A DNA stretch of 64,000 bases from Planctomycetota bacterium (lineage in GTDB: Bacteria > Planctomycetota > Planctomycetia > Pirellulales > Lacipirellulaceae). Both the position numbers and the translations under genes were made by a program. Location: assembly GCA_039190745.1 (NCBI GenBank), contig JBCCXZ010000012.1, positions 8,978 to 72,977 on the forward strand. The letters are read 5' to 3'. Of the stretch, positions 1 to 64,000 are shown one piece after another. The number at the start of each line of letters is the position of its first letter. Positions within the stretch are counted from its first letter, which is position 1. Below the pieces are notes generated by a model that worked only from the letters and a program-made list of their open reading frames with translations, was not told where the DNA came from and did not search any database.

Positions 1-343
1 CGCTTACGTCGGCCAGACCGGGCAGCGCCGAGGCGCCCAGCGTGGCGAGTTCGGCAGCGTCACTGACGCTGTTCAAGCCGAAGAAGCCCGGCTCCTCGGA
101 CTTGCGGTCGGCGGGCGGTTCTGTCGAGCCGAAGGGCGGCACGGAAGCATCAAAGAGGATCGACTCGAAGACCGTCGTAGTCAAATCGAAACTCGGGGTC
201 AAGTTGAGATCCTCGGCGGCGCCGATCCCGACCTTTCCGCCGAGGTCGACGAGCAGCACGTCGCTGTGGCCGAAAGCGGCGCACGGCAACGAAGCAGCAA
301 CCAAAAGTGCGGCAAACTTCGCCGCGTTCACTCTAGCAGTCAT
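1..343 (-). CDS. Secreted protein, runs off the window; the predicted mature N-terminus carries His (AFG|HSDVLL). Possibly a PEP-CTERM-type metal-starvation protein
   Basis: Read by hand: ATG at 343 with GGAG upstream; MTARVNAAKFAALLVAASLPCAAFGHSDVLLVDLGGKVGIG..., open to the window edge; signal-peptide-like N-terminus. Not in the ORF track because no stop is in the window. Confidence 0.7.
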   Translation of the reverse strand, partial: MTARVNAAKFAALLVAASLPCAAFGHSDVLLVDLGGKVGIGAAEDLNLTPSFDLTTTVFESILFDASVPPFGSTEPPADRKSEEPGFFGLNSVSDAAELATLGASALPGLADVS

Positions 344-459
344 TAGAACACTCCAATGCAATCAAAGGAAACTAAAACAGGGGTGAATACTCCGCGTCGT
401 CGATGTCAATGCAAGCACGAATCAACGGTGGGCGGAACTGCATACACAAAAGCTGACTC

Positions 460-481
460 TCCTGCGGGACACCCCGCAGGA
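460..481 (-). terminator. GC-rich stem-loop between DUF1559 and the downstream secreted gene (stabiliser or weak terminator)
   Basis: TCCTGCGGG-ACAC-CCCGCAGGA inverted repeat; no immediate U-tract. Confidence 0.35.
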
Positions 482-501
482 ACTCTCATCTCCGATAGCT
501 C

Positions 502-1260
502 TCAATTCTGGGGCGGGATCGCGAAGTTAAAGCCCGACTCACACCACTCCGCGATCTGGTCCGACGCGATCGATTCCACGTGCCCGTCGGCGTACAGATA
601 GTTGGCCGACGTGCTGTTATGCCGATTGACCGCTACGCTGAGCTGGACCTCCTCAAACACCTGACCGGGCTCAGGAGTCTCGTCTTCAAACCAGTCCTCC
701 GAGTGCACATGATCGAAGTCCCCGGCGTCCGCCTGCTGCAGCTTCGTAACTTCGAACAGCATGATCGTGCGGTGGGTGGATACCAGGTCGTACAAATTCT
801 CGACAAACCCTTCCGGGCTTTCCTGGAATCCGCCCCCGAACAGACTCTTCCCGGGAGGCGCTTTCCGCAGGTACCCGTTCATCATGTAACTCGTTCCGGG
901 GGAATTGGTCGTCTTGGCTTTCTCCAGGAGCTCTACGTCCTCCGGGCAAAACCGCATCTCGTTGACGTTCTCGAGCCAGGGAGCGAGCGTGAAGATCCAC
1001 GTCTGATCCCGGTCGACCCGGTCGCCTCCATCAGCATGCCAAACGAAGGGAAACCGCCCGCCGTGGCTGTTCGCGTGCTGGTGGATCGCGAGCCCGATTT
1101 GCCGCAGGTTGTTCGCGCACTGCACACGCCGAGCCGATGCGCGAGCTGACTGGATCGCCGGCAGCAGCAAGCCGATCAGCACGCCGATGATGGCGATCAC
1201 CACCAACAACTCGACGAGCGTGAAGCCAATCGGCTGTTGCTTACGAGCAAGCCTTGCCAC
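502..1260 (-). CDS. DUF1559 prepilin-type N-terminal cleavage/methylation protein with H-X9-DG motif
   Basis: [29 protein letters not shown]...[12 protein letters not shown]-terminal [16 protein letters not shown]. Confidence 0.92.
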
Positions 1261-1374
1261 AGGAGGGGCTCTCCGAGCTCGCGCAGTCGCTCGTTCGAAC
1301 GAGCACCGCCAAAGGCGTGAACGGGACAGATACAGCGGGCAACCGACGCCGCCGCACGCAGAACGGCCGAGAAC

Positions 1375-1872
1375 TTAGCCGAGTGCAGGCGGGCCGCGTG
1401 CGGGGTACTGCAACGCGAGCCGCAGCGGCTCGGCAACGTCGGACACCGGCGGCTCGTGCGGAGCCGACCAGAAAGCAGCGGGCACTTCGACCCGCTGCTC
1501 AAGAACCCTCGCGAGCGAGAGCAGCGAGCATAGAGAGCAATCGTCGCAACCTTCTAACGAAACCTGGGCCAAGAGAGCCGGGTCCGAAGAAGGCTCTTCA
1601 CTCGTGCTTCGGGGAGTTGCCGGTTGGCCGTGGCCAAAAGGACAGTCGCTGCAGCCACACAGCGAAGCAGACGAGCCCGATTCGTTGCCGCCGCCGTGGT
1701 GGGTGCTGTGATGGTGGATGCCGTGGTGGATGCCCGCCAGTCCGTGCAGCCCATAGCCCAAAGACGCAATACATGCATAGATCCCAATTAGGGACCATAC
1801 AAGAATCGGCGATGAAGGGCGGGGAGACACGAGGCCGACGGGAGTAGAAGAACGCAGCGGGCGGGGGGACAA
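1375..1872 (-). CDS. DUF2946-like Cys/His-rich leader protein ending in RGPP (putative ribosome-arrest peptide)
   Basis: Hydrophobic N-terminal segment, HHGIHHHSTHH, CxCxxC, CDDCSLC, C-terminal ARGPPALG; start codon uncertain. Confidence 0.75.
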   Translation of the reverse strand: MSPRPLRSSTPVGLVSPRPSSPILVWSLIGIYACIASLGYGLHGLAGIHHGIHHHSTHHGGGNESGSSASLCGCSDCPFGHGQPATPRSTSEEPSSDPALLAQVSLEGCDDCSLCSLLSLARVLEQRVEVPAAFWSAPHEPPVSDVAEPLRLALQYPARGPPALG

Positions 1873-1943
1873 AGACTGCCTGCGAACAGAAGTTCACGAC
1901 ACGCCGAGTCTATGCGACCGGGGCCCGAGGGTCAAATCGTTTC

Positions 1944-1958
1944 TGCAAATCAATTGCA
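1944..1958. promoter_or_regulatory. Putative Fur-family (Zur-like) operator TGCAA-N5-TTGCA
   Basis: TGCAAATCAATTGCA; the same palindrome occurs twice between the Fur-family gene and the COG0523 gene. Confidence 0.65.
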
Positions 1959-1988
1959 AATAGAGCGGCCCGCCCCCTGCCTCGCCAG

Positions 1989-2462
1989 TTACGCCAGCGG
2001 GGCGTCGTCCAACTCCACCAAAGCACTGATATACAGCAGCGAATTCCGCTGAGCCGGCGTCGGTGCTTGCCGCACCAAGTCGAGCGCCGCCCGCAACACG
2101 TCACGACGACTGATCTGCCCCAGCAAGCGACCCTCTTCCACAACCGGCAGACGCCGGTAACTCGTCAGCAAAAACAATTGTGCGATAGATAACAATTGCG
2201 TGTCGGCCGTGATCGTCTGCGCCTCGGTGTCCATGAACGCCCGCACACGATTGCTCGGCAACTGCTCGTACGCGGCGTCCAGCAGCACGTGCATCGAGCA
2301 CTTCTCGCTGAACACGCCCAGGTACCGGCCGTCGTCGTCCACGACGGGGGCGCCAGAGATACGCTTCTTCAGCAACAGCTGCACAGCGTTCAGCACGTCC
2401 ATGTCTGGGTGCAGCGTGACGAGTTTCTTCACCATGAAGTCGCGGGCGGCGAGCTGCTTCAT
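1989..2462 (-). CDS. Tandem CBS-domain protein
   Basis: Two CBS repeats (ISGAPVVDDDGRYLGVFSE; YRRLPVVEEGRLLGQISRRD). Confidence 0.9.
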   Translation of the reverse strand: MKQLAARDFMVKKLVTLHPDMDVLNAVQLLLKKRISGAPVVDDDGRYLGVFSEKCSMHVLLDAAYEQLPSNRVRAFMDTEAQTITADTQLLSIAQLFLLTSYRRLPVVEEGRLLGQISRRDVLRAALDLVRQAPTPAQRNSLLYISALVELDDAPLA

Positions 2463-2620
2463 TGCCTGGGGTCCTCCTCGCCCAACAAGCGCGGGCGTCC
2501 ATCAAGACAAGCGAGACAATAAGAAAAGGGCCGCGTTGGCTGGTTCTGTGTCGAACTCATTACGTCCGTAATCGGTGCGTCGCGGTTGCTCTATCGTATC
2601 CGAGAATCAGTGCCAAGAGA

Positions 2621-2638
2621 TTGTGAAAACATTCACAG
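2621..2638. promoter_or_regulatory. Rex-type operator (one mismatch)
   Basis: TTGTGAA-AACA-TTCACAG versus consensus TTGTGAA-N4-TTCACAA. Confidence 0.6.
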
Positions 2639-2667
2639 CCGCAAACCCGGGTGCAAAGAGCCGTAGC

Positions 2668-2685
2668 TTGTGAAAGAATTCACAA
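2668..2685. promoter_or_regulatory. Rex-type operator (perfect match)
   Basis: TTGTGAA-AGAA-TTCACAA. Confidence 0.7.
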
Positions 2686-2739
2686 GCCGCTCACACCCGC
2701 CGAAGCCACGGGCTGTTCGGAAACAGAGAAACCACCGCC

Positions 2740-4545
2740 ATGGACCTTAGCGACGCGCTCGACGCGATTTCCGCGGCGTTCTTCGCCCTCTTGGGCGTCT
2801 GGGCCGCACTCGACCGGCGGCACTGGTTTCTGCGCTTCGCGGTAGTCTCGGTCTTTCTTTTTGCCTCGCTGCTGGTCCCCGCGTTCGAGATCGTCCTCGA
2901 ATTCGGCGTCCTGATTTTATTGATCAACGCCGGAGTTTGGCTCGCCATGCTCAGCCGAAACTGGCCGCCAAGGCTCTCCATGGAGTCGGCCCTCCTCGCG
3001 ATGGTCGTCGTCGCGGTGCTCTCTGCAGTTGCCGGCGCGGTCCCCTCGCTCGACGCCCGCACGTGGGCGTTCTGCATGTCCGTGGCGTGCGGCGGAGCAG
3101 CGATCGCGCTGGGCTGCGTGCAGCTCGTCTTCGGTTCCCGGAGGCTGCTCGTCCGCATCGCTTTTTTCCCCGCGTTTGTCGCCGCCGCACTAGCGTCGAT
3201 CGCCGTGATCCGGGGCATCAAGAACTCAGCCCTCGGACGTGGGTTTACCTTGCTGCCCAACGGGCAGACCCTGGTCGACTTCGCGAAAGACCACGGCGGA
3301 GCGTTCGTCCTGGGGACCGTCCTAATCCTCGCCGCCCTCTTGCTTGCCCGTGAGACGCAGTGGTTCCACAACGCGCCAGAAGACACAACCCCGTCTCGAT
3401 GGCGGCTCGTCGGCAGCCGCTGGACGCTCGCCACCCTCGTCACGGCGATCTTCGCACCGCTCTTCCTGATCTTTCTGCGTCTGCTCTTCCCAACGCCGCT
3501 GCCGCCGATCGAACTGCCCAACCCCAACGGCTACGACGACATCGTCGCCGCCGGGCGGATAGCCCCGCTCAAGGAACTCCAAGGCATCGCCCGAGACAAA
3601 AAGTCGGGCGTGCCGCTGAGTAAAGCGATTGTCAAGCTGGAGCCGGTTTACGAGCTCATCGATCAGTCCCTGGCCAAACCCATAGTCTCACCTCACTACC
3701 ACCCGAACGAGAGCGAGCAATCGCGCCGAGATACCGAAGCGGAGCTTTCGGCCTTGATGGCCCTCTCGTTCCGGGCAGACGCCGCCATCCGCCAATCTAA
3801 AATCGATCGCTCCGTCGATGACCTATTCAATATCTTGCGTGTCGGCAGAAGCCTCAAGAACGATATTGGCCACGCTTGGACGGCATCAAGGTGGTCCGAG
3901 TCGATCTTCATCAATCTTGTCAGCTCAGGCCTTCCGCACTTCGACCCCGGAACATGCAGGCAGATCGCACAACAGTGCATCTCGCACGACTCGACCCGCC
4001 AGCCAGTAAAGGACCTCACCCAACGCCGACGCATCATCGACGACAACCACGACTGGAAGAACAACCTCTGGAACACACTCGCGGATATCTCGGGGGAGGA
4101 TCACTACGCATGGATAGAGGATTGGCAGAAGAGCAAGTCGGTCGATATGCGGCTGCTGATCACCCAGCTCGGCGTGCAGGCTTACTACTCCGAGAGAGGC
4201 GCACTCCCCGCATCACTCGATCAACTCGTCCCCAACTACCTCGACGCGATTCCACTCGACCCCTTCGGTGATGGCCCGCTCCGCAGCGTCCGCGGCCGCC
4301 GCTCGCTGACCGTCTACAGCGTCGGCCGCGACGGGCTCGACCAAACCAACGTCGTCAGTGATACGCCGATCACCGGCGACGACGTATCGGTACCTGCCCC
4401 GCGTTACGGGCTCGCCGAGTGCTTGTGGTTCATGCTCGCCGACCGCGTCGAACCGCTCGCCCGAACCCTCCAGCAGATTCTTGTAGAAAGTGGCCGCCTC
4501 ATCCGAGATAATGCGGCCAGGCTCGAACAAGCCAACGTTCCTTGA
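2740..4545 (+). CDS. Multi-pass membrane protein with a C-terminal GspG-like tail
   Basis: Several N-terminal TM segments; C-terminal LPASLDQLVPNYLDAIPLDPF...VYSVGRDG motif. Confidence 0.65.
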   Translation: MDLSDALDAISAAFFALLGVWAALDRRHWFLRFAVVSVFLFASLLVPAFEIVLEFGVLILLINAGVWLAMLSRNWPPRLSMESALLAMVVVAVLSAVAGAVPSLDARTWAFCMSVACGGAAIALGCVQLVFGSRRLLVRIAFFPAFVAAALASIAVIRGIKNSALGRGFTLLPNGQTLVDFAKDHGGAFVLGTVLILAALLLARETQWFHNAPEDTTPSRWRLVGSRWTLATLVTAIFAPLFLIFLRLLFPTPLPPIELPNPNGYDDIVAAGRIAPLKELQGIARDKKSGVPLSKAIVKLEPVYELIDQSLAKPIVSPHYHPNESEQSRRDTEAELSALMALSFRADAAIRQSKIDRSVDDLFNILRVGRSLKNDIGHAWTASRWSESIFINLVSSGLPHFDPGTCRQIAQQCISHDSTRQPVKDLTQRRRIIDDNHDWKNNLWNTLADISGEDHYAWIEDWQKSKSVDMRLLITQLGVQAYYSERGALPASLDQLVPNYLDAIPLDPFGDGPLRSVRGRRSLTVYSVGRDGLDQTNVVSDTPITGDDVSVPAPRYGLAECLWFMLADRVEPLARTLQQILVESGRLIRDNAARLEQANVP

Positions 4546-4825
4546 CAACCGAATGGGGGGCGTTATCGCAGCGCTGATAGCCGCCGACCTACGCGTCGGC
4601 GGTGGTGCGTGAGAGGTCAATCGCAAACCCCAGTATCGAGAATCCCAATACTACGCCGCGAAAAACCCTGCACGAGATTACGTAAACCCCGAGTCGTTTT
4701 GCCCGCCGCTCGATAGCTGCGACTCTACGAGTCGCTGGCGAACCCAAGACCGATGCGGTCAAAAGAAAGCGACTAGTGTCACGCCAGAGCGTGATCGCTG
4801 TTTTCACGCCAAAACTAAGCAGCGG

Positions 4826-5938
4826 CTACAGCCCCTCGTTGAGCCCCTGCAAGTCGGCCGGCACAAACCGCCCGTCCTTCCGCAGCAGCTCGCCGTCGAA
4901 CCACACCTCGCCGCCGCCGTAGTCCTCCCGCTGGATCAGCACCATGTCCCAGTGGATCTGGCTGCGGTTGCCGTTGTCGGCGATCTCGTAAGCCTGGCCG
5001 GGCGTGAGGTGGAAGCTGCCGCCGATCTTCTCGTCGAACAGCGTGTCGAGCATCGGGTGACGCACCCGGTTGTTCGTGCCTAGCGACCACTCGCCGCAGT
5101 ACCGGGCGCCTTCGTCGCACTGGAAGATCGCGTTCAGGTCGGCCGTCCGGTTCGAGGTCGCCTTCACGATCTCGCCGTTCTTGAACTCCAGTTCCACGTT
5201 CTCGAACACCTTGCCCTGATACTCGCTCGGCGTGTTGAACCGGATCACCCCGTTGATGCTGTCCCGCACCGGCGCGGTGAACACCTCGCCGTCGGGGATG
5301 TTCCGCTCCCCGTTGCAAGGGATCACGGGGATGCCCTTGATCGAGAACTCCAGCTCGGTCCCCTCGGCCGTGATCCGCACATGGTCGGCCGCCTCCATCC
5401 GCTTGACCAGTGGCTTCTGAGCCTCGGCCATCGCCTTGTAGTCGGCCGTGCAGACGTCGAAGAAGAAGTCCTCGAAGGCCTCGGTGCTCATCCGAGCCGC
5501 CTGGGCGAACGAATCGGTCGGGTAGCGCAGCACGACCCACTTCGTCTCCGGCACCCGCGACTCGCCGTGCACGGGCTTCCACCAGTGCTCTTGGTAGAGG
5601 TCCATCCGCTCCTGCGGCACGTCAGCGAACTGCGTGGCGTTCGAGGAGCCGCGGATGGCGATGAAGGCGTCCATCGCGTCCATCCGCTCCTTCTCGAACC
5701 TGCCGGCGAGCTTCATGCTCTCCTCGGTCGCATGGCGGTAGAGCGACCGGAGGACTTCGTTACTCTGCCACTTTGCCAACGGCACAGCGCCCCGCTTGGC
5801 AGCCCCTTCGATGAGCGCACAAACCAGCGCCGGCGAGGGCAGGTCTTCCGCTTCGATGAGGATCTTCTCACCACCCTTCAACTGGCAGCTGTGGTCGAGA
5901 AGGAGGTCGGCGAGCGTCTGGATGCGGGGGTCGCGCAT
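4826..5938 (-). CDS. Aminopeptidase, peptidase family M29 (AmpS/AmpT-like)
   Basis: NIPDGEVFTAP, GEWSLG, DTLFDEKIGGSFHLTPG, SQIHWDM; start moved to MRDPRI. Confidence 0.9.
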   Translation of the reverse strand: MRDPRIQTLADLLLDHSCQLKGGEKILIEAEDLPSPALVCALIEGAAKRGAVPLAKWQSNEVLRSLYRHATEESMKLAGRFEKERMDAMDAFIAIRGSSNATQFADVPQERMDLYQEHWWKPVHGESRVPETKWVVLRYPTDSFAQAARMSTEAFEDFFFDVCTADYKAMAEAQKPLVKRMEAADHVRITAEGTELEFSIKGIPVIPCNGERNIPDGEVFTAPVRDSINGVIRFNTPSEYQGKVFENVELEFKNGEIVKATSNRTADLNAIFQCDEGARYCGEWSLGTNNRVRHPMLDTLFDEKIGGSFHLTPGQAYEIADNGNRSQIHWDMVLIQREDYGGGEVWFDGELLRKDGRFVPADLQGLNEGL

Positions 5939-6100
5939 GCGTGGGTGTCTCAATAGTGGCAAGCTGCAGGAACCGACGGAATCCCTACGATGCTACGGCT
6001 TTTGGAGGCCTTCCACAATCGGACGAGAGCGCCCCGCGCGTTATAATTCAGGTGAGCCGGCACGAAGTCGGCGCAGCACGCTTTGCAGAACGAGAACCCC

Positions 6101-8023
6101 ATGGCTACCGGCGCCCCTTCCCCCCCCGGGACCGACCACAACGCCCCGTCGTTCGCTGAGACTGCGCTCACCCTCGGCGGCAAGAGCGCCGACGAGGCCC
6201 GCCGCACCGGAGCGATCGACAAGGCAGACGACCAGGTCGAAGCGCTCTTCGCACCGCAGTACCAGACGGTCAACAGCCCGGCCCACCGCGTGGTGTGGGA
6301 GAAGGGCGCCCCGGTGTCGTTGTTCCAGAGCGAGCCCGCCGCCGCCCCGCCCGAGGCCCAGCGGGTGATGGACGACTCGGTCGAGGTCGTCCGCCGCCAC
6401 CGCCGCGGCGCCACGCTCCACGACGAAGCCGGCAAGATCCGCCCCGAGGTGATGCAAGACCTCGGCGAGGCCGGCTACTGGGGACTGCTGGTCGACCCGC
6501 AGTACGGCGGCCAGGGGACCCCGTTCGCCGCGTTCGCGCCGTTCCTTACCCGAATGGCCACCGTCGACCCCACCATCGCCGGCCTGGCGTCGGTCCACGG
6601 CTGCATCGGGGCAGTCGACCCCGTCAGCAGCTTCGGCAACGACGAGCAGAAAGAACGGTTCCTGCCCGACCTGGCCAGCGGCCAGCGGCTGAGCGCCTTC
6701 GCCCTCACCGAGCCCGGCGCCGGCAGCGACCTCACCGCCCTCCGCACCCGCGCCGTCTTAGACGGCGACCACTACGTCGTCCACGGCGAGAAGCTGTTCA
6801 TCACCAACGTCGTCCCGGGGCGCACCATCGGCTTGGTCTGTCTCATCAACGACAAGCCCGCCGTGCTTGTCGTCGACCTGCCGGCCGAAGAGTCCGAACA
6901 GTTCCAGATCCGCAAGTACGGCCTCTGGGCGCTCAAGCACACGCACAACCAGGGCCTCGTGTTCAACGGCCTCCGCGTGCCGGCGGAGAACCTGCTCAAG
7001 CCGCCCCGCGGCAACGGCCTGACCATTGCCTACCACGGCCTGAACCTCGGCCGCATCGCGCTCTGCGCCAACGCCGCGGGCACGATGCGGATCATGCTCG
7101 CCAGCATGATCCCGTGGTCCAACTTCCGCGTCACGTACAGCGAGCCGATCGCCCGCCGCGAGCTGGTTCAGCGTCGCATGGGGCAGCTCGCCGGGCTGAT
7201 CACCGCCAGCGATGCGCTGGTCGCCTGGTGCGCTCAGCTCATCGACCACGGCTACCGCGGCGAGATGGAGTGCACGATCGCCAAGGTGTTCGGCAGCGAG
7301 GCCCAGAAGCACGCGGCCATCGAACTGTTCATGAAGACCCACGGCGGCCGGTCGTTCCTGCACGGCCACCTGCTGGGCGACAACGTCCACGAGTACCTCG
7401 CCCCCTGCATTTATGAGGGCGAAGGCGAGATGCTCAGCATGGCGTTCTTCAAGTCGCTCGTAAAACACCACGGTGTGACGTACTTCGAGCCGGTCGGTAA
7501 AGCCCTCGCCGCGGCGGGCATCAAGAAGCCCAACCCGCTGAACCCCGCCCACGCCTGGGCCCTGCGGAGCGTCGCACTGCCCTTCCTCAAGTGGATGGTC
7601 GCCCGTCGGCTTGCCCCCGCGGCGAAGACCGCCATGCCCGAGATGCCCCCCGCGCTCCGCGGCCACGCCGAGTTCGCCTGCGACGCCCTGCAGCGGATGG
7701 CCGTCGAAATCTCCGGCACGATGCAGAAATTCCAGCTCAAGCTCGCCGACCGGCAGTGCCGCATGGCCGAGCTCTCGCTCCGCTGCCAGGCGCTCATCAC
7801 GGTGCTGTGCACCAGCCTCTACGGAGCGCGTCAGGAAGACGAGCTCAGCCGCGAGGCGGCGGACATCTTCTGCCAGGAGCAACGCCAGCAGTACATAGGA
7901 CGCCGGCCCTCCAACCGCTACTACAAGCAGGTCACGCAGCTCGGCGCCGCGATCGCCGAAGGCGGCTACCGGCCCATCGAGGGTCTGCAGCCGGATGAAG
8001 TGATGATGCCATACGAGGCGTAG
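6101..8023 (+). CDS. Acyl-CoA dehydrogenase family protein
   Basis: AFALTEPGAGSD, GEKLFIT, IYEGEGEM; ATG start at 6101. Confidence 0.9.
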   Translation: MATGAPSPPGTDHNAPSFAETALTLGGKSADEARRTGAIDKADDQVEALFAPQYQTVNSPAHRVVWEKGAPVSLFQSEPAAAPPEAQRVMDDSVEVVRRHRRGATLHDEAGKIRPEVMQDLGEAGYWGLLVDPQYGGQGTPFAAFAPFLTRMATVDPTIAGLASVHGCIGAVDPVSSFGNDEQKERFLPDLASGQRLSAFALTEPGAGSDLTALRTRAVLDGDHYVVHGEKLFITNVVPGRTIGLVCLINDKPAVLVVDLPAEESEQFQIRKYGLWALKHTHNQGLVFNGLRVPAENLLKPPRGNGLTIAYHGLNLGRIALCANAAGTMRIMLASMIPWSNFRVTYSEPIARRELVQRRMGQLAGLITASDALVAWCAQLIDHGYRGEMECTIAKVFGSEAQKHAAIELFMKTHGGRSFLHGHLLGDNVHEYLAPCIYEGEGEMLSMAFFKSLVKHHGVTYFEPVGKALAAAGIKKPNPLNPAHAWALRSVALPFLKWMVARRLAPAAKTAMPEMPPALRGHAEFACDALQRMAVEISGTMQKFQLKLADRQCRMAELSLRCQALITVLCTSLYGARQEDELSREAADIFCQEQRQQYIGRRPSNRYYKQVTQLGAAIAEGGYRPIEGLQPDEVMMPYEA

Positions 8024-8119
8024 TGGTCCGCGCCTTGGATTCTGTTCTACACGGTCAGCCCCACGAGAGTTCTAGGCAGTCACTCTGAACGACAACTGCA
8101 GCCATCGAGCTAGCTCAGT

Positions 8120-9424
8120 CTACTCGTCCACAGGCAACTCTTTGACCTGGAGCTCTCCTACACGCAAATCCCCGTACAGAACCTTCGCCACCGCCGGTTC
8201 GTCGGCTTGACCGTCGGGTTTAGCGTGCCACCAGGCAACGATCTTGTCTGAGTCGCCGAACCGGACGCCTTCACCGCGGTAGCGCCACACCTGATCGGCG
8301 GCAATCTGTTCGAGGAACATCGCACCCCGAGCGAACGATTGCTGCAGCTGCATGCCGATCTTCAGCCGCTCGAACCCTTCCGCCTCCAGGAGGTCCGGGC
8401 GGTTGAGCGCGTCGGCGAGCTTCTTCATCACGGCCGGTCGCTGCTGCTTGTCCCGAGCAGCCTCGAGCACCTGCTCCTGGATGATCGAGACCAGCGTCAT
8501 GGTATTGAACCGCGCCGGAAACTCATCGTCGTTCAGCTTCACGATGAAGCGGATCAGGCCAACGAATTCCTCCTGCCCGCCGCCCTGGAGGTCGACCTCG
8601 AAACTCCGTAGCGAGTACCCCTCGGGGGGTTCTAGGCTGAAGAGCGACTCGTCGACCGGGGCGTTCCAAGCGAAGTCGGTCATGGTCATCCGGCTACCGG
8701 ATTGAGTCGTATTGCGGGATTCGCTGAAGAGGATCTTCAGTGGCAGATTATTTTCGGGGTCGATCCAAATGGTGCAGAACTCTCCCTGGCGATCCACCAA
8801 GAATTTCAACGCGGACTGTTCTCCCACCTGCTCCCGGCCGACGTACTCCGCCGACTCATCGGTGAGTTTGCGGAACTCTTCGATCAGGTGCTTGTGCTGC
8901 GGTTCGCCGGGGCCGGCCGAGAGCTCCAAGGCATTGGCCTGCTTCACCGCCGGCATAAGCAACAGGCCTTTTTCTGCCCGGAAGTCGTACAGCTGCACGA
9001 AAGACGTGGGGCCGACCTCCATCTCCATCCTCATCCAGGCCGGTTCTAGCAGCGCGATCTGGCTGGCGACCTCCACTTCGTCATCCGAGTAGATCGTCAG
9101 CCGATAAGTCGCGGTCCGGATCTCCTGGAAGTGATCCAGCATCGCGGCGAAGGCGGCGCCCTGGCCGCCGTTCATCTGCACCAACAACCACCCCGCTGCG
9201 ATAAGCACAACCAACACAGCGACGGAAAGCACACGGCTCATGACTAATCCTCCGACGAGTCCAGGAAGGGGCGGAGGAGAGACCTCCTCCGGAGTTTGCG
9301 CCAGCTGCGCGACCAAACGCTTGTTCAAATCCTCGGGAGGCCCCTCGGGCACAGCCTGTCCAGCGAAGGCCTCGACCCACTGGTCGACGGGGTCAGGCGA
9401 TGGTTCGGGATGATTTCGGTTCAT
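8120..9424 (-). CDS. Putative anti-sigma factor: single TM plus periplasmic LolA-like domain
   Basis: Overlaps the 3' end of the ECF sigma gene; TM segment, then IWIDPENNLP...FAWNAPVDESLFSLEPPEGY. Start moved to MNRNHP. Confidence 0.6.
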   Translation of the reverse strand: MNRNHPEPSPDPVDQWVEAFAGQAVPEGPPEDLNKRLVAQLAQTPEEVSPPPLPGLVGGLVMSRVLSVAVLVVLIAAGWLLVQMNGGQGAAFAAMLDHFQEIRTATYRLTIYSDDEVEVASQIALLEPAWMRMEMEVGPTSFVQLYDFRAEKGLLLMPAVKQANALELSAGPGEPQHKHLIEEFRKLTDESAEYVGREQVGEQSALKFLVDRQGEFCTIWIDPENNLPLKILFSESRNTTQSGSRMTMTDFAWNAPVDESLFSLEPPEGYSLRSFEVDLQGGGQEEFVGLIRFIVKLNDDEFPARFNTMTLVSIIQEQVLEAARDKQQRPAVMKKLADALNRPDLLEAEGFERLKIGMQLQQSFARGAMFLEQIAADQVWRYRGEGVRFGDSDKIVAWWHAKPDGQADEPAVAKVLYGDLRVGELQVKELPVDE

Positions 9425-9929
9425 CGTCGCACCTGTTCGTAGAATCCATGGGCCCCATGAGTTCGCGCAGCTTCTTCTTCGCCCGGTGCAGCCACACGGC
9501 GGATTGCTTCGCCGTGCAGTGCAGTACGCGGGCAATTTCTTCGTGACTGAGCTCTTCGATTTCTCGCAGCAAGAAGACCTCGGCCTGTTTTTTCGGGAGT
9601 TCCGACAAACAGCACCGAAGCCGCTGGACCTGTTCCTGGGTATCCATCCGGTGATCGGGCCCCGGCCCGGGCGCCGGCGGCTCGTACGGTTCGGGCAGTT
9701 CCTCGGTGCCGCGGTAACGCCTCCTGAGTCGGTCCATGGCCCTGGCAGTGGCGATCCGACGTAACAGCGTCGACCAGTTCCTCACCTCATTACGCGACGC
9801 AAAACGCATCGCCTGCATGAATGTCTCTTGATAGCAGTCTTCGGTGTCTTCACGATCCGAGAGCAGCCTGTACAGCGTGCGCCAGACCTCTCGGCCGTGC
9901 TGCTCCACGATGGCCGACCAATCGATCAC
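9393..9929 (-). CDS. ECF (sigma-70 group 4) RNA polymerase sigma factor
   Basis: DTEDCYQETF region 2; LPKKQAEVFLLREIEELSHEEIA region 4. Confidence 0.9.
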   Translation of the reverse strand: MIDWSAIVEQHGREVWRTLYRLLSDREDTEDCYQETFMQAMRFASRNEVRNWSTLLRRIATARAMDRLRRRYRGTEELPEPYEPPAPGPGPDHRMDTQEQVQRLRCCLSELPKKQAEVFLLREIEELSHEEIARVLHCTAKQSAVWLHRAKKKLRELMGPMDSTNRCDDEPKSSRTIA

Positions 9930-10146
9930 GGCCCACTTGCCCGTCGGGTTTTGTTTCTCTATGCCGCACCCGGCTCGGTTTGCCGGGAGATTAGTGCCGC
10001 ACGCAATACAGTAGTCGCATTGCCGAGGGAGTTATTGCAGCGACGCTAGAAAAAAACCCTGGCAGTCCACCCGTGGAACTCAACCGAGTGTATGTCCTAT
10101 AACTGTTCTTGCGTTCCTGAATCGAGTGCTTTGAGCCCCCAGTACC

Positions 10147-10881
10147 ATGACGATTTCTGTGATCCTCCCCGCCGCCGGATCCAGCCAACGGTTCGGGGAC
10201 AAGAACTACAAGAAGCCCTTTGCCCCGCTATCGGGCCGGGCCGTGTGGCTCCACTCCGCCGAGCGGTTCCTCAACCGCAAGGACGTCGTGCAGGTGATCG
10301 TCTGCATCGCCGACGACGACCGTGAGGAATTCCAACGCAAGTTCGGGGCGAACATTGCCATCCTCGGCGTCGACGTCGTTAGCGGCGGAACCGAGCGGGC
10401 CGACTCGATTCAGAACGCCCTTGCCAAGGTGAAGCCGGAAGCGGAGTTCGTCGCCGTGCACGACGCGGCTCGTCCCTGCCTCGCCGACAAGTGGGTCGAT
10501 CGAGTGTTCGAGGCCGCCGCTAAGAGCGGCGCCGCGATTCTCGCCACACCGGTCGCCGCCACCGTCAAGCGCGTCGACTCCGGCCGGGTCGCCGAGACCG
10601 TCGACCGACGCGGCCTCTGGGCCGCCCAAACCCCGCAGGTCTTCCGACGCGAGCTGCTGGAGAAGGCCTACGCTTCTCGCAAAGGATCGAGCGCCACGGA
10701 CGACGCCCAACTCGTCGAGGCCGTTGGGGCCGAGGTAGCGGTCGTGGAGGGCTCGCCGCTCAACCTGAAGATCACCACCCGCGACGACCTGAAGCTCGCG
10801 GAGCAGGTGCTCAAGGTGCTGCCCCGTCCGAAAGCCGACGGCATGGCGAACCCGTTTGCCGGCGACGACCTCTGGAGATAG
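10147..10881 (+). CDS. ispD: 2-C-methyl-D-erythritol 4-phosphate cytidylyltransferase
   Basis: ILPAAGSSQRFG, VHDAARP, QTPQVF, TDDA, NLKITT. Confidence 0.95.
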   Translation: MTISVILPAAGSSQRFGDKNYKKPFAPLSGRAVWLHSAERFLNRKDVVQVIVCIADDDREEFQRKFGANIAILGVDVVSGGTERADSIQNALAKVKPEAEFVAVHDAARPCLADKWVDRVFEAAAKSGAAILATPVAATVKRVDSGRVAETVDRRGLWAAQTPQVFRRELLEKAYASRKGSSATDDAQLVEAVGAEVAVVEGSPLNLKITTRDDLKLAEQVLKVLPRPKADGMANPFAGDDLWR

Positions 10882-10985
10882 GGCTCTAGCGGCAGAGTGA
10901 CATCAAGGCGACTGGCATTTCCTCTGCTGAGGGATGCTCTACGATAGGGCTCCCCTCACTCGGCTACACAAACCACATACCTGCT

Positions 10986-12275
10986 ATGAACCTGCTCGAA
11001 GACCTCCGCTGGCGCGGCGTCGTCCACCAGACCACCGATGAGGGGCTCGGCGATTGGCTCGAAGCCCAGCCGCGGACGGTGTACGTCGGGTTCGATCCCA
11101 CCGCCGACAGCCTGCACGTCGGCAGCCTCCTGGGGCTGATCACGCTGCGGCGGTTGCAGCGGGCCGGCCACCGGCCGATCGCCGTTGTTGGCGGGGCAAC
11201 CGGCATGATCGGCGACCCCAGCGGCAAGAGTGCCGAGCGGAACCTCCTCTCCAAAGAGCAGCTCCAAGCCAACCTCGACGGCATGGCCGCCCAGATGCGG
11301 CGGTTCCTCGACTTCGACTGCGGCGACAACTCCGCCCTGCTGCTGAACAACCACGACTGGACCGGCCCCTGGAGCTACCTCGACTTCTTGCGCGACGTAG
11401 GCAAGAACTTTCCGGTGAACGTGATGCTCGCCAAGGACTCGGTGAAGAGCCGACTGGGTCGCCTCGAAGACGAGAAGCAATCCGGCGGTATGAGCTACAC
11501 CGAATTCAGCTACATGCTGCTGCAGGCGTACGACTTCGTGCAGCTAGCGCGAGAGCACGGCTGCGAGCTGCAAGCCGGCGGCAGCGACCAGTGGGGCAAC
11601 ATCACCGCCGGCATCGATCTGGCCCGCCGCATGGACGGCCGCCAGCTCTACGGGTTCACCTGGCCGCTGCTAACCAAGAGCGACGGCTCGAAGATGGGCA
11701 AGACCGAGAGCGGCGCCGTCTGGCTCGCCGCCGAGCGCACGAGTCCTTACGAGTTCTACCAATACTGGATCAACACCGAAGACGCTGACGCCGGCAAGTG
11801 CCTGCGGATGCTCACCGACCTGAGCCGCGAGGAGATCGAATCGCTCGACGCCGCTCGCGAGTCCGAGCCCGGCAAACGCGCCAGCCAACGCCGGCTCGCG
11901 GAATCACTTACCCGGCTGACCCACGGCGACGAGGGGCTGGCCGTCGCCGAGCGGGCCACCGCCATCTTCTTCGGCGCCGAGATCAGCGACCTCAACGACA
12001 ACCAGCTCGGCGAGATCTTCGCCGACGTGCCCAGCAAGCAGCTCGACAAGCAAACGCTCTCCGCGGGGCTGACGCTGATCGACGCGCTCGTCGAGGCCGG
12101 CCTCGCCAAGAGCAAGGGCGACGCCCGGCGTACCGTCCAGCAAGGAGGCGCCTACGTCAACAACCGACGGGCCGAGGGCATCGAAACCACGCTCACACCG
12201 AAGCACCTCGCGGGCGAGACCACCATGGTCCTCCGCAGCGGCAAGAAAAAGTACGCGGTGCTCCGGTTCCAGTAA
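10986..12275 (+). CDS. tyrS: Tyrosine--tRNA ligase
   Basis: YVGFDPTADSLHVG, GGSDQWGNI, KMGKT, C-terminal S4 domain. Confidence 0.98.
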   Translation: MNLLEDLRWRGVVHQTTDEGLGDWLEAQPRTVYVGFDPTADSLHVGSLLGLITLRRLQRAGHRPIAVVGGATGMIGDPSGKSAERNLLSKEQLQANLDGMAAQMRRFLDFDCGDNSALLLNNHDWTGPWSYLDFLRDVGKNFPVNVMLAKDSVKSRLGRLEDEKQSGGMSYTEFSYMLLQAYDFVQLAREHGCELQAGGSDQWGNITAGIDLARRMDGRQLYGFTWPLLTKSDGSKMGKTESGAVWLAAERTSPYEFYQYWINTEDADAGKCLRMLTDLSREEIESLDAARESEPGKRASQRRLAESLTRLTHGDEGLAVAERATAIFFGAEISDLNDNQLGEIFADVPSKQLDKQTLSAGLTLIDALVEAGLAKSKGDARRTVQQGGAYVNNRRAEGIETTLTPKHLAGETTMVLRSGKKKYAVLRFQ

Positions 12276-12296
12276 GCCGCCCGCAGGCGGAGCGGT

Positions 12297-12752
12297 TCAC
12301 TCCAGTGTCAGTCCCCAAAGACTGCCGGGCTTTTCTGTCGTCAGCCGGACCGTGCCGACCAACCGATCGCCCTTGAGTTCTGCAGCGAGCTCCCGCTCCG
12401 AGAGCAGCCTCCACTCCAAAGGCCCTCGAGCTACCCGGCGGACCTCTCCACGCCCCCCGCTGATCGGCCCCTGGTAATCAAGGTAGTGCAAGCGGTGGTC
12501 GGGCAGTTGGCGGGCCGGGACCGTCTCGGGAGCCGACGGGTCGCCGCTCGGCAGGCCTCGCAGCCAGCCCTCCGGGAGGGTCAGCAGCTCCCAGGTCCGC
12601 AGCACGCCGTCAGATTCGAGCATCAAATCCCAGTGATCCGCTCGCCCCGATCCAGTCGGCATCTTGTGTCGGAGCAGCACAAAACGCTCCACGCGGCTAT
12701 CCTCGCGTACGGGCCGTGTCTCGGTGAACCTTGACCCCAAACCCGGGGTCAC
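12297..12752 (-). CDS. Stand-alone LigD 3'-phosphoesterase-like domain protein
   Basis: FVLLRH...HWDLMLE...LRTW...DHRLHYLDYQGPI; true start probably near 12692. Confidence 0.7.
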   Translation of the reverse strand: MTPGLGSRFTETRPVREDSRVERFVLLRHKMPTGSGRADHWDLMLESDGVLRTWELLTLPEGWLRGLPSGDPSAPETVPARQLPDHRLHYLDYQGPISGGRGEVRRVARGPLEWRLLSERELAAELKGDRLVGTVRLTTEKPGSLWGLTLE

Positions 12753-12787
12753 TTACAAGAGCGTACAGAAGCAGCCGACAATCCGCG

Positions 12788-12862
12788 ATGTACTCCGTCA
12801 TGCACCCCGCGTTAGACCTACTCCTAGGCCTCCTATTAACCCCCGCAGAGGGCGGGTCCTAG
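12788..12862 (+). CDS. leuL: leu attenuator leader peptide MYSVMHPALDLLLGLLLTPAEGGS
   Basis: 7 Leu codons in 9 positions (TTA GAC CTA CTC CTA GGC CTC CTA TTA), directly upstream of a terminator and leuA; alternative start at 12800. Confidence 0.85.
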   Translation: MYSVMHPALDLLLGLLLTPAEGGS

Positions 12863-12897
12863 GGTTGTTCTGCGGAATCACGACCGTATACACCAGA

Positions 12898-12927
12898 CCC
12901 TGGGGCCCGAAGCCCCGGGGTTTTTTT
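12898..12927 (+). terminator. Attenuator terminator of the leuA leader
   Basis: CCCTGGGGC-CCGAA-GCCCCGGGG then T7; the left arm can alternatively pair with 12855-12865. Confidence 0.88.
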
Positions 12928-13000
12928 GTGGATCGAACTTCTCCAATTCACATGCCGCTTCTCACGCTAAGCACTCTGACGCGGCCCAAAGGAAGAAACG

Positions 13001-14584
13001 ATGGCTGAGCCCAGCCCGCATCCAACCGGATCCGACGATCAGCGTCGGATTGTGATCTTCGACACCACGCTCCGCGACGGCGAGCAGTCCCCCGGCTGCA
13101 GCATGAACCTGGATGAGAAGCTTGAGGTGGCCCAAGCTTTGGTCGATTTGGGGGTCGACGTCATCGAAGCCGGTTTCCCCATCGCTTCGCCAGGTGATTT
13201 TGAGGCGGTCCGCGAGATCGCCCGCTCGGTCCGCGGCAATACTATCTGCGGACTCGCACGGTGCAACGACAAAGACATCGACCGCGCCGCCGAGGCGCTC
13301 GCCGACGCACCCGACGCCCGCATCCACGTGTTCCTCGCCACCAGCGCCATCCACCGTGAGTTTAAGCTCCGGATGGACAAGGCAGAAATCATCCAGCGGG
13401 CCACAGCAGGCGTCGAACGAGCCAAGGCCGCTTGCGACAACATCGAGTTCTCGCCCGAAGACGCCGCACGCACGGAGGTGGACTTCCTCTGCGAGGTGGT
13501 CGAGGCCGCTATCGCCGCCGGGGCCACCACCGTCAACATCCCCGACACGGTCGGCTACGCCACGCCCTCGCAGTACGGCGGCACAATCAAGACGCTCATC
13601 GACCGCGTGCCCAACATCGGTCAGGCCGTCATCAGCGTCCACTGCCACAACGACCTGGGGATGGCCGTCGCCAACAGCCTCTCGGCGGTCGAGAACGGCG
13701 CCGGGCAGATCGAGTGCACCATCAACGGCATCGGCGAGCGGGCCGGCAACTGCTCGCTTGAAGAAGTCGTCATGGCCATGCGCACCCGGAGCGACTACTA
13801 CGGCGTCGATACCGGCATCAACACGCAAAGGCTCGTCCCTACTAGCCGGCTCGTGACCGGCATCACCGGCATGCTGGTGCAACGAAACAAGGCGATCGTC
13901 GGCCGCAACGCCTTCGCGCACGAGGCGGGCATCCACCAAGACGGCATGCTCAAGGAACGCACGACCTACGAAATCATGCGGCCCGCCGATGTCGGTTTCG
14001 CTGACACCGATCTTGTTCTGGGCAAGCACAGCGGGCGCGCCGCCCTCGCCGACCGGGCCGCCGCTCTGGGCTACCCGCTTGAGGGTGAGCAGCTTGCCCG
14101 GGTCTTCGAGCGTTTCAAGGAACTCGCCGACAAGAAAAAGGAAGTCTACGACGGAGACATCGTCGCGCTGGTCGAAGACCGCTCCGAAGAGGACGGCCGC
14201 GACGAATGGCGGCTGGAGTCCTACGAAGTGCAGGCCGCCCACGGCCAGACGCCCACCGCCACGATCACGCTCCGTCGAGATGAAGACTCACGCACGGCCA
14301 CGGTCTCCGCGGGCGACGGCCCGCTCGACGCGCTCTTCCGGGCAATCGAGGATCTGATCGGCAAGAGCGTCGTGGTACGAGACTTCCGCGTCCAGAGCGC
14401 CACCCGCGGAAAAGACGCCCAAGGCGAGTCGGTCGTCGAGGTCGAATACCAAAACCGACTCTACCGCGGCCGCGGCGTCTCGACCGATACGGTCGAGGCC
14501 GGGGTGCGGGCCTTCATCCACGCGCTCAACCGCGTCGAGGCGGGCGCCGGGCAGCCGCTGTCCGACCGACCTGAGAGCGTATGA
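13001..14584 (+). CDS. leuA: 2-isopropylmalate synthase
   Basis: [36 protein letters not shown], regulatory domain. Confidence 0.97.
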
Positions 14585-14610
14585 GTCGGCCGCCGCATCC
14601 TACTCGACGG

Positions 14611-15126
14611 CTAAGAGACGAAAGCAAGCCAGTAGAAACACCAGCCGGTCACGGCAGTCAGCACCATGTCGGCCGCCGCGATGCGGGCCCAACGCAGGTG
14701 GAACCGACTGTGCTCCGCCGGCATCGGAGGGTTCGGGAATTTCCGCAACGCCCGAATGAGCACCAACGGCCACAACACGACCGTGCTGATCGCGAACACG
14801 AGATGCACCTGCAGTGCCCGCCACACGGCCTGCGAAGCCGACCCGCCGATCTCCCCGGAGGCGCGGTCCTCCCAGCCGAACACCCGCACGTCGACCTCAA
14901 ACGCCCCCACGGCCACGGCCAGCACCGCCCCCAGCGCTACCTGTACATTGCGGTGCAACACATACCGCCCGCGGCGAGCCTGCAGAACACTCCACCAAAG
15001 CACCGGCAGCACCGCGAACATGGCCAGAAACACCACGTCGGTCATGAACGAGGCGCGGGTGCCGAGGAATCCATCCCACCCTGGGTAACTCATGCTCGGC
15101 CTAGCGACTGGAACTCGGGGCATCAA
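14611..15126 (-). CDS. DUF420-family membrane protein
   Basis: 4 TM segments with His residues (LHRNVQ, VHLVFA, FHLRWA), TAVTGW. Confidence 0.7.
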   Translation of the reverse strand: MMPRVPVARPSMSYPGWDGFLGTRASFMTDVVFLAMFAVLPVLWWSVLQARRGRYVLHRNVQVALGAVLAVAVGAFEVDVRVFGWEDRASGEIGGSASQAVWRALQVHLVFAISTVVLWPLVLIRALRKFPNPPMPAEHSRFHLRWARIAAADMVLTAVTGWCFYWLAFVS

Positions 15127-15295
15127 TCTGCTGGCTCGCGGGAAACTTCCGCATTGCCGCGGTTGGACCGAGGCCGGCCAGCCGCTAGTCTGGCCATCGG
15201 CTCCTGGCGCGATACGGAATCAGCTGGAGATTAATCGCTTCGGGATGCGCCGGTCGCAAGGCCCCAAACAGTACCGGCGCCCCAAGAAAGAACCA

Positions 15296-15381
15296 GGCCG
15301 AGTGGCGGAATTGGCAGACGCTCTGGACTTAAAATCCAGTGGGGGGTAACCCCCGTGAGGGTTCGAGTCCCTCCTCGGCTA
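15296..15381 (+). tRNA. tRNA-Leu (anticodon TAA)
   Basis: GGCCGAG/CTCGGCT acceptor stem, CTGGA-CTTAAAA-TCCAG anticodon arm, long variable arm, GTTCGAG T-loop; CCA not encoded. Confidence 0.96.
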
Positions 15382-15499
15382 CTAGACCAAGAAATTGAAC
15401 GGCTCGAATCGCCATATGGAAAGCTCCAACGCCTTATGGCAACAGCGGTGTTGGTCGGGGGATAACGCTCAACGCTTCAGCGATTGCGTATCTTCCGCT

Positions 15500-15943
15500 C
15501 TAGCCTGACTCGCAGTGACCACAGTGGCCGCGGATCATAATCTCGGTGACAGTACCTAGCTTCTCCCGCCGACCGCCTCGCGAAGGCTTAATCTGAAACG
15601 AATAATCCTCCAGGCAGGTCAGCCGACCGCAATCGACGCACATAAAGTGTGGGTGGGTAAACTCCGACTTGCTATCCGCACCTCTCAGCTCAAACCGTCT
15701 AGTATGATCCCCTAGGTCAAGCCTCGTCACGAGGCCAGCGTCCGCGAGCTCGTTCAAGCAACGAAAGAGCGTGGACTGATCGAACCCGAAGTCGCTCAGG
15801 GATTCGACGACTTCGGCGTGGGTCATCGGGGATGCCTCCGACGCCAGCAGCCTCAGAACCGCCACCCTTGCGGCAGTGGCGCGCAGGGCCACGTTCCGGA
15901 GGGTCTGTTTCGCCCAAGTTGCGTTTTTCTTGGGGAGCTTCAT
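15500..15943 (-). CDS. Fur-family transcriptional regulator (likely Zur-like)
   Basis: LRATAARVAVL, STLFRCL, HPHFMCVDCG, C-terminal GHCGHC; divergent from a COG0523 gene. Confidence 0.88.
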   Translation of the reverse strand: MKLPKKNATWAKQTLRNVALRATAARVAVLRLLASEASPMTHAEVVESLSDFGFDQSTLFRCLNELADAGLVTRLDLGDHTRRFELRGADSKSEFTHPHFMCVDCGRLTCLEDYSFQIKPSRGGRREKLGTVTEIMIRGHCGHCESG

Positions 15944-16001
15944 GCAATCTTCCTGCGGGACGAGAAGACTTTTTTAGAGCTTAGCCAAGCGCCAGCCCAC
16001 T

Positions 16002-16016
16002 TGCAATTGCATTGCA
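16002..16016. promoter_or_regulatory. Putative Fur/Zur operator 1
   Basis: TGCAA-TTGCA-TTGCA in the divergent promoter region. Confidence 0.65.
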
Positions 16017-16061
16017 CTTGCTGATTTCGCCGTTTTGCCAAGACCATCATACCCGCGCTAT

Positions 16062-16076
16062 TGCAATTCAATTGCA
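16062..16076. promoter_or_regulatory. Putative Fur/Zur operator 2
   Basis: TGCAA-TTCAA-TTGCA, 60 bp from operator 1. Confidence 0.7.
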
Positions 16077-16151
16077 TTAAGGTAGCTTGCGTTTAGATAT
16101 TGTCCCATTAGGGATATAACTTCCGTCCAGAGCGAGCGATTCATCAGCGCA

Positions 16152-17402
16152 TTGCCCATGCAGAAATCACTCCCAGTCACGGTCCTTTCCGGCTTCCTCG
16201 GCGCCGGCAAGACAACGGTCCTCAACCACGTGCTCGCCAATCGATCGGGGCTCCGTGTCGCGGTGATCGTCAACGACATGAGCGAGGTGAACATCGACGC
16301 CTCGTTGGTCCGCGGCGGTCAGTCGACCCTAAGCCGCACCGAAGAGAAGCTCGTCGAGATGACGAACGGGTGCATCTGCTGCACGCTCCGCGAAGACTTG
16401 CTCCAAGAGGTAGCAGAACTAGCCAGGGACGGCCGCTTCGACTACCTGCTGGTCGAGTCGACCGGCATTAGCGAGCCGCTGCCGGTGGCAGAGACCTTCA
16501 CGTTCGCTGACGAAGAGGGCGACAGCCTGTCCGACGTGGCTACGCTCGACACGATGGTGACCGTCGTGGACGCCGGCTGTTTCCTGAGCGACTTCGGTTC
16601 GTCCGACGATCTGGTCGATCGAAAGATGGGGCTTAGCGACGAGGACGAACGCAATGTCGTAGACCTGTTAACCGATCAGGTTGAGTTCGCGAACGTGATC
16701 CTGCTCAATAAGTACGACCTGATCGACGAGCCGGACAAGCTGATGCTGCTGGGCGTGCTGCGGAACCTCAACCCGAAGGCGCGGATCATCGAGACCCTGC
16801 ACGGCAAGATCGACCCCGGAGCCATCATGGGGACCGGGCTCTTCTCGATGGACGAAGCCAGCGCCCAGCCCGGCTGGCTGGAGGTGCCACGCGGCGAAGA
16901 GCAGCCCGAGACCGACGAGTACGGCATCACGAGCTTCGTCTACCGCGCCCGCCGGCCGTTCCACGCGGCCCGATTGTGGGATCGACTCAACCAGGAAGGC
17001 GGCATCCTGGCGGGCGTCCTGCGGTCGAAGGGGTTCCTCTGGGTCGCCTCTCGGCACGACTACGCATACGTCTGGGCCCACGCGGGGGTCTCGGTGCAGT
17101 TGAACCCAGCCGGCTTGTGGTGGGCGGCGGCGCCCGACGACGAGTGGCCCGAAGACACTCCCGAAAACGCCGAGCTGCTGGAAGATATCCGCAGCGAGTT
17201 TGATGACCCATTTGGCGACCGACGCCAAGAGATCGTATTCATCGGCATCGAAATGGACCGCCCGGTCATCGAGTCGATGCTGGAAGACTGCCTCCTGACC
17301 GACGAAGAGCTTGCATTCGGACCGGACCGGTGGGTCGATTTCGAAGACCCGCTGCCCACCATCGAGTGGCAGGACGGGGAGCCGATCGAGGAGAACCTGT
17401 GA
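16152..17402 (+). CDS. COG0523/CobW-family zinc metallochaperone GTPase (YciC/ZigA-like)
   Basis: [27 protein letters not shown], CobW C-terminal RSKGFLW and [11 protein letters not shown]. Confidence 0.95.
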
Positions 17403-18001
17403 GTCGTCTGGAGTCGATAGCGCCGGAATCGATTGAGAATGAAGCCTCCGATCACGGTACGGCCAACCCCTGGGCGGACCGGGCGGGGCTTGTAGCCTCG
17501 GTGGCGTGCGCCATCCATTGCGCGGCGATGCCGCTTGTGATCGGCTACCTGCCGATGCTTGGGTTGAGTTGGCTCGCGGACGAGTCGTTCCACAAGGTCA
17601 TGGCACTGGTTTGCTTTGGCCTGGCGGCGTTGGCGTTCTTGCCGGGGTGGCGCAGGCATGGGAGCCTCGCCCCGGTGCTGGTTGGATCGACCGGGGTGGT
17701 TCTGCTGGCGGTCGCGGCCTTCGGGCTCGAATGCGATGGCTGCGCGACCTGCTCGGAAACTAGCCTAGCGGCCGCAGAAGAGCCAGTTTGCAGCGCAACG
17801 GATTGTGCCCATTGCGCAGAAGCAGAGCCGGAAACCGTGGGCGAAGCCGCGGCTGTCGGCTCGATCGCGTGGTTTACGCCGCTGGTAACTCCACTCGGGG
17901 GGGTGCTGCTCGTTGCCGGGCACTTGACGAATCACCGGAAATCGTGCGCCTGCTGCGGAAAAGGCTGTCCGCATGATTCCGAGGCGTCTGCCGAATCATA
18001 G
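17399..18001 (+). CDS. MerC-domain membrane protein with Cys-rich insert and tail
   Basis: [15 protein letters not shown] motif; [22 protein letters not shown] start overlaps the upstream stop. Confidence 0.8.
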
Positions 18002-18097
18002 CCGAAAATAGACGGCCTTTTTGCACCCAGTTCCTCGCCCAGGCAACCTCCCAGGCGCTGTGAAAAGCCTTATTCTTCCTTGCCTAGAAGGCTCTGC

Positions 18098-18112
18098 TGC
18101 AACACAATTGTA
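18098..18112. promoter_or_regulatory. Putative Fur/Zur operator (1 mismatch) ahead of the second RGPP leader
   Basis: TGCAA-CACAA-TTGTA, 18 nt before ATG 18131. Confidence 0.5.
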
Positions 18113-18130
18113 GTAGAGCCTAATCTACTT

Positions 18131-18562
18131 ATGCACCGCATTCTCAACAAAACCGCCGCTTGGTTAGCACTAGCGCACGTTGTGCTAGTAGGTGGTCTCG
18201 GTACGGGCCTGCACGCCTTGCTAGGCTGCGAGCATGGGTTGACCGAAAACTGCTCCGCCGCCTGCTGTGTGTCCGCCAAGTCGACGAGCGCTAGCTGTGA
18301 AGACTGCGTCTACTGCAGGCGGGCGGCTGAAAAGCAAAACAGCAACGACCAGCAAGAAGAAACCCTCGTCGCCGATGCGGGCCAGTGCTGCGGCGGTTGC
18401 GCCGTCTGCGATCTGCTGGCCCAGTATCAGAGCGTGACGCCTTTCGCCGTCGAGCCGCTCGCGATCGAGTTGGCCTCGGGCGAAGCGCCGATACAGCACG
18501 AGAACGCGGTGATCGCCGCCGCGATCCGTCTGTCCCATTCTCGCGGCCCACCCGTGGCTTGA
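18131..18562 (+). CDS. DUF2946-like Cys-rich leader protein ending in RGPP (putative ribosome-arrest peptide)
   Basis: TM-like N-terminus ...GLGTGLHALLG, CEDCVYC, CCGGCAVC, C-terminal HSRGPPVA. Confidence 0.78.
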   Translation: MHRILNKTAAWLALAHVVLVGGLGTGLHALLGCEHGLTENCSAACCVSAKSTSASCEDCVYCRRAAEKQNSNDQQEETLVADAGQCCGGCAVCDLLAQYQSVTPFAVEPLAIELASGEAPIQHENAVIAAAIRLSHSRGPPVA

Positions 18563-18613
18563 CCTTCGTTGCCTTCGCTCCGAAGGCTCGTCCGTTCAGT
18601 GCCGCTCTGCCAT

Positions 18614-18628
18614 TGCAACACTCTCGCA
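18614..18628. promoter_or_regulatory. Possible degenerate Fur/Zur box before the permease
   Basis: TGCAA-CACTC-TCGCA (1 mismatch). Confidence 0.35.
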
Positions 18629-18677
18629 AGGAGTTGTGCGCGGGCACGCGGCGTCTCCGCCCGCTTATGGGTCACAG

Positions 18678-19832
18678 ATGCCAATCATCCAAGAGTTTTG
18701 CACCGCGTTCTGTGCGGTCCTGCTTGAGTCCGCGCCGCTGGTGGTGCTCGGGTTTGTGATCGCCGGTCTGCTGCACGAATTCGTGCCCGACAAAATTCTG
18801 CGGCGTGGTGTCGCTGGGCGTAGCCTGGCGCCTGTGGCGCGCGTCGTGGGCGTTGGCGCACTGCTGCCAATTTGCTCGTGCAGCACGATTCCACTGGGAG
18901 TTGGATTGACCCGGAGCGGCGCATCGATCGGCACCGCCCTGGCGTTCATGACCAGCTCGCCGGCGATCTCGCCGGTTACGGTGGTGCTCGGCTGGGCTGT
19001 GCTAGGGCCCATGCTGCTGGGGTGGTATAGCCTGGTGGCGGTCGTGGCGGCCGTCGTGATTGGGCTCGTGGGCAACCACTGGCTCGGCGAAGTGCCCGAG
19101 CCAGCGAAAACCAAGTCCGCCTGCTCCTGCAGCTGCGGCGCCAATCCCCCAGCTGCCAACAAGCTGTCGAAGGCCCTCCGCTGGTCGTTCGACGAACTCG
19201 GGACAGACCTCAGCGGATCGCTGCTGCTGGGCCTCCTCGCGGCGTCGCTCATCCTCGTGGCCTTGCCCGAAGGCATAGTGAGCGGCTGGCTCGCCGAGCC
19301 GAGCTGGACCGCGATGGCCGCCGCGGTGGCCGTCTCACTGCCCGCCTACACCTGTTCGGTGCCGTCTCTGTTGATCGCCGGCAGCCTCTTGACCCGAGGG
19401 GTCGACCCGGGGGTGGCCGTGGCGTTCCTGATCGCCGGCCCCGCCACCAACCTCGGTGAGCTGAACGCGATCCGCGGGGCAATGGGCTCTCGAGCCGCCG
19501 CGTTCTACGGCGGTTCGCTGATCGCGATCGCGCTGGCGGCGGGCTCCGCGACGGCGTGGTTGCCAGAGGCCGCGGTGACGACGCCGCACGCCCACGCGGG
19601 CCACGACCACGGGCACGCCCTGGAGGCGGTCGTGCTCTCCGGCGAAGGCCAGGTATCGCTTAGCTCGACTCCACGCTGGCGTTGGTTGTTCGCGGGGTGC
19701 ATTGCGGTTCTTGCTGTCCGCTCGATGCTGCGTTGCATGACGGCCGCGCACAAACACGGGCAAGACACGAAACACAAACCAGCCGCTGAGCCGGCCGGCG
19801 CGCCGCAACTCTACGGAGTCGCCACGAAATGA
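18678..19832 (+). CDS. DUF318/ArsP-like permease with His-rich loop
   Basis: LLPICSCSTIP, AFMTSSPAISP, AFLIAGPATN; HAHAGHDHGH; start moved to MPIIQE. Confidence 0.85.
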   Translation: MPIIQEFCTAFCAVLLESAPLVVLGFVIAGLLHEFVPDKILRRGVAGRSLAPVARVVGVGALLPICSCSTIPLGVGLTRSGASIGTALAFMTSSPAISPVTVVLGWAVLGPMLLGWYSLVAVVAAVVIGLVGNHWLGEVPEPAKTKSACSCSCGANPPAANKLSKALRWSFDELGTDLSGSLLLGLLAASLILVALPEGIVSGWLAEPSWTAMAAAVAVSLPAYTCSVPSLLIAGSLLTRGVDPGVAVAFLIAGPATNLGELNAIRGAMGSRAAAFYGGSLIAIALAAGSATAWLPEAAVTTPHAHAGHDHGHALEAVVLSGEGQVSLSSTPRWRWLFAGCIAVLAVRSMLRCMTAAHKHGQDTKHKPAAEPAGAPQLYGVATK

Positions 19833-21103
19833 GCCGACTGTTCACGAGCACGACCCGGGCGCCGCGGCCGCGAACCAAGCGTTCGTTGGCGGATTGGCTG
19901 AAGTGGGTCGCCCTCGAAGACCATTGTGAATGGGCCAACCGCTACGTGGCGTGGCTGAAGACCCCGCTCGGCGTCCTCCTGGTCGGGGCATTTGTCTCGC
20001 TACTCAGCGGCCTGTTCGTTGCGCCGCAAGGGTTCGCGCTGCTGGCCGGCATCGTGATGGTCATCGCGGTTGGGCTCGCGTGGCCGTGGATCGCAATGCG
20101 GGGCATTCACGCGCAGCTTGAGTTCGCCTCTCGGCGAGGCCGTGAGGGAAAACCAACGGTCGCCAAGTTTGTTGTCAGCAACCGGTGGCCCTGGCCAGTC
20201 TGGGGACTCGCTGTTGACGACCCGTTCACTGCCGACTCCTCGGAAGCGGCGGCACTGGCCCGCATCGACGGCTGGTCGCGGGCAACCTTCGATTGCACGT
20301 TCACTCCCTCAATGCGGGGCGCATACCCCCGGAAGAGTGTCCTCATCGGCACTGCCTTCCCTTTCGGCCTCTGGCGGGCATCGCGGCCTGTGAAGTCGGA
20401 AAAGCGTCTTATCGTTTGGCCGCAGACGTTTTGGCTCCCGCCGCTGGGCGACAGCAGCAGCCGCGTCGACTGGCGAGGCGTGCTCTCAGAAGACCGCGCA
20501 GGCGCGGAAGGCTTCCGGCTCGGCACGCGAGAGCATCGGCACGGCGATACGCTCCGCGACGTGCACTGGGCCAAGAGCGCACGCTACGACCGACTGATCG
20601 TGAGCGAACGCGAGGCTTCGGTTGTCCCTGAAATTGCCGTGTTCGTAGATACCGACCCAGCGAGGCACTCAGCGGCGGGCGGCGACTCGACCCTCGAGTG
20701 GTCGCTGCGCATCGCGGCGAGTATCTGTGAGTCGGTGGTTGAGAAACAGGGGGGCGTTCAGCTTTGGCTAGGGAATAAAAGGGTCTGTGCCCACTCGACC
20801 GAACTGCACCTGCAGCGGCTTTTGGATGAAATCGCTCTGTTGCATCAGGACGGCGCGGAATCGTCACAATCCGGCGGCGCACCGCAACTCAGCAACGCGC
20901 CCGGCATCCGCGTCTCGATCGGCACGCACCTGAGCCCGATCCGAACCAACCGGGCGATTGTCTTGAGCGGCTATGGATTCGGAGGAAAACAAGAGCGGGA
21001 CGACATCAACGGCTGGATCGTTGTCGACACGCCCGAGGACGTAGCCGACCAGATTCTCAAAGGCTGGCGGAACGGCACGCGGAGGGTCAGCCGTGCCCGT
21101 TAG
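19829..21103 (+). CDS. DUF58 domain protein
   Basis: FPFGLW, REHRHGDTLRDVHWAKSAR, LRIAASI. Confidence 0.85.
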   Translation: MSRLFTSTTRAPRPRTKRSLADWLKWVALEDHCEWANRYVAWLKTPLGVLLVGAFVSLLSGLFVAPQGFALLAGIVMVIAVGLAWPWIAMRGIHAQLEFASRRGREGKPTVAKFVVSNRWPWPVWGLAVDDPFTADSSEAAALARIDGWSRATFDCTFTPSMRGAYPRKSVLIGTAFPFGLWRASRPVKSEKRLIVWPQTFWLPPLGDSSSRVDWRGVLSEDRAGAEGFRLGTREHRHGDTLRDVHWAKSARYDRLIVSEREASVVPEIAVFVDTDPARHSAAGGDSTLEWSLRIAASICESVVEKQGGVQLWLGNKRVCAHSTELHLQRLLDEIALLHQDGAESSQSGGAPQLSNAPGIRVSIGTHLSPIRTNRAIVLSGYGFGGKQERDDINGWIVVDTPEDVADQILKGWRNGTRRVSRAR

Positions 21104-23372
21104 CCAGCACCTTAGCCGTGTCACTGTGGTGCTGGTTCTGATCGCGACCGCGCTCTTGCAATTTGCGCTAGACGGTCGCGGGGTGCACGATGGCCCTGCG
21201 TTGCTGGCCGTCTCCGTCGGAGGCGCGGTCTTCGTGGGGATGCTCGCCCGACGGCGTCGCTGGTCGGATTGGAACCTCGGCGCAGTTCTAAGCGTGCTCG
21301 CCCTTGCGTTGCTCCCCATCGTCTGGGATGGGGCCGCGCGGGTTTCCACACGGTTCGGCAACCCCTACGAAGTGCAGTTAGCGTGCGTTCTCCGGAACGC
21401 GATGCTCGGCTTGGCCGCAACGCCCCGCCTGCCGCGGGCCACGATCCAAGCCGCTTTCGCGAGCTTCTTCTTGGTCGTGTTCGGCTTCCTGTGGGCGACA
21501 GACTTCTGGTCTATCGGGCTGTTGGTCGCCTACTCGGCCGTCGGCGCGTGGTGGCTCTTCGCCGCGTACTGGGAAGGCCTCGGCGGACGGTTTGCCGACT
21601 CTTCAGAGCGTGCCGTCCCGGTGCGGCCAGCCCTCGCGGTCATCGCGTGCCTGGTGTTGTTGGCGTTGGCCGCGGCCCCCTTGGCGAGCCGGTCGAAAGC
21701 CACCACGGCCCTCGCCGGTTTCTTCCCGAGCTCCGGCGGGACGTTCTGGAACGACCCGTACGCGCAGGGAGGCGTCGGGGACGGCGATCAGATGGTTGCG
21801 GCGAAAGACCAGGCATCCGGCTTCGGACCGATCGATACCGATCTGTTCCTCGAATCAGAAATGCCGAGCCTCTACGACAGCTTTAGCGAGTTTTCCGAGG
21901 CGGAACCGGTCAAGAAGAAGCGCGTGCGGCGTGCCATACCGCTGGCGCCGTCCCAGATGCAGAGCAACCACAAGCGGCGCGGGCTCACGCAGCAATCCAC
22001 CCGCGAGTTTGATACGGTCCGCCAAAACACGGCGCAGACCCCGGAGACCAAAGACCGGCTATCGGCGGCCTTGTTGCTGGTGAAGGGGCAAACCCCGCTG
22101 CACCTGGCGTTGGAGACCTACGACCGCTGGGACGGCCGTTCGCTCATTGCCAGCAGCGAGCAGGCACCGCTGGAGACCAAGCTCCGCAACGCGGAAGAGG
22201 GCGGCCTCCGCTGGCTCGACCTTTCGATCACGCTGCCGAGTGACTGCTTTACGTCCTCTAGCCGGAACCAGGTGCGCATCGTCAATCTCAAGACAAAGCG
22301 GGTGCCAACACCCGCCGGAACGAGGAGCGTTACGCTCAGCCGGCTTCACTCGGGCTCGATGTTCACATTTGCCGACGACGGTTCTCTGGCGATGGCGGTC
22401 GACCACGTCCCTCAGCTTACAATCTTCGAGTTCGAAGCCGGGCTCCGCGACAGGCACTCGACCCTCCAAATGGAGCAGTCGGCCCCAGAGGCAAGCGACG
22501 ACGCGGCCACCCTCCTAGCCCGTGAGTGGGTGCGCGGCGTCCCCGCAGGATGGCCGCAAGTTGAGGCAGTGGTCGCTCGCCTGCGGCAAGACTACACACA
22601 CGACCAGACCGCAATGGTTCCCAGCGATGCAGAAGACTCCGTAGAGTACTTCCTGAGCAATTCCAAGCGGGGTCCAGACTTTCTGTTCGCCGCCTCCGCC
22701 GCGGTGATGCTGCGGTCCCTGGGGTACGACACCCGAGTGCGGAGCGGGTTCTACGCCAACCCCGACCGATTCGAGCGCAACTCTGACTTGACCCCGGTCG
22801 TCGCCGAAGACGCCCACTTCTGGGTTGAGGTCCGCACCAGTAACGGGCTGCGGGTGACGAAAGGCGGTGAGAAACTAGCCGGCGTTTGGGCGACGGTTGA
22901 ACCCACCCCGGGATACGAGTTGCTTTACGCCCCGGAAACGCTGCTGACCCGCTTTCGGCGAACGGTCGTGGCTTGCTTGTTGTTGCTCGCAGCCTACCCG
23001 ATCGTTTCTTGCTCTGTACTGATCGTCGCTGGCGTGGCTTTAGCGACCCGGCGCAGGTTGTTCGACGCGACGCTCGTGGGTTGGTGGTCGGTCCTTTCAC
23101 GAGGGGCCAAGGCAGACCGGCTGGCTCGGCTAACGCTCCGCTTGCTGCAGTGGCGTGCGTGGGCTCATCGGCAGAGTCGCCCGATCGGGACCCCCCTTGG
23201 AAAATGGGAAACACTTTACGCCCACGGCGACTTCGTCGCCCTCGCCTCGTGGGCGCTCTACGGCGAGGGCACACCGGCCCCCTTGCGGCCGCAGTGCGCC
23301 CGCCGAGCCTGCTGGGATGCAATCCGAACACCTTTGCCACGAGCGGGTAGGCCGCAGGAAGGCCAACGATGA
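21093..23372 (+). CDS. Membrane-anchored transglutaminase-like protein (catalytic Cys absent)
   Basis: N-terminal TMs; RGPDFLFAASAAVMLRSLG, DAHFWVEV, VEPTPG. Confidence 0.8.
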   Translation: MPVSQHLSRVTVVLVLIATALLQFALDGRGVHDGPALLAVSVGGAVFVGMLARRRRWSDWNLGAVLSVLALALLPIVWDGAARVSTRFGNPYEVQLACVLRNAMLGLAATPRLPRATIQAAFASFFLVVFGFLWATDFWSIGLLVAYSAVGAWWLFAAYWEGLGGRFADSSERAVPVRPALAVIACLVLLALAAAPLASRSKATTALAGFFPSSGGTFWNDPYAQGGVGDGDQMVAAKDQASGFGPIDTDLFLESEMPSLYDSFSEFSEAEPVKKKRVRRAIPLAPSQMQSNHKRRGLTQQSTREFDTVRQNTAQTPETKDRLSAALLLVKGQTPLHLALETYDRWDGRSLIASSEQAPLETKLRNAEEGGLRWLDLSITLPSDCFTSSSRNQVRIVNLKTKRVPTPAGTRSVTLSRLHSGSMFTFADDGSLAMAVDHVPQLTIFEFEAGLRDRHSTLQMEQSAPEASDDAATLLAREWVRGVPAGWPQVEAVVARLRQDYTHDQTAMVPSDAEDSVEYFLSNSKRGPDFLFAASAAVMLRSLGYDTRVRSGFYANPDRFERNSDLTPVVAEDAHFWVEVRTSNGLRVTKGGEKLAGVWATVEPTPGYELLYAPETLLTRFRRTVVACLLLLAAYPIVSCSVLIVAGVALATRRRLFDATLVGWWSVLSRGAKADRLARLTLRLLQWRAWAHRQSRPIGTPLGKWETLYAHGDFVALASWALYGEGTPAPLRPQCARRACWDAIRTPLPRAGRPQEGQR

Positions 23373-24328
23373 AGACTCTCGCCGAAACTTCGAGAATCGA
23401 GCACAACGCCGATCACGGGATCGTCGAAGAACTGCGTACCGAGTTGAACCAAGCGTTGCGTGGCAAAGCGGATGTCGTCGAGATGGTCCTTGCCTGCCTG
23501 CTGGCAAAAGGGCACCTGCTCTTGGAGGACCTGCCCGGTCTGGGCAAGACTACACTCGCCAAAGCCCTCGCGCACGCGGTTGGCGGCAGGTACTCCCGCG
23601 TCCAGTGCACGCCCGACCTGATGCCGAGCGACATCACGGGCTTCAACCTGCTGAACCAGAAGACCAGAGAGTTTGAGTTCAGCGAAGGCCCGGTGTTTAC
23701 CGACGTGCTGCTCGCTGATGAAATCAACCGAGCTACGCCGCGCACCCAGAGTGCGCTCTTCGAGGCGATGGCCGAACGTCAAGTCACCATCGACCGCGAA
23801 CGCCGCCTGCTGCCGAGCACATTCTTCGTTATCGCGACGCAGAACCCTATCGAGAGCCACGGAGCTTACCCCCTCCCGGAGGCGCAGCTCGACCGCTTTG
23901 CGATGAAGCTGTCGATCGGTTACCCCGACCCCGAGAGCGAACTGGCGATGCTCCAAGACGATGCGGCTACTGGAGGCGACAACGAAGAACGGTCGGCGGT
24001 CGTCGCCCCCGTCGCCCTTGGGGAACTCCAGGAGCACGCCCAGGCCACTATCGTCAGCGAAAAGGTCCAGCAGTACCTCGTCGCCATCGCGAGCGAGACC
24101 CGCGAGAACGAACACGTGACGCTCGGGCTCAGCCCCAGAGGGGTCCTCACCTGGCAACGAGTCGCGCAAGCGCGGGCTTTCCTCCAAGGCCGCAACTTCG
24201 TCACGCCCGACGACATACAAGACGTTGCCGGTCCGGTGCTGCGTGTCCGGCTCGCCGGCGACTTCCCGGACGCAGACTCGTTCATCAAAGACCTGCTGGC
24301 ACGCACGCCGGCGCCGACATTCGATTAG
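23369..24328 (+). CDS. MoxR-family AAA+ ATPase
   Basis: EDLPGLGKT, TPDLMPSDITG, LADEINRATPRTQSAL, YPLPEAQLDRF. Confidence 0.95.
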   Translation: MKTLAETSRIEHNADHGIVEELRTELNQALRGKADVVEMVLACLLAKGHLLLEDLPGLGKTTLAKALAHAVGGRYSRVQCTPDLMPSDITGFNLLNQKTREFEFSEGPVFTDVLLADEINRATPRTQSALFEAMAERQVTIDRERRLLPSTFFVIATQNPIESHGAYPLPEAQLDRFAMKLSIGYPDPESELAMLQDDAATGGDNEERSAVVAPVALGELQEHAQATIVSEKVQQYLVAIASETRENEHVTLGLSPRGVLTWQRVAQARAFLQGRNFVTPDDIQDVAGPVLRVRLAGDFPDADSFIKDLLARTPAPTFD

Positions 24329-24361
24329 CCCACTTCTTTACCCTTCTCAACAGAGCCTGCC

Positions 24362-24988
24362 GTGTTGCCAATAAGACTAATCCACAGATTCTGCCTGTTT
24401 ACCGCGACTTCGGTTTGCCTCGCGTCGCTCGCCGGCTGCGGAACCAGCGGAGAGAGCGATTCCGAGCACTCGCACGGCCACGAGCATGACCACGACCACG
24501 GTCACAGCCACCGCCCGGAGTCGCTCCACGAAGCGGTCGCAGAGCTCGAAAGCCTTAGCGAGGCCATCCGGACGGCCATCGTTGACGGCGATCCGAAGGA
24601 CGCCCACGACCCGCTGCACGAGATCGGATATCTGCTCGAAGCGATCCCGGATGTCGCCGCAGAGACGGACCTGCCAGAAGAAGAATGGAACGCCGTGAAA
24701 GCCGCGAGCGAGCAGCTGTTCGATGCTTTCGCCGAGATCGACAAGACTTACCACGTCGAGGACGGAGACAAGCAGGCGGTTTACGAAGACGTCTCCGCTG
24801 GTGTAGACGAGGCCATCGAGGAAATCCGCTCGCGGCTGCCGCTCACTGGCGAGAAGCCTGATGCCAGTGACCACGATCACAGTGACCACGATCACGACGG
24901 CCACAGCCACGACGACGGCCACGATCACGGTAGCGGGGACGAAGGCGAGGCCTCCGGGTCGGATGAGCGAGCCGAGGACTCGGAATGA
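24362..24988 (+). CDS. His/Asp-rich lipoprotein, probable metal binder
   Basis: LAGC lipobox; HSHGHEHDHDHGHSH and DHDHSDHDHDGHSHDDGHDH. Confidence 0.8.
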   Translation: MLPIRLIHRFCLFTATSVCLASLAGCGTSGESDSEHSHGHEHDHDHGHSHRPESLHEAVAELESLSEAIRTAIVDGDPKDAHDPLHEIGYLLEAIPDVAAETDLPEEEWNAVKAASEQLFDAFAEIDKTYHVEDGDKQAVYEDVSAGVDEAIEEIRSRLPLTGEKPDASDHDHSDHDHDGHSHDDGHDHGSGDEGEASGSDERAEDSE

Positions 24989-26541
24989 GCGGCGCCGTCG
25001 AGGCGGTATTCTGGGGCGGGCTGCTCCGCTTTGCTCAAGCGACGCTCGCCGCCGCCCCGACCCTCTTGGTCGGGCTTGTTGTGGCCGGGGTCTTCCGGAA
25101 ACTGCTCGGCCCCGATGCGACGCGCAAAGCATTCGGCGGCGACTCTTGGCGTAGCCTCCCACAAGCGTGGCTCTGGGGAATGCTATTGCCGGTCTGCTCT
25201 CTCGGGGTGATCCCCGTCGCGTACGAACTAAGGCGCTCAGGCCTCTCAGGAGGGACGATCCTTGCCTTCTGCCTCACAGCGCCGCTCTTCAACCCGCTGT
25301 CCTTGCTCTACGGGCTGACACTTTCGTCTCCAACGGTGCTGATGGCCTTCGCGTTCGCATCGCTCTTGGTGGTCACCGTTGTTGGATTCACCTGGGACCG
25401 GTTGTTCCCTCACACTGCACAGCCTCCGTGCGAGGAACCCGCGGTGCCCCCGGGCTTGGGCAGGATCCTCTCGGTAGGTATGGCGTCCGCGAGGCACGCG
25501 GCCGGCCCGACACTCCTGTATTGTCTCATCGGGCTCTCGGGCAGCATGCTGCTGACGGTCATCTTCCCGCACGGGAGCCTGACCGACTCGATGGCCCACA
25601 CCGACCGAACCGCCCCACTGCAGATGCTACGGGTCGCGATCCCGGCCTACGCCACGCCGCTGAACGTCATGATGCAAGTCGGCGGAATGTTCGTTCACGG
25701 AAACTCGGTCGGAGCCGCCTACGTTCTGCTCGCCCTCGGCGCCGGCGCGAATCTCGGGCTCATCGCCTGGGCTTGGCGGACCTACGGCTTCGGCCGCGCT
25801 GCTACGTTCCTCTCGCTGCTGATTGCGGTCGTCATGGTCATCGCTTACGCGGTCGAGGACCCCCTGTACTCGGCCGGCTCGGTCGAGCACCCGCACACCC
25901 ATGCGTTCGACGTGTACGCTTGCCCGTTCCGTGCGGGCTCACGGAACCTTGCTGATCGGGCCCGGCGGCTACTCGCAGACGATATGCCGATGTACGAGCT
26001 TATCTCGCTAGCCGCGGTCGCAACCTTTGTGGCGTCAGGGCTTGGGCTGCGGCGGTTCGATCCAGAAGGGCAGATCGAAGCCTCGCTGGCCAGCCGGGCA
26101 CAGCCCGCAGAAGACGCACCGAAGTCGGTCTTGAACGCGGAGGTGCCGGGCCCGGTGCTCGGCGGCGTCGCGATCGCGGGCCTCGTCGCCCTGAGCATCG
26201 TGGGTTGCTTTATCTTCTACCCAGCTCCCGAAGAGACGCTGGAGGAAATGAGGTACGTCCGGGCCGACTTGTGGTCTTACGCCGCCTCGAAGGACGTGGA
26301 GAACACCGGCAGGTGCATCCAACGGTACGACGACCTTACCCGCAGGCTGCAGGTCGGCTACTACCTGCGCACCCTCACGCTCACCGAGTTCCAGCAGTCC
26401 AAAGCACGCGTCCTGCGGGGGCGACTGGAACAGCTGAAAGACGTTGTCGAGGCGGGCGAGTTCGACCGGGTACGAGAACTCAACACACGCGTGAGCGACG
26501 CCCACCAGAGAGTCCGCGAGGCGTTTGAAGGCAACGAGTAA
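24985..26541 (+). CDS. Second DUF318-like permease with C-terminal helical domain
   Basis: LLPVCSLGVIP, AFCLTAPLFNP, EHPHTHAFD. Confidence 0.8.
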   Translation: MSGAVEAVFWGGLLRFAQATLAAAPTLLVGLVVAGVFRKLLGPDATRKAFGGDSWRSLPQAWLWGMLLPVCSLGVIPVAYELRRSGLSGGTILAFCLTAPLFNPLSLLYGLTLSSPTVLMAFAFASLLVVTVVGFTWDRLFPHTAQPPCEEPAVPPGLGRILSVGMASARHAAGPTLLYCLIGLSGSMLLTVIFPHGSLTDSMAHTDRTAPLQMLRVAIPAYATPLNVMMQVGGMFVHGNSVGAAYVLLALGAGANLGLIAWAWRTYGFGRAATFLSLLIAVVMVIAYAVEDPLYSAGSVEHPHTHAFDVYACPFRAGSRNLADRARRLLADDMPMYELISLAAVATFVASGLGLRRFDPEGQIEASLASRAQPAEDAPKSVLNAEVPGPVLGGVAIAGLVALSIVGCFIFYPAPEETLEEMRYVRADLWSYAASKDVENTGRCIQRYDDLTRRLQVGYYLRTLTLTEFQQSKARVLRGRLEQLKDVVEAGEFDRVRELNTRVSDAHQRVREAFEGNE

Positions 26542-26627
26542 TCGCGGCTAGAGCGCACAACACCGAAGCGTAGCGGCTTCTCCGTCGGAACAGTCGGCGA
26601 AAACATCGCCGTCGACGCTACACGTAT

Positions 26628-27065
26628 GTGCGACTCGCACTAATGGTAACTAGCACCTTGTTGCTTCCACGGTTCGGCGTTGTGGGCAGCATGGCGTCGG
26701 CGAGCGTCGTGAACGCATTGCTCGGCGTCTGCACGTTAGGCATGCACCGCGTCGGAAAACTAGCAGGTGCAGCACGACGCGACAGGAGCGGCGCCAGGTG
26801 CTCTTGCCGATGCTGCTGCACCCCAAGCCGGAGCGGGTCCGCTGCATCGGTCTGGCAACGGGGATCTCCGCCGGAGCGGCTATCGATCTCTCGCCAACGT
26901 GCGAGTTGACCGCGATTGAGATTTCGCCGTCGGTCACCGAAACGGCCAAACTCCTTATCGACGAATTCAACGCGGAGCTACCCAAGAGCCTACGAGGCAA
27001 GTTAATCGTGCAAGATAGTCGAACTTACATCGCTGCTTGCGTCAACCAGTACGACGTTATCCGTA
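26628..27065 (+). pseudogene. Remnant of a fused MFS/spermidine-synthase-like methyltransferase gene
   Basis: Two frames: LLLPRFGVVGS...VNALLG, then LLHPKPERVRCIGLATGISAG...AIEISP...DSRTYI...YDVI, after which similarity stops. Confidence 0.65.
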
Positions 27066-27402
27066 CCGCCCATAAGGCGCCGGCGAAGGGCGCCTCTACG
27101 GAGTTGAGCACTGCGCCGCCAAGTTTCTGCAGGGGTATCCTTCCGCGGAGCTCATCCGGGGGAAGGCCAGAACACCTTGCCACAATTAATCATTCACTGA
27201 TCTCCGCAAGGCGAGATTCGTTGGACTCTACGAGGCAACACGGACTTAAGCTTGCCTAGGCAAACACAGTTGTGCTGATGCGTTTTCATGCAAAGCAAGA
27301 TACGGCAACATTGGCGCCACGAACAAAACAACAGGGGCAATAACGCCGCGCGGTTTGGGAGGAAAACTAAGCACAGGCCGCTATGGTCACCGTCACTTCC
27401 CG

Positions 27403-28998
27403 CTAGTTTGAGGCATCCGCCGACAGTTCAAGCACGACGCACGACGAAACAGAATCGCCAACCGCTTGCAGTCGATCGGCCAAGGGCTTTGCGTCGCCAC
27501 CGACCTTGAGCGTTGCGGGGACTTCCTCCGGCGTCACCGGCGTGCCTGTGAGCTCCTCGACCGCGGCGGCGTCTTGCACCGTTAAAATCGGCCCCAGCGT
27601 GAGCCTCGTCAGCCCGTTCGTTTTGAGATAGCCCCGGTTCGCTGCCAGCCGATTACCCGAGATGGTTGCGGTGGTCGCCTGCTCGTAAGTGTCGCCCCGG
27701 GCGGCCCGTTTGTCATGGTCGTCCAGCCGTTTCTCGGAGACCTCAAACGCGTAGTCGCCGTTTGAGACGCACGTGTTGTCCTGAACGAACACCCGTCGGC
27801 TGTTGCGGATGCGCACGCCGGACTTCTTGTTGCCGACAATCATGTTGCCCGCGATCACATTGTCGGAACTCTCGTAAACCGCGACGCCTTGGTTGTTCAA
27901 ATAGGCCCTGTTGTCGACGACGACGTTGCCGGTGCACTCGCGGTCGAGCATGATCCCCGAGCCTGCGTTGCGGTGCGATTCATTCGCAAAGATAAAGCTG
28001 TCCGAGACGCCCCGGGAGCCGATGATCCCGTGCCGCTCGACCGTCCCGGAAACGTTGTTCTGGGCGATGATCAGCCGGGTCGACCGGTCGTGGGGGTCGA
28101 TCCCGTACTTGACGCAATCGCGGTACCGATTCCCAACGATCGCCACGTCGCGGGCCTCGTACGAATAAAAGCCGTAGAAGAGCCGTCGGAATTCATTGCC
28201 CACGAGAACCCCCGTCGGCCAGTCGTCGTTGACGCCCCCCCGCTCACGCTCGGGTTCGCTTGAGAGGCTGATCCCATACGACGTCGGGGCCGCGTAGCCC
28301 AAGTCCTGGAAGACGCTGTCGAGCAGCACGGTGTGCGAACGGATGTGCGACGCGAGATAAGGGCGGAAATGCTTGGGGTCAGACAGAGGGGTTGCCGCTC
28401 CCGAGTCTTCGTCCCAGGACGTGACCAACGAATCCACAACCCACAGCGTCCCTGCGTTGATCACAAACGCCCCGTCGCCCGTCGACAGCCGCAATTCTCG
28501 CGTGTTCGAGCCGTTCACCACGAGGGTTGCGCCAGGCTGGATCAGTAGCGGCAGCCGCAGGGTCGCAACGCCCGCCTCCGACGAGGCAACCAGCGGGTCG
28601 TTGACCTGGGCTATCAACTCGCTGAGGGTGAGTGTCCCGCTCTGCGCGGCTAGCGCACGCAGGTCTTCGGTTCCCTGCCGCTCGACCAAATCGGCACGCC
28701 TGTTCGATTGGAGCGACTCCTCAAGAAAATCATCTCCGTCTGCCGCTATGAGACCCGCCACACCGTCCGAACCTGAGGGGAGGCCCCGGCGGACTGCAGC
28801 AGGCTCGAAAAGAGCGAGGTCCGGCAACTCGACATCCGGAGCCGCATAGACCTGGTCGCACGGGGCAACCACGTACTTCGATTCTTGGGCGAGCGCCGCC
28901 GGCTCGAAACCGCGACACGCCGTGGCGACCAGCAGCACAACCAACACCCGACCGCACGCACAGCCGCGTCGGGAGGACCCCGCAGGGGTTTCACTCAT
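27403..28998 (-). CDS. AlgG-like mannuronan C-5 epimerase (right-handed beta-helix)
   Basis: RLPLLIQPGATL, FRPYL, SYGIS, YGFYSYEA, YGIDPHDRS, HGIIGSR, GSGIMLDR; signal peptide. Confidence 0.8.
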   Translation of the reverse strand: MSETPAGSSRRGCACGRVLVVLLVATACRGFEPAALAQESKYVVAPCDQVYAAPDVELPDLALFEPAAVRRGLPSGSDGVAGLIAADGDDFLEESLQSNRRADLVERQGTEDLRALAAQSGTLTLSELIAQVNDPLVASSEAGVATLRLPLLIQPGATLVVNGSNTRELRLSTGDGAFVINAGTLWVVDSLVTSWDEDSGAATPLSDPKHFRPYLASHIRSHTVLLDSVFQDLGYAAPTSYGISLSSEPERERGGVNDDWPTGVLVGNEFRRLFYGFYSYEARDVAIVGNRYRDCVKYGIDPHDRSTRLIIAQNNVSGTVERHGIIGSRGVSDSFIFANESHRNAGSGIMLDRECTGNVVVDNRAYLNNQGVAVYESSDNVIAGNMIVGNKKSGVRIRNSRRVFVQDNTCVSNGDYAFEVSEKRLDDHDKRAARGDTYEQATTATISGNRLAANRGYLKTNGLTRLTLGPILTVQDAAAVEELTGTPVTPEEVPATLKVGGDAKPLADRLQAVGDSVSSCVVLELSADASN

Positions 28999-30259
28999 GG
29001 TTCTCCGCTCCCCGGTAAACCAACTCGTTGAAATCGGTCTCCGACCGCCGCTTCGGTATCGCCTTCAAGAGTTCGAGCAGTTCCGGGGCCTGGTACTTCA
29101 TAGCGCCCAAGTAGAGAATCTGGGCTTGCCGCGGCGAAATCTTGTAGGGCTTCAGCATCGGGTGCGGCCACTCTTGTTCCCCAGCCAGGTATGGTTCGAG
29201 GTACCGCAAGGCTCGGAGGAGCGCCGGGTCGTCCTCGGGGCAACGCCAGGCGTCCAGTCCCACGGCTTCCCCGACCCGGGCGGCGGTGCTGAGGGCGAGC
29301 AGATTGAATACGCTGTAGTGCAACGAGATCGACCGCTTCAGCTCGTGCGGCTGGCGCCCTTGGTCGTCGATCTGCCGCTGAAGCCTTTGATCGATGACCT
29401 TCGTGACGATCTGCCTTGCTAGATCGTCCCTGCCTACGAATACCGCGATCCGCCCGGCCTGGGCGGCGTGCCACGAGCCGTGGTTGTTCTCGGCTTGCTC
29501 TTCTTCTTGCCCGAGGTCGCTCTCGAGGAGCCAATCGAGGTAGCTCCGAAACCACTCCGCCAACGCGGCGCGGTCTTCCGAAGCGAGAAGCCCCGCCGAG
29601 TGCAGCAGCTCGACGCTGTCGAGCACCCTGATGAAGCTGCGCGTGTCGATCACCCCGACGCCCCGACCGACGGCTCTTCCCGGGACGGCTTGGCCGAAAC
29701 GCAGGTGGGGGTTCATCCGGGTCTTCGCTTCCAGGAACCAGACGCGGACCAACTCGGCGGCGTGGCGAGAGTACCGGTCGTCGTCAAAGAAGTAACCTGC
29801 GAGCGTCAGGGCCTCGACGTCGTCCATCATCATCCCGATCGGCGTGCGGTCGCCGCGTTCAACCAGCGATCGGTTGACCACCCCGTCTCGCCGGACGTAC
29901 GGCAGGCCGTCGTCGGTATCAGGGTTCGGCCACCAGTAACGGCTGAAGCTGATGTAGTCGTGCCGATCGCCGCTCGGAGCGAGCTCGTCTTTGAAAACAA
30001 CCGAGTACGGACCGCGGTCCAAAGCAGTGTCAGCGTAAGACTTCAGACGCCGCAGCGCGTGGCGGATGCCGTCTGAATCCGCCGCCCCGGCTCGAACCTT
30101 TTCGATGTGCCGGAGGTCCCACAGGACAACGGTCGGCTCTGCGGCGTGCGACGCGGACGCCGCGACGACCAGTGCGATCCAGAGAAGGCTGCCAACGACC
30201 CGGGAGCGACGGGGCAGTCGAGGCCTGGGGTGGGTGGTAAGGCGACGGGAGCCGGGCAC
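28991..30259 (-). CDS. Alginate-lyase-family polysaccharide lyase (PF05426 fold, PL38/PL5-like)
   Basis: PSGDRHDYISFSRYWWP, PYVRRDG, MNPHL, NNHGSW, LHYSVFNL. Confidence 0.88.
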   Translation of the reverse strand: MPGSRRLTTHPRPRLPRRSRVVGSLLWIALVVAASASHAAEPTVVLWDLRHIEKVRAGAADSDGIRHALRRLKSYADTALDRGPYSVVFKDELAPSGDRHDYISFSRYWWPNPDTDDGLPYVRRDGVVNRSLVERGDRTPIGMMMDDVEALTLAGYFFDDDRYSRHAAELVRVWFLEAKTRMNPHLRFGQAVPGRAVGRGVGVIDTRSFIRVLDSVELLHSAGLLASEDRAALAEWFRSYLDWLLESDLGQEEEQAENNHGSWHAAQAGRIAVFVGRDDLARQIVTKVIDQRLQRQIDDQGRQPHELKRSISLHYSVFNLLALSTAARVGEAVGLDAWRCPEDDPALLRALRYLEPYLAGEQEWPHPMLKPYKISPRQAQILYLGAMKYQAPELLELLKAIPKRRSETDFNELVYRGAENHE

Positions 30260-30265
30260 GGCCTG

Positions 30266-31717
30266 TTACTCCGCTTCGCTGCGGAAGGACGACGCGGGCA
30301 GTTCGCGCTGGATCTCGTCGACGCGGTAACCGAACCCCGTCCCGCGGATAGTGCTGAGGTCGATCTGGCCGTTGCGACGGGCGTAGATGCCCGGGTGCAC
30401 CTCGGCCTCGGGCGACGACGCTTCGGGGTAGAACTGCATGGCGTTGGTCTCCACGCCCATCATCGTGCCAGCGTGTGCCGCGAGCAGGACGTGCGGGATC
30501 TGCGCGAGCATCGGGTTTGTCAGGTCGTGCACCATCAGGTGCATGCCGTGGGCCTTCGCCCAGCAGAGCGAAAGGAGCGTCCCCGTCTGCGTCTTGCACG
30601 TCTTGAACGCGACGCCCGTCCAGCCGAGTGAGTGGCCCAGCTTGACGTGCTGCCAGTCGTCTGCGCTCTCGTCCATGAGCAGCGGCTTGCGCTGCGACAC
30701 GCTGTTCACCACGATCCGGTTCGCCTTCATGTCGTACGGGAACGGTTGCTCCAGGAACAGGAGCATGCCGAATACCTCCGGGTTCTCCGCGGCGAGGCGG
30801 TCGAGGATATCGTTCACGTAGAGCGGGTCGGTCACCGTGCAGTTGAAATCGGCGCACAACCACTCCACGCCGGCACGCTGCCCGATGGTTGCGACACGCA
30901 CCAGTCGTTCGAAATCCCAATGCGAGTCGTTGCCGCGCAGCTTCACCTTCAGGCAGCCAAGGCCGTCGCGCTCGATCCAGTCCGCAAGCAGCACCGGGTA
31001 GCCGTCCGATGGCTCCGAGCCGTCGAGGTCGGCCTTTTCGAGCGGGTCGAGCCCGCCGACCAGGTGCCACGCCGGCATGCGGTCGGCCCGCTGCGGCACG
31101 AAGTAGTCCTGCGGGTACATGCCCGCGAAATCGACCGACACCCCGTCCGCGGGCTCGAGATAGGAGAACAGATCGTGGCTGAGGAAGTCTGCGTTATACG
31201 TCTCGTAGACGGGCCTGCCCTGCGCATTGCCGTAAGCGTCGTGCAGTGCCAGGTCGAACGCCGAGCAGCAGACCAACGCCGCCAAGTGCGGGAGCTCGCC
31301 GCCCGCGGGCCGGTCCGCGTTGAACTGAGCCCGAACGCTCTCAAGCGACAAGTGCTGGAAGGCGTGGCCGACCTCAAGGGCGTGCCCCCACGCCTCGAAG
31401 CGGGACCAGGCCGTGTTCAGCTCGTCGACGAACGAAACCGCGGCGTCGAAGCGTTCTTGGTAAGGCAGCGGGCTCGGCCAGATCCACTGGATGCTCAGCG
31501 GGGTCTCGCCCCAGCCCTCGAACAGCCGCCCCTCCCGGTCGCGGACCGTCAGCCGCACCCGGACGCAGGTCACCGAGGTGAGTGTTTCGCTGCCGAACTT
31601 GAGCGGCACGCGTGTCACCACGGGCAGCAAGTAGACTTCCGACGCCACGACCCGGACATCGGTGGGACGATCGCCCAGCGGCAGCTCTCGCTTTGGTGTG
31701 GTTTCGACGGTGCTCAT
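30266..31717 (-). CDS. Enolase-superfamily (mandelate racemase/MLE-like) enzyme
   Basis: LKVKLRG, ADFN, EQPF, DES metal-ligand motifs. Confidence 0.8.
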   Translation of the reverse strand: MSTVETTPKRELPLGDRPTDVRVVASEVYLLPVVTRVPLKFGSETLTSVTCVRVRLTVRDREGRLFEGWGETPLSIQWIWPSPLPYQERFDAAVSFVDELNTAWSRFEAWGHALEVGHAFQHLSLESVRAQFNADRPAGGELPHLAALVCCSAFDLALHDAYGNAQGRPVYETYNADFLSHDLFSYLEPADGVSVDFAGMYPQDYFVPQRADRMPAWHLVGGLDPLEKADLDGSEPSDGYPVLLADWIERDGLGCLKVKLRGNDSHWDFERLVRVATIGQRAGVEWLCADFNCTVTDPLYVNDILDRLAAENPEVFGMLLFLEQPFPYDMKANRIVVNSVSQRKPLLMDESADDWQHVKLGHSLGWTGVAFKTCKTQTGTLLSLCWAKAHGMHLMVHDLTNPMLAQIPHVLLAAHAGTMMGVETNAMQFYPEASSPEAEVHPGIYARRNGQIDLSTIRGTGFGYRVDEIQRELPASSFRSEAE

Positions 31718-31732
31718 TACGCCCTTAAAGAC

Positions 31733-33109
31733 TTAGACTTGCCACGGCTTGCGAGACTCGACGCCGAGCATCGCGTTGGCTTGCTCGCTGCCGCTGCCCT
31801 CGAAGGTCTCGCTCTCCGGGTCCCACTTCAGCTTTTTCGCCCCGAGCCGGACGGCGATATTGCCGAGATGGCAGATCGTCGCGCTCCTGTGGCCGACCTC
31901 GACCGGAGCGTTCGGCTCGCTCCGCGACTTGACGCAATCGATGAAGTTGCGCTGGTGGTCGTCGTTGCTGGCGTACACACGCAGGTCTTTCACTTTGCCG
32001 AGCGGCGCCTTCAGCTTGCGAGGAACCGTGACGAAGTTCTGGCCCTTGTTGTCCACGCGGACCATGCCCTCCTCGCCCTCGAAGACGGTTCGCACCGCAG
32101 GGTGCCCCGTGAAGCACTCCAGCACCACGCCGTTGTCGTAGGTGCAGCGGAAGTTGGTGTGCGTTGCGGCGTTGAAGAGGCTGCCCTCCGGCAGGAATTC
32201 GGCGTAGACGCACTCGATCTTGGTCGGACCGGTGTTGTCCGTCCCCAATCCCCACTGGGCGATGTCGAGCGAGTGGGCCCCGAAGTTGGCCACCTGCCCG
32301 CCGGCGTAGTCGTAGTTAAACCGGAACCGGTACAGGCAACGGTCTTTGTGGTACGGAGCCTTCGGAGCAGGGCCGAGCCACATGTCGTAGTCGAAACCTT
32401 CCGGCACCGGCGTCGGCTCCCACCCCGGTCCGGGGCCGACCTTGTTGTGCGTCCCGACGTGCGCGAGCACCCGCCGCACCTTGCCGATCGCGCCGCCGCG
32501 GACCAGGTCGACCGCCGCCCTAATGACGGGGTTCGACCGCTCGTGGCTGCCCGTCTGCAAGACAACGTTGTTCTCCCGAACCGCCTTCACCATCGCCTGC
32601 TGCTCTTGAATGGTGAGCCCCAGCGGCTTCTCGCAGTAAACGTCCTTGCCCGCCTTGCAGGCCATCACCGTCATGCTGGCGTGCCAGTGGTCCGGCGTAG
32701 CGATCACCACCGCATCGATGTCGTCGCGTGTGAGGATCTCGCGGAAGTCGTTGTAGCCGTCGCAGCCCTTGTAAGAACCTGAAGCCGACTGCTTGCCGTA
32801 GTAAGACTCCACTTCCTTAACGGCGGGTTCGCGGCCGTAGATGTCTCTATCTTCTTTGTACCCGTTGCTGCCGCGGTTGACGTCGCACACCGCCAACACA
32901 TGGCACTCGGCGTTGGTCAGGAACCGCTTCATCACCGGGAAGCCTTGGTTCCCGACCCCGATGCAGGCGAGCGTCACACGGTTGCTCGGGGCCTCGGCGC
33001 CGAACACCCGCGCCGGGGCGAAGTAGGGGGCCGCGACCGCCGCAGCGGCCGCTGTCTTCACAAAGCCGCGGCGCGTCGTCGCGTCAGTTTTCTTGGGTGC
33101 GTCGGACAT
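31733..33109 (-). CDS. Tat-exported Gfo/Idh/MocA oxidoreductase
   Basis: TRRGFVK; IGVGNQG; ATPDHWH; YCEKP; WLGPAP. Confidence 0.92.
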   Translation of the reverse strand: MSDAPKKTDATTRRGFVKTAAAAAVAAPYFAPARVFGAEAPSNRVTLACIGVGNQGFPVMKRFLTNAECHVLAVCDVNRGSNGYKEDRDIYGREPAVKEVESYYGKQSASGSYKGCDGYNDFREILTRDDIDAVVIATPDHWHASMTVMACKAGKDVYCEKPLGLTIQEQQAMVKAVRENNVVLQTGSHERSNPVIRAAVDLVRGGAIGKVRRVLAHVGTHNKVGPGPGWEPTPVPEGFDYDMWLGPAPKAPYHKDRCLYRFRFNYDYAGGQVANFGAHSLDIAQWGLGTDNTGPTKIECVYAEFLPEGSLFNAATHTNFRCTYDNGVVLECFTGHPAVRTVFEGEEGMVRVDNKGQNFVTVPRKLKAPLGKVKDLRVYASNDDHQRNFIDCVKSRSEPNAPVEVGHRSATICHLGNIAVRLGAKKLKWDPESETFEGSGSEQANAMLGVESRKPWQV

Positions 33110-33115
33110 ACTAGA

Positions 33116-35422
33116 TCATCCTTTCCGTTCGGCGTCCGCCTGGCGGCGACGCCCGAAGAATACAAATACCGCGGCCCCGGCCGATGCCAGCAAAGCCGTT
33201 CCGGGCTCGGGGGTTTGGGTGATTGCCGAGACAACAGCGACGCCGTTGCCGTAGTCGCGTTGCCACACGACGAGGTCGTTGAGGTCGACGTCGCCGTCTT
33301 CGTCGGCGTCCCCGTCCATGTGCGTGGCGCCCGAAGCCAAGCCGAAGCCGGCTTCCCACGCGGTCAGGTCGTCCGCGTCCACGTCGCCGTCTTCGTCGAA
33401 GTCGCCCGCGTCGAAGGTGATGTCGAACAAGGCGTCCAGCTCCGACTCGGACAGCGCCCCGTCGAGGTTCAGCACGAACGCGTCAAACTCGGCGAACCGC
33501 TCGCGTTTGCCGATCCGGAACTCCAGAGGCACGCCGACGTGCGACGCCGAAATCGTGAACTCCTCGCCCGTCTCCCAACGGTAAGTAGAGTCCGAGGAGA
33601 GGGTCTCGATGTCGTCGGGGTCCACGCCGAAGTCGGTGGGCACGTAGATGCTGTCGGAACTGCCGTCGAATCCGCGTGCCCGGTAGTAAGCTGTGTAGGT
33701 GCCCGGTTGGTCAAACTCAAGGTCGTACACCGCGATCGTGTCGTGCGTGTCGCCGGGCAGGTCGACCCGGTCGGTGAACGGCGCACGCAGCGTCTCGCCG
33801 CCCAGAGCCAGCGGGTCAGTAAGTGTTGTCCACACATTGCTATCGCCGTCGGGATCGAGGATCACCGTATAGTCCTCGGCCTGAATCGCACAGCCAGCTG
33901 TGTTGCAGCCGCCCCCGCTCGGCGGCGGCGGCGAGAAGAGCCAATCGGGGCCGATGTCGCCCGCTTCGAGCGGCTTCCGGACAATCGCCGCGGCAGAGAC
34001 CTCGTCGGCCCCCACGTCGAACAGCCCGATCCGCGGCTGGCCGTCCATGTCGTCCGAAAACACTCCGCTGTAGTCGCCCACGCCCGCGTTGATCACCGGG
34101 CTGGTCGCGGAAGGCCGCCAGAGGCCGTCGCTGCCTTGGGTCAACTCGGGGTCGACCACCGTAATACCCGGGTCGCCCGATTTGGGGCCGAGGCTCCCTC
34201 CGAAGGCGATGTTCCCCTCCCAGGTCCACCCACTGCCCCCGGTGCCCTCGGTACCCTCGAAGATGGTCGCGCCAGAGCTGCGGAAGACGTTGTTCGCCAC
34301 GGTCACGTCCTCCGCAAGCAGCGTGCGGCCGCTGCTGCCGAAGCCGTCGTCGAAGGTGATCATCTCTTCGAGCGTGTTCACGATCGTGTTGTGGGCGATC
34401 ACGGCGTCCTTCACCTGCACGTAACCGTTCAGCGGCGTATTGGGGACGCCCGCCGAGATAGAAATCGCGCCACCGGCGCGGTCGTCAACGTTCGCGATGT
34501 AGTTGTTGACGACCGTCTGCCTCTCGCCGATGACGCGGATGGCGCCGCTGCGGTTCTTGCCCTCGCCGAGAAAAAAGTTCCCCTCCACCAGGCTGTCGTT
34601 GCCGTGCCTCAGGGTCAGCGTCCCGGCCGACTCGCGGAAGGTGTTGTAGCGGAACGTGTTGTTGCCGCTCTTGTTCGAGATGATCTCGATCTCGCCGTCG
34701 GTCCGCTCGAAGAGGTTGTTCTCGACCACCGTGAACGAATCGCTGAGCGACTGCCCGCTGGTGCCGACGCGGATAGTCTCGAACCCGTTCCCGTTGCCCT
34801 CGGGCCGGTCGGCAAAGTGGTTGCTGTCGATCAGGTGGCGATTCTGGGAAGCGTCGTCCCTGCGGACCACCACGGTCACGCCGGAGTGGTTGTGGTCTTC
34901 GAAGTAGTTGTTGTCGACACGGTTGTCCTGCCCGAACAGCTCCACCCAGTGGTACCGGTCGTTGATGCTGCCGGGGTTGTAGCTGATGATTGCCGAGTTG
35001 GTGAGACGGCTGTTGGTGGCGGCGCCGAAGTCGCCGCGGAACTCGACGATGGCCCGCCCGCCGTCCGCCAGGGCCCCGCCCTCGAAGCGCAGGCCGTCCG
35101 CCACAAGCCAGTCGCCCGAGATGTCGAGCGTCGAGTTGCCGTTGAGGATCACCCCGCCGGGCGTCTGCGCTTTGAGTGTGATCGGGTTGGCCGAGGTCCC
35201 GAAGCCGTTCAGCTCGATCTGCTGATTGGTCCAGACGCCGTCGGTCATAATGAGGTTGTCGCCCGGCTGGAGCGAACCGAGCGCGTTCTGGATGTCGTTG
35301 GCCGAAGACACAAGGATGTCCGCCGCCCCCGCCGTCCCGGCGACCGCGAACGCCCAGCACGCCAGTGCAGCGCCCAGCGGTGCGCGTATCGCGAGACGAT
35401 GGAGTGTCGGAAGCCTGTTCAC
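33116..35422 (-). CDS. PL6 (chondroitinase B-fold) polysaccharide lyase with Ca-binding repeats and PEP-CTERM
   Basis: GNGFETIRVG, EIEIISNKS, LTLRHG; GDFDEDGDVD; TPEP+TM+RRR. Start moved to GTG 35422 (signal peptide). Confidence 0.88.
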   Translation of the reverse strand: MNRLPTLHRLAIRAPLGAALACWAFAVAGTAGAADILVSSANDIQNALGSLQPGDNLIMTDGVWTNQQIELNGFGTSANPITLKAQTPGGVILNGNSTLDISGDWLVADGLRFEGGALADGGRAIVEFRGDFGAATNSRLTNSAIISYNPGSINDRYHWVELFGQDNRVDNNYFEDHNHSGVTVVVRRDDASQNRHLIDSNHFADRPEGNGNGFETIRVGTSGQSLSDSFTVVENNLFERTDGEIEIISNKSGNNTFRYNTFRESAGTLTLRHGNDSLVEGNFFLGEGKNRSGAIRVIGERQTVVNNYIANVDDRAGGAISISAGVPNTPLNGYVQVKDAVIAHNTIVNTLEEMITFDDGFGSSGRTLLAEDVTVANNVFRSSGATIFEGTEGTGGSGWTWEGNIAFGGSLGPKSGDPGITVVDPELTQGSDGLWRPSATSPVINAGVGDYSGVFSDDMDGQPRIGLFDVGADEVSAAAIVRKPLEAGDIGPDWLFSPPPPSGGGCNTAGCAIQAEDYTVILDPDGDSNVWTTLTDPLALGGETLRAPFTDRVDLPGDTHDTIAVYDLEFDQPGTYTAYYRARGFDGSSDSIYVPTDFGVDPDDIETLSSDSTYRWETGEEFTISASHVGVPLEFRIGKRERFAEFDAFVLNLDGALSESELDALFDITFDAGDFDEDGDVDADDLTAWEAGFGLASGATHMDGDADEDGDVDLNDLVVWQRDYGNGVAVVSAITQTPEPGTALLASAGAAVFVFFGRRRQADAERKG

Positions 35423-35442
35423 TCGGCGGGTCCTTGGCTGGC

Positions 35443-35892
35443 TCACTCGGTGAACGGCTTGCCGCCGTCCCAGGTGAGTTCGATGGTCAGGTCTTCGTTG
35501 GGTTCGTTGATCTCGAACGTCAGGTCCGAAGTCCGGAAGTCGGCGTACTTCTTCGGGGCGTGCCAGCGGACCTTGCTCTCGCCGAGGATCTCGCTGGCAG
35601 AAATCTGCACCCGGTGGCGCCCGGGGATCACGCCGTCGTTGCCGTCGTAGCAGGTCAATACAAACGAGCCGTCCGGCTGGACCTTGCCGGCTGAGGGACG
35701 GCCTCCGGAGGGAACAAACTTGATGTTCCCCTGCGGCAGGGGCTGCCCGTCGATCAGCACCTTGCCGGCTACCTTGACGCGTGTCGGCAGGCCGTCGCCG
35801 CAACCGCTCGCCGCAAGAATGGTTCCTAAGATCGCAAAGAACAATCCACTCAGCGGGCGCCCCAGGGCGTTCTGTTTGGCTCGCGTGTTCAC
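35443..35892 (-). CDS. DUF1559-associated lipoprotein (carboxypeptidase regulatory-like fold)
   Basis: ASGC lipobox; VAGKVLIDGQPL, PGRHRVQI, PKKYADFRTSDL. Confidence 0.8.
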   Translation of the reverse strand: MNTRAKQNALGRPLSGLFFAILGTILAASGCGDGLPTRVKVAGKVLIDGQPLPQGNIKFVPSGGRPSAGKVQPDGSFVLTCYDGNDGVIPGRHRVQISASEILGESKVRWHAPKKYADFRTSDLTFEINEPNEDLTIELTWDGGKPFTE

Positions 35893-36488
35893 TCGGGCAG
35901 TCCCTCCACGTCTTCTTCAGCAGCCGGGTCGACCGGGGCGTTCTCGCCAATCTCTTCGGCAGCAGACCCATCCGAATCCGTCTGTGTTGGAATGTTCTCT
36001 TCAGACTCGACCAGCGGCTCCTCTTGAGACTCGACGTCGTCTCCTTCGGGCTTGTCAGGCTCGCTGCCTTCCCAAGTTAAGTCGATCTTTAGATCTTCCA
36101 CCGGCCCCGTAATCTCGGTCTCAAGGCCCGAGGTACGGAAGTCCGCGTACTTAGCCGGCGCCCGCCAGATGACGTCTTCCGCGTCTTCACCGGTGATCTC
36201 CGATGCCGAAACGGCGATGCGGTAGTCACCGGGCGTAATCCCGTCTTGCATCGTCTGCCCAACGGTCACTTCAGCGAGCTGGAATGAGCCGTCTTCAAGG
36301 ATCGCGCTGCTGACCGGCCGCCCCGAGGAAGGAAAGAACCGGATCGTGCCGCCTGCAAGTGGCTCACCGTCGACCGACACCCGACCCGCAACCGGCACAA
36401 GCCCCGACGGCTTCTCGCAGCCGTATAGCCCAGCCAACAGGCTCAATACCGGAAGAGACAGCAGCGTCTGTGCTCGCAATGGGTTCAT
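35889..36488 (-). CDS. DUF1559-associated lipoprotein paralogue with acidic tail
   Basis: LYGC; VAGRVSVDGEPL, PGDYRIAV, PAKYADFRTSGL. Confidence 0.8.
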   Translation of the reverse strand: MNPLRAQTLLSLPVLSLLAGLYGCEKPSGLVPVAGRVSVDGEPLAGGTIRFFPSSGRPVSSAILEDGSFQLAEVTVGQTMQDGITPGDYRIAVSASEITGEDAEDVIWRAPAKYADFRTSGLETEITGPVEDLKIDLTWEGSEPDKPEGDDVESQEEPLVESEENIPTQTDSDGSAAEEIGENAPVDPAAEEDVEGLPE

Positions 36489-36533
36489 GTTGGGCCTCCA
36501 GCCGACAAGCGGCTTACGTTCAAAAAAACTTGC

Positions 36534-37658
36534 TTAACGCCGGCCGCGTGTTCGGGTCTTCAAGGCGGTGCACTCCGGATCGTCGATCTCGTCCATCGCC
36601 AGCGGCGGCCCCTTGATCGTGGAGAGCTCCTGGTAGAGTTCAAAATCAATGTCTTCGGTCAGGAACTCTATGTGTGCGTCACCGTAAGCAAAGTTTGCGC
36701 CACCAGGATGTCGGCTCGCGAAAGCCCCATTGACCTCCGCAGGCCAGCTGCCAACTTGTTTAGCGTCCACGCCAGGCGGAGTATTCAGAGCCACATCCGT
36801 TACGCGGTAAGTATCCAAGTACCGGTGCCCGTAGCTCCAAATGTTGGAGCCCTCAAACGTGTGATTCTCAATAGTCTCGCCCATCGAGATCGTGTTGCTT
36901 GTGCCATCCTCGACGTTCCTGATCGCAATCGTGCTCGCGCCTAGCGGGCTGTTGTACAGGTGCAGCCCTGTGTTCTTGTGCTTGACCATGCAGGCGTCCA
37001 CGACGAACCCGCCGTTGACGCCTCGGTGACCGGCAACAAACGCGTAGGACCCGGTTGCGGGCGGCGGATCGTACCTGTCCAAGTACTGCTCGACCTCGGT
37101 GAAAGGCTCAGAGTCATCCGACGGACAAACAAAGATCTGTGGGCGCGTGTTCATCGCCTGGAGTCGCTCTGGGGTGGCCCACACGCCGGACGAAAACTCC
37201 CCTGCCGGCCAGATACTTTCATTGTCGTAGATATCGAGCTGATTGAACAACGCATCTTGTTCTAGGAAAGGCAGCAAGAGTACAAACCCGCTCGCGCCCG
37301 ATCGGAGTTCGGGCGTGTTCCACGGCAGCAAGTAAAAGTCACCGGACGAGTCGGGCCCCAGACGGGCGTGCACGTAATGACCCTTCACGCCCTCATGGTT
37401 CATGTCCGCCAGGGCGAGGTTCTTGAGGTTGTTCACACAGCTCATCCGCCGCGCAGCCTCGCGGGCAGACTGTACCGCCGGCAGCAGTAGCGCCACCAAC
37501 ACGCCGATGATGGCGATCACCACAAGCAGTTCGACGAGCGTAAATGCCCGCAAACGGGCGGGGAGACATTGACAGCGATTGCCGTGGTGGTGGCGGAACA
37601 TCGATTGGGTCCTAGAAGAGTGTTGCGGGAGCACGTTGGGTCCCTCCGTTAGTTCCAT
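36534..37658 (-). CDS. DUF1559 prepilin-type protein with H-X9-DG-like motif
   Basis: [57 protein letters not shown]; start possibly near 37601. Confidence 0.93.
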   Translation of the reverse strand: MELTEGPNVLPQHSSRTQSMFRHHHGNRCQCLPARLRAFTLVELLVVIAIIGVLVALLLPAVQSAREAARRMSCVNNLKNLALADMNHEGVKGHYVHARLGPDSSGDFYLLPWNTPELRSGASGFVLLLPFLEQDALFNQLDIYDNESIWPAGEFSSGVWATPERLQAMNTRPQIFVCPSDDSEPFTEVEQYLDRYDPPPATGSYAFVAGHRGVNGGFVVDACMVKHKNTGLHLYNSPLGASTIAIRNVEDGTSNTISMGETIENHTFEGSNIWSYGHRYLDTYRVTDVALNTPPGVDAKQVGSWPAEVNGAFASRHPGGANFAYGDAHIEFLTEDIDFELYQELSTIKGPPLAMDEIDDPECTALKTRTRGRR

Positions 37659-37810
37659 CGGGCAGATGGTTCACGCTGCCGCCAGCGTGCCGCTAGTGGA
37701 TTGGGTTTCAGGGCTTAATTGAAGCCGGCGAGGCCGCTTCCGCGGCCGCCGCCGGCTGTCTCTTGCGTGCAGGCCCTCTAGCTCGCACGAATCAAATCAC
37801 AGAGCAGCGG

Positions 37811-39352
37811 TTAGCGCTTCCGGCGCCGCGAAGCCAAAGCGACCAACCCGCCCGCCAGCATGGCCAGCGAGGCCGGCTCGGGCACGGCGCCAACGGCACT
37901 GACCGGCGACGAGCCGGTGCCGAACCCGCCGTCCCAGTCGCCGCCAGCGGCAAGGTTCTCGCCGTTCCGCTGGCCCAGCAAAGCGTCGGCCACGTCTACG
38001 TCGCCGTCGCCGTCGAAGTCGCCCGGCACGCCGCCCGCGGCAATCACCTCAACCATGAAGTTGTCGATAATCCAGTCGAACTCATCGAGGTTGCCGATGG
38101 TTGCCATCGCAAAGTAGTCCCAGGAGTCGCTCTCGATGCCGCCGTCCGGATCGTTCGTACCGGCCACGCCAACCGGCTCATAGTCCGAGAGGCTAAACGT
38201 CTGAGCGGCAGCGATGTCGGTCACCTCGAGCGTCGACAGGATCGTGTCGGCCGTGCCGCCCGAATCCGGGTCGGTAAAACGCTCCAGCGTCAGCGAAAGC
38301 GTGTAGGCCTTCTGGTAATCGAGGTTCACAAAGTTCGGAGTCACCTGGTTGGGCACCGCGACGCTGTCTTGCGGGCCGGTCAGGTACGCGAGGTCCGTCC
38401 CCGAACCGACCGAGTTGTCTTCCTCGACGATGCGGGCATCGGCGCCCCCGGCGAGCGGGCGGAAGAGCGGGTCGGGCTCATCGGGGTCTTCAATGGGCAC
38501 CCGTGCGTACCAGCCCTTGTCGCCGTTGCCGCCGGCGCCGGGCAGGTCGCCGCGGAAGTTGCCGCCCTCCGAACCCCAGACGGCCGAAGTAAACGCATCG
38601 CCGGCAAAGGGGTTCGCTTGACCAAGCTGGCCGTCGGAGTCTTCGAACAAACCAAACCGGAGTTCCGAAACTGTCGGGATGTGCTGCAGCGTGTTGCCGT
38701 TGAAGTTCGGCGCGCTCATCCAGACGCGGTAATCGAAGCTCACGCGGACCTTGTCACCCTCGTTGGGCCCCAGGGAAATCGTCCCCTGGTTGCCGTCGCT
38801 GTAGTCGTCGTCAAAGAACGCGGCGACCGAACTGCCCCGCCCCTTCGACTCATTCGCGAGCGCCAAGCCTGAACCCAGAGCAGCGACCGTGTTCTGCCCC
38901 GGGGTGTTCGGGCTGGTAAACCCGATCGCGGGGTTCGTGTCCGGCAGGGCGTTCACCGAGTCGTCGATGATCCGCGAGTTGGTCTTTGGGTCGTTCGGCG
39001 GGGTGGGGCCCGAAGTAAATCCACGCGTGAAGTACCAGGGGACGCCCACGTCCGACGCGTCTTCGACCGCCGTGACCTCGTTCACCATCACCCCGTCGGC
39101 GAAAATCGTGTCCATCATCGAGCTCTGCACCGGCTCGTAAGAATCGCCCGGCGTGCCCAGGCCCGCGCTGCTGACATCGACGTCGTACGCCTCGAGCGGA
39201 ACGCCGTTGTTGTCGAGGTCCGCGTCGCCGAAGCCGTCGGAAATCACGACCACGGCCGAAGCCTGGCCGCAAGCCATGAAGCCGATCGCCAAAGCAACCG
39301 CGGCCAGCGCCAGGTTGCGAGTGCTCCCCACGGAGCGTTGAACTCTGAACAT
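37811..39352 (-). CDS. Acidic secreted PEP-CTERM protein
   Basis: Signal peptide; GDFDGDGDVD; VPEP+TM+RRRKR; start moved to MFRVQ (AAAGGA upstream). Confidence 0.85.
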   Translation of the reverse strand: MFRVQRSVGSTRNLALAAVALAIGFMACGQASAVVVISDGFGDADLDNNGVPLEAYDVDVSSAGLGTPGDSYEPVQSSMMDTIFADGVMVNEVTAVEDASDVGVPWYFTRGFTSGPTPPNDPKTNSRIIDDSVNALPDTNPAIGFTSPNTPGQNTVAALGSGLALANESKGRGSSVAAFFDDDYSDGNQGTISLGPNEGDKVRVSFDYRVWMSAPNFNGNTLQHIPTVSELRFGLFEDSDGQLGQANPFAGDAFTSAVWGSEGGNFRGDLPGAGGNGDKGWYARVPIEDPDEPDPLFRPLAGGADARIVEEDNSVGSGTDLAYLTGPQDSVAVPNQVTPNFVNLDYQKAYTLSLTLERFTDPDSGGTADTILSTLEVTDIAAAQTFSLSDYEPVGVAGTNDPDGGIESDSWDYFAMATIGNLDEFDWIIDNFMVEVIAAGGVPGDFDGDGDVDVADALLGQRNGENLAAGGDWDGGFGTGSSPVSAVGAVPEPASLAMLAGGLVALASRRRKR

Positions 39353-39738
39353 CGTTGACAGTCCTTTCTCAGTGCCCTGCATTGTTGATGAGACAGCAGC
39401 GCTGATCGCCGCGCGCCCCCGACGTCACGCCCGGGCGGGCATTGCCAGCTGAAGATTTGAGATCGTTGGAGAAGAAACTACCGCGTCTTGAAAAGCCGTC
39501 CGTGTCGAGCGGCCGCACCAGTGAAGACCCTGGATCGCCGCAACGCATTTCATCCTGTCTTGCAGATGTGTATTGGGCAATCCAACTATTCCGACATCGA
39601 ATCCGTTTTTCCGCATTGCGATCGGCCCTCGTTCAACTGACCGCTTTCACCAAGGTCATTCGCGGTCCCGCCGGGGTCGACAACGCGACTCCAATCGCAG
39701 CTAGGAAGCAGGAGAACTCGGCCATGCCGCCAAGCGGT

Positions 39739-40908
39739 TCAATCGATATCGCGGAACTGTTTCCTGTATGCAGTGGCGGTCATGCCCATGTTCTTGCGGA
39801 AAACCTCGCAGAAGTACTTCGGCTCTTTGAACCCAGTCCGCAGGGCAATCCTCGAGATCGGCTGCTCGGTCTCGCACAGCAGGAGCTTCGCCCGCGTCAG
39901 CCGCACGCGAGTGATTTCCGCCTTGATTGTCCGGCCCAGCGTGGTCTTGATCCTTCGTTCGAGCGTACTGGGCGACTTGCGTGCCCGGCCGAGCACGTCC
40001 TGCACGAGGATGCCGTCGGTGGCGTTTTCTCGGATGAAACGGATGGCGGACGCCACGTCCTCGTCGTCCACCGACAGCATGTCGGTCGACTGCCGCGGCG
40101 CAACCCCGCGCGGGGGCCCCAACAACGTCGGCCCCGGGGGGACTTCCTCTCCGGCCATCATCTGCGAGAGGATCCGCGCCGCCTCGTAACCAACCCGGCT
40201 CGGGTTGACGTCGATGCTCGTCAGCGGCGGCGTGCAGAGGTTGCAGAGGTACGAGTCGTTGTCGACTCCGATAACTGCGACCTCGTCGGGAACCGAGATC
40301 CCGGCCCGCCGACAGGCGTCCAACACGTTGCGCCCGCGGTCGTCGTGGCACGTCATGACCCCAACCGGTTTGGGCAGACCCGACAGCCACTGAGCAATGC
40401 GCTGCTGCTCGGTTTCCCAATCGGTCGTCCTCACGTTCCGCGATTTACCGAGGTAAACCTCGCACTTCAGCCCGGCCTGCTGGACGCGTTCAACGAAGTA
40501 ATCGCACCTCAGGTCCTGGTTGGGGTTCTCTCCGCGCGGAGTGCCGCAGAACGCGAAGTGCGGCAGCGCACAGTCCAGCAGATGATCAAACGCAAGCTTC
40601 GAAATGGGGCGATTATCGACGCCCACAAAAGGCATCTCGAGCCCCGACAGTGCGCCCCGGACATCCACGGCAGGTATGCCGGTGCTTTGGATGATCTCGG
40701 CCATCTTGTAGTCGTTGACACGGGCGAGCAAACCATCGCCCTTCCACGTCTTGATCCAAGACGGCAACGGGTCGTCCAGCCCGTGGGGCTCTAGGAAGAT
40801 GGACCAGGGACCGTGTTGGCGATGGTACCGAGAGACCCCGCGCAACAGGCCACGCGCGTACTCGCGGGAGGTCTCAATAATCAACGCAACTTTGAGCAAG
40901 TCTGCCAT
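39739..40908 (-). CDS. XylR-type regulator (periplasmic-binding-like domain plus AraC HTH)
   Basis: VALIIETSREYARGLLRG; VPDEVAVIGVDND; C-terminal GF..PKYFCEVFRKNMGMT. Confidence 0.9.
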   Translation of the reverse strand: MADLLKVALIIETSREYARGLLRGVSRYHRQHGPWSIFLEPHGLDDPLPSWIKTWKGDGLLARVNDYKMAEIIQSTGIPAVDVRGALSGLEMPFVGVDNRPISKLAFDHLLDCALPHFAFCGTPRGENPNQDLRCDYFVERVQQAGLKCEVYLGKSRNVRTTDWETEQQRIAQWLSGLPKPVGVMTCHDDRGRNVLDACRRAGISVPDEVAVIGVDNDSYLCNLCTPPLTSIDVNPSRVGYEAARILSQMMAGEEVPPGPTLLGPPRGVAPRQSTDMLSVDDEDVASAIRFIRENATDGILVQDVLGRARKSPSTLERRIKTTLGRTIKAEITRVRLTRAKLLLCETEQPISRIALRTGFKEPKYFCEVFRKNMGMTATAYRKQFRDID

Positions 40909-41003
40909 GGCGGAAGAGGTGTGCTGACTGCCTAACGAGAAGAGCTCGGCCACTGAAATGTGCGACCGCGGGAACAAGATAATCGGAATCGAATTCCCCC
41001 TGA

Positions 41004-41033
41004 AATCCGATTATAGAGAATAAGAATCCGATT
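41004..41033. promoter_or_regulatory. AATCCGATT direct repeat at 21-bp spacing (AraC/XylR-type site candidate)
   Basis: AATCCGATT at 41004 and 41025, in the divergent intergenic region. Confidence 0.45.
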
Positions 41034-41281
41034 TTACGTCAAATTAATGACGGCCGTCCGCTTGTGCTTTTCGCTAATCAAGTGTGCATCTGCCATCCGC
41101 GGCGACGAGAAAGTGGAATCGGAATCCAGCTAATTGGATTGCCCGTTGCGAAGCTCCGGAAGACGATGGATACGCGGTCGGGGACCTTCGGGAGCGCCTA
41201 ACACGTCGCCCGAATGGATGTCTTTTGGTCCGCACAAGGCGTTCGACGCCGCTCTTCTTTTGGACCTCATCGCTTCGCCTT

Positions 41282-44185
41282 ATGGATCGCCCTAATCTCA
41301 TGGTTGGGTTGTGTAGGAACCCTGTCTGGTCCGCCCTTGTGTTGGTGAGTTCGCTAACCACGCCGGCGGTGGCCGTGGAGAGTGCGTGGGTGACCACGGG
41401 CGCGACGGGGCGTCTGGTCTACACGCCCGACGCAGAGGGCGACCGCGTGCTCGACTTCTCCGACGTGGGCTACATGGGCGTCGGCATAGAGGCCATCCCC
41501 AGCACGGTCGCCAACGCCGTGACCATCAGCCCGGTTTCGGGAGACGATACCGTCAGCATCCAGACGGCAATCAATCAAGTCTCAGCACTCCCGATCGGCC
41601 CCGACGGCTACCGCGGAGCGGTCCTCTTACAGCCGGGCACCTACGACATCAACACGCAGCTGCGCATCGAGGCCAGCGGCGTCGTGCTCCGTGGCTCGGG
41701 GCAGGACCTCGGAGGGAGCATCCTCAAAGGTCGGAACGCCGGCCCCAACGGAACCAACCAGCGCCAGTTGATTGAAGTCCTTGGCTCCGGCAGCCGCAGC
41801 AACATCGGGTCGACGCGGAACCTCATCGACAAAGTCGTGCCGGTCGGGTCGCGGAGCTTTCGCGTGGATGTCCCGGGCGAGTTCTCCGTAGGCGACACCG
41901 TCCGCATCGAGCGGCCCAGCACGCAGGCCTGGATCAACGCCCTCGGCATGGACAACCCGCCCAACGGCGACCCTCCCTGGCAGCCCGGCACCATGAACGT
42001 GCGGTACGACCGCGTCGTAACGCGCGTGGAGGGCGACCGCGTGTTCGTCGACGCCCCGCTCGCAACCGCGTTCGAGCAGCAGTACGGCGGCGGCACAATC
42101 CGCCGCTACAACTGGAATGGAGCGATCGAGAACGTCGGCATCGAGAACCTGCGCGGCGACTCCGACTTCGATTCCCCGACCGACGAAGACCACGCCTGGG
42201 AGTTCATCTCTATCGGAGCCGGCCAGAACAGCGACCGCGCCCAGAACGTCTGGGTGCGGGACGTCACGGCCCTCCACTTCGGCGACTCCGCCGTCGTCGC
42301 CAACCCCAGCGCTAAGTGGGTCACGGTCGACAACGCCACCAGCCTCGAGCCGGTAAGCCAGATCACCGGCAGCCGCCGGTACACGTACGACTTGAGCGGA
42401 GAACTCGGCTTCGTGACAAATTCCTCGGCGGACGAGGGCCGCCACGACTTCGTCAACAACAGCACGAGACCGCCCGGGCCGAATGTCTTCCACAACTCGA
42501 TCGCCACCAACGCCAACAGCGACACAGGCCCCCACCAGCGTTGGGCCAGCGGCACGCTCTTCGACAACATCACGGTCGAGGGCAACGCCATCAACGCACG
42601 CAACCGCGGCAGCTTCGGCACCACCCACGGCTGGTCGGGAGCCAACATGGTCATCTGGAACTCCACCGCAGACAGCTACCGCGTCCAGAACCCGCCGACG
42701 GCCCAGAATTGGCTCGTTGGCTCTACGGGCACAATCGTGGAGGACACCACGTTCGGCCCGCAGCCCTCCGGGAACTACGACGCGCACAGCACGCCCGTCA
42801 CGACCGGCGGAACCAACAGCCTCTACGAAGCACAACGCAACGACGCCCGCGACCTCAGGGTCTTCCGCTGGGTCGGCACAAACGATGATTGGACCGATGC
42901 GTCCGGCTGGGATCAGGCCGCTACGCCGGGCGTCTACGCGGTCTCCATGAGAGACTACCTCATCGGCGACGTCGACGATTACACCTTCGACGGGCCCGGC
43001 AGCGACGACGACCTGTTCGTCGACCCCGCCTGGGAGGCGTACATCCTCGGCTCGTCGTCGCATCCCATCGTCGGGCACGACACCGTGACCACGAATCAGA
43101 ACGTCGCCTTCACCATCCAGACGCAGGTCGACCCCGGCGAACAAGTCGTCCACGCCACCCTCGCGCTGGCGATGAAGCAGTCCGGCGGCGACGTCGCAAG
43201 CGACTTCGTACGCGTGATCGACAACTCCCTCTCGAACCGGTTCGACTTCGACGACCTCGGCTGGGACGCCCAGATCAACCCGACCAACACCTTCGTCGGC
43301 GTGCTCGACCTCGGCGGATCGCTCCCGGGCCTCCAGTCCGGCTCGGTCAATGTGCAGGTCAACGACGACACAGCCGTCGAGTGGGCCCTGTACACCGCAA
43401 CTGTTGCGACGCCCAAGGCAGACCCCGACGGAGCCGATGTGTTCCTAGACGCCGGGGGCGTCACGGGGCTGAACGCGGCGTTGCCGGCCATCCAGAGCCT
43501 CACAATCGGCGGGGCCGGCGCCGGCGAGCTCGACATGGGCTTTGCCGGCAGCCTCGAAATCAACGGCGACTTCTCTCAAGCAGCCAACGGCACGCTCGGC
43601 GTCGAGCTGCTCACCACGATCCCGACCGGCTTCAGCTCCATCCAGGTCGACGGGCAGGTTACCCTCGCCGGGGTGCTCGAGGTCTCGCTTGGCGACCTCG
43701 GCGGCTCGCCGCTCTCACCCGCCGCGGGCGACGCCTTCGAGTTGATCACTTCCGACAGCCTCACCGGGCAGTTCGATACGCTCGCCCTGCCCTCATTGGC
43801 CGACGGCCTGACCTGGGGCATCGACTACGCCAACGACGACGTCACCCTCGGGGTCTTCTACCAGGGAGACTTCGACGAAGACGGCGACGTCGACGCGAAC
43901 GACCTGGCCCTTTGGCAGGCCGGCTTCGGGCTCGCCGGCGCCGGTGTCGGTCACTCCGACGGCGACGCCGACGGCGACGGCGACGTCGACCTGGCCGACA
44001 TCGCCGTGTGGCAGCAACAGTTCGGCAACGCCGCCGTGGTCGCGGCGTCGTACGCGGTCCCCGAGCCCGCGACGGCCTTAGCCCTTGCCGCTTTCTCTCT
44101 GACAATCACCGGCCGCGTGACGCGGCGACGCCCCCTCACCCCCCACTCGGCCAACACTCGCACAGGACCAGGATGCACGCACTAG
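41282..44185 (+). CDS. Pectate-lyase-like beta-helix protein with Ca-binding repeats and PEP-CTERM
   Basis: DFSDVGYMG, IQTAIN..GAVLLQPGTY, SGVVLRGSG, GRHDF, GPHQRWASG; VPEP tail. Start uncertain. Confidence 0.75.
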   Translation: MDRPNLMVGLCRNPVWSALVLVSSLTTPAVAVESAWVTTGATGRLVYTPDAEGDRVLDFSDVGYMGVGIEAIPSTVANAVTISPVSGDDTVSIQTAINQVSALPIGPDGYRGAVLLQPGTYDINTQLRIEASGVVLRGSGQDLGGSILKGRNAGPNGTNQRQLIEVLGSGSRSNIGSTRNLIDKVVPVGSRSFRVDVPGEFSVGDTVRIERPSTQAWINALGMDNPPNGDPPWQPGTMNVRYDRVVTRVEGDRVFVDAPLATAFEQQYGGGTIRRYNWNGAIENVGIENLRGDSDFDSPTDEDHAWEFISIGAGQNSDRAQNVWVRDVTALHFGDSAVVANPSAKWVTVDNATSLEPVSQITGSRRYTYDLSGELGFVTNSSADEGRHDFVNNSTRPPGPNVFHNSIATNANSDTGPHQRWASGTLFDNITVEGNAINARNRGSFGTTHGWSGANMVIWNSTADSYRVQNPPTAQNWLVGSTGTIVEDTTFGPQPSGNYDAHSTPVTTGGTNSLYEAQRNDARDLRVFRWVGTNDDWTDASGWDQAATPGVYAVSMRDYLIGDVDDYTFDGPGSDDDLFVDPAWEAYILGSSSHPIVGHDTVTTNQNVAFTIQTQVDPGEQVVHATLALAMKQSGGDVASDFVRVIDNSLSNRFDFDDLGWDAQINPTNTFVGVLDLGGSLPGLQSGSVNVQVNDDTAVEWALYTATVATPKADPDGADVFLDAGGVTGLNAALPAIQSLTIGGAGAGELDMGFAGSLEINGDFSQAANGTLGVELLTTIPTGFSSIQVDGQVTLAGVLEVSLGDLGGSPLSPAAGDAFELITSDSLTGQFDTLALPSLADGLTWGIDYANDDVTLGVFYQGDFDEDGDVDANDLALWQAGFGLAGAGVGHSDGDADGDGDVDLADIAVWQQQFGNAAVVAASYAVPEPATALALAAFSLTITGRVTRRRPLTPHSANTRTGPGCTH

Positions 44186-45084
44186 ACCGACGCAACTTCC
44201 TCCAGCACGCCGCCACCGCGGCCTCGGTCGGCTTGGCGGGAGGGAAGATCGCCCGCGCCGCCGGGGGACACTCCTCCGGGGGGCACGCAGGCTTCGAGAT
44301 CTGCGCCTTCGAGAAGTTCCTCCAAGACCTCAGCTTCGACGAGTTGGCCGACACGATCCAGTCGCTCGGCTTCAGCGGCATCGAAGCCACCGTCCGCAAC
44401 AAGGGGCACATCCAGCCCGAACGCGTCGAGGAAGAGCTCCCCAAGATGGTCGAGGCGCTCCAGCAGCGCGGCCTCGAGGTCACGATCATGACCTCCGATG
44501 TGCTCAGCCCCGACCAACCGCTCACCGAGAAGGTGCTCCGCACCGCTGCTTCGCTCGGCATCAAACGCTACCGGATGGGCTTCTACTTCTACGACCTGAA
44601 GAAACCTGTCATGGAGCAGCTCGACGCCATCCGCCCCGCGGTCAAAGAGCTCGCTGCGATGAACCGCGAGATCGGCGTCAGCGCCCTCTACCAGAACCAC
44701 TCCGACGCCAAGTTTGTGGGCGCAACGCTCTGGGACCTGCACCGGCTGCTCGAGGGCGTTTCCCCAGACGAGATCGCCTGCGCGTTCGACATCCGTCACA
44801 CAACGATCGAAGCCGGCCTCGCTTGGCCCATCCTCTACGACATCATGAAGCCGCACATCGGTGCATTGTTCGTGAAAGACTTCCAGTGGAAGGGGAAGAA
44901 GGCCCAGCACGTGCCGCTCGGCACGGGCCGGGTGAACCCCGACTTCTTCAAGACCGTGCAACAGGACGGCTTCAACAAGCCCATCTCTCTGCACGTGGAG
45001 TACCTCAAGAAGGAAGGCACGCAGGCCAACATCGACGCCCTCCGCAGAGACATGGCCGTGCTCCAAGACTGGCTCAAGGCCTAA
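44173..45084 (+). CDS. Tat-exported sugar phosphate isomerase/epimerase (xylose isomerase-like TIM barrel)
   Basis: DRRNFL; YQNH, FDIRH, VKDF, LHVEY; ATG at 44173. Confidence 0.85.
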   Translation: MHALDRRNFLQHAATAASVGLAGGKIARAAGGHSSGGHAGFEICAFEKFLQDLSFDELADTIQSLGFSGIEATVRNKGHIQPERVEEELPKMVEALQQRGLEVTIMTSDVLSPDQPLTEKVLRTAASLGIKRYRMGFYFYDLKKPVMEQLDAIRPAVKELAAMNREIGVSALYQNHSDAKFVGATLWDLHRLLEGVSPDEIACAFDIRHTTIEAGLAWPILYDIMKPHIGALFVKDFQWKGKKAQHVPLGTGRVNPDFFKTVQQDGFNKPISLHVEYLKKEGTQANIDALRRDMAVLQDWLKA

Positions 45085-45103
45085 GCAAGGAAAGCAACCC
45101 AAC

Positions 45104-45856
45104 GTGGATCTCCAAGGCAAGCGGGCTCTCATCACCGGCGGCACCAAAGGCATCGGCGCCGCCGTCGCGCTCGACCTGGCCAGCGGCGGCGCACAGGTCG
45201 CCGTCAACGCCAGGAACCAGGACGAGTCGTTCAACGCCCTCAAGGGGCAGATCGAGAAGCTCGGGCAGGCGTGCCACTTCATCCCCGGCGACATGGCCGA
45301 GCCCGAGCAGGTCGAGCGGTGTGTTGCGCAGGCTGCCGAAGCGCTCGGCGGCCTCGATATCGTCATCCACTCCGCGGGGGGCCCTTCCGGCGGCAGCATT
45401 GAAAACGTTTCCACCGAGCAGTGGAACCAGACCTTCGCGGTGCACGTCGACGCCGCGTTCCACCTCTGCCGACACGCATTGCCGCACCTGCGAAAGAACA
45501 GCGAGGGGGCCATCCTCCTCATCTCGTCCGCCGCCGGCATCCGCGGCTGCCCCGGCGCGATCACCTACGGGACCGTAAAGGGAGCCGTGCTGCAGTTCAC
45601 CAGAGCCCTGGCACGCGACGTGGCCGACGACAACATCCGTGTAAACTGCGTCGCCCCCGGCATCATCCGCACCCGCTTCCACGACGCGATGAGCGCCGAG
45701 CAACAAGAACACAACCTCGCCAACCGCATTCCGCTCCACCGAGAGGGGACCGTCGAAGACGTGGCCCAGGTCGTGCGCTTGCTCGTGACCAACGAATTCA
45801 TGACCGGCGAAACGGTCGTCGTCGACGGCGGCATGACGATGCAGATCGTGCGGTAG
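45104..45856 (+). CDS. Short-chain dehydrogenase/reductase
   Basis: TGGTKGIG, YGTVK, VNCVAPG. Confidence 0.92.
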   Translation: MDLQGKRALITGGTKGIGAAVALDLASGGAQVAVNARNQDESFNALKGQIEKLGQACHFIPGDMAEPEQVERCVAQAAEALGGLDIVIHSAGGPSGGSIENVSTEQWNQTFAVHVDAAFHLCRHALPHLRKNSEGAILLISSAAGIRGCPGAITYGTVKGAVLQFTRALARDVADDNIRVNCVAPGIIRTRFHDAMSAEQQEHNLANRIPLHREGTVEDVAQVVRLLVTNEFMTGETVVVDGGMTMQIVR

Positions 45857-45932
45857 AACGGCTCTTCTTGCTCCTCATCCTTGGCGCCCGCTCCGGCGCA
45901 GCTAGCCCCTCCGCCCCTCAGGAGGCAACGCC

Positions 45933-47636
45933 TTGCCCAATACCGACGAACGGACCGCCGCGGACCGCCAACTCCTCATCGACGCCGGCCAGCGGGGCAG
46001 AATCGCCACCCTGGGGGCCTACGCCAAGCTCTCCGGCCCCGGTTGGCTGCAGAGCGCGCTAACCCTCGGCGGTGGCTCGCTCGGCAGCAGCCTCTACCTG
46101 GGCATCCTCGGCGGGACCACGCTCCTGTGGCTGCAGCCGTTCGCGATGATCCTCGGCGTCATCATGATGAGCGCCATCAGCTACGTCGCCCTCTCCACGG
46201 GCCGCCGGCCTTTCCGCGCGATCAACGAGCATTTCAACCCCGTCCTGGGGTGGTCGTGGCTCGCCGCGACGCTGATCGCCAACATGGTCTGGTCGCTCCC
46301 GCAGTACTCGCTCTGCTTCGCGGTCTGCGAGCAGAACTTCTTCCCCGGCCTGTTTACCGGCGACGGGCCGCTGGCCCCGGGCGAGGCCGGCAGCGACCTC
46401 GGCAAGTGGGTCGTCTCGCTCGCCGTGCTCGCCCTCTGCACCCTCGTCACGTGGAGCTACGGCAGCGGCAGCTGGGGCGTCAAGCTCTACGACCTGATGC
46501 TTAAGCTCGTCGTCGCGTTAATCGTCGCCAGCTTCGTCGGCGTGGTCGTGCGGATGTCGTTCATCTCGCCCGGCATCGACTGGGCCGCCGTCCTCCGCGG
46601 CTTCCTGCCCGACCCCAAACAGCTCTCCGAGCCCGCGGCCAGCTTCGGGCCGCTGCTAGAAACCATCGCCGACCCCGCCGCCCGATCCTACTGGAGCGAC
46701 CTGATCGTCAGCCAGCAGCGAGACGTGATGCTCAGCGCCGGCGCCGCGGCCGTGGGGATCAACATGACCTTCCTGCTGCCCTACGCCCTGCTCTCCCGAG
46801 GCTGGGACATAACCTTCCGCGGCCTCACGATCTTCGACCTCTGCACGGGCACCTTTATCCCCTTCGTGCTCGCCACCTGCTGCATCGTGATCGCTTCCGC
46901 CGTGCAGTTCCACGCACAGCTGCCGACCGGTTTTGAGGTCAGCGGACTGGGCGCCCAGCCGCCGGAGCATTTCGCCGCGGAGTTCGACAAGATGGTGGAT
47001 GCCCGGGGCGAGGCCCTGGGCCCGGGCGCCGCCGCCGTCTCGGTGGCAGAGCAGAAGCTCGCCGGCGTGCTCGTGCGCCGCGACACCTTCGACCTGGCTC
47101 AGTCGCTCGAGTCGCTGTTCGCCGACGAGAACGGAGAGGGCGGCGGCTTCTTCGCAAACGTCATCTTCGGCGCCGGCGTGGTCGGCATGACGCTCTCGTC
47201 GATCTCGTTGATGATGCTGATCTCCGGCTTCGTCGTCTGCGAGGTGCTCGACCGCCCCCCCACCGGCTGGGTCTTCCGCCTCGGCTGCATGGTCTCCGCC
47301 ACCGGCGTCCTCTGGCCGCTGGTCTGGTCTGGCGGCGCCAAAGCCTACCTGACGATCGTCGCCGGCGTCTTCGGCTCGATGCTCATCCCGATCGCCTACG
47401 TCACCTTCCTGGTGATCATGAACCAGAAGTCGCTCCTGCAAGACGAGCTGCCCGCCGGCTGGAAACGGGTCGCCTGGAACGTGCTGATGACGATCGCCGC
47501 GGTAGCCGCCTCCGCGGCCGGCGTGTCGGCGGTCATGAAGCGGATGGGCAACGCGGGCCTGGTCGTCGTCGGTTGTTACCTGGCACTCGTCATCGCCGTG
47601 CAACTCTCGAAGGAGCGGCGCCCGGAGTCCGCCTAG
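45933..47636 (+). CDS. NRAMP-related (APC-fold) transporter lacking the DPGN motif
   Basis: GPGWLQSALTLGGGS; ~11 TM segments. Confidence 0.7.
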   Translation: MPNTDERTAADRQLLIDAGQRGRIATLGAYAKLSGPGWLQSALTLGGGSLGSSLYLGILGGTTLLWLQPFAMILGVIMMSAISYVALSTGRRPFRAINEHFNPVLGWSWLAATLIANMVWSLPQYSLCFAVCEQNFFPGLFTGDGPLAPGEAGSDLGKWVVSLAVLALCTLVTWSYGSGSWGVKLYDLMLKLVVALIVASFVGVVVRMSFISPGIDWAAVLRGFLPDPKQLSEPAASFGPLLETIADPAARSYWSDLIVSQQRDVMLSAGAAAVGINMTFLLPYALLSRGWDITFRGLTIFDLCTGTFIPFVLATCCIVIASAVQFHAQLPTGFEVSGLGAQPPEHFAAEFDKMVDARGEALGPGAAAVSVAEQKLAGVLVRRDTFDLAQSLESLFADENGEGGGFFANVIFGAGVVGMTLSSISLMMLISGFVVCEVLDRPPTGWVFRLGCMVSATGVLWPLVWSGGAKAYLTIVAGVFGSMLIPIAYVTFLVIMNQKSLLQDELPAGWKRVAWNVLMTIAAVAASAAGVSAVMKRMGNAGLVVVGCYLALVIAVQLSKERRPESA

Positions 47637-47811
47637 AGGGCCGTCCCGTGGAACCGCCGCCCGGGCGTGCCTTTGTTCCTCTATCTCCCACCAACTGCTA
47701 CTGCCCGCCCGGAAGCCAATGGTTCGCCAACTAAAAACAGGCTCTTGAGCAGCCAGAGGGCGGCCGCCCAAGAGCCCGTGCAAGGCTCGTAAGCTTCTCA
47801 ACCAATCGCCG

Positions 47812-48750
47812 CTAGCGGCGTAGACGCAGAGGCGCCACGGCCAACCCAACGAGCAGCAGCACCGCAGTCGTCGGCTCCGGAACAAACGTCCGGACGACGA
47901 CGTTCGTCAGCGTGATGCCATTGTCAGGGTCGCCGGCCGAGTTCGTCGAACCAAAGGTGTTACTATTCACCCAGACGCCGAACATCCCGAAGTTGTTGCC
48001 TTGGCCGTTAGTGTCCGAGGCGCTGTCGATACGTGCTTCTTCATCCAGCAAGGCGCCGCCCGCTTCGCTCATGCTGCTGAAGACGACCATCTCGTCGACC
48101 GAAGTCCGGAGGACAGAGAATACGCCCACGTAGTCCGTGTTGGCGGTGAACGAGTAACCGGCGTCCGGAGAGCTGCCGAGGTTGGTCCATTCGCCGGTCG
48201 TCCCCAGGAATCGGCCGTTGACGCCGTCCAGAGGGACAGGCGGGACCGTATTGTGCTCCCGGATCGAGACGTCGGCGGCCGAACCCGTATTCACGTCAAA
48301 GTCCGCCATAAATCCCGGCAAGGCGACGTACACGGGGTTGGCGGTGCTGGAGGACGAAGACAGGTCGTCCGCCAACGCCGCGTTCGTGCCGTCCATCAGG
48401 GCAACCTTCAGGGCCGTGCTCCTGTTGTTGCCGACAGTCGCCGGGGTGGTGAAGGCATACGTGACCTCGATTTTCTCGCCCACCGCTAGGTTCTGCGGTG
48501 CGAACGTCGCGTGGATACCGCGGCCGGACGTGCCGCTTCGCAGCCCGAGTCCCGTGCCGTCGATCTCGACCGAGTTGCCGCTGGTAGAGCTCGAAGACCA
48601 CCAATCGGCGTCCAGGGCGCCCGTCTTGGTGCGGTCCACGTCGGAGAAATCGTCATCGACGATCAGGGCGGCCTGAGAAACCGCAGGGCCCAGAGCGAAG
48701 AGCCCAACCGCTAAAGCCAGCAAAAGGCCTAGACTGTGAGTACGTTTCAT
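47812..48750 (-). CDS. Secreted PEP-CTERM protein
   Basis: Signal peptide; VPEPTT+TM+RLRR. Confidence 0.85.
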   Translation of the reverse strand: MKRTHSLGLLLALAVGLFALGPAVSQAALIVDDDFSDVDRTKTGALDADWWSSSSTSGNSVEIDGTGLGLRSGTSGRGIHATFAPQNLAVGEKIEVTYAFTTPATVGNNRSTALKVALMDGTNAALADDLSSSSSTANPVYVALPGFMADFDVNTGSAADVSIREHNTVPPVPLDGVNGRFLGTTGEWTNLGSSPDAGYSFTANTDYVGVFSVLRTSVDEMVVFSSMSEAGGALLDEEARIDSASDTNGQGNNFGMFGVWVNSNTFGSTNSAGDPDNGITLTNVVVRTFVPEPTTAVLLLVGLAVAPLRLRR

Positions 48751-49154
48751 TAGATGCCTTCCATTGAATGAGAAGAGAAGCCAGAGAAGTACTACTATTT
48801 GGCTTCAATGCTCCGGCACCCACAACCCTTTTTTCCGTAGTTGAATTCCGTTTTCTCGTTTGCTGGCAAGCACGCACCTCACGTCACTCAATAGGCAACG
48901 AATCGCATTGAACGCTTCCAATTCGCGCCGGAGGCCTAAACGATTGTGCGGCCACACACCACAACGTCGACCTCCGAGAAAACGCATCTCGTCGGCCACA
49001 AATTCGGCAGCTCAGACCTGATACGTCTGAGACCGCGGCGGCATGCAAGAGAACGCCCGCTGAGAGAAAGAAAAGTGCCACAGCTCCGGGGGCCGGTGGT
49101 ACCGGCCCCCGTCGCTGCTGCACTGCCTACCCAAGGCATCGTTCCAAAAGGTGG

Positions 49155-50504
49155 TTAAGGAGCCGACTCCGTCAGCGCCAACAGCGTCGTCGCCGTGTCG
49201 CTGAGGTTGGCCGTCGTCGCCGACTGCTCCTCGATCGCCGCCGCCACGTTGTTGGTGTTGCTGCTCACTTCGGAGATGCTCGAGTTGATCTCCCCGGTCG
49301 AGTGCACTACCCGCGTGATCTGCGACTTAATCTCTGTCACCACCGTGTCGATATTCTTCGTCGCCTCCGCGGTGCCTTGGGCGAGCTGCTTCACCTCGCT
49401 CGCCACAACGGCAAAGCTGTGCCCGGCGTTCCCCGCACGAGCGGCTTCGATCGTGGCGTTGAGCGCCAGCACCTGCGTTTGGTCCGCGAGGTCCTCGATC
49501 ACCCGAACAACCTCGCCGATGCTCTGGCTGCACTGGTCGAGCGAATGCACGATGTCGATCGTCGAGCTCGCCAGGTCCTTGGTCGTGCTCGCCAGCGAAG
49601 CGGTCCGGTTCACGTTCCGCGAGATCTCGTCGATCGTCGCCGCCATCTCCGTCACGCTGTTTGCCACAGACTTGCCGATCTCCTCGGTCTGCTGCTTCGC
49701 CTGTTTGGCTGCAGTGATGTCGGTCGCAAACTTGATCACCTTGGTGACCTTCCCCCGGCCGTCGAACACGGGGTTGTACGAGGCCTGGATCCAGATCTCG
49801 CGTCCGCCCTTGGCCAGCCGGCAATACTCCGCCGACTGATACTCCCCGCTGTTCAGGCTACGCCAGAAGGCCTTGTACTCCTCACCGGCCGCGTAGTCCG
49901 GGTGGACAAACATCCGGTGGTGCTGGCCGACGATCTCGTTCAGCGAGTATCCTACCGCGGCAAGAAAATTATCATTCGCCGTGATAATTGTGCCGTCGAG
50001 GTTGAACTCGATGACCGCCTGCGACCGGTGGATCGAAGCAATCTGCGCTTTGTTCTCGGCGTTGTGGAGCTTCTCGGCCGTGATGTCGGTCGCAAACTTG
50101 ACGACCTTCACCACCCGGCCCTCACAGTCGAAGACCGGGTTGTACGTCGCCTGGATCCAGATCGAATGCCCGCCCTTCGCCACACGCATGTACTCCGCCG
50201 CCTCGAACTCGCCGCGTCGCAAGCGGTCCCAAAACTGCCGGTAAGCAACGCTCTCCGCCTCCGCCGGCTCAACGAACATCCGGTGGTGCTGGCCTTGGAT
50301 CTCCTGCAGCGTGTACCCCACCGCGCCCAGGAAGTTCTCGTTCGCTGTGAGGATCGTGCCGTCCGGCTCGAACTCGATCACCGCCTGAGAGCGGTTCATC
50401 GCGTCGTACTTCGCTTCCAGCTCGCGGTGGTACGCCTCAACTTCGGGGTCGATCGCCGGAATTTCCTCAACAACTTTTTTGCCTCGACTCAACAGTGCCC
50501 GCAT
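49155..50504 (-). CDS. Soluble PAS-PAS methyl-accepting chemotaxis protein (BdlA-like)
   Basis: Two PAS/PAC repeats (RSQAVIEF...WIQATYNPV...KFATDIT); [13 protein letters not shown]; no TM. Confidence 0.92.
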
Positions 50505-50784
50505 CTTGTCGCCTCATCTTTGGGTAGAACGCAATACACCTCGGGGCGGCCCTCAAGGACCGCGGCCCGCCACACATCGGCTCGCGGAAGACCGCCCGGC
50601 TAACGCAAAGAATCAGGCAAACAGACCGTTCTTTGCAGAAACCGAAACGCTCAGCCCGGCCGGGCCGATAAGAGTGCTAGGTTTGAGAGGTTTCAAAACC
50701 TCCCAAAACTCGCACATCGAAAACCTAGGACGGACTTGGGCGGCAGGCCGGCGAATTCTTGAGTTTTTTTTGGAGCCCCAGGGC

Positions 50785-51714
50785 ATGAAGAACCCACTCC
50801 TGAGCCCCAAGCAGGTTGCAGACGCCTTGGGCGTGAGCCAATCCTCCGTCCGGCGGTGGTGCGACCAGGGAAAACTCGCCAGCACCCGCACCGCGGGGGG
50901 CCACCGGAAGTTCGCGGTTGAAGCGGTTATCCGGTTCGCACGCGAGATCGGTGCCGACATCCAGAACCCCGAGCTCCTAGGCAATCCCGTCCTGCAGCGC
51001 GGCGGCCTCTCCGCCTCTAGCGTGCAGGACTTTGTCCACGCCCTCCGCAACGACAAGCCGGCGTTCTGCGTCCAAGCACTCGTCGCGGCATTCAACGCCC
51101 CAACCAAGGTCTCCTCCCTGCTCGACGAACTCGTCGGACCGGCAATGCAGCAGATCGGCGCCCTTTGGGAATCGGGCGAAATCAGCGTCGATCAGGAACG
51201 CCGGTCCTGCCAAATCGTCCTCGCAGCGCTCGCGGAGCTAGAAGACCTCCTCCCCAAGCCTGCGGGCGGCGCCCCGCTTGCCATCGGCGGCACCCCCGCG
51301 GGTGACTTCGCCCAAATCGGCACCAGGATGTGCGAGCTCGTACTGAAAGCCAACGGTTGGAATGCACGCCAACTCGGGGCCGGTCTGCCCCCGCAGTACC
51401 TGGCCGCGGCCTGCCGCCGAGAGAACCCCGACTTGCTCTGGATCAGCGCCATCCACCTGCTCGACCCGCAGGCCTTCGCCACCGAGTACCGAGACCGCCT
51501 CGGACCGCTCATCAACCAAGGGCTCCGCGTCGCGCTCGGCGGCAGAGAGATCAGCCCCCACCTGCGAGCCTGCCTGCCCCACGCTTTCTACGGAGAGTCA
51601 ATGACACAACTCGACGCCTACTGCCGAGGGGTCCCCAAACGGCAGGTCGAAGCGCCGATCCCGAGCCTGCTCGCCGAACCCCAGAACACGCCATCGGCTC
51701 CGCTCAATTCCTGA
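50785..51714 (+). CDS. MerR/excisionase-type HTH plus B12-binding-fold regulator (CarH-like architecture)
   Basis: LLSPKQVADALGVSQSSVRRW..RTAGGHRKF; IGALWESGEISVDQE; Rossmann-like C-terminus; ATG 50785 with GGAG. Confidence 0.82.
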   Translation: MKNPLLSPKQVADALGVSQSSVRRWCDQGKLASTRTAGGHRKFAVEAVIRFAREIGADIQNPELLGNPVLQRGGLSASSVQDFVHALRNDKPAFCVQALVAAFNAPTKVSSLLDELVGPAMQQIGALWESGEISVDQERRSCQIVLAALAELEDLLPKPAGGAPLAIGGTPAGDFAQIGTRMCELVLKANGWNARQLGAGLPPQYLAAACRRENPDLLWISAIHLLDPQAFATEYRDRLGPLINQGLRVALGGREISPHLRACLPHAFYGESMTQLDAYCRGVPKRQVEAPIPSLLAEPQNTPSAPLNS

Positions 51715-51777
51715 GTCGAGTCTTCGGCGCGACTACTCTTCTGAAGAACAGCGGGTCTTCTGGAGAACAGCCGAGAG

Positions 51778-52704
51778 CTAGAACAGCCTCAGCGCAGCGT
51801 TCGCGTCGACGTACTCGTCGACCGCGGCCTTGTACGCCGCAGCGACACGCCGCGTGACCGGCCCGCCGCCTCCAGGCAGGTCCAACGACCGCTCACGAGA
51901 GAGCATCAAAGAAGCCACGGGCATCACCTCCCGCGTCGAACTCGTCACAAAGCACTCCGATACATCGGCCAGGTCGTCGACCGAAAGTTCTCGAGCACCG
52001 ACGGGAAAACCCTCCCGCTCGCTCATCTGCTCGATCGCCCACTTGGTGATCCCGCGCAGAATCCCCGAGGCGGGGCTCGGCGTTACCAACTCGCCGTCGA
52101 GAACGAAAAACACGTTACTCGTCGAGGCCTCGGTCACGTGCCCAGCCGCATTGAGCATCACGCAATCGTCGGCGCCCAGTTCGATCGCCTCGGACACCGC
52201 CAGGATATTGTTCAGGTAGTTCCCGCTCTTGATGTCCGGGTTCAGGGCGTCTGCCGCGTTCCTCCGAACGCTGGTCACCGCCACCCGCATGCCGTGGCTG
52301 TAGTGCTCCGGATTCCACTTAGGAACCGGTTTCACAAGCACGACTAACCGCGTCTCCGCGTCCGGCTGAGGGACCAAGTCCACCGGGCCCCCGCCCCGCG
52401 TGACGTGCCAGCGGACATAAACGTCCTCGCCGCTCGGCGGCTCCGCCGCTTCAATCGTCCGCCGGATCTCTCCGAGGATCTCCTCGCGGGTCTGCCCTAG
52501 CGTCATGTGGATCAACGCCGCCGAGTTCTCCATCCGGTCCATGTGCTCGTGGCAGAACAGCGGCACGCCCGAGTAGGTCCGGAACACCTCGTAAATCGAA
52601 TCCCCATACAGGAACCCTCGGTCGAGCACCGAGACGCTCGCCTCTTCCAACGGAGAAATGGCCCCGTCCACGTTGGCCATAGGGCGGAGCGACTGCGCAA
52701 TCAT
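51778..52704 (-). CDS. Class IV PLP aminotransferase (IlvE/Dat/PabC family)
   Basis: LDRGFLYGDSIYE, IKSGNYL, EASTSNVF, ILRGIT. Confidence 0.92.
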   Translation of the reverse strand: MIAQSLRPMANVDGAISPLEEASVSVLDRGFLYGDSIYEVFRTYSGVPLFCHEHMDRMENSAALIHMTLGQTREEILGEIRRTIEAAEPPSGEDVYVRWHVTRGGGPVDLVPQPDAETRLVVLVKPVPKWNPEHYSHGMRVAVTSVRRNAADALNPDIKSGNYLNNILAVSEAIELGADDCVMLNAAGHVTEASTSNVFFVLDGELVTPSPASGILRGITKWAIEQMSEREGFPVGARELSVDDLADVSECFVTSSTREVMPVASLMLSRERSLDLPGGGGPVTRRVAAAYKAAVDEYVDANAALRLF

Positions 52705-52956
52705 CGGCGGGTCTCGGCGGTGGAGGGGCAGCGAACGCTAGGCCCTGGGCTGACCCAACCATTTGAACCTTGCCGGAGGACCGAGTCCACACTCCGGCGA
52801 CACCACGCCCCGCGCAACCGCATCTCTCGGGGGCCGGACCGCGGAAAATCCCCAATGATCCGAGAATTCAGACCAGCAACTCCTGCGATACGCGCAGTGG
52901 ACTCTTCGATTTACTCCAAACAGCGCCCAACGCAGCAATACGCAAGCCCAGTCAAT

Positions 52957-54252
52957 TCACTCTAGGTGCTCTGGGTCGGCACTAAGCAGCACCGCAAACC
53001 AACGCGTCTGCTCAAAGTTTTCCATCACGATTTTCACCACCATCGTTAGCGGCACCGAAAACAACAGCCCCACCGGCCCGAGCACCCAACCCCAAAAAAC
53101 CAAAGACACAAACACCACCAGCGCCGAAAGCCCCAGGTCTTTGCCCATCACCTTTGGCTCCAGCAGGTTGCTCACTACGAGGTTAATCACCCCATAGCCC
53201 GCCGCGGTCAGCAGCCCGCGCGACACGTTGAACAAATCCTCGTTCTGCGAAGGTTCGATCTCGATCAATGCGACAATTACCGCCGGGATCGCCGCGATGA
53301 ACGAACCGATGTTCGGGATGAAGTTCAAGAGAAACGCCATCAAGGCCCACAGCTCCGCGTACTTCACGCCCAAAGCTCTGAGCAACAGCCACACGCACGC
53401 ACCCAGCAGCAGGCTGATCCACGTCTTCAGCGTTGTGTAACGCAGCACCGCCACACGGATCTTCTCCGCCTGCTCCAAAGTCCGCGTCGTGCCGCCGGAC
53501 AAGACAATCAGCTTCCGAGACATCCCCGAAGCTTCCAGAAGCATGAACAGCACCGTCATCAACACGAGGAACGCATTGCTGAACAGAGTGCTCAGCCCCC
53601 CCAGAAAGCTCGTCAGGAAACCGATCAACTGGCCGGCGAGTTTCCCGACTTCCTCGTTCACCGTCTCCTCAGGCTCTGTTTCTCCACCCCCTGCTTCCTC
53701 AGTCTCTGCTTCTTCAGTCGCTGCTTCCTCATTGGCTTCTCCGACGACGCCCTTCGAGTCCGACGCATCGCCAGGCTCCACGCCAGAAATGGCCTCTCCT
53801 TCCTCGCTCAGCCCCGCTACGGCTTGGTCAGCCTCTACAGACCCCGCCGGATCAACCGGCGAAAATTCAGGCTCACCATCGCCACGAAAGAGCGACGTCG
53901 ACACGCCGTGAGCATCGAGCCAGTCCAAAGAGCGGTCGACCCCCACGCGGATCGCGGCCCGGTACTCGCTATCTTTCCCCACAAAGTCCGCAATCGACCG
54001 CGTCGCGATCCCCGCCGCCGCGAGCATCAAGAGCGTCACCCCCAAGATCACAACACCGAGCGCCACCATCTGCGGGAGCCCCCGCTTCTCTAACGCCTGC
54101 ATCGCCGGGGCGCACAGCACCGCCAAGAACGCCGCCACCAAGAACGGCACGACCAACGGCTGCGCCGCACGCAGCCCCGCCACCACAATCACCAGGGCCG
54201 CCATCCCCAGAAGCCATCGGAACGGATCGGCGCGGGTCTCGGGAGTCGACAT
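52957..54252 (-). CDS. AI-2E family transporter with acidic insertion
   Basis: LNFIPNIGS, LEPKVMG..LGLS, WGWVLGPVG..LSVPLT-type motifs; start moved to MSTPET. Confidence 0.88.
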   Translation of the reverse strand: MSTPETRADPFRWLLGMAALVIVVAGLRAAQPLVVPFLVAAFLAVLCAPAMQALEKRGLPQMVALGVVILGVTLLMLAAAGIATRSIADFVGKDSEYRAAIRVGVDRSLDWLDAHGVSTSLFRGDGEPEFSPVDPAGSVEADQAVAGLSEEGEAISGVEPGDASDSKGVVGEANEEAATEEAETEEAGGGETEPEETVNEEVGKLAGQLIGFLTSFLGGLSTLFSNAFLVLMTVLFMLLEASGMSRKLIVLSGGTTRTLEQAEKIRVAVLRYTTLKTWISLLLGACVWLLLRALGVKYAELWALMAFLLNFIPNIGSFIAAIPAVIVALIEIEPSQNEDLFNVSRGLLTAAGYGVINLVVSNLLEPKVMGKDLGLSALVVFVSLVFWGWVLGPVGLLFSVPLTMVVKIVMENFEQTRWFAVLLSADPEHLE

Positions 54253-54349
54253 CGCTGGGTGGCTCGGGGTTCGTAGATTCGTAAACCAGAGCCCGAAGTC
54301 TAGCCGGTCCGCCACCGAGCACCCACCCGACTCACGCCGTCCCCCCGAC

Positions 54350-55153
54350 TCATGCGATCCGCACGCCCCAGAACAGAGACACGTCCGAACCCTCCGCAAC
54401 CAACGCCGAGTGGGGCTGCGACGACAAGGCCGTCGCGAACTCCGCCCCGTAGAGCGACGCCACGTCCGCCTCGAACCGCACCGACTCCGCGTCCCACACC
54501 CCCCACCGCGGGTGCTCCACCGCGTACTCCAGCGTCCCGCCGTCCCGCTGACGAGAGTAACCCCAGTAGTGCTCCGTGATGAACTCCGCCAGCGAACCGT
54601 GCTCCAACGGCTTCAACGGACCAGCAGTCTCAGCACGCAGCGTCGACCACTCGTTCCCCTGCCGCCACTGGTAGCAGAAGTCCCCGCCCTGCGCCTTGTT
54701 GGCCTCGTCCCGCCAATCGATCCGGTAACGCATCGGCGCCCGCTCGTACTTCTCACGGAACAACGTCCTCGCCACGAAGGTCACGCTCCGGCTCGGCACG
54801 AGTTCTTTCACAAACACAACGCCCCGCCGCTCCTCCCCGTCCACAACCCGCTTCACGTAGAAACGCAGGTTGACCTCGTCGAACCGCCGGTGCAATGGGA
54901 TCGGCACACGACCGAACAGCTTCGTGTCGTCGAACAGAAACCCGACCATACTCGCCAGGCACTCCCCGCGCCACAGGTCGAGTTCCGTCCCCCGCGGGAC
55001 CATCGGTTCAAGCACCGCCGGGTCTACCCGGTAATTGACCATCAACAGCCAACGCCAGTGAGCCGTCAAGAACGGCGTTCGGGTACGGGACGCCAAGTTG
55101 CCCTCCGGTCGTGTGCAACGGATCGAGGATGCTGTCCTCAAATGAACCGTCAT
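54350..55153 (-). CDS. DUF2071/YqjF family protein
   Basis: FLTAHWRWL, FDEVNLRFYV, FITEHYWGY, VEHPRW; start uncertain. Confidence 0.85.
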   Translation of the reverse strand: MTVHLRTASSIRCTRPEGNLASRTRTPFLTAHWRWLLMVNYRVDPAVLEPMVPRGTELDLWRGECLASMVGFLFDDTKLFGRVPIPLHRRFDEVNLRFYVKRVVDGEERRGVVFVKELVPSRSVTFVARTLFREKYERAPMRYRIDWRDEANKAQGGDFCYQWRQGNEWSTLRAETAGPLKPLEHGSLAEFITEHYWGYSRQRDGGTLEYAVEHPRWGVWDAESVRFEADVASLYGAEFATALSSQPHSALVAEGSDVSLFWGVRIA

Positions 55154-55195
55154 CCCCCCGGTTCTACAACGCCGGGAATCAATGAGATTTCAGTA

Positions 55196-55521
55196 GCAAT
55201 AGGCCGCGCAGTTATCTATACATAAGAACACTTACAGTTTGGCTCAGAGCTATCCCCGGGTAGCCTTCGACCTGCGCGTCGATGGCAGCCCAGACAAGGC
55301 CGGAGCCCCCAAGAGCACGCACAAGTCCTCAGAAAGTCGACCATTTCAGACGCAAACACGAATGATTAAGACCGACGCCAGACCTGTCAGAGCTTTCTAT
55401 ACAAGCACCGACCGAGTGTTGGACCGGACAAAAGAACAGACTTTTGGCGTATCGCCGCGTGTACCCGATTCCGGGTCTAAAGACAAAACAGACCCAGGCC
55501 CGCGGATCTCAATCAGCGGGC
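55196..55521. repeat. Mosaic non-coding repeat element, copy 1
   Basis: Reverse complement of 61054-61384; 101-nt block 55421-55521 with 2 mismatches and 57-nt block 55324-55380 with 3 mismatches. Confidence 0.9.
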
Positions 55522-55525
55522 TGCT

Positions 55526-56947
55526 TCAATCGGCAGTCGAAGCAACCCTCAGCGACTCCGAAAGCCACCACCCCAAACGACCCAACAGCCGGAAGTAGAC
55601 CAGCCCTGCCGCCACAAGCATCGGAGCCGCCGCCCACGCCGAGTCGCCCATCCAAAGAATCGCAGCCGCACAACCTGCGGCGAGCACCGCAGCCTCCACA
55701 TAGAACAGCAGCCAATGCAGCGGACGCCGCAACACGCTGCCCCAAACGCTCTTGGAAAACACATCCATCGACGAGCCGTTCTCTAAAGCCGAGAGCAGCA
55801 TCACCGGAAAGCACAACAGCACGCCCAACAGCGGCGCGACCACGCGGACTTCCAGTACAAGCGATACTCCGGCCTCTGCCGCACCCCAGTCGCCAAGTGC
55901 CCCGGCCGCCCATCCCGGCAGCGTCGACGCCCCGGCCGAAACCACGATCAACCACAACCAGCCAAACCAATCCGTAAAGTCCCGACCCGGCGGTGAAGCC
56001 AACACGTCGACTCCGTCCGAACTCTCCTCCAGGACCGCTCCGCACAACGAAGCCATCGCGGCCAACCAGATCGGCCCAAGAATGCAGACGCATGCGTACG
56101 CAGCCACTGTCATTAGCGCCCCCGCAACCCCCGCCTGCCCGCCGCCGCCCAGCGCCCCCATTTGCACCGGCACGATCAACAGAGCGATCAGGACCGCCAA
56201 CCAAACCGACAGCCCAAACCACCACACCGACACCGGCGATCGAATGAGCATCCGAGCCACCCCAGAAACCAGCGGCAACCGCGGCGGCTTCTGCGACCTC
56301 TCCAAACGAGGCGCTGTCTCGGATCCCGCGGCACGCGACTCTTCCTCGATCCGCCGAGCCGCCGCCGGCATCGGGCGATCCGTCGGGGCGGAAGACTCGT
56401 CAAGTTGGTACTCGTCCCCGTCCGGCACGAGCACCCGCTGCGAGGCAGCCTCCTCAACCGGGGCCGTCACGACCGTCTTGGCTCCGCAATCCGGGCAGTC
56501 GAGCATCTGCCCTACCTGTTCCGGCCGAGCGTGCATCAGCGTCTGGCACAGCCGGCAATGCACCGCGATGTACCGAGGGTGCCGATCGCGGATCTCACTC
56601 GGGAGCGGCCCGTCGACAGACCACACGCCGTACTGCTGCCCGTGCATCGCCTCAGGAACCACCGGCTCGCGCTCGGGCGGCGGCTCGGGAATCGTGTTCT
56701 TCGTGCCGCAGTCCGGGCACTCTACACGCTTCCCGGCGTACTTCGCCGGCATCGACATGCGTGTCTGGCAAACCCGGCAGCTAAAGCCGACCGAGCGCTC
56801 GGGCCGCGCCTTGGCCGGACCCAAACGAACCACCTCGCCACACCCTCCGCAGCGGATCGGCTTCCCCAAACGGCGGGCGGGTACGTTCAGCACCGCCCGG
56901 CAAGACGGGCAACGGAGCAGCTTCGTCGGCGAACCGGCAGGCGGCAT
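55526..56947 (-). CDS. Membrane protein with three N-terminal zinc-ribbon (CxxC...CxxC) domains
   Basis: CPSC/CGGC, CRVC/CPDC, CRLC/CPDC, then ~6 TMs. Confidence 0.75.
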   Translation of the reverse strand: MPPAGSPTKLLRCPSCRAVLNVPARRLGKPIRCGGCGEVVRLGPAKARPERSVGFSCRVCQTRMSMPAKYAGKRVECPDCGTKNTIPEPPPEREPVVPEAMHGQQYGVWSVDGPLPSEIRDRHPRYIAVHCRLCQTLMHARPEQVGQMLDCPDCGAKTVVTAPVEEAASQRVLVPDGDEYQLDESSAPTDRPMPAAARRIEEESRAAGSETAPRLERSQKPPRLPLVSGVARMLIRSPVSVWWFGLSVWLAVLIALLIVPVQMGALGGGGQAGVAGALMTVAAYACVCILGPIWLAAMASLCGAVLEESSDGVDVLASPPGRDFTDWFGWLWLIVVSAGASTLPGWAAGALGDWGAAEAGVSLVLEVRVVAPLLGVLLCFPVMLLSALENGSSMDVFSKSVWGSVLRRPLHWLLFYVEAAVLAAGCAAAILWMGDSAWAAAPMLVAAGLVYFRLLGRLGWWLSESLRVASTAD

Positions 56948-57075
56948 CAGCTACGATCCCCGGGTTTCAGATGCGTCTCCACTAGACTTTCCCAACTCCA
57001 AGGGCAATTGTAGGCCTCTCACCCCCAGCGGGGCCACCACGCGGTCCCCCGCTGCAAGCCCTGAGGGATAATCAT

Positions 57076-58089
57076 ATGTGGCAGCGAGTCCGCGGGCACG
57101 ATCAAGCCGTCGAGCGTTTCCGCGGATCGCTCCGCGCCGGCCGCTTGGCATCGACCTACTTGCTGGTTGGCCCGTCAGGAGTCGGCAAACGCACGTTTGC
57201 AAACGCGGTTGCCAAAGCAATGCTCTGCACGCGGACGGCCGACAGCCAGCTCGAATCGTGCGGCGAGTGCGACGCCTGCCGACTCTTCGCAGCCGAGAAC
57301 CACCCGGACTTCGACATCGTCCAGCTCCCCGAAGGCAAACGTTCGCTGCCGGTCGAACTCTTTATCGGCGACCGCGAACACCGCAACCGGGCCGGGCTTT
57401 GCCACAGCCTCTCCCTGAAGCCTCAGCTCTCCAACCGGCGTGTCGCGGTCATCGACGACGCCGACCGGCTCACGGTCGAGAGCTCCAACGCCCTGCTCAA
57501 GACGCTTGAAGAGCCGCCCGAGGGCGCACTGTTACTGCTCCTCGCCACAAGCCGAGCCCGTTTGCTGACGACGATCCTCTCACGATGCCAGGTTGTCCGT
57601 TTCGACCTCCTCCCGCCGCAGGAAGTCGCCGCGGTGCTTATTGAGCACCAAGCAGCCGCTACGCCGGAGGAAGCCGCAGAGCTAGCAAGGTTGAGCGGCG
57701 GCAGCGTAGAGACGGCGATGATGATGGCCGACGGCGAAGTAGCAACGGCTCGGGCTGTTTTTCTAGATTCCCTTAGTTCGGACTCGGCTCCCTCGTCGCC
57801 TCGACTCGCGGCCGAGATGAACGGCTTCCTTGACGGAGCTGGCAAAGAGACCGCGAGGCGGCGCAACCGGCTCCGGGTTCTCCTCGTCGCGGCGACCGAA
57901 CACTTCGGCACGATGTTGCGAGCGTCCTCCGCACACGGTGATGCGGCGAGTCAAGAAGCCGCGCTCGAATGCCTCGACGCGACCCTTTCGGCCGAGGATT
58001 ACCTGGACAGAAACTCGAACCTGAACACGCTTGTCGATTGGTGGGCGGACCGATTGGCCGCCCCAATGAATCGGAGCCGAGCCGGGTAA
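57076..58089 (+). CDS. holB: DNA polymerase III subunit delta'
   Basis: GPSGVGK, CGECDAC, HPD, SNALLKTLEEPP, TILSRCQ. Confidence 0.92.
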   Translation: MWQRVRGHDQAVERFRGSLRAGRLASTYLLVGPSGVGKRTFANAVAKAMLCTRTADSQLESCGECDACRLFAAENHPDFDIVQLPEGKRSLPVELFIGDREHRNRAGLCHSLSLKPQLSNRRVAVIDDADRLTVESSNALLKTLEEPPEGALLLLLATSRARLLTTILSRCQVVRFDLLPPQEVAAVLIEHQAAATPEEAAELARLSGGSVETAMMMADGEVATARAVFLDSLSSDSAPSSPRLAAEMNGFLDGAGKETARRRNRLRVLLVAATEHFGTMLRASSAHGDAASQEAALECLDATLSAEDYLDRNSNLNTLVDWWADRLAAPMNRSRAG

Positions 58090-58252
58090 CGGGCGCACCG
58101 GAATCGCAGCTCTGCGCACCGCCTGATTGCTAGGGTTTCCCCTGTTCCCAGCACTGTCCGGGCGCCTTAGACTCAGCCGTTTACGGCAAGGTTTTCTCTC
58201 TTCGCTGTGGGCAACATAGTCCCCGGCTGTTGACGGAGGTTGGTAACAGGCA

Positions 58253-60787
58253 ATGGATGTACTGTGTTGGTCTGTGGCGTTCATCGGGGCCGCGGTGGCC
58301 CTCGTGCAAGCAAAATTCTTCTACGAGTCGATGATCCGTGCGTCCGAGGGGACCCCGCGGATGCGCGAGATCGCCGGCCACGTGCGTGACGGCGCCAACA
58401 CTTATCTGGATCAGCAGTTCAAAGTCGTCACGGCCTTCTTCTTCGTGATCGCGATCCTGCTCGGCGTCGCGGCGTTCGGTCTGAAAGTTCAGAGCGAGTT
58501 GGTGCCGTTTGCTTTCTTGACCGGCGGCTTCTTCTCCGGCCTGGCCGGTTGGTTCGGGATGACGACCGCGACGGCTGCCAGCAGCCGCACGGCCGCGGCG
58601 GCGAAGGTGTCGCTCAATCAGGGGCTGCAGGTGGCTTTCCGTTCCGGTGCGGTGATGGGGCTTACCGTCGTTGGGCTGGGGCTGATGGATATCGCGCTCT
58701 GGTTTGCGTTCCTGTACTGGGTTTGGCCGATGATGGGTTTCGAGCCGCTGGACCTCATCACGATTACCGCAACGATGCTCTGCTTCGGCATGGGAGCGAG
58801 CGCCCAGGCTTTGTTCGCCCGCGTCGGCGGCGGGATTTTCACGAAGGCGGCCGATGTGGGCGCCGACCTTGTGGGCAAGGTGGAGCACAGCATCCCCGAA
58901 GACGACCCGCGGAACCCGGCCACCATCGCCGATAACGTGGGCGACAACGTGGGCGACGTGGCCGGCATGGGAGCCGACCTTTACGAATCTTACAGCGGCT
59001 CGATCCTCGCGACCGCCGCGTTGGGTGCGGCGGCGTTCAGCGTGCCGGCGTTGGTGCCGGAGGGGATGGAGACCGCCGACGCGCAGATGCGGGCGATGTT
59101 CCTGCCGATGGTCGTCGCGGGGCTCGGCATCGTGGCTTCGATTATCGGGATCCATACGGTGAGGGCCGGCGACGACGCTTCTCAGAAGAGCCTGCTCCAC
59201 GCGCTGGGCCGCGGGATCAACCTCTCTACGGGGTTGGTGTTCATTCTGGCGATGGCCGCCGCGGCGTTCTTGATGCCGCGGACGCCGGGAACCGAGTCGC
59301 TTCTGGGCGTGCCCGGCGTGGGCGTCAGTATCGTGGTGGGTTTGATCACCGGCGTGTTGATCGGCTGGTGGACTGAGTATGTCACCAGCGATGAGTACTC
59401 GCCGACGAAGAAGCTGGCGAAGCAGGCAGAGACGGGACCAGCAACGGTGATCATCGGCGGGGTGGCCGACGGCATGAACAGCGTGTGGGCCCCGGTTGTG
59501 CTGGTTGGCATCGCGACGATTTCCTCGTTCGGCTTTGCCACGGGTTGGCACTTCGAGGACCTGAATCTGTTTTCTCTGGGCCTCTACGGCGTGGGGATCG
59601 CGGCGGTTGGCATGTTGAGCACACTCGGCATCACGCTGGCGACCGACGCCTACGGCCCGATCGCGGATAACGCCGGCGGTAACGCGGAAATGTCCGGCCT
59701 TCCCGAGTTCGTCCGCCAACGGACCGATGCGCTCGACAGCCTCGGCAACACCACGGCGGCGACGGGCAAGGGGTTTGCCATCGGCTCGGCGGCTTTGACG
59801 GCGCTCGCCTTGATGGCGGCCTACGTCGAGGGCGTGCGTGTTGGGTTCGATCGCTGGGGCGTCGCGTTCGCTGAGGAGTTGGTCGCCGCTGGGGACGCGG
59901 AGCCGGGCGTCTACAAGGCCAGCCCGAGGTTCCTGGTAGAGGTCGGCGGAGCGGCCGCGGGCGAGCCGTCTCCGCAGGAGGCCGGGCTTCAGGCGACGAA
60001 CGCCTACTTGTTGATGCCGCGTGAGTTGGACGACGCGGAGTTTGCGGCGGCGTGGGCTTCGGTGCCCGTGGGCGGCTTGGTCCCCACTTCCGGCGGCGAC
60101 GCATTGATCTCCGGCCCGGAAGGCGAGCGGGTTTGGGCGAATTCGGGCGACGGTTTGCAGTCGGTCCGCGAGGCGGCGTTGCCGCAGTTCAACACGTACT
60201 ACGACGTGACGCTGATGAACCCCAAGGTTCTGGTCGGCGTGTTTATCGGTTCGATGGCGACCTTTGTGTTCTGCGCGATGACCATGAAGGCGGTCGGCCG
60301 GGCGGCCCAGGGCATGGTGGAGGAGGTGCGACGGCAGTTCCGCGAGGTGACGGGAATTATGGAAGGGACGGCCGAGCCGGATTACACGACGCCGGTTGCG
60401 ATCAGCACTCGGGCGGCCCAGTACGAGATGATCGTGCCTTCGTTCCTGGGTCTGTGTTTGCCTGTGCTTGTTGGCCTCGCACTGGGGGTCGCCGGCGTGC
60501 TGGGGATGCTGGTCGGCACGCTCACGTCCGGCTTCTGCGTGGCGATCTTCATGGCCAACGCGGGCGGTGCGTGGGACAACGCTAAGAAGTACATCGAGGC
60601 GGGCAACCTTGGCGGGAAGGGCACTGAAGCCCACAAAGCCGCGGTCGTTGGCGACACGGTAGGCGACCCGTTCAAGGACACCAGCGGGCCGAGCCTGAAC
60701 ATTCTCATTAAGCTGATGAGCATGACCAGCGTGGTGGTTGCGGGGCTGGTGGTGCGGTACAGCCTGACGGCCTGGGATGTCTTTTAG
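58253..60787 (+). CDS. hppA: Membrane-integral pyrophosphatase, K+-dependent type, probably Na+(,H+)-pumping
   Basis: DVGADLVGKVE, DNVGDNVGD, GNTTAA, GDTVGDPFKDTSGP. Confidence 0.96.
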   Translation: MDVLCWSVAFIGAAVALVQAKFFYESMIRASEGTPRMREIAGHVRDGANTYLDQQFKVVTAFFFVIAILLGVAAFGLKVQSELVPFAFLTGGFFSGLAGWFGMTTATAASSRTAAAAKVSLNQGLQVAFRSGAVMGLTVVGLGLMDIALWFAFLYWVWPMMGFEPLDLITITATMLCFGMGASAQALFARVGGGIFTKAADVGADLVGKVEHSIPEDDPRNPATIADNVGDNVGDVAGMGADLYESYSGSILATAALGAAAFSVPALVPEGMETADAQMRAMFLPMVVAGLGIVASIIGIHTVRAGDDASQKSLLHALGRGINLSTGLVFILAMAAAAFLMPRTPGTESLLGVPGVGVSIVVGLITGVLIGWWTEYVTSDEYSPTKKLAKQAETGPATVIIGGVADGMNSVWAPVVLVGIATISSFGFATGWHFEDLNLFSLGLYGVGIAAVGMLSTLGITLATDAYGPIADNAGGNAEMSGLPEFVRQRTDALDSLGNTTAATGKGFAIGSAALTALALMAAYVEGVRVGFDRWGVAFAEELVAAGDAEPGVYKASPRFLVEVGGAAAGEPSPQEAGLQATNAYLLMPRELDDAEFAAAWASVPVGGLVPTSGGDALISGPEGERVWANSGDGLQSVREAALPQFNTYYDVTLMNPKVLVGVFIGSMATFVFCAMTMKAVGRAAQGMVEEVRRQFREVTGIMEGTAEPDYTTPVAISTRAAQYEMIVPSFLGLCLPVLVGLALGVAGVLGMLVGTLTSGFCVAIFMANAGGAWDNAKKYIEAGNLGGKGTEAHKAAVVGDTVGDPFKDTSGPSLNILIKLMSMTSVVVAGLVVRYSLTAWDVF

Positions 60788-60897
60788 GCCTCTGGAACGA
60801 GCCTCTGATTCACAAGGGCGGGGCCCGATCTTGCGGGCGGCGGTCGATGTCCTAGAATAATGCGTCTGAGAAGAATCCCGCGGCGGGTGCGGGTTCC

Positions 60898-60986
60898 GGA
60901 GAGGTGGCTGAGTGGTCGAAAGCGCCGGTTTGCTAAATCGGTGACCGGGGTAACCTGGTCCGCAGGTTCGAATCCTGTCCTCTCCG
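60898..60986 (+). tRNA. tRNA-Ser (anticodon GCT)
   Basis: GGAGAGG/CCTCTCC acceptor stem, CCGGT-TTGCTAA-ATCGG, long variable arm, GTTCGAATCC. Confidence 0.96.
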
Positions 60987-61012
60987 CTTGGGTTGATGAA
61001 TCGATTGCAGAC

Positions 61013-61039
61013 GAGCCCCCGTTGTTGCGGGGGCTTTTT
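61013..61039 (+). terminator. Rho-independent terminator after tRNA-Ser
   Basis: AGCCCCCG-TTGTTG-CGGGGGCT followed by a T-run. Confidence 0.8.
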
Positions 61040-61053
61040 CGTGCGCCTTTGGG

Positions 61054-61384
61054 GCCCGCCGATTGAGATCCGCGGGCCTGGATCTGTTTTGTCTTTAGAC
61101 CCGGAATCGGGTACACGCGGCGATACGCCAAAAGTCTGTTCTTTTGTCCGGTCCGCGGGTTGCCGGCGGCTTGATTTGTAGGCTGCGCTCCGGTTGGCGT
61201 CGGTCTTAATCATTCGCGTTTGCGTCTGAAACGGTCGACTTTCTGTGGACTAATGTGAGGGTTTTCTACCAAGGTGCTGGGCCCCTTGGGGAGTCTGTCG
61301 ACGCGCCGGTCGACGGCTACTAACGAGTGGCTCTGAGGCGAAGTTATAGTGTTCTTATGTATACATTCCGGCGTGGCCATTTGC
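61054..61384. repeat. Mosaic non-coding repeat element, copy 2 (inverted relative to copy 1)
   Basis: See 55196-55521. Confidence 0.9.
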
Positions 61385-61554
61385 GAGCTCACAATTGCTG
61401 CGAAGCTGTATGGGTTGGCGCGGTTATGGGTACTGGCGCTGATGTGGTGGTCGCGCCGGTGCGGGTAACCGATACCGGTACGTAGCAGGCGGCGGCAACG
61501 CGGCCTTTCGACGCGAAGGGATTGCGCGTCGGGCGTACCCGGAAGGAGCCCATC

Positions 61555-63966
61555 GTGACGCCGCGAAGTCTTTGCGCATCGGCCATATCGGTTGCAGTTG
61601 CTTGCTTTGCCGCGTCTCAGGCCGTCGCGCAGTTCGACCAGTGGCGGCCTTACACAGAGCTGGAAGCCCGGATGGGCGACGACGTCGAGCTGGGGCTGTT
61701 CGAGCTGTTCTTCCCGCTCTGGCAAGACCAAGACAGCATGCTGTTTGTCGACGCACGAGGGTACCAGGACGACGTTTCGGCCTCGGAGGGCAACTGGGGC
61801 TTGGCTTTCCGCACAATGCTGCCCAGTGACTGGGTGCTGGGCGTAAACGGCTTCTTCGATTACCGGCGGACCGAGTTCGGCAACGACTTCTCGCAAGGGG
61901 CGTTTGGGCTGGAACTACTGGACATCGACAAGGGCTTCCGACTGAATGGTTATATCCCGGACGGTGAGGTGAAGAGCGCCCCCGGAGCGACCACCGCGGC
62001 AGTCTCAGGCGGCACGATTGCGGTGCTGCCTGGGCTGGAGGCCTCCTACTATGGGCTGGACGCGGAGGCGGAGTGCCTGCTGTGGCACCGGGACGGCTGC
62101 CGGCTGGGTGGGCTCGACCTGGAGCTGTGGGGCGCCGCGGGCGTATACCACTTCGACCACAACAGGGCCGGGTTTACAGATATCACGGGGCCGCGTCTGA
62201 GGACCGAACTGCGTGCGTTCGACCTGCCGTGGCTGGGCAACGACAGCCGGCTGGTGTTCGGGGCCCGGTACGAACACGACGACGTACGCGACTCGCAGTG
62301 GACGGGTAGCGTCGGCGTGCGGATCCCCTTCGGCCCCGTAGGCGGTCGGTCTGGACGGCGTCTGCAGGGTCTGGCGCGGCGCATGGTAGCGCCGATCGAA
62401 CGAGACATCGACATCGTGACCAACGTCGCGGCGGGCGCCCCTGAGGCAGCGGTGCTGGGGGCGACGGGCCAGGTGATCCAGCAGGTGGTGACGATCGACG
62501 CGAACACGGTGAACCCCGAGACCGTGGTCTCCAGCGCCGGCGCCAACAGCGTCGTGTACGCTGACGGCGCCGCGGGCATGATCAATACGGCCTCGTCGAT
62601 CAACCTGAACAACGGCCAGGTGATCGCGGGGGGCGGGTCGCAATACGTTGTGTTTGGGGCGAGCAGCGGCGACTCGGTGACGGTCGACGTGCCGGGGTCG
62701 CGGCCGACGATCAACAACTCGAACTTTGGCGTGAACACGGTGGTGGTGTCGACGGACGCTTCGGTGGTAGGGCTGGACATCGTGGGCGGCAACATCGGCG
62801 TCGCGACCACCACGGGGGGCAACGCCCCGCTCTCGTCGAACTCGGCGATTGTCGACAACACGGTGTCGGGGGCCGGGGGCGGCTACAGCTCAGGAGATAT
62901 CGGCGGCCTGATCAACGGCAACACGTTCACGGGCAACGCATCTTTCGGTCTGGTGGGCGGCCAGGTCTTCGGCGAGGTCTCGGAGAACACCGCGACGGGC
63001 AACGGCGGCTTCGGCATCGGCGTGTCGAACGTCTTTGGCGTGGTAGCCAACAACACGGCCAACGGCAACTTTGGCTTCGGCCTGATCGCGAACGACTCGG
63101 CTTTCGGGGCGGTCGTCTCGGGGAACACCGCGAGCATGAACACCGACGACGGCATCCTGCTGGGCTTTGTGGGCGGCTTTATCTCGGAGAACACCTCGAC
63201 GGGCAACGGCGACTCGGGCTTCCTGATCTCGGGCATCGTCTCGGGGGGGCGGTTCACCGGGAACACGGCGAGCGGCAACGCGAACGATGGCTTCGGTTTC
63301 GGTCAGATCGCCGCGGGGGGCTTGATGGACCGCAACACGGCCACGGGCAATACGGACAACGGCTTCGTGACCGCGTCGACCGTGCTGGGCACGTTGCGGA
63401 ACAACACCTCGAGTGGGAACGGGAGCAACGGTTTTGTGATGGACACGGTGGGCTTTGGCGGCCAGGTGTTCAACAACAACGCAGACGGCAACACGGCCAA
63501 CGGGTTCGCTTTCTTTGACGTGAACGGATCGTTCAGCAACAACGTGTCGAGTAACAACGGGTCGGACGGCTATTTCTTCCAGAACGTCAACGCGGGCAGC
63601 TTCGTGTCTCAGAACTTGGCGGTCGGCAACGGCGGCGTTGGCTTTCGCTTCACCAACGTGGGAGGCGTGTTCAGCAACAACAGCGCAAGCCGCAACGGGA
63701 TCGACGGGTACGACTTCACCGAGGTGCTTGCCGGTGCGGAGATGTCCGGAAACACCGCAACCGAGAACACGGCGAACGGCTTCTGCTTTATCGACGTCAC
63801 CGGCACGTTCTCCGACAACGTTGCGCAGGGCAACGGGATCGACGGCTACGACTTCGTGGACGTGAACTCGGCCGGCCTGGCGAGCAACAACTTCGCCTCG
63901 GGCAACACGAACAACGGTTTCGACTTCGTCGACGTGGAAGGCGAGTTCACGTCCACGAAGTCGTAG
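61555..63966 (+). CDS. Surface protein: inverse-autotransporter-like beta-barrel plus right-handed beta-helix repeats (3' end probably not genuine)
   Basis: Signal peptide after AAGGAG/GTG; EGNWGLAFR..GVNGFFD..RLNGYIP barrel; many NTAxGNxxxGF repeats. Confidence 0.8.
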   Translation: MTPRSLCASAISVAVACFAASQAVAQFDQWRPYTELEARMGDDVELGLFELFFPLWQDQDSMLFVDARGYQDDVSASEGNWGLAFRTMLPSDWVLGVNGFFDYRRTEFGNDFSQGAFGLELLDIDKGFRLNGYIPDGEVKSAPGATTAAVSGGTIAVLPGLEASYYGLDAEAECLLWHRDGCRLGGLDLELWGAAGVYHFDHNRAGFTDITGPRLRTELRAFDLPWLGNDSRLVFGARYEHDDVRDSQWTGSVGVRIPFGPVGGRSGRRLQGLARRMVAPIERDIDIVTNVAAGAPEAAVLGATGQVIQQVVTIDANTVNPETVVSSAGANSVVYADGAAGMINTASSINLNNGQVIAGGGSQYVVFGASSGDSVTVDVPGSRPTINNSNFGVNTVVVSTDASVVGLDIVGGNIGVATTTGGNAPLSSNSAIVDNTVSGAGGGYSSGDIGGLINGNTFTGNASFGLVGGQVFGEVSENTATGNGGFGIGVSNVFGVVANNTANGNFGFGLIANDSAFGAVVSGNTASMNTDDGILLGFVGGFISENTSTGNGDSGFLISGIVSGGRFTGNTASGNANDGFGFGQIAAGGLMDRNTATGNTDNGFVTASTVLGTLRNNTSSGNGSNGFVMDTVGFGGQVFNNNADGNTANGFAFFDVNGSFSNNVSSNNGSDGYFFQNVNAGSFVSQNLAVGNGGVGFRFTNVGGVFSNNSASRNGIDGYDFTEVLAGAEMSGNTATENTANGFCFIDVTGTFSDNVAQGNGIDGYDFVDVNSAGLASNNFASGNTNNGFDFVDVEGEFTSTKS

Positions 63967-64000
63967 CCGTCGATCCCGTTGCCCTGCGCAACGTTGTCGG
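63812..64000. repeat. Exact 59-nt inverted repeat (63812-63870 vs 63942-64000) running to the window end
   Basis: The last 59 nt are the reverse complement of 63812-63870. Confidence 0.92.

Follow-up and report, generated by a model that had tools for sequence, protein, structure and literature searches.

A conserved leader-DUF1559-PEP-CTERM cassette

At the left end of the window (the whole stretch of planctomycete DNA analysed, 64,000 nt, C12:8978-72977), a cassette was found on the minus strand in which a palindromic box is followed by a conserved leader peptide, a short DUF1559 prepilin-like protein with a His motif and two PEP-CTERM-type secreted proteins. From sequence analysis, it is proposed, with reasonable though far from full confidence, that the products of this operon capture a transition metal in short supply, zinc being the likeliest, on the surface of the cell. 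If this function is right, zinc would be the metal on slightly better than even terms, copper and nickel/cobalt would be equally ranked lesser candidates, and another metal would be improbable. The box of the TGCAA-N5-TTGCA type, the RGPP leader, the DUF1559 gene and the His-tipped secreted protein described in the original prediction are all present on the minus strand. The one sequencing run carrying the stretch was a marine metagenome; a planctomycete origin is indicated by the 41 DUF1559 genes of the genome and by its neighbours in the ESM Atlas.

A search of 41 genomes gave 49 short-DUF1559 matches in 27 genomes, and all 49 loci were examined with about 6 kb of flanking sequence where the contigs permitted. 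The leader was present at 47 of these 49 loci, a PEP-CTERM family member at 45 and the full order leader-DUF1559-PEP at 28 (in 22 genomes), counts that come from relatives and are not independent of each other. Conservation of the gene order, which the original prediction required, was supported. Of the two loci without a leader, one lies at a contig start and the other (L051) is divergent from a Fur-family gene, with three boxes. No transporter family recurred beside the 49 cassettes, so the "importer slot" that had been assigned to DUF1559 is apt as a position, not as a function. A CBS gene upstream of the cassette was ruled out as a member of the unit, as it adjoins only 5 of the 49 loci.

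Within a sample of the phylum, the cassette was detected in 5 of 301 genomes (4 of 300 besides the host), a range that is underestimated, since the scan scored at most 12 candidates per genome and missed the Met type described below. Three of the four distant genomes show a leader, a DUF1559 gene and a secreted His protein, and the fourth (G285) does not; two of the three have this layout directly behind a Fur-like gene.

The leader peptide

The leader ORF (1375..1872, minus strand) is the first of the operon and has an uncertain start, either TTG at 1872 or GTG at 1833. An N-terminal hydrophobic segment, read from the sequence, begins at 1797 and is followed by a His run (1708-1728), a CSLC motif (1528-1539) and the terminal RGPP (1387-1398). 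Compared with its orthologue from the same genus, differences were distributed 28/15/57 over codon positions 1/2/3 (129 codons), and the RGPP codons differ synonymously across 27 leaders. On account of this codon-position bias and synonymous variation, the leader is very likely a translated peptide.

The CxxC-to-RGPP spacing is 43 residues in this leader, 42-45 in 22/22 leaders of relatives and 42-44 in 19/19 further leaders (41/41 together); the leaders have invariant His/Cys at a fixed distance from the stall motif. In the CruR/DUF2946 family, the CxxC is described as lying 45 residues, give or take 1-2, from a RAPP-like motif (PMC9426467). A CruR/CutF-like nature of the leader is supported. 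Its assignment to DUF2946 was not upheld: the window leader scored 9 bits against PF11162 (gathering cut-off 23.7), and the best of 44 leaders reached 19.2, all being below the cut-off. Stalling of the ribosome on the leader is likely by analogy with CruR, for which arrest has been demonstrated in vitro (PMC12992588). Both studied leaders of the CxxC type are reported to sense copper, acting in opposite directions (bioRxiv 2025.02.05.636593).

The intergenic region between leader and DUF1559 gene (1261..1374) is 114 nt long, compared with a median of 135 nt across 31 cassettes. No significant hairpin was found in it (z 0.04), and a hairpin occluding the ribosome-binding site was rejected also over the 31 spacers (mean z -0.9 by a crude doublet shuffle). 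Likewise, a Rho-type (rut-like) C-over-G skew was rejected, the ratio being 0.96 here and 1.05 overall.

The leaders at the 47 loci fell into three classes: 23 CxxC-RGPP leaders, five His-rich leaders ending on RGPP and 19 Cys-rich leaders ending on PPP. Within the Cys-rich class, the last Cys lies 47-50 residues ahead of PPP in 18/18 aligned leaders. When mapped on a tree built from 53 pilin heads, the classes cluster and need 6 changes, compared with 22.6 when shuffled; one locus with an incomplete sequence (L077) was omitted from the tree. Searched with profiles built from relatives only, the host genome has four leaders, three of which head short DUF1559 cassettes (C12, C5 and C25), and one a permease at window position 18678. 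The extension of the prediction to DUF1559 proteins in general does not hold, as only 3 of the 41 host DUF1559 genes carry leaders.

Leaders of the Cys-rich type were present in 99 of 151 genomes of the order, and at loci outside the training set a prepilin-type gene was among the first two genes in 34/36 cases, two of these 34 pilins having been recognized by eye. Besides, Cys-rich leaders were found to head DUF1559 together with PepSY_TM (4 loci) or DUF4198 (3 loci). CxxC leaders were present in 65 of 121 genomes of the order; 19 new loci had the leader before a DUF1559 gene of the HxH type (6), a long DUF1559 gene (9), an Flp-like gene (1) or other genes (3), which gives a prepilin-type gene after 16/19. 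The leader-pilin link, as read from these gene neighbourhoods, is wider than the HxH subfamily.

The DUF1559 prepilin-like protein

The short DUF1559 ORF (502..1260, minus strand; 240 aa counted from the pilin Phe) contains GFTLVELL (1204-1227), DHVHSEDW (691-714), which corresponds to the [DE]-H-x-[HDE]..W motif of the protein, and H-X9-DG (583-621). It matched PF07596 with 63.4 bits (cut-off 23.3), over model positions 1-62 only, and TIGR02532 with 22.2 bits (cut-off 16.3); the N_methyl match was just above its cut-off (21.3 compared with 21.2 bits). The predicted structure (pLDDT 91) consists of a 51-residue helix (residues 9-59) and a globular head, and the prepilin motif and long alpha-1 helix are those of pilins and pseudopilins. 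With a single hydrophobic helix, the model is neither a TonB barrel nor a permease, and profile searches gave no match to an importer-type family. The reading of DUF1559 as the metal importer was not supported. In Foldseek, the best rows were pilins, with weak matches (E 0.14 or worse, 57-86 columns); at E 0.001 the model had no match, and its head is without a clear solved counterpart.

A metal site is predicted on the pilin head from residue conservation only. Within an alignment of 46 sequences, H178 and H208 are invariant (46/46), E164 is present in 45/46, and [DE]177 and [HDE]180 are conserved in 45-46/46. Among 150 independent representatives, H178 was found in 147, H180 in 130 and H208 in 117. 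The pilin-head family comprised 125 clusters at E 1e-30 or better. The short form has about 220-250 aa, compared with about 280-440 aa for most other DUF1559 proteins of the host. Within the paralogous cassette at C25, Met stands at some of the His positions of the pilin as well as of the surface proteins, which suggests that this Met-rich cassette is a copper version. Ordinary DUF1559 genes of the host were often also located near PEP-CTERM genes.

The surface PEP-CTERM proteins

The window contains the 5′ part of secreted protein 1 (1..343, minus strand), whose whole gene (C12:8493-9320) crosses the window edge; its paralogue, protein 2 (C12:7355-8368), follows beyond the window. The tail of protein 1 (PEP, a hydrophobic stretch and a basic end) was read directly, its profile score being below the cut-off (17.5 compared with 20.7 bits), and with this tail motif and an EpsH exosortase in the genome the protein is classed as a PEP-CTERM substrate. 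TIGR02595 was matched by 34 of 69 members of the surface family at E 0.1. Cleavage, placed by the -3/-1 rule only, is predicted at AAFG|H (His codon 266-268), which would give a mature protein with an N-terminal His. His occupies predicted mature position +1 in 39/68 members and +2 in 12/68 (51/68 together). Protein 2 lacks His1. H136 is conserved in 64/69 members, and protein 1 carries D134-x-H136.

The host has about 136 PEP-CTERM-like genes; four of them belong to this family, and all four lie in two cassettes. The surface domain was modelled as mostly beta (pLDDT 96) and matched no named family, no PDB sequence and, at E 0.001, no Foldseek structure; its best VIA score was Z 6.5 (rmsd 4.1, 119 aligned), an outcome that speaks neither for a novel fold nor for a known one. 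NF040463 (ZepA/all3515) was unmatched by both proteins and by all 69 family members. No HMM match to choice-of-anchor M (NF038134) was obtained among the surface proteins, and hhalign against a 3-sequence template of that family gave 0.6% probability over the HxH..GxY stretch only.

The box and a candidate Fur-family regulon

The palindromic operator TGCAATTGATTTGCA (1944..1958, minus strand) is a likely binding site for the Fur-family protein encoded at 15500..15943 (minus strand), a candidate for its cognate repressor. A candidate sigma-70-type promoter, TTGACC-17-TAGACT (1907..1935, minus strand), starts 8 nt downstream of the box, so that the box lies upstream of the candidate -35 without overlap. 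The promoter search is weak on its own (1 found compared with 0.8 in shuffles); TTGACC and TAGACT recur behind the box in a same-genus genome.

Counts of the plain 5-N5-5 box were discarded as evidence, being unremarkable (6 sites genome-wide compared with 0-5 with other spacers). An extended consensus was built from the host genome's own sites and is circular within that genome. Within five relatives, it gave 46 sites at ≤1 mismatch compared with 6 for the reversed control, and among six perfect sites four were at cassettes and one before a ZepA-family gene. The extended box was found ≤330 nt from CxxC leaders in 8/22 cases in relatives (0.5% of shuffles), before 6 of the 19 further CxxC leaders from the order-wide search and upstream of 9/21 orthologues of the Fur-family regulator (shuffles 6/840). 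All five best sites in the host genome, from which the consensus was derived, are intergenic: two perfect copies (16002..16076) between the Fur-family regulator and a ZigA-like COG0523 GTPase gene (16152..17402, plus strand; 589 bits, cut-off 600), one at the window cassette, one before a second COG0523 operon and one about 2.3 kb ahead of the leader of the C5 cassette. The sole ZnuA/TroA-family gene of the host has no box.

Among the 49 loci, the box preceded 9 of the 23 CxxC leaders (about 40%), none of the five His leaders and none of the 19 Cys-rich leaders. The predicted dual control, transcriptional and translational, is not universal: two switches, box and leader, are the best reading of the cassette in the host genome, while 14 of the 23 CxxC leaders have no box, the other two classes lack it altogether, and at L051 the boxes occur without a leader.

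The regulator matched only Fur/PerR models, all below the cut-off, and its nearest solved chains were Fur (E 3e-9) and Nur 3eyy (E 0.003). The palindrome is common to the Fur-family gene and zinc-starvation genes (COG0523 and, in relatives, ZepA-family genes), in agreement with the Fur-type box and the metal-limitation context of the original prediction. It does not name the metal, since its sequence is identical to the nickel-responsive Nur box of Streptomyces (PMC2691836). ZepA/all3515-family genes are located within 4 of the 49 cassettes and also in an operon of genome G023 with the order regulator, boxes, RGPP leader, long DUF1559, two PEP-CTERM genes, ZepA. ZepA is reported to mediate zinc uptake (PMC10957091). 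Within the host genome, ZepA was not found by a weak search whose control came out blank. Co-regulation with COG0523 and ZepA-family genes, as deduced from these shared boxes and cassettes, marks metal starvation.

A second TM/CxxC/RGPP leader (18080..18562, plus strand) precedes an ArsP_1 (SO_0444-like) permease (about 18678-19832), whose match is below the cut-off.

Proposed function and alternative explanations

Under metal-replete conditions, the metal-loaded Fur-family protein (15500-15943) would bind the box and repress the cassette and the COG0523 operons. When the metal is scarce, ribosomes would, by analogy with CruR, stall at RGPP, upon which the downstream genes would be expressed; metal bound to the CxxC/His loop, 43 residues from the stall site, would release the stall and turn the genes off. 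The surface proteins, sorted by the exosortase, are predicted to bind metal via His1 and the [HDE]-x-H pair. The least certain step concerns the prepilin-type protein, whose helix may be anchored either in the membrane or in a filament of the type II secretion/type IV pilus kind and whose head may bind metal via E164, D177, H178, H180 and H208; it might receive metal from the surface proteins or help to display them. It would form no channel itself, and an inner-membrane importer would be encoded elsewhere.

The main alternative, which we regard as rather unlikely, is a copper (or nickel/cobalt) system with a CruR-like copper sensor and histidine-brace-like surface proteins, the box serving as a general metal-stress input. 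The CxxC-43-RGPP arrangement agrees with CruR, and PepSY_TM follows CruR homologues (PMC9426467) as it follows DUF1559 behind some Cys-rich leaders. The loci with DUF4198, the identity of the box with the Nur box, the Met-rich cassette at C25 and the nearest ESM Atlas cluster, whose automatic name refers to the MbnP-like metallo-mystery pair (0.92, short of the threshold for recognition), point in the same direction. However, the box or the cassette is shared with ZepA-family and ZigA-like COG0523 genes, and all four ZepA cassettes fall in the 21-row clade of the window protein (97/85). The Met-rich proteins form a clade of their own (100/100), suggesting that it is their paralogous cassette that handles copper.

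Less likely still is a secretion-monitoring or export module, in which the DUF1559 pseudopilin would export its PEP-CTERM neighbours and the RGPP leader would sense the pull of the translocon in a SecM-like manner, metal being secondary. RAPP/RGPP peptides are said often to monitor protein localization (PMC10987492), prepilin-type genes of several kinds follow most Cys-rich and CxxC leaders (34/36 and 16/19), and ordinary DUF1559 genes share the PEP-CTERM neighbourhood. The invariant His/Cys of the leader at a fixed distance nevertheless point to metal, as do the conserved His of the pilin head itself and the leader before a metal permease. Export of this kind is compatible with the prepilin step of the metal-capture proposal if the cargo binds metal.

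Metal detoxification, with a CutF-like switch turned on in metal excess and surface proteins sequestering the metal, is very unlikely. In its favour, CutF is reported to stall once copper is bound (bioRxiv 2025.02.05.636593), an efflux-type permease match (below the cut-off) stands behind the second leader of the window, and the box is placed ahead of the -35, a position also described for Zur-activated zitB (PMC6103462). Against it, the leader has, like CruR, RGPP rather than PPP as its stall motif, the spacer has no occluding hairpin, and co-regulation with COG0523 and ZepA-family genes is a mark of starvation.

Capture of a scarce metal at the surface may be considered together with the secretion equipment of the host, which encodes an exosortase, three secretins and eight T2SSE ATPases. 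TonB receptors (PF00593) were found neither in the host genome (95% complete) nor in 3 of 4 relatives. A broader reading, which is speculative and more probably wrong than right, is that planctomycetes with few TonB receptors or none import trace metals via DUF1559 paralogues that are part of a filament of the type II secretion/type IV pilus kind, receive the metal from His-tipped surface proteins and carry it through the secretin. Within it, His-type DUF1559 proteins might serve zinc, the Met type copper and others might be under manganese-type control, a set of assignments that, taken jointly, we hold with similarly low confidence. If filament import were true, the phylum would have replaced TonB receptors by its enlarged DUF1559 family, and trace-metal uptake in bacteria without such receptors would be explained.

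Comparison with known systems

Few planctomycete families without a known function have grown as large as DUF1559, which counts at least 41 genes per genome (PMC8567305). The cassette gives one of its subfamilies a candidate regulator and inducing condition, candidate ligand residues and partners, which makes its function directly testable. With it, metal-sensing arrest peptides would gain a new cargo, and three leader chemistries (CxxC, His and Cys-rich PPP) are added in which the distance from Cys to the stall site is fixed.

The pairing of such leaders with DUF1559 is already catalogued: the source data of Figure 4B in PMC12992588 list 112 RAPP compared with 68 AAPP uORFs before DUF1559 genes (6.5-fold). 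The main text of that paper does not contain "DUF1559", and the pairing may be plotted in the figure. A few planctomycete DUF2946 genes are mentioned in PMC9426467, whose supplementary text does not name DUF1559; nor does the supplementary text of PMC9973294, the neighbour list of which (File S1) could carry the pairing. "Pilin", "DUF1559" and "DUF2946" are absent from the main text of PMC10957091. The type of switch is thus already known; the literature searched yielded no account of the cargo (the His-motif pilin subfamily), its surface partners, the paralogous cassettes with swapped ligands or the link to a Fur-family/ZepA regulon.

The window protein resembles type IV pilins and type II pseudopilins in its G-F-T-L-x-E motif and 51-residue predicted helix, but its structural matches to them are weak, and its head has no clear solved counterpart. 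With the DUF1559/SBP_bac_10 family (PF07596 and PF07963; PMC8567305) it shares the prepilin motif, the long N-terminal helix and H-X9-DG; unlike most members, it is of the short form, carries the HxH motif and is covered by PF07596 over positions 1-62 only. ZepA/All3515 of Anabaena (PMC10957091) is under Zur-type control, as the cassette may be, and has the signal peptide, mature N-terminal His and PEP-CTERM tail that are predicted here; its family model (NF040463) is not matched by either surface protein of the cassette. CutF of the CutF-CutO system of Rhodobacter capsulatus is likewise a Cys-containing leader that is exported and rich in Pro at its end (PMC9973294), and it resembles the Cys-rich PPP leaders of the paralogous cassettes; unlike what is proposed for the window leader, it turns expression on in copper excess via a hairpin (bioRxiv 2025.02.05.636593). 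With CruR-BfrG of Bordetella pertussis (PMC9426467), the window cassette has in common an exported leader in first position, the CxxC, a C-terminal R-x-P-P at a similar distance (43 compared with 45 residues) and a spacer of over 100 nt after the leader. It differs from that system in a leader below the Pfam cut-off, in RGPP, in an extra His loop and in the Fur-family box upstream, and where CruR has a TonB receptor gene downstream, the cassette has pilin-like and PEP-CTERM genes.

Cassettes of the source genome and their flanks

Besides the first cassette, two others were found in the source genome (G000). In the second (G000:C5:43923-49413), a box (the TGCAA-N5-TTGCA palindrome), a thioredoxin-like ORF and a His-rich ORF are followed by a His-type RGPP leader, a PEP-CTERM gene, an HxH DUF1559 gene and another PEP-CTERM gene. 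The third (G000:C25:21549-24686) consists of a Cys-rich PPP leader, a short DUF1559 gene with a Met-containing motif and a gene for a two-domain, Met/His-rich PEP-CTERM protein, and is a candidate copper version of the cassette.

At the first cassette (locus L001), a CBS-domain gene (window 1989-2462) was located directly upstream of the box; such a gene adjoins the cassette at 5 of the 49 loci. Downstream (G000:C12:5409-7266) lie a gene encoding a bacterial PH domain and a pair of thioredoxin-like genes, an arrangement conserved in 4 genomes only.

Other candidate metal-linked loci and leaders

A large metal-homeostasis cluster containing two perfect boxes was present in the window (15500-26541). 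It begins with a Fur-family gene and a divergent COG0523 gene, and also includes genes for a MerC-like protein, a second RGPP leader, an ArsP_1 permease, DUF58, transglutaminase-like and His-rich proteins, an AAA ATPase and a second permease. Another perfect box precedes an FAD-type oxidoreductase operon (G000:C43:25150-29326), the last gene of which is a second COG0523 gene. At G000:C28:218-3373, a ZnuA/TroA-family gene and a DtxR/MntR-like regulator gene (read by eye) are divergent from a long DUF1559 gene, which is possibly another DUF1559 gene under metal control. A small lipoprotein gene accompanies the latter, and the divergent gap contains two similar palindromes.

Leaders were also found at further loci. 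Two of them, L149 and L186, lie in tandem at G377:C18: one is of the CxxC type and has a box, the other is Cys-rich, and small Flp-like pilin genes come after each. Cys-rich leaders precede N_methyl pilin-like genes without DUF1559 at L153, L156, L161, L165 and L148, in arrays of three or four at two of these loci, occur with DUF4198 at L150, L162 and L167, and are combined with long DUF1559 and PepSY_TM genes at L154, L157, L159 and L164.

Follow-up and report, generated by a model that had tools for sequence, protein, structure and literature searches.

The window analysed here, a stretch of 64,000 nucleotides from a planctomycete of the Lacipirellulaceae, holds two small genes, L1 (1375-1872, minus strand) and L2 (18131-18562, plus strand), whose products both carry an RGPP motif two to three codons before the stop. 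Do these genes act as leaders that control the genes behind them, and if so, which signal do they read? We lean towards the view that L1 and L2 are paralogous upstream genes with the layout of the CruR/DUF2946 proteins, which may stall their own ribosomes at RGPP and sense zinc through a CxxC motif 43-44 residues away, forming a second layer of control under a probably zinc-responsive Fur-family repressor. The leaders are likely to be zinc sensors because a probable zinc-repressor site lies upstream of them and zinc-uptake genes are often found downstream.

A leader family with fixed CxxC-to-RGPP spacing

The original prediction placed both leaders correctly and described their common layout. 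In L1, which starts with TTG at 1872 or GTG at 1830, an N-terminal hydrophobic segment (with the motif LGYGLH), a His-rich loop, a first Cys pair, the CxxC and RGPP follow each other. The predicted metal site CSLC (1528-1539) is part of CDDCSLCSLL, 43 residues separate the last Cys from RGPP, and ALG-stop follows the RGPP codons (1387-1398), which are the predicted arrest site judging from PMC12992588. L2 (143 aa) shows LGTGLH and CGGCAVCDLL, with CAVC (18398-18409) opening a predicted helix (residues 91-100), 44 residues up to RGPP (predicted arrest site, 18542-18553) and then VA-stop. The two had been thought to share little sequence, but they are homologous over their full length (hhalign 97.6%, E 2.6e-12, 24% identity). 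A third paralogue is encoded on another contig (G000:C5:46114-46674), and a thioredoxin-fold gene lies upstream of it.

The distance between CxxC and RGPP is 42-44 residues in 144 out of 151 proteins (SD 0.55), as expected from the original prediction, while the N-terminal part varies from 42 to 115 residues (SD 9.8) in the same comparison. A spacing of 42-46 was found in 80 of 94 locus matches and one of 42-47 in 28 of 29 loci phylum-wide; all these counts include related, hence non-independent, genomes, and the search profile favours that spacing. C90 is invariant and C93 conserved in at least 90% of the 145 leader-family members. The longer CxxCxxC had been noted in both leaders, but only CxxC is general, the position three before it being Cys in 10 of 80 leaders. 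In eight leaders His/Cys or His-only motifs replace CxxC at the same distance with RGPP retained, which suits a metal site. All Gly and Pro codons occur in the leader RGPP motifs, and most changes relative to genome G001 fall on third codon positions, so that selection appears to act on the protein. In this GC-rich six-frame space chance often places an RGPP close to a stop (61 frames), so the weight lies on conservation and not on the motif alone.

A comparison with PF11162 (DUF2946), proposed earlier as a check, gave a divided result. While 21 of the 145 members match at E<=0.01 (best 5e-8), L2 reaches 12.8 bits, below the gathering cut-off of 23.7 bits, and L1 has no match in Pfam at the protein level, the PF11162 scan of the genome giving 14 bits for it. 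Among 30 feature matches of L2 in the Atlas, 13 are DUF2946 clusters (best 0.94). No homologue of L1 came out of a word search, and no solved relative of the leaders was found. The closest class of L1 and L2 is DUF2946/CruR and not the secretion monitors ApdA and ApdP. Conservation supports the earlier idea of an arrest leader with fixed spacing.

Operator, promoters and the Fur-family regulator

Both leaders appear to head their transcription unit, each with its own operator box and predicted promoter, a gap of 114 or 115 nt, and a co-oriented next gene. The upstream boxes named by the original prediction are present: that of L1 (1944-1958) is a perfect TGCAA-N5-TTGCA, retained in G001 and 8 nt upstream of the -35 of a predicted sigma70-like promoter (TTGACC-17-TAGACT, 1907-1935, minus strand), which is a consensus match only and has both hexamers also in G001. 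In the L2 promoter and operator region (18080-18112, plus strand) the box (18098-18112) has one mismatch, is perfect in G001 and overlaps the -10 of a putative promoter (TTGCCT-17-CACAAT), which matches the consensus in 8 of 12 positions, lies below the promoter-scan threshold and has the same hexamers in G001.

Two further perfect boxes (16002-16016 and 16062-16076) lie between a divergent Fur-family gene (15500-15943, minus strand) and a gene for a ZigA-like COG0523 GTPase (16152-17402, plus strand; 589 bits, cut-off 600), which is followed by a MerC-family membrane protein with a Cys-rich loop (17330-18001, plus strand; the true start is probably later). In the whole window the box pattern gives seven strand-matches at four sites, against 0.09 expected, and none out of 100 shuffles reached seven. 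Upstream of the leaders it is present in 25 of 89 cases (0.8 in shuffles, 0 of 87 coding controls), leaving 64 without a box in the vicinity. The box goes together with the adjacent Fur-family gene: 22 of 33 genomes with such a gene have it, compared to 2 of 33 without. In regulator-less genomes we looked for an alternative palindrome upstream of 43 leaders, and none stood out.

The Fur-family protein is predicted to be a zinc-type repressor that binds these boxes. Its NCBIfam Zur score is only 15 bits and its best NCBIfam matches are weak Fur/PerR ones; the metal cannot be read from its sequence. The genes preceded by the box include those for ZigA-like GTPases, DUF1826, a ZIP transporter and zepA, so the regulon linked to it comprises zinc-acquisition genes. 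Many further genes with a box have no known function, and some of the box matches fall inside genes.

Genes behind the leaders

The first gene behind L1 (502-1260, minus strand) encodes a DUF1559 prepilin-type protein. It is followed by the 5' part of a PEP-CTERM exoprotein gene running off the window edge (1-343, minus strand) and, next on contig C12, by a second PEP-CTERM gene. The first PEP-CTERM protein carries a His that is invariant, and an Ig-like fold is predicted for it; its structure model (pLDDT 89.7) matches generic Ig-like folds only (best Z 6.3). We rejected it as a homologue of ZepA or of the choice-of-anchor M proteins, the sorting signal being the sole support. L2 is followed by an SO_0444-like ArsP_1 permease (18678-19832, plus strand; 187 bits, cut-off 300) and an operon (19829-26541, plus strand) for DUF58, transglutaminase-like, MoxR AAA ATPase and His-rich lipoprotein-like proteins and a second ArsP_1 permease. 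The family that the first permease resembles is named a Cu/Zn efflux transporter, and this naming makes it a poor fit to an uptake logic.

Among 88 first downstream genes 52 encode DUF1559 pilin-like proteins, whose function is not known and whose family is large in this genome (33 such ORFs), and neither copper families nor sec/yidC families (secA, secDF, yidC) were found. In 2 of the 14 proteins scanned, the leader stands directly before a ZnuA-family gene; ZnuA-family proteins score on manganese models too. ZepA is an experimentally tested zinc-uptake exoprotein that Zur represses (PMC10957091), and a leader directly precedes zepA in 8 of 25 zepA genomes. This is the case in 7 of 7 genomes without the regulator but in 1 of 18 with it, a pattern that represents only about two to three events. 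It is a tentative thought, which we hold to be possible but not probable, that a zinc-sensing leader can take the place of the zinc repressor and alone gate uptake genes such as zepA where Fur-family gene and boxes are missing. A zepA search of this genome gave no match, with the search's positive control also silent.

Zinc or cobalt rather than copper had been suggested as the sensed metal. Zinc instead of copper is supported by the gene context; cobalt, considered via CobW, was dropped, as the GTPase scores only 154 bits on CobW, far below its ZigA score.

The gap between leader and next gene

A gap of about 115 nt is correct for L1 (114 nt, 1261-1374, minus strand, A-poor) and L2 (115 nt, 18563-18677, plus strand) but is not a fixed property, as the gap ranges from 42 to 457 nt (median about 140) over 54 leader-pilin loci. 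RBS-sequestering or terminating structures, which folding of the gaps had been expected to reveal, were not found: the folds of the L1 and L2 gaps do not stand out from those of shuffled sequences (z 0.21 and -1.45, respectively), neither contains a detectable intrinsic terminator, and an Rfam scan of positions 1-28000 returned tRNA only. An RBS hairpin opened by the stall was not supported either: across 46 loci, modelled stalling shifts the accessibility of the RBS by +0.005 in the median (p 0.22). The motif GCTGCGC is enriched in the gaps of the order-level set but only weakly so out of sample, and for this reason it was left out of the model. A box-like site within the L2 gap (about 18613-18628) was discarded; it is not conserved in G001, and such a site is found in 1 of 88 gaps.

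Proposed mechanism and alternatives

At ample zinc the Fur-family protein would bind the box and repress, as the genomic distribution suggests. Once the leader is transcribed, the ribosome would stall with the first Pro of RGPP in the P site, as in tested relatives, so that the last Cys is 46-47 residues from the P-site residue and just beyond the exit tunnel. With an empty metal site the stall would, by analogy to CruR, let transcription pass the long pyrimidine-rich gap, whereas metal binding would fold the CxxC-helix, pull the chain, free the stall and allow termination by Rho. Because the C-over-G skew of the gap is small (0.04), the action of Rho, whose gene is present in the genome, is borrowed from CruR. 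Exported scavenging proteins and transporters would then be produced only under zinc scarcity. As a counterpoint, the box of L1 precedes the -35, and it is from such a position that Zur activates a DUF2946-headed efflux operon in Caulobacter (PMC4176598).

The same arrest-and-release switch could sense another ion, copper as in CruR, or nickel, cobalt or manganese, or several ions, in a zinc-linked operon. We give this a modest chance: CxxC and spacing match the copper-specific CruR, on which zinc has only a moderate effect, ZnuA-family proteins score on manganese models, and His-only CutF-like proteins are linked to nickel and cobalt, but the first genes lack copper families, the neighbours are zepA, ZigA-like, ZIP and ZnuA genes, and CobW scores far under ZigA. 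The chance is small that the leaders are export monitors of the SecM/ApdP type with structural cysteines, in which pull of the translocon on the N-terminal hydrophobic segment frees the stall and output is matched to export capacity. Such a segment is indeed present in both leaders, most downstream genes encode exported or membrane proteins, and RGPP is known in Sec monitors; however, it is the distance from CxxC to the Arg that is fixed while that from the hydrophobic segment to CxxC varies, no sec/yidC family follows the leaders, and CruR works without its signal peptide (PMC9426467).

We regard as improbable an on-switch of the CutF type, in which metal on the exported part prolongs the stall, opens an RBS hairpin and activates genes for efflux or metal handling. 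The permease headed by L2, the Caulobacter efflux operon and the position of the L1 box would agree with it, while the modelled RBS accessibility, the long gaps with their unremarkable folds, and the uptake targets zepA and ZnuA argue against it. A CxxC can form a disulfide, and the gene upstream of the third paralogue would fit a redox sensor in which oxidation instead of metal frees the stall, but the His-bearing replacements of CxxC and the zinc-type regulon context make this very improbable. Hardly credible, finally, is that the leaders are ordinary small proteins of the membrane or periplasm that bind metal and whose RGPP has no regulatory effect downstream. RAPP-like motifs alone are insufficient for arrest (PMC12992588); yet RGPP, which many phyla avoid more than any other 4-mer according to the same source, is kept with a fixed spacer, the leaders are followed by a long gap and then a gene in the same orientation, and the AF2 model of L2 lacks a compact fold (pTM 0.34).

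Relation to known systems

Returning to zinc-sensing arrest leaders as the preferred reading, the nearest counterpart is CruR (Bp2923) of Bordetella, a DUF2946/PF11162 protein (Roy et al. 2022, PMC9426467), in which 45 intervening residues are conserved within 1-2 and an insertion of five residues strongly cuts the copper response (PMC9426467). Fixed spacing and release by metal are therefore published and not new here; the new element is the zinc-linked metal context. The planctomycete leaders resemble CruR in length (about 145 aa), the N-terminal export-type segment, the first place in the operon, the long gap, and the order CxxC, 43-45 residues, R(A/G)PP 2-3 residues before the stop. They differ in having RGPP where CruR has RAPP, in falling below the PF11162 cut-off, in an extra N-terminal GxGLH and Cys/His cluster, in the Fur-family operator, and in their targets, which are DUF1559 pilin-like, PEP-CTERM, zepA, ArsP and ZnuA genes instead of TonB or copper chaperone genes. 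CutF of Rhodobacter capsulatus (PMC9973294, bioRxiv 10.1101/2025.02.05.636593) is likewise a cis-acting DUF2946-like leader that contains a Cys metal site and, at the C-terminus, a Pro-rich stall motif, but it has CxxxC and PPP, and copper prolongs its stall and opens an RBS hairpin, an effect not predicted for the planctomycete leaders.

In the literature available to us, metal-sensing arrest leaders have been demonstrated for copper only (CruR, CutF). A zinc version, if true, would extend metal control by nascent peptides to a second metal, and would allow a direct test of metal choice and pulling force of a nascent CxxC, which PMC12992588 lists as open. For this planctomycete order the analysis also defines a candidate zinc regulon consisting of operator, regulator and a conserved cassette of DUF1559 and His-bearing PEP-CTERM genes; some members of two large families whose function is not known thereby gain a likely role.

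CC2720 of Caulobacter, with a DUF2946 domain, heads the Zur-activated czrCBA-zntA operon, so that there, too, a gene of this type comes immediately after a functional Zur site in an operon for zinc; unlike here, efflux and activation are involved, the box is GTTA-N5-TAAC, and the part of PMC4176598 at hand proposes no leader function. The C-terminal core is shared with the RAPP/RGPP arrest peptides (ApdA, ApdP, RQH family, Streptomyces set; PMC10987492, PMC12992588), of which ApdA and ApdP monitor Sec/YidC. The arrest assays in the accessible part of that work took other branches, and CruR and 7 out of 7 Streptomyces proteins with C-terminal RAPP/RGPP arrested in vitro (PMC12992588). Planctomycete leaders upstream of DUF1559 genes are already contained in the 2025 source data of this study, the available part of which does not give the zinc and operator reading. 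DUF1559 is enriched behind RAPP uORFs there (112 vs 68, adjusted p 1e-31), and the DUF1559-linked uORFs include planctomycete-type members, one of them annotated as DUF2946.

Two paralogous leaders with a fixed spacing

The upstream leader ORFs L1 (1375-1872, minus strand) and L2 (18131-18562, plus strand) show the ORFs, motifs, boxes and gaps as the original prediction described them. The distance from the last Cys of the CxxC to the C-terminal RGPP is 43 residues in L1 and 44 in L2, and RGPP precedes the stop by three and two codons, respectively. Sequence comparison also identifies the two as true paralogues, as had been claimed. A profile of 14 L2 homologues, run against the 53,857 six-frame segments of the genome, gave as its top three matches L2, L1 (E 9e-12) and, on contig C5, a third copy (E 0.019). 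Differences from the genome G001 fall predominantly in third codon positions (positions 3/1/2: 60/32/19 for L1, 32/21/14 for L2), and across 72 leaders the codons used for RGPP vary. The AF2 model of L2 consists of isolated helices, one beginning at the CxxC; a compact fold is absent.

The third paralogue (in locus L010, G000:C5:43923-49413) has a His/Cys motif where CxxC would be expected and belongs to an eight-member subgroup without the second Cys. Upstream of it, at 2.3 kb, comes a perfect box, followed by a thioredoxin-fold gene and DUF1826, and PEP-CTERM, DUF1559 and again PEP-CTERM genes lie downstream.

A 15-sequence profile matched in 68 of the 301 genomes of the order Pirellulales and in 542 protein representatives. 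The 84 fetched loci comprise 94 matches, ending in RGPP (72), RAPP (17) or neither (5). CxxC stands at 42-46 residues in 80 of the 89 tailed matches, at 31 in one, and is absent in eight; leaders without CxxC, eight in number, carry His/Cys or His-only motifs at equal distance. Among 151 proteins the tail is found in 148 and CxxC at 42-44 in 144 (SD 0.55), whereas the stretch between the N-terminal LH and CxxC ranges in length from 42 to 115 (SD 9.8, n=140). Because the profile itself is biased toward such a spacing, matches by the N-terminal part only and a phylum-wide draw were used as checks. Eight matches in the order were of the former kind, with a spacing of 43 in the same frame in five, in a second frame in one, a spacing of 31 in one and a broken one in the last. 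In the draw 35 of 251 genomes matched, and 28 of the 29 loci examined have a spacing of 42-47, including six with RPPP. All homologues with source names are from Planctomycetota, Lacipirellulaceae among them. The RPPP-ending leaders (L238, L239, L241, L244, L245, L247) come from a lower-GC lineage with CxxC still at 43-44, and in five of these loci the next ORF resembles a secreted coiled-coil protein.

Relation to CruR and DUF2946

In Bordetella CruR, 45 residues separate CxxC and RAPP, a spacing shared by over 2000 DUF2946 proteins; a few members had already been noted in Planctomycetes. A +5 insertion weakens the response to copper, and the proposal is that Cu relieves the arrest and so allows Rho termination (PMC9426467). 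Arrest of CruR was later demonstrated, with the third residue in the P site, as was arrest of seven out of seven Streptomyces proteins, and in the source data DUF1559 genes are enriched behind RAPP uORFs, same-type members included (PMC12992588). The P-site position is also described for the wider arrest class (PMC10987492). CutF of Rhodobacter capsulatus acts in the direction opposite to CruR (PMC9973294), and in Caulobacter a DUF2946 gene lies behind a Zur site, on an activated efflux operon (PMC4176598). No zinc-sensing member, proposed or tested, was found in the literature searched.

In the HMM check against PF11162, L1 and L2 both stay under the cut-off, and 21 of 145 family members match at E<=0.01. 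DUF2946 clusters make up 13 of the 30 Atlas matches for L2. The link to PF11162 is real, though distant. The L1/L2 feature is real and of the CruR-like kind, and by its anatomy it would work like CruR. It falls short of the Pfam cut-off, however, and does not pass the test for a copper context, and is therefore filed as a variant. Ribosomes very probably arrest at RGPP, and sensing of a metal by the leaders is likely.

The box and the Fur-family regulator

In the window the pattern TGCAA-N5-TTGCA occurs seven times by strand (4 sites) against 0.09 expected. Genome-wide there are six perfect sites, with alternative spacers of 0-12 giving 0-5. Five of the six were placed: one upstream of L1, two between the Fur-family gene (15500-15943, minus strand) and the ZigA-like COG0523 gene (16152-17402, plus strand), one upstream of the thioredoxin-DUF1826-third leader cluster and one upstream of an oxidoreductase-to-second-COG0523 cluster. 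This last cluster (L012, G000:C43:25150-29326) comprises a flavin oxidoreductase, a small membrane protein, two unknown ORFs and a second ZigA-like GTPase. DUF1826 is named within Zur-regulated COG0523 clusters (PMC2770081) and is part of the Pseudomonas Zur regulon (PMC9431628); neither TGCAA nor a planctomycete Zur motif appears in the passages of PMC6103462 that were covered. A tRNA-Leu (15296-15382) immediately precedes the regulator-zigA-leader cluster, a possible integration site; no clear GC step is seen.

Counting boxes with at most one mismatch within 330 nt upstream, 25 of 89 leaders have one; shuffled sequences give 0.8, and the 87 downstream coding stretches used as control give none. 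The genome has two Fur-family genes; for the one in the window, close relatives are encoded by 35 of the 69 genomes that bear leaders. A tailed leader is present in 66 genomes, and a boxed one in 22 of the 33 with the regulator versus two of the 33 without it; for a second count (21/33) the Fisher p of 1e-6 is overstated owing to kinship. In regulator-negative genomes, checked by family, a single Fur gene was found in six of seven cases, and the strict box is missing from six of the seven. In relatives boxes also lie upstream of a ZIP transporter, zepA and COG0523; several other matches are intragenic or upstream of unrelated genes, and in genome G147 the box count does not exceed the control pattern. 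In genome G186 a dispersed repeat with a perfect box-like core inflates the count (23 sites). The box of L2 overlaps the inferred -10. At L1, 8 nt separate the box from the predicted -35 downstream of it, and activation is therefore conceivable there.

Genes behind the leaders

First downstream genes were called heuristically, some being missed or truncated. A count over the 88 scanned gave DUF1559 (52), ArsP_1 (6), class III signal (2), DUF58 (1) and FmdE (1); copper families were found in none. In an NCBIfam scan of 31 non-DUF1559 first genes, seven are all3515/ZepA (245-273 bits, cut-off 75). In the phylum set, 14 of the 22 called first genes were scanned, giving two of the ZnuA family and ten unassigned secreted proteins (407-480 aa), one of which has as its top Atlas neighbour a cluster auto-named zinc-regulated TonB-dependent receptor (0.98, tied with porin-named clusters).

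ZepA is a Zur-repressed zinc-uptake exoprotein, one PVC homologue of which showed zinc-specific behaviour (PMC10957091). Its gene is present in 25 of 301 genomes. Directly upstream (<=1.5 kb) there is a leader in eight, a box in seven and both together in none; farther upstream a leader heads the operon in five more and a box is found in five others. The regulator was not found in seven of the 25, and a leader stands directly before zepA in all seven of these versus one of the 18 others. In the ZepA tree (24 rows; G298 omitted for a split match) seven of the eight leader-linked proteins fall into one clade and three changes are needed; the pattern therefore reflects two to three events, not seven. 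The uptake reading is disfavoured by L2's own first gene, which is SO_0444-like (below cut-off), and by the missing zepA match in this genome.

Of the pilin-like proteins linked to leaders, the group to which the gene behind L1 (502-1260) belongs, 18 of 53 carry a [DE]HxH[ASC] motif, versus two of the 33 pilin-like ORFs of this genome. In the PEP-CTERM family behind the leader-pilin pair (1-343; L011) one His is invariant, the mature N-terminus frequently carries a His, and the structure is modelled with confidence as Ig-like; the family is a candidate zinc-scavenging exoprotein. A DUF58-transglutaminase-MoxR cassette (19829-24328) stands behind leaders in several families (L015, L070, L076, L080, L091, L112), and some leaders head Flp/Tad-type pilin clusters with a class III signal (L063, L105, L116, L087).

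Gaps and output

The gaps between leader stop and next gene are long and rich in pyrimidines (0.575, compared with 0.50 for coding DNA), and C exceeds G in them by a small margin. The idea that the L1 and L2 gaps fold into RBS-sequestering or terminating structures found no support: they fold no better than shuffles, and no terminator-like site was found in them. Modelled stalling did not open the next RBS at 46 loci. A Rho gene is present in the genome. CruR-like attenuation is therefore the favoured output, on grounds of analogy and exclusion. The full model, in which zinc is the metal and the response a switch-off, is proposed with slightly better than even confidence.

The motif GCTGCGC, which in leader gaps has neither fixed position nor pairing, occurs upstream of none of this genome's 33 pilins and in only two of 28 phylum-wide loci; it is found in 25 of 89 leader gaps against 4.8 in shuffled ones and 31 of 1333 after ordinary ORFs.
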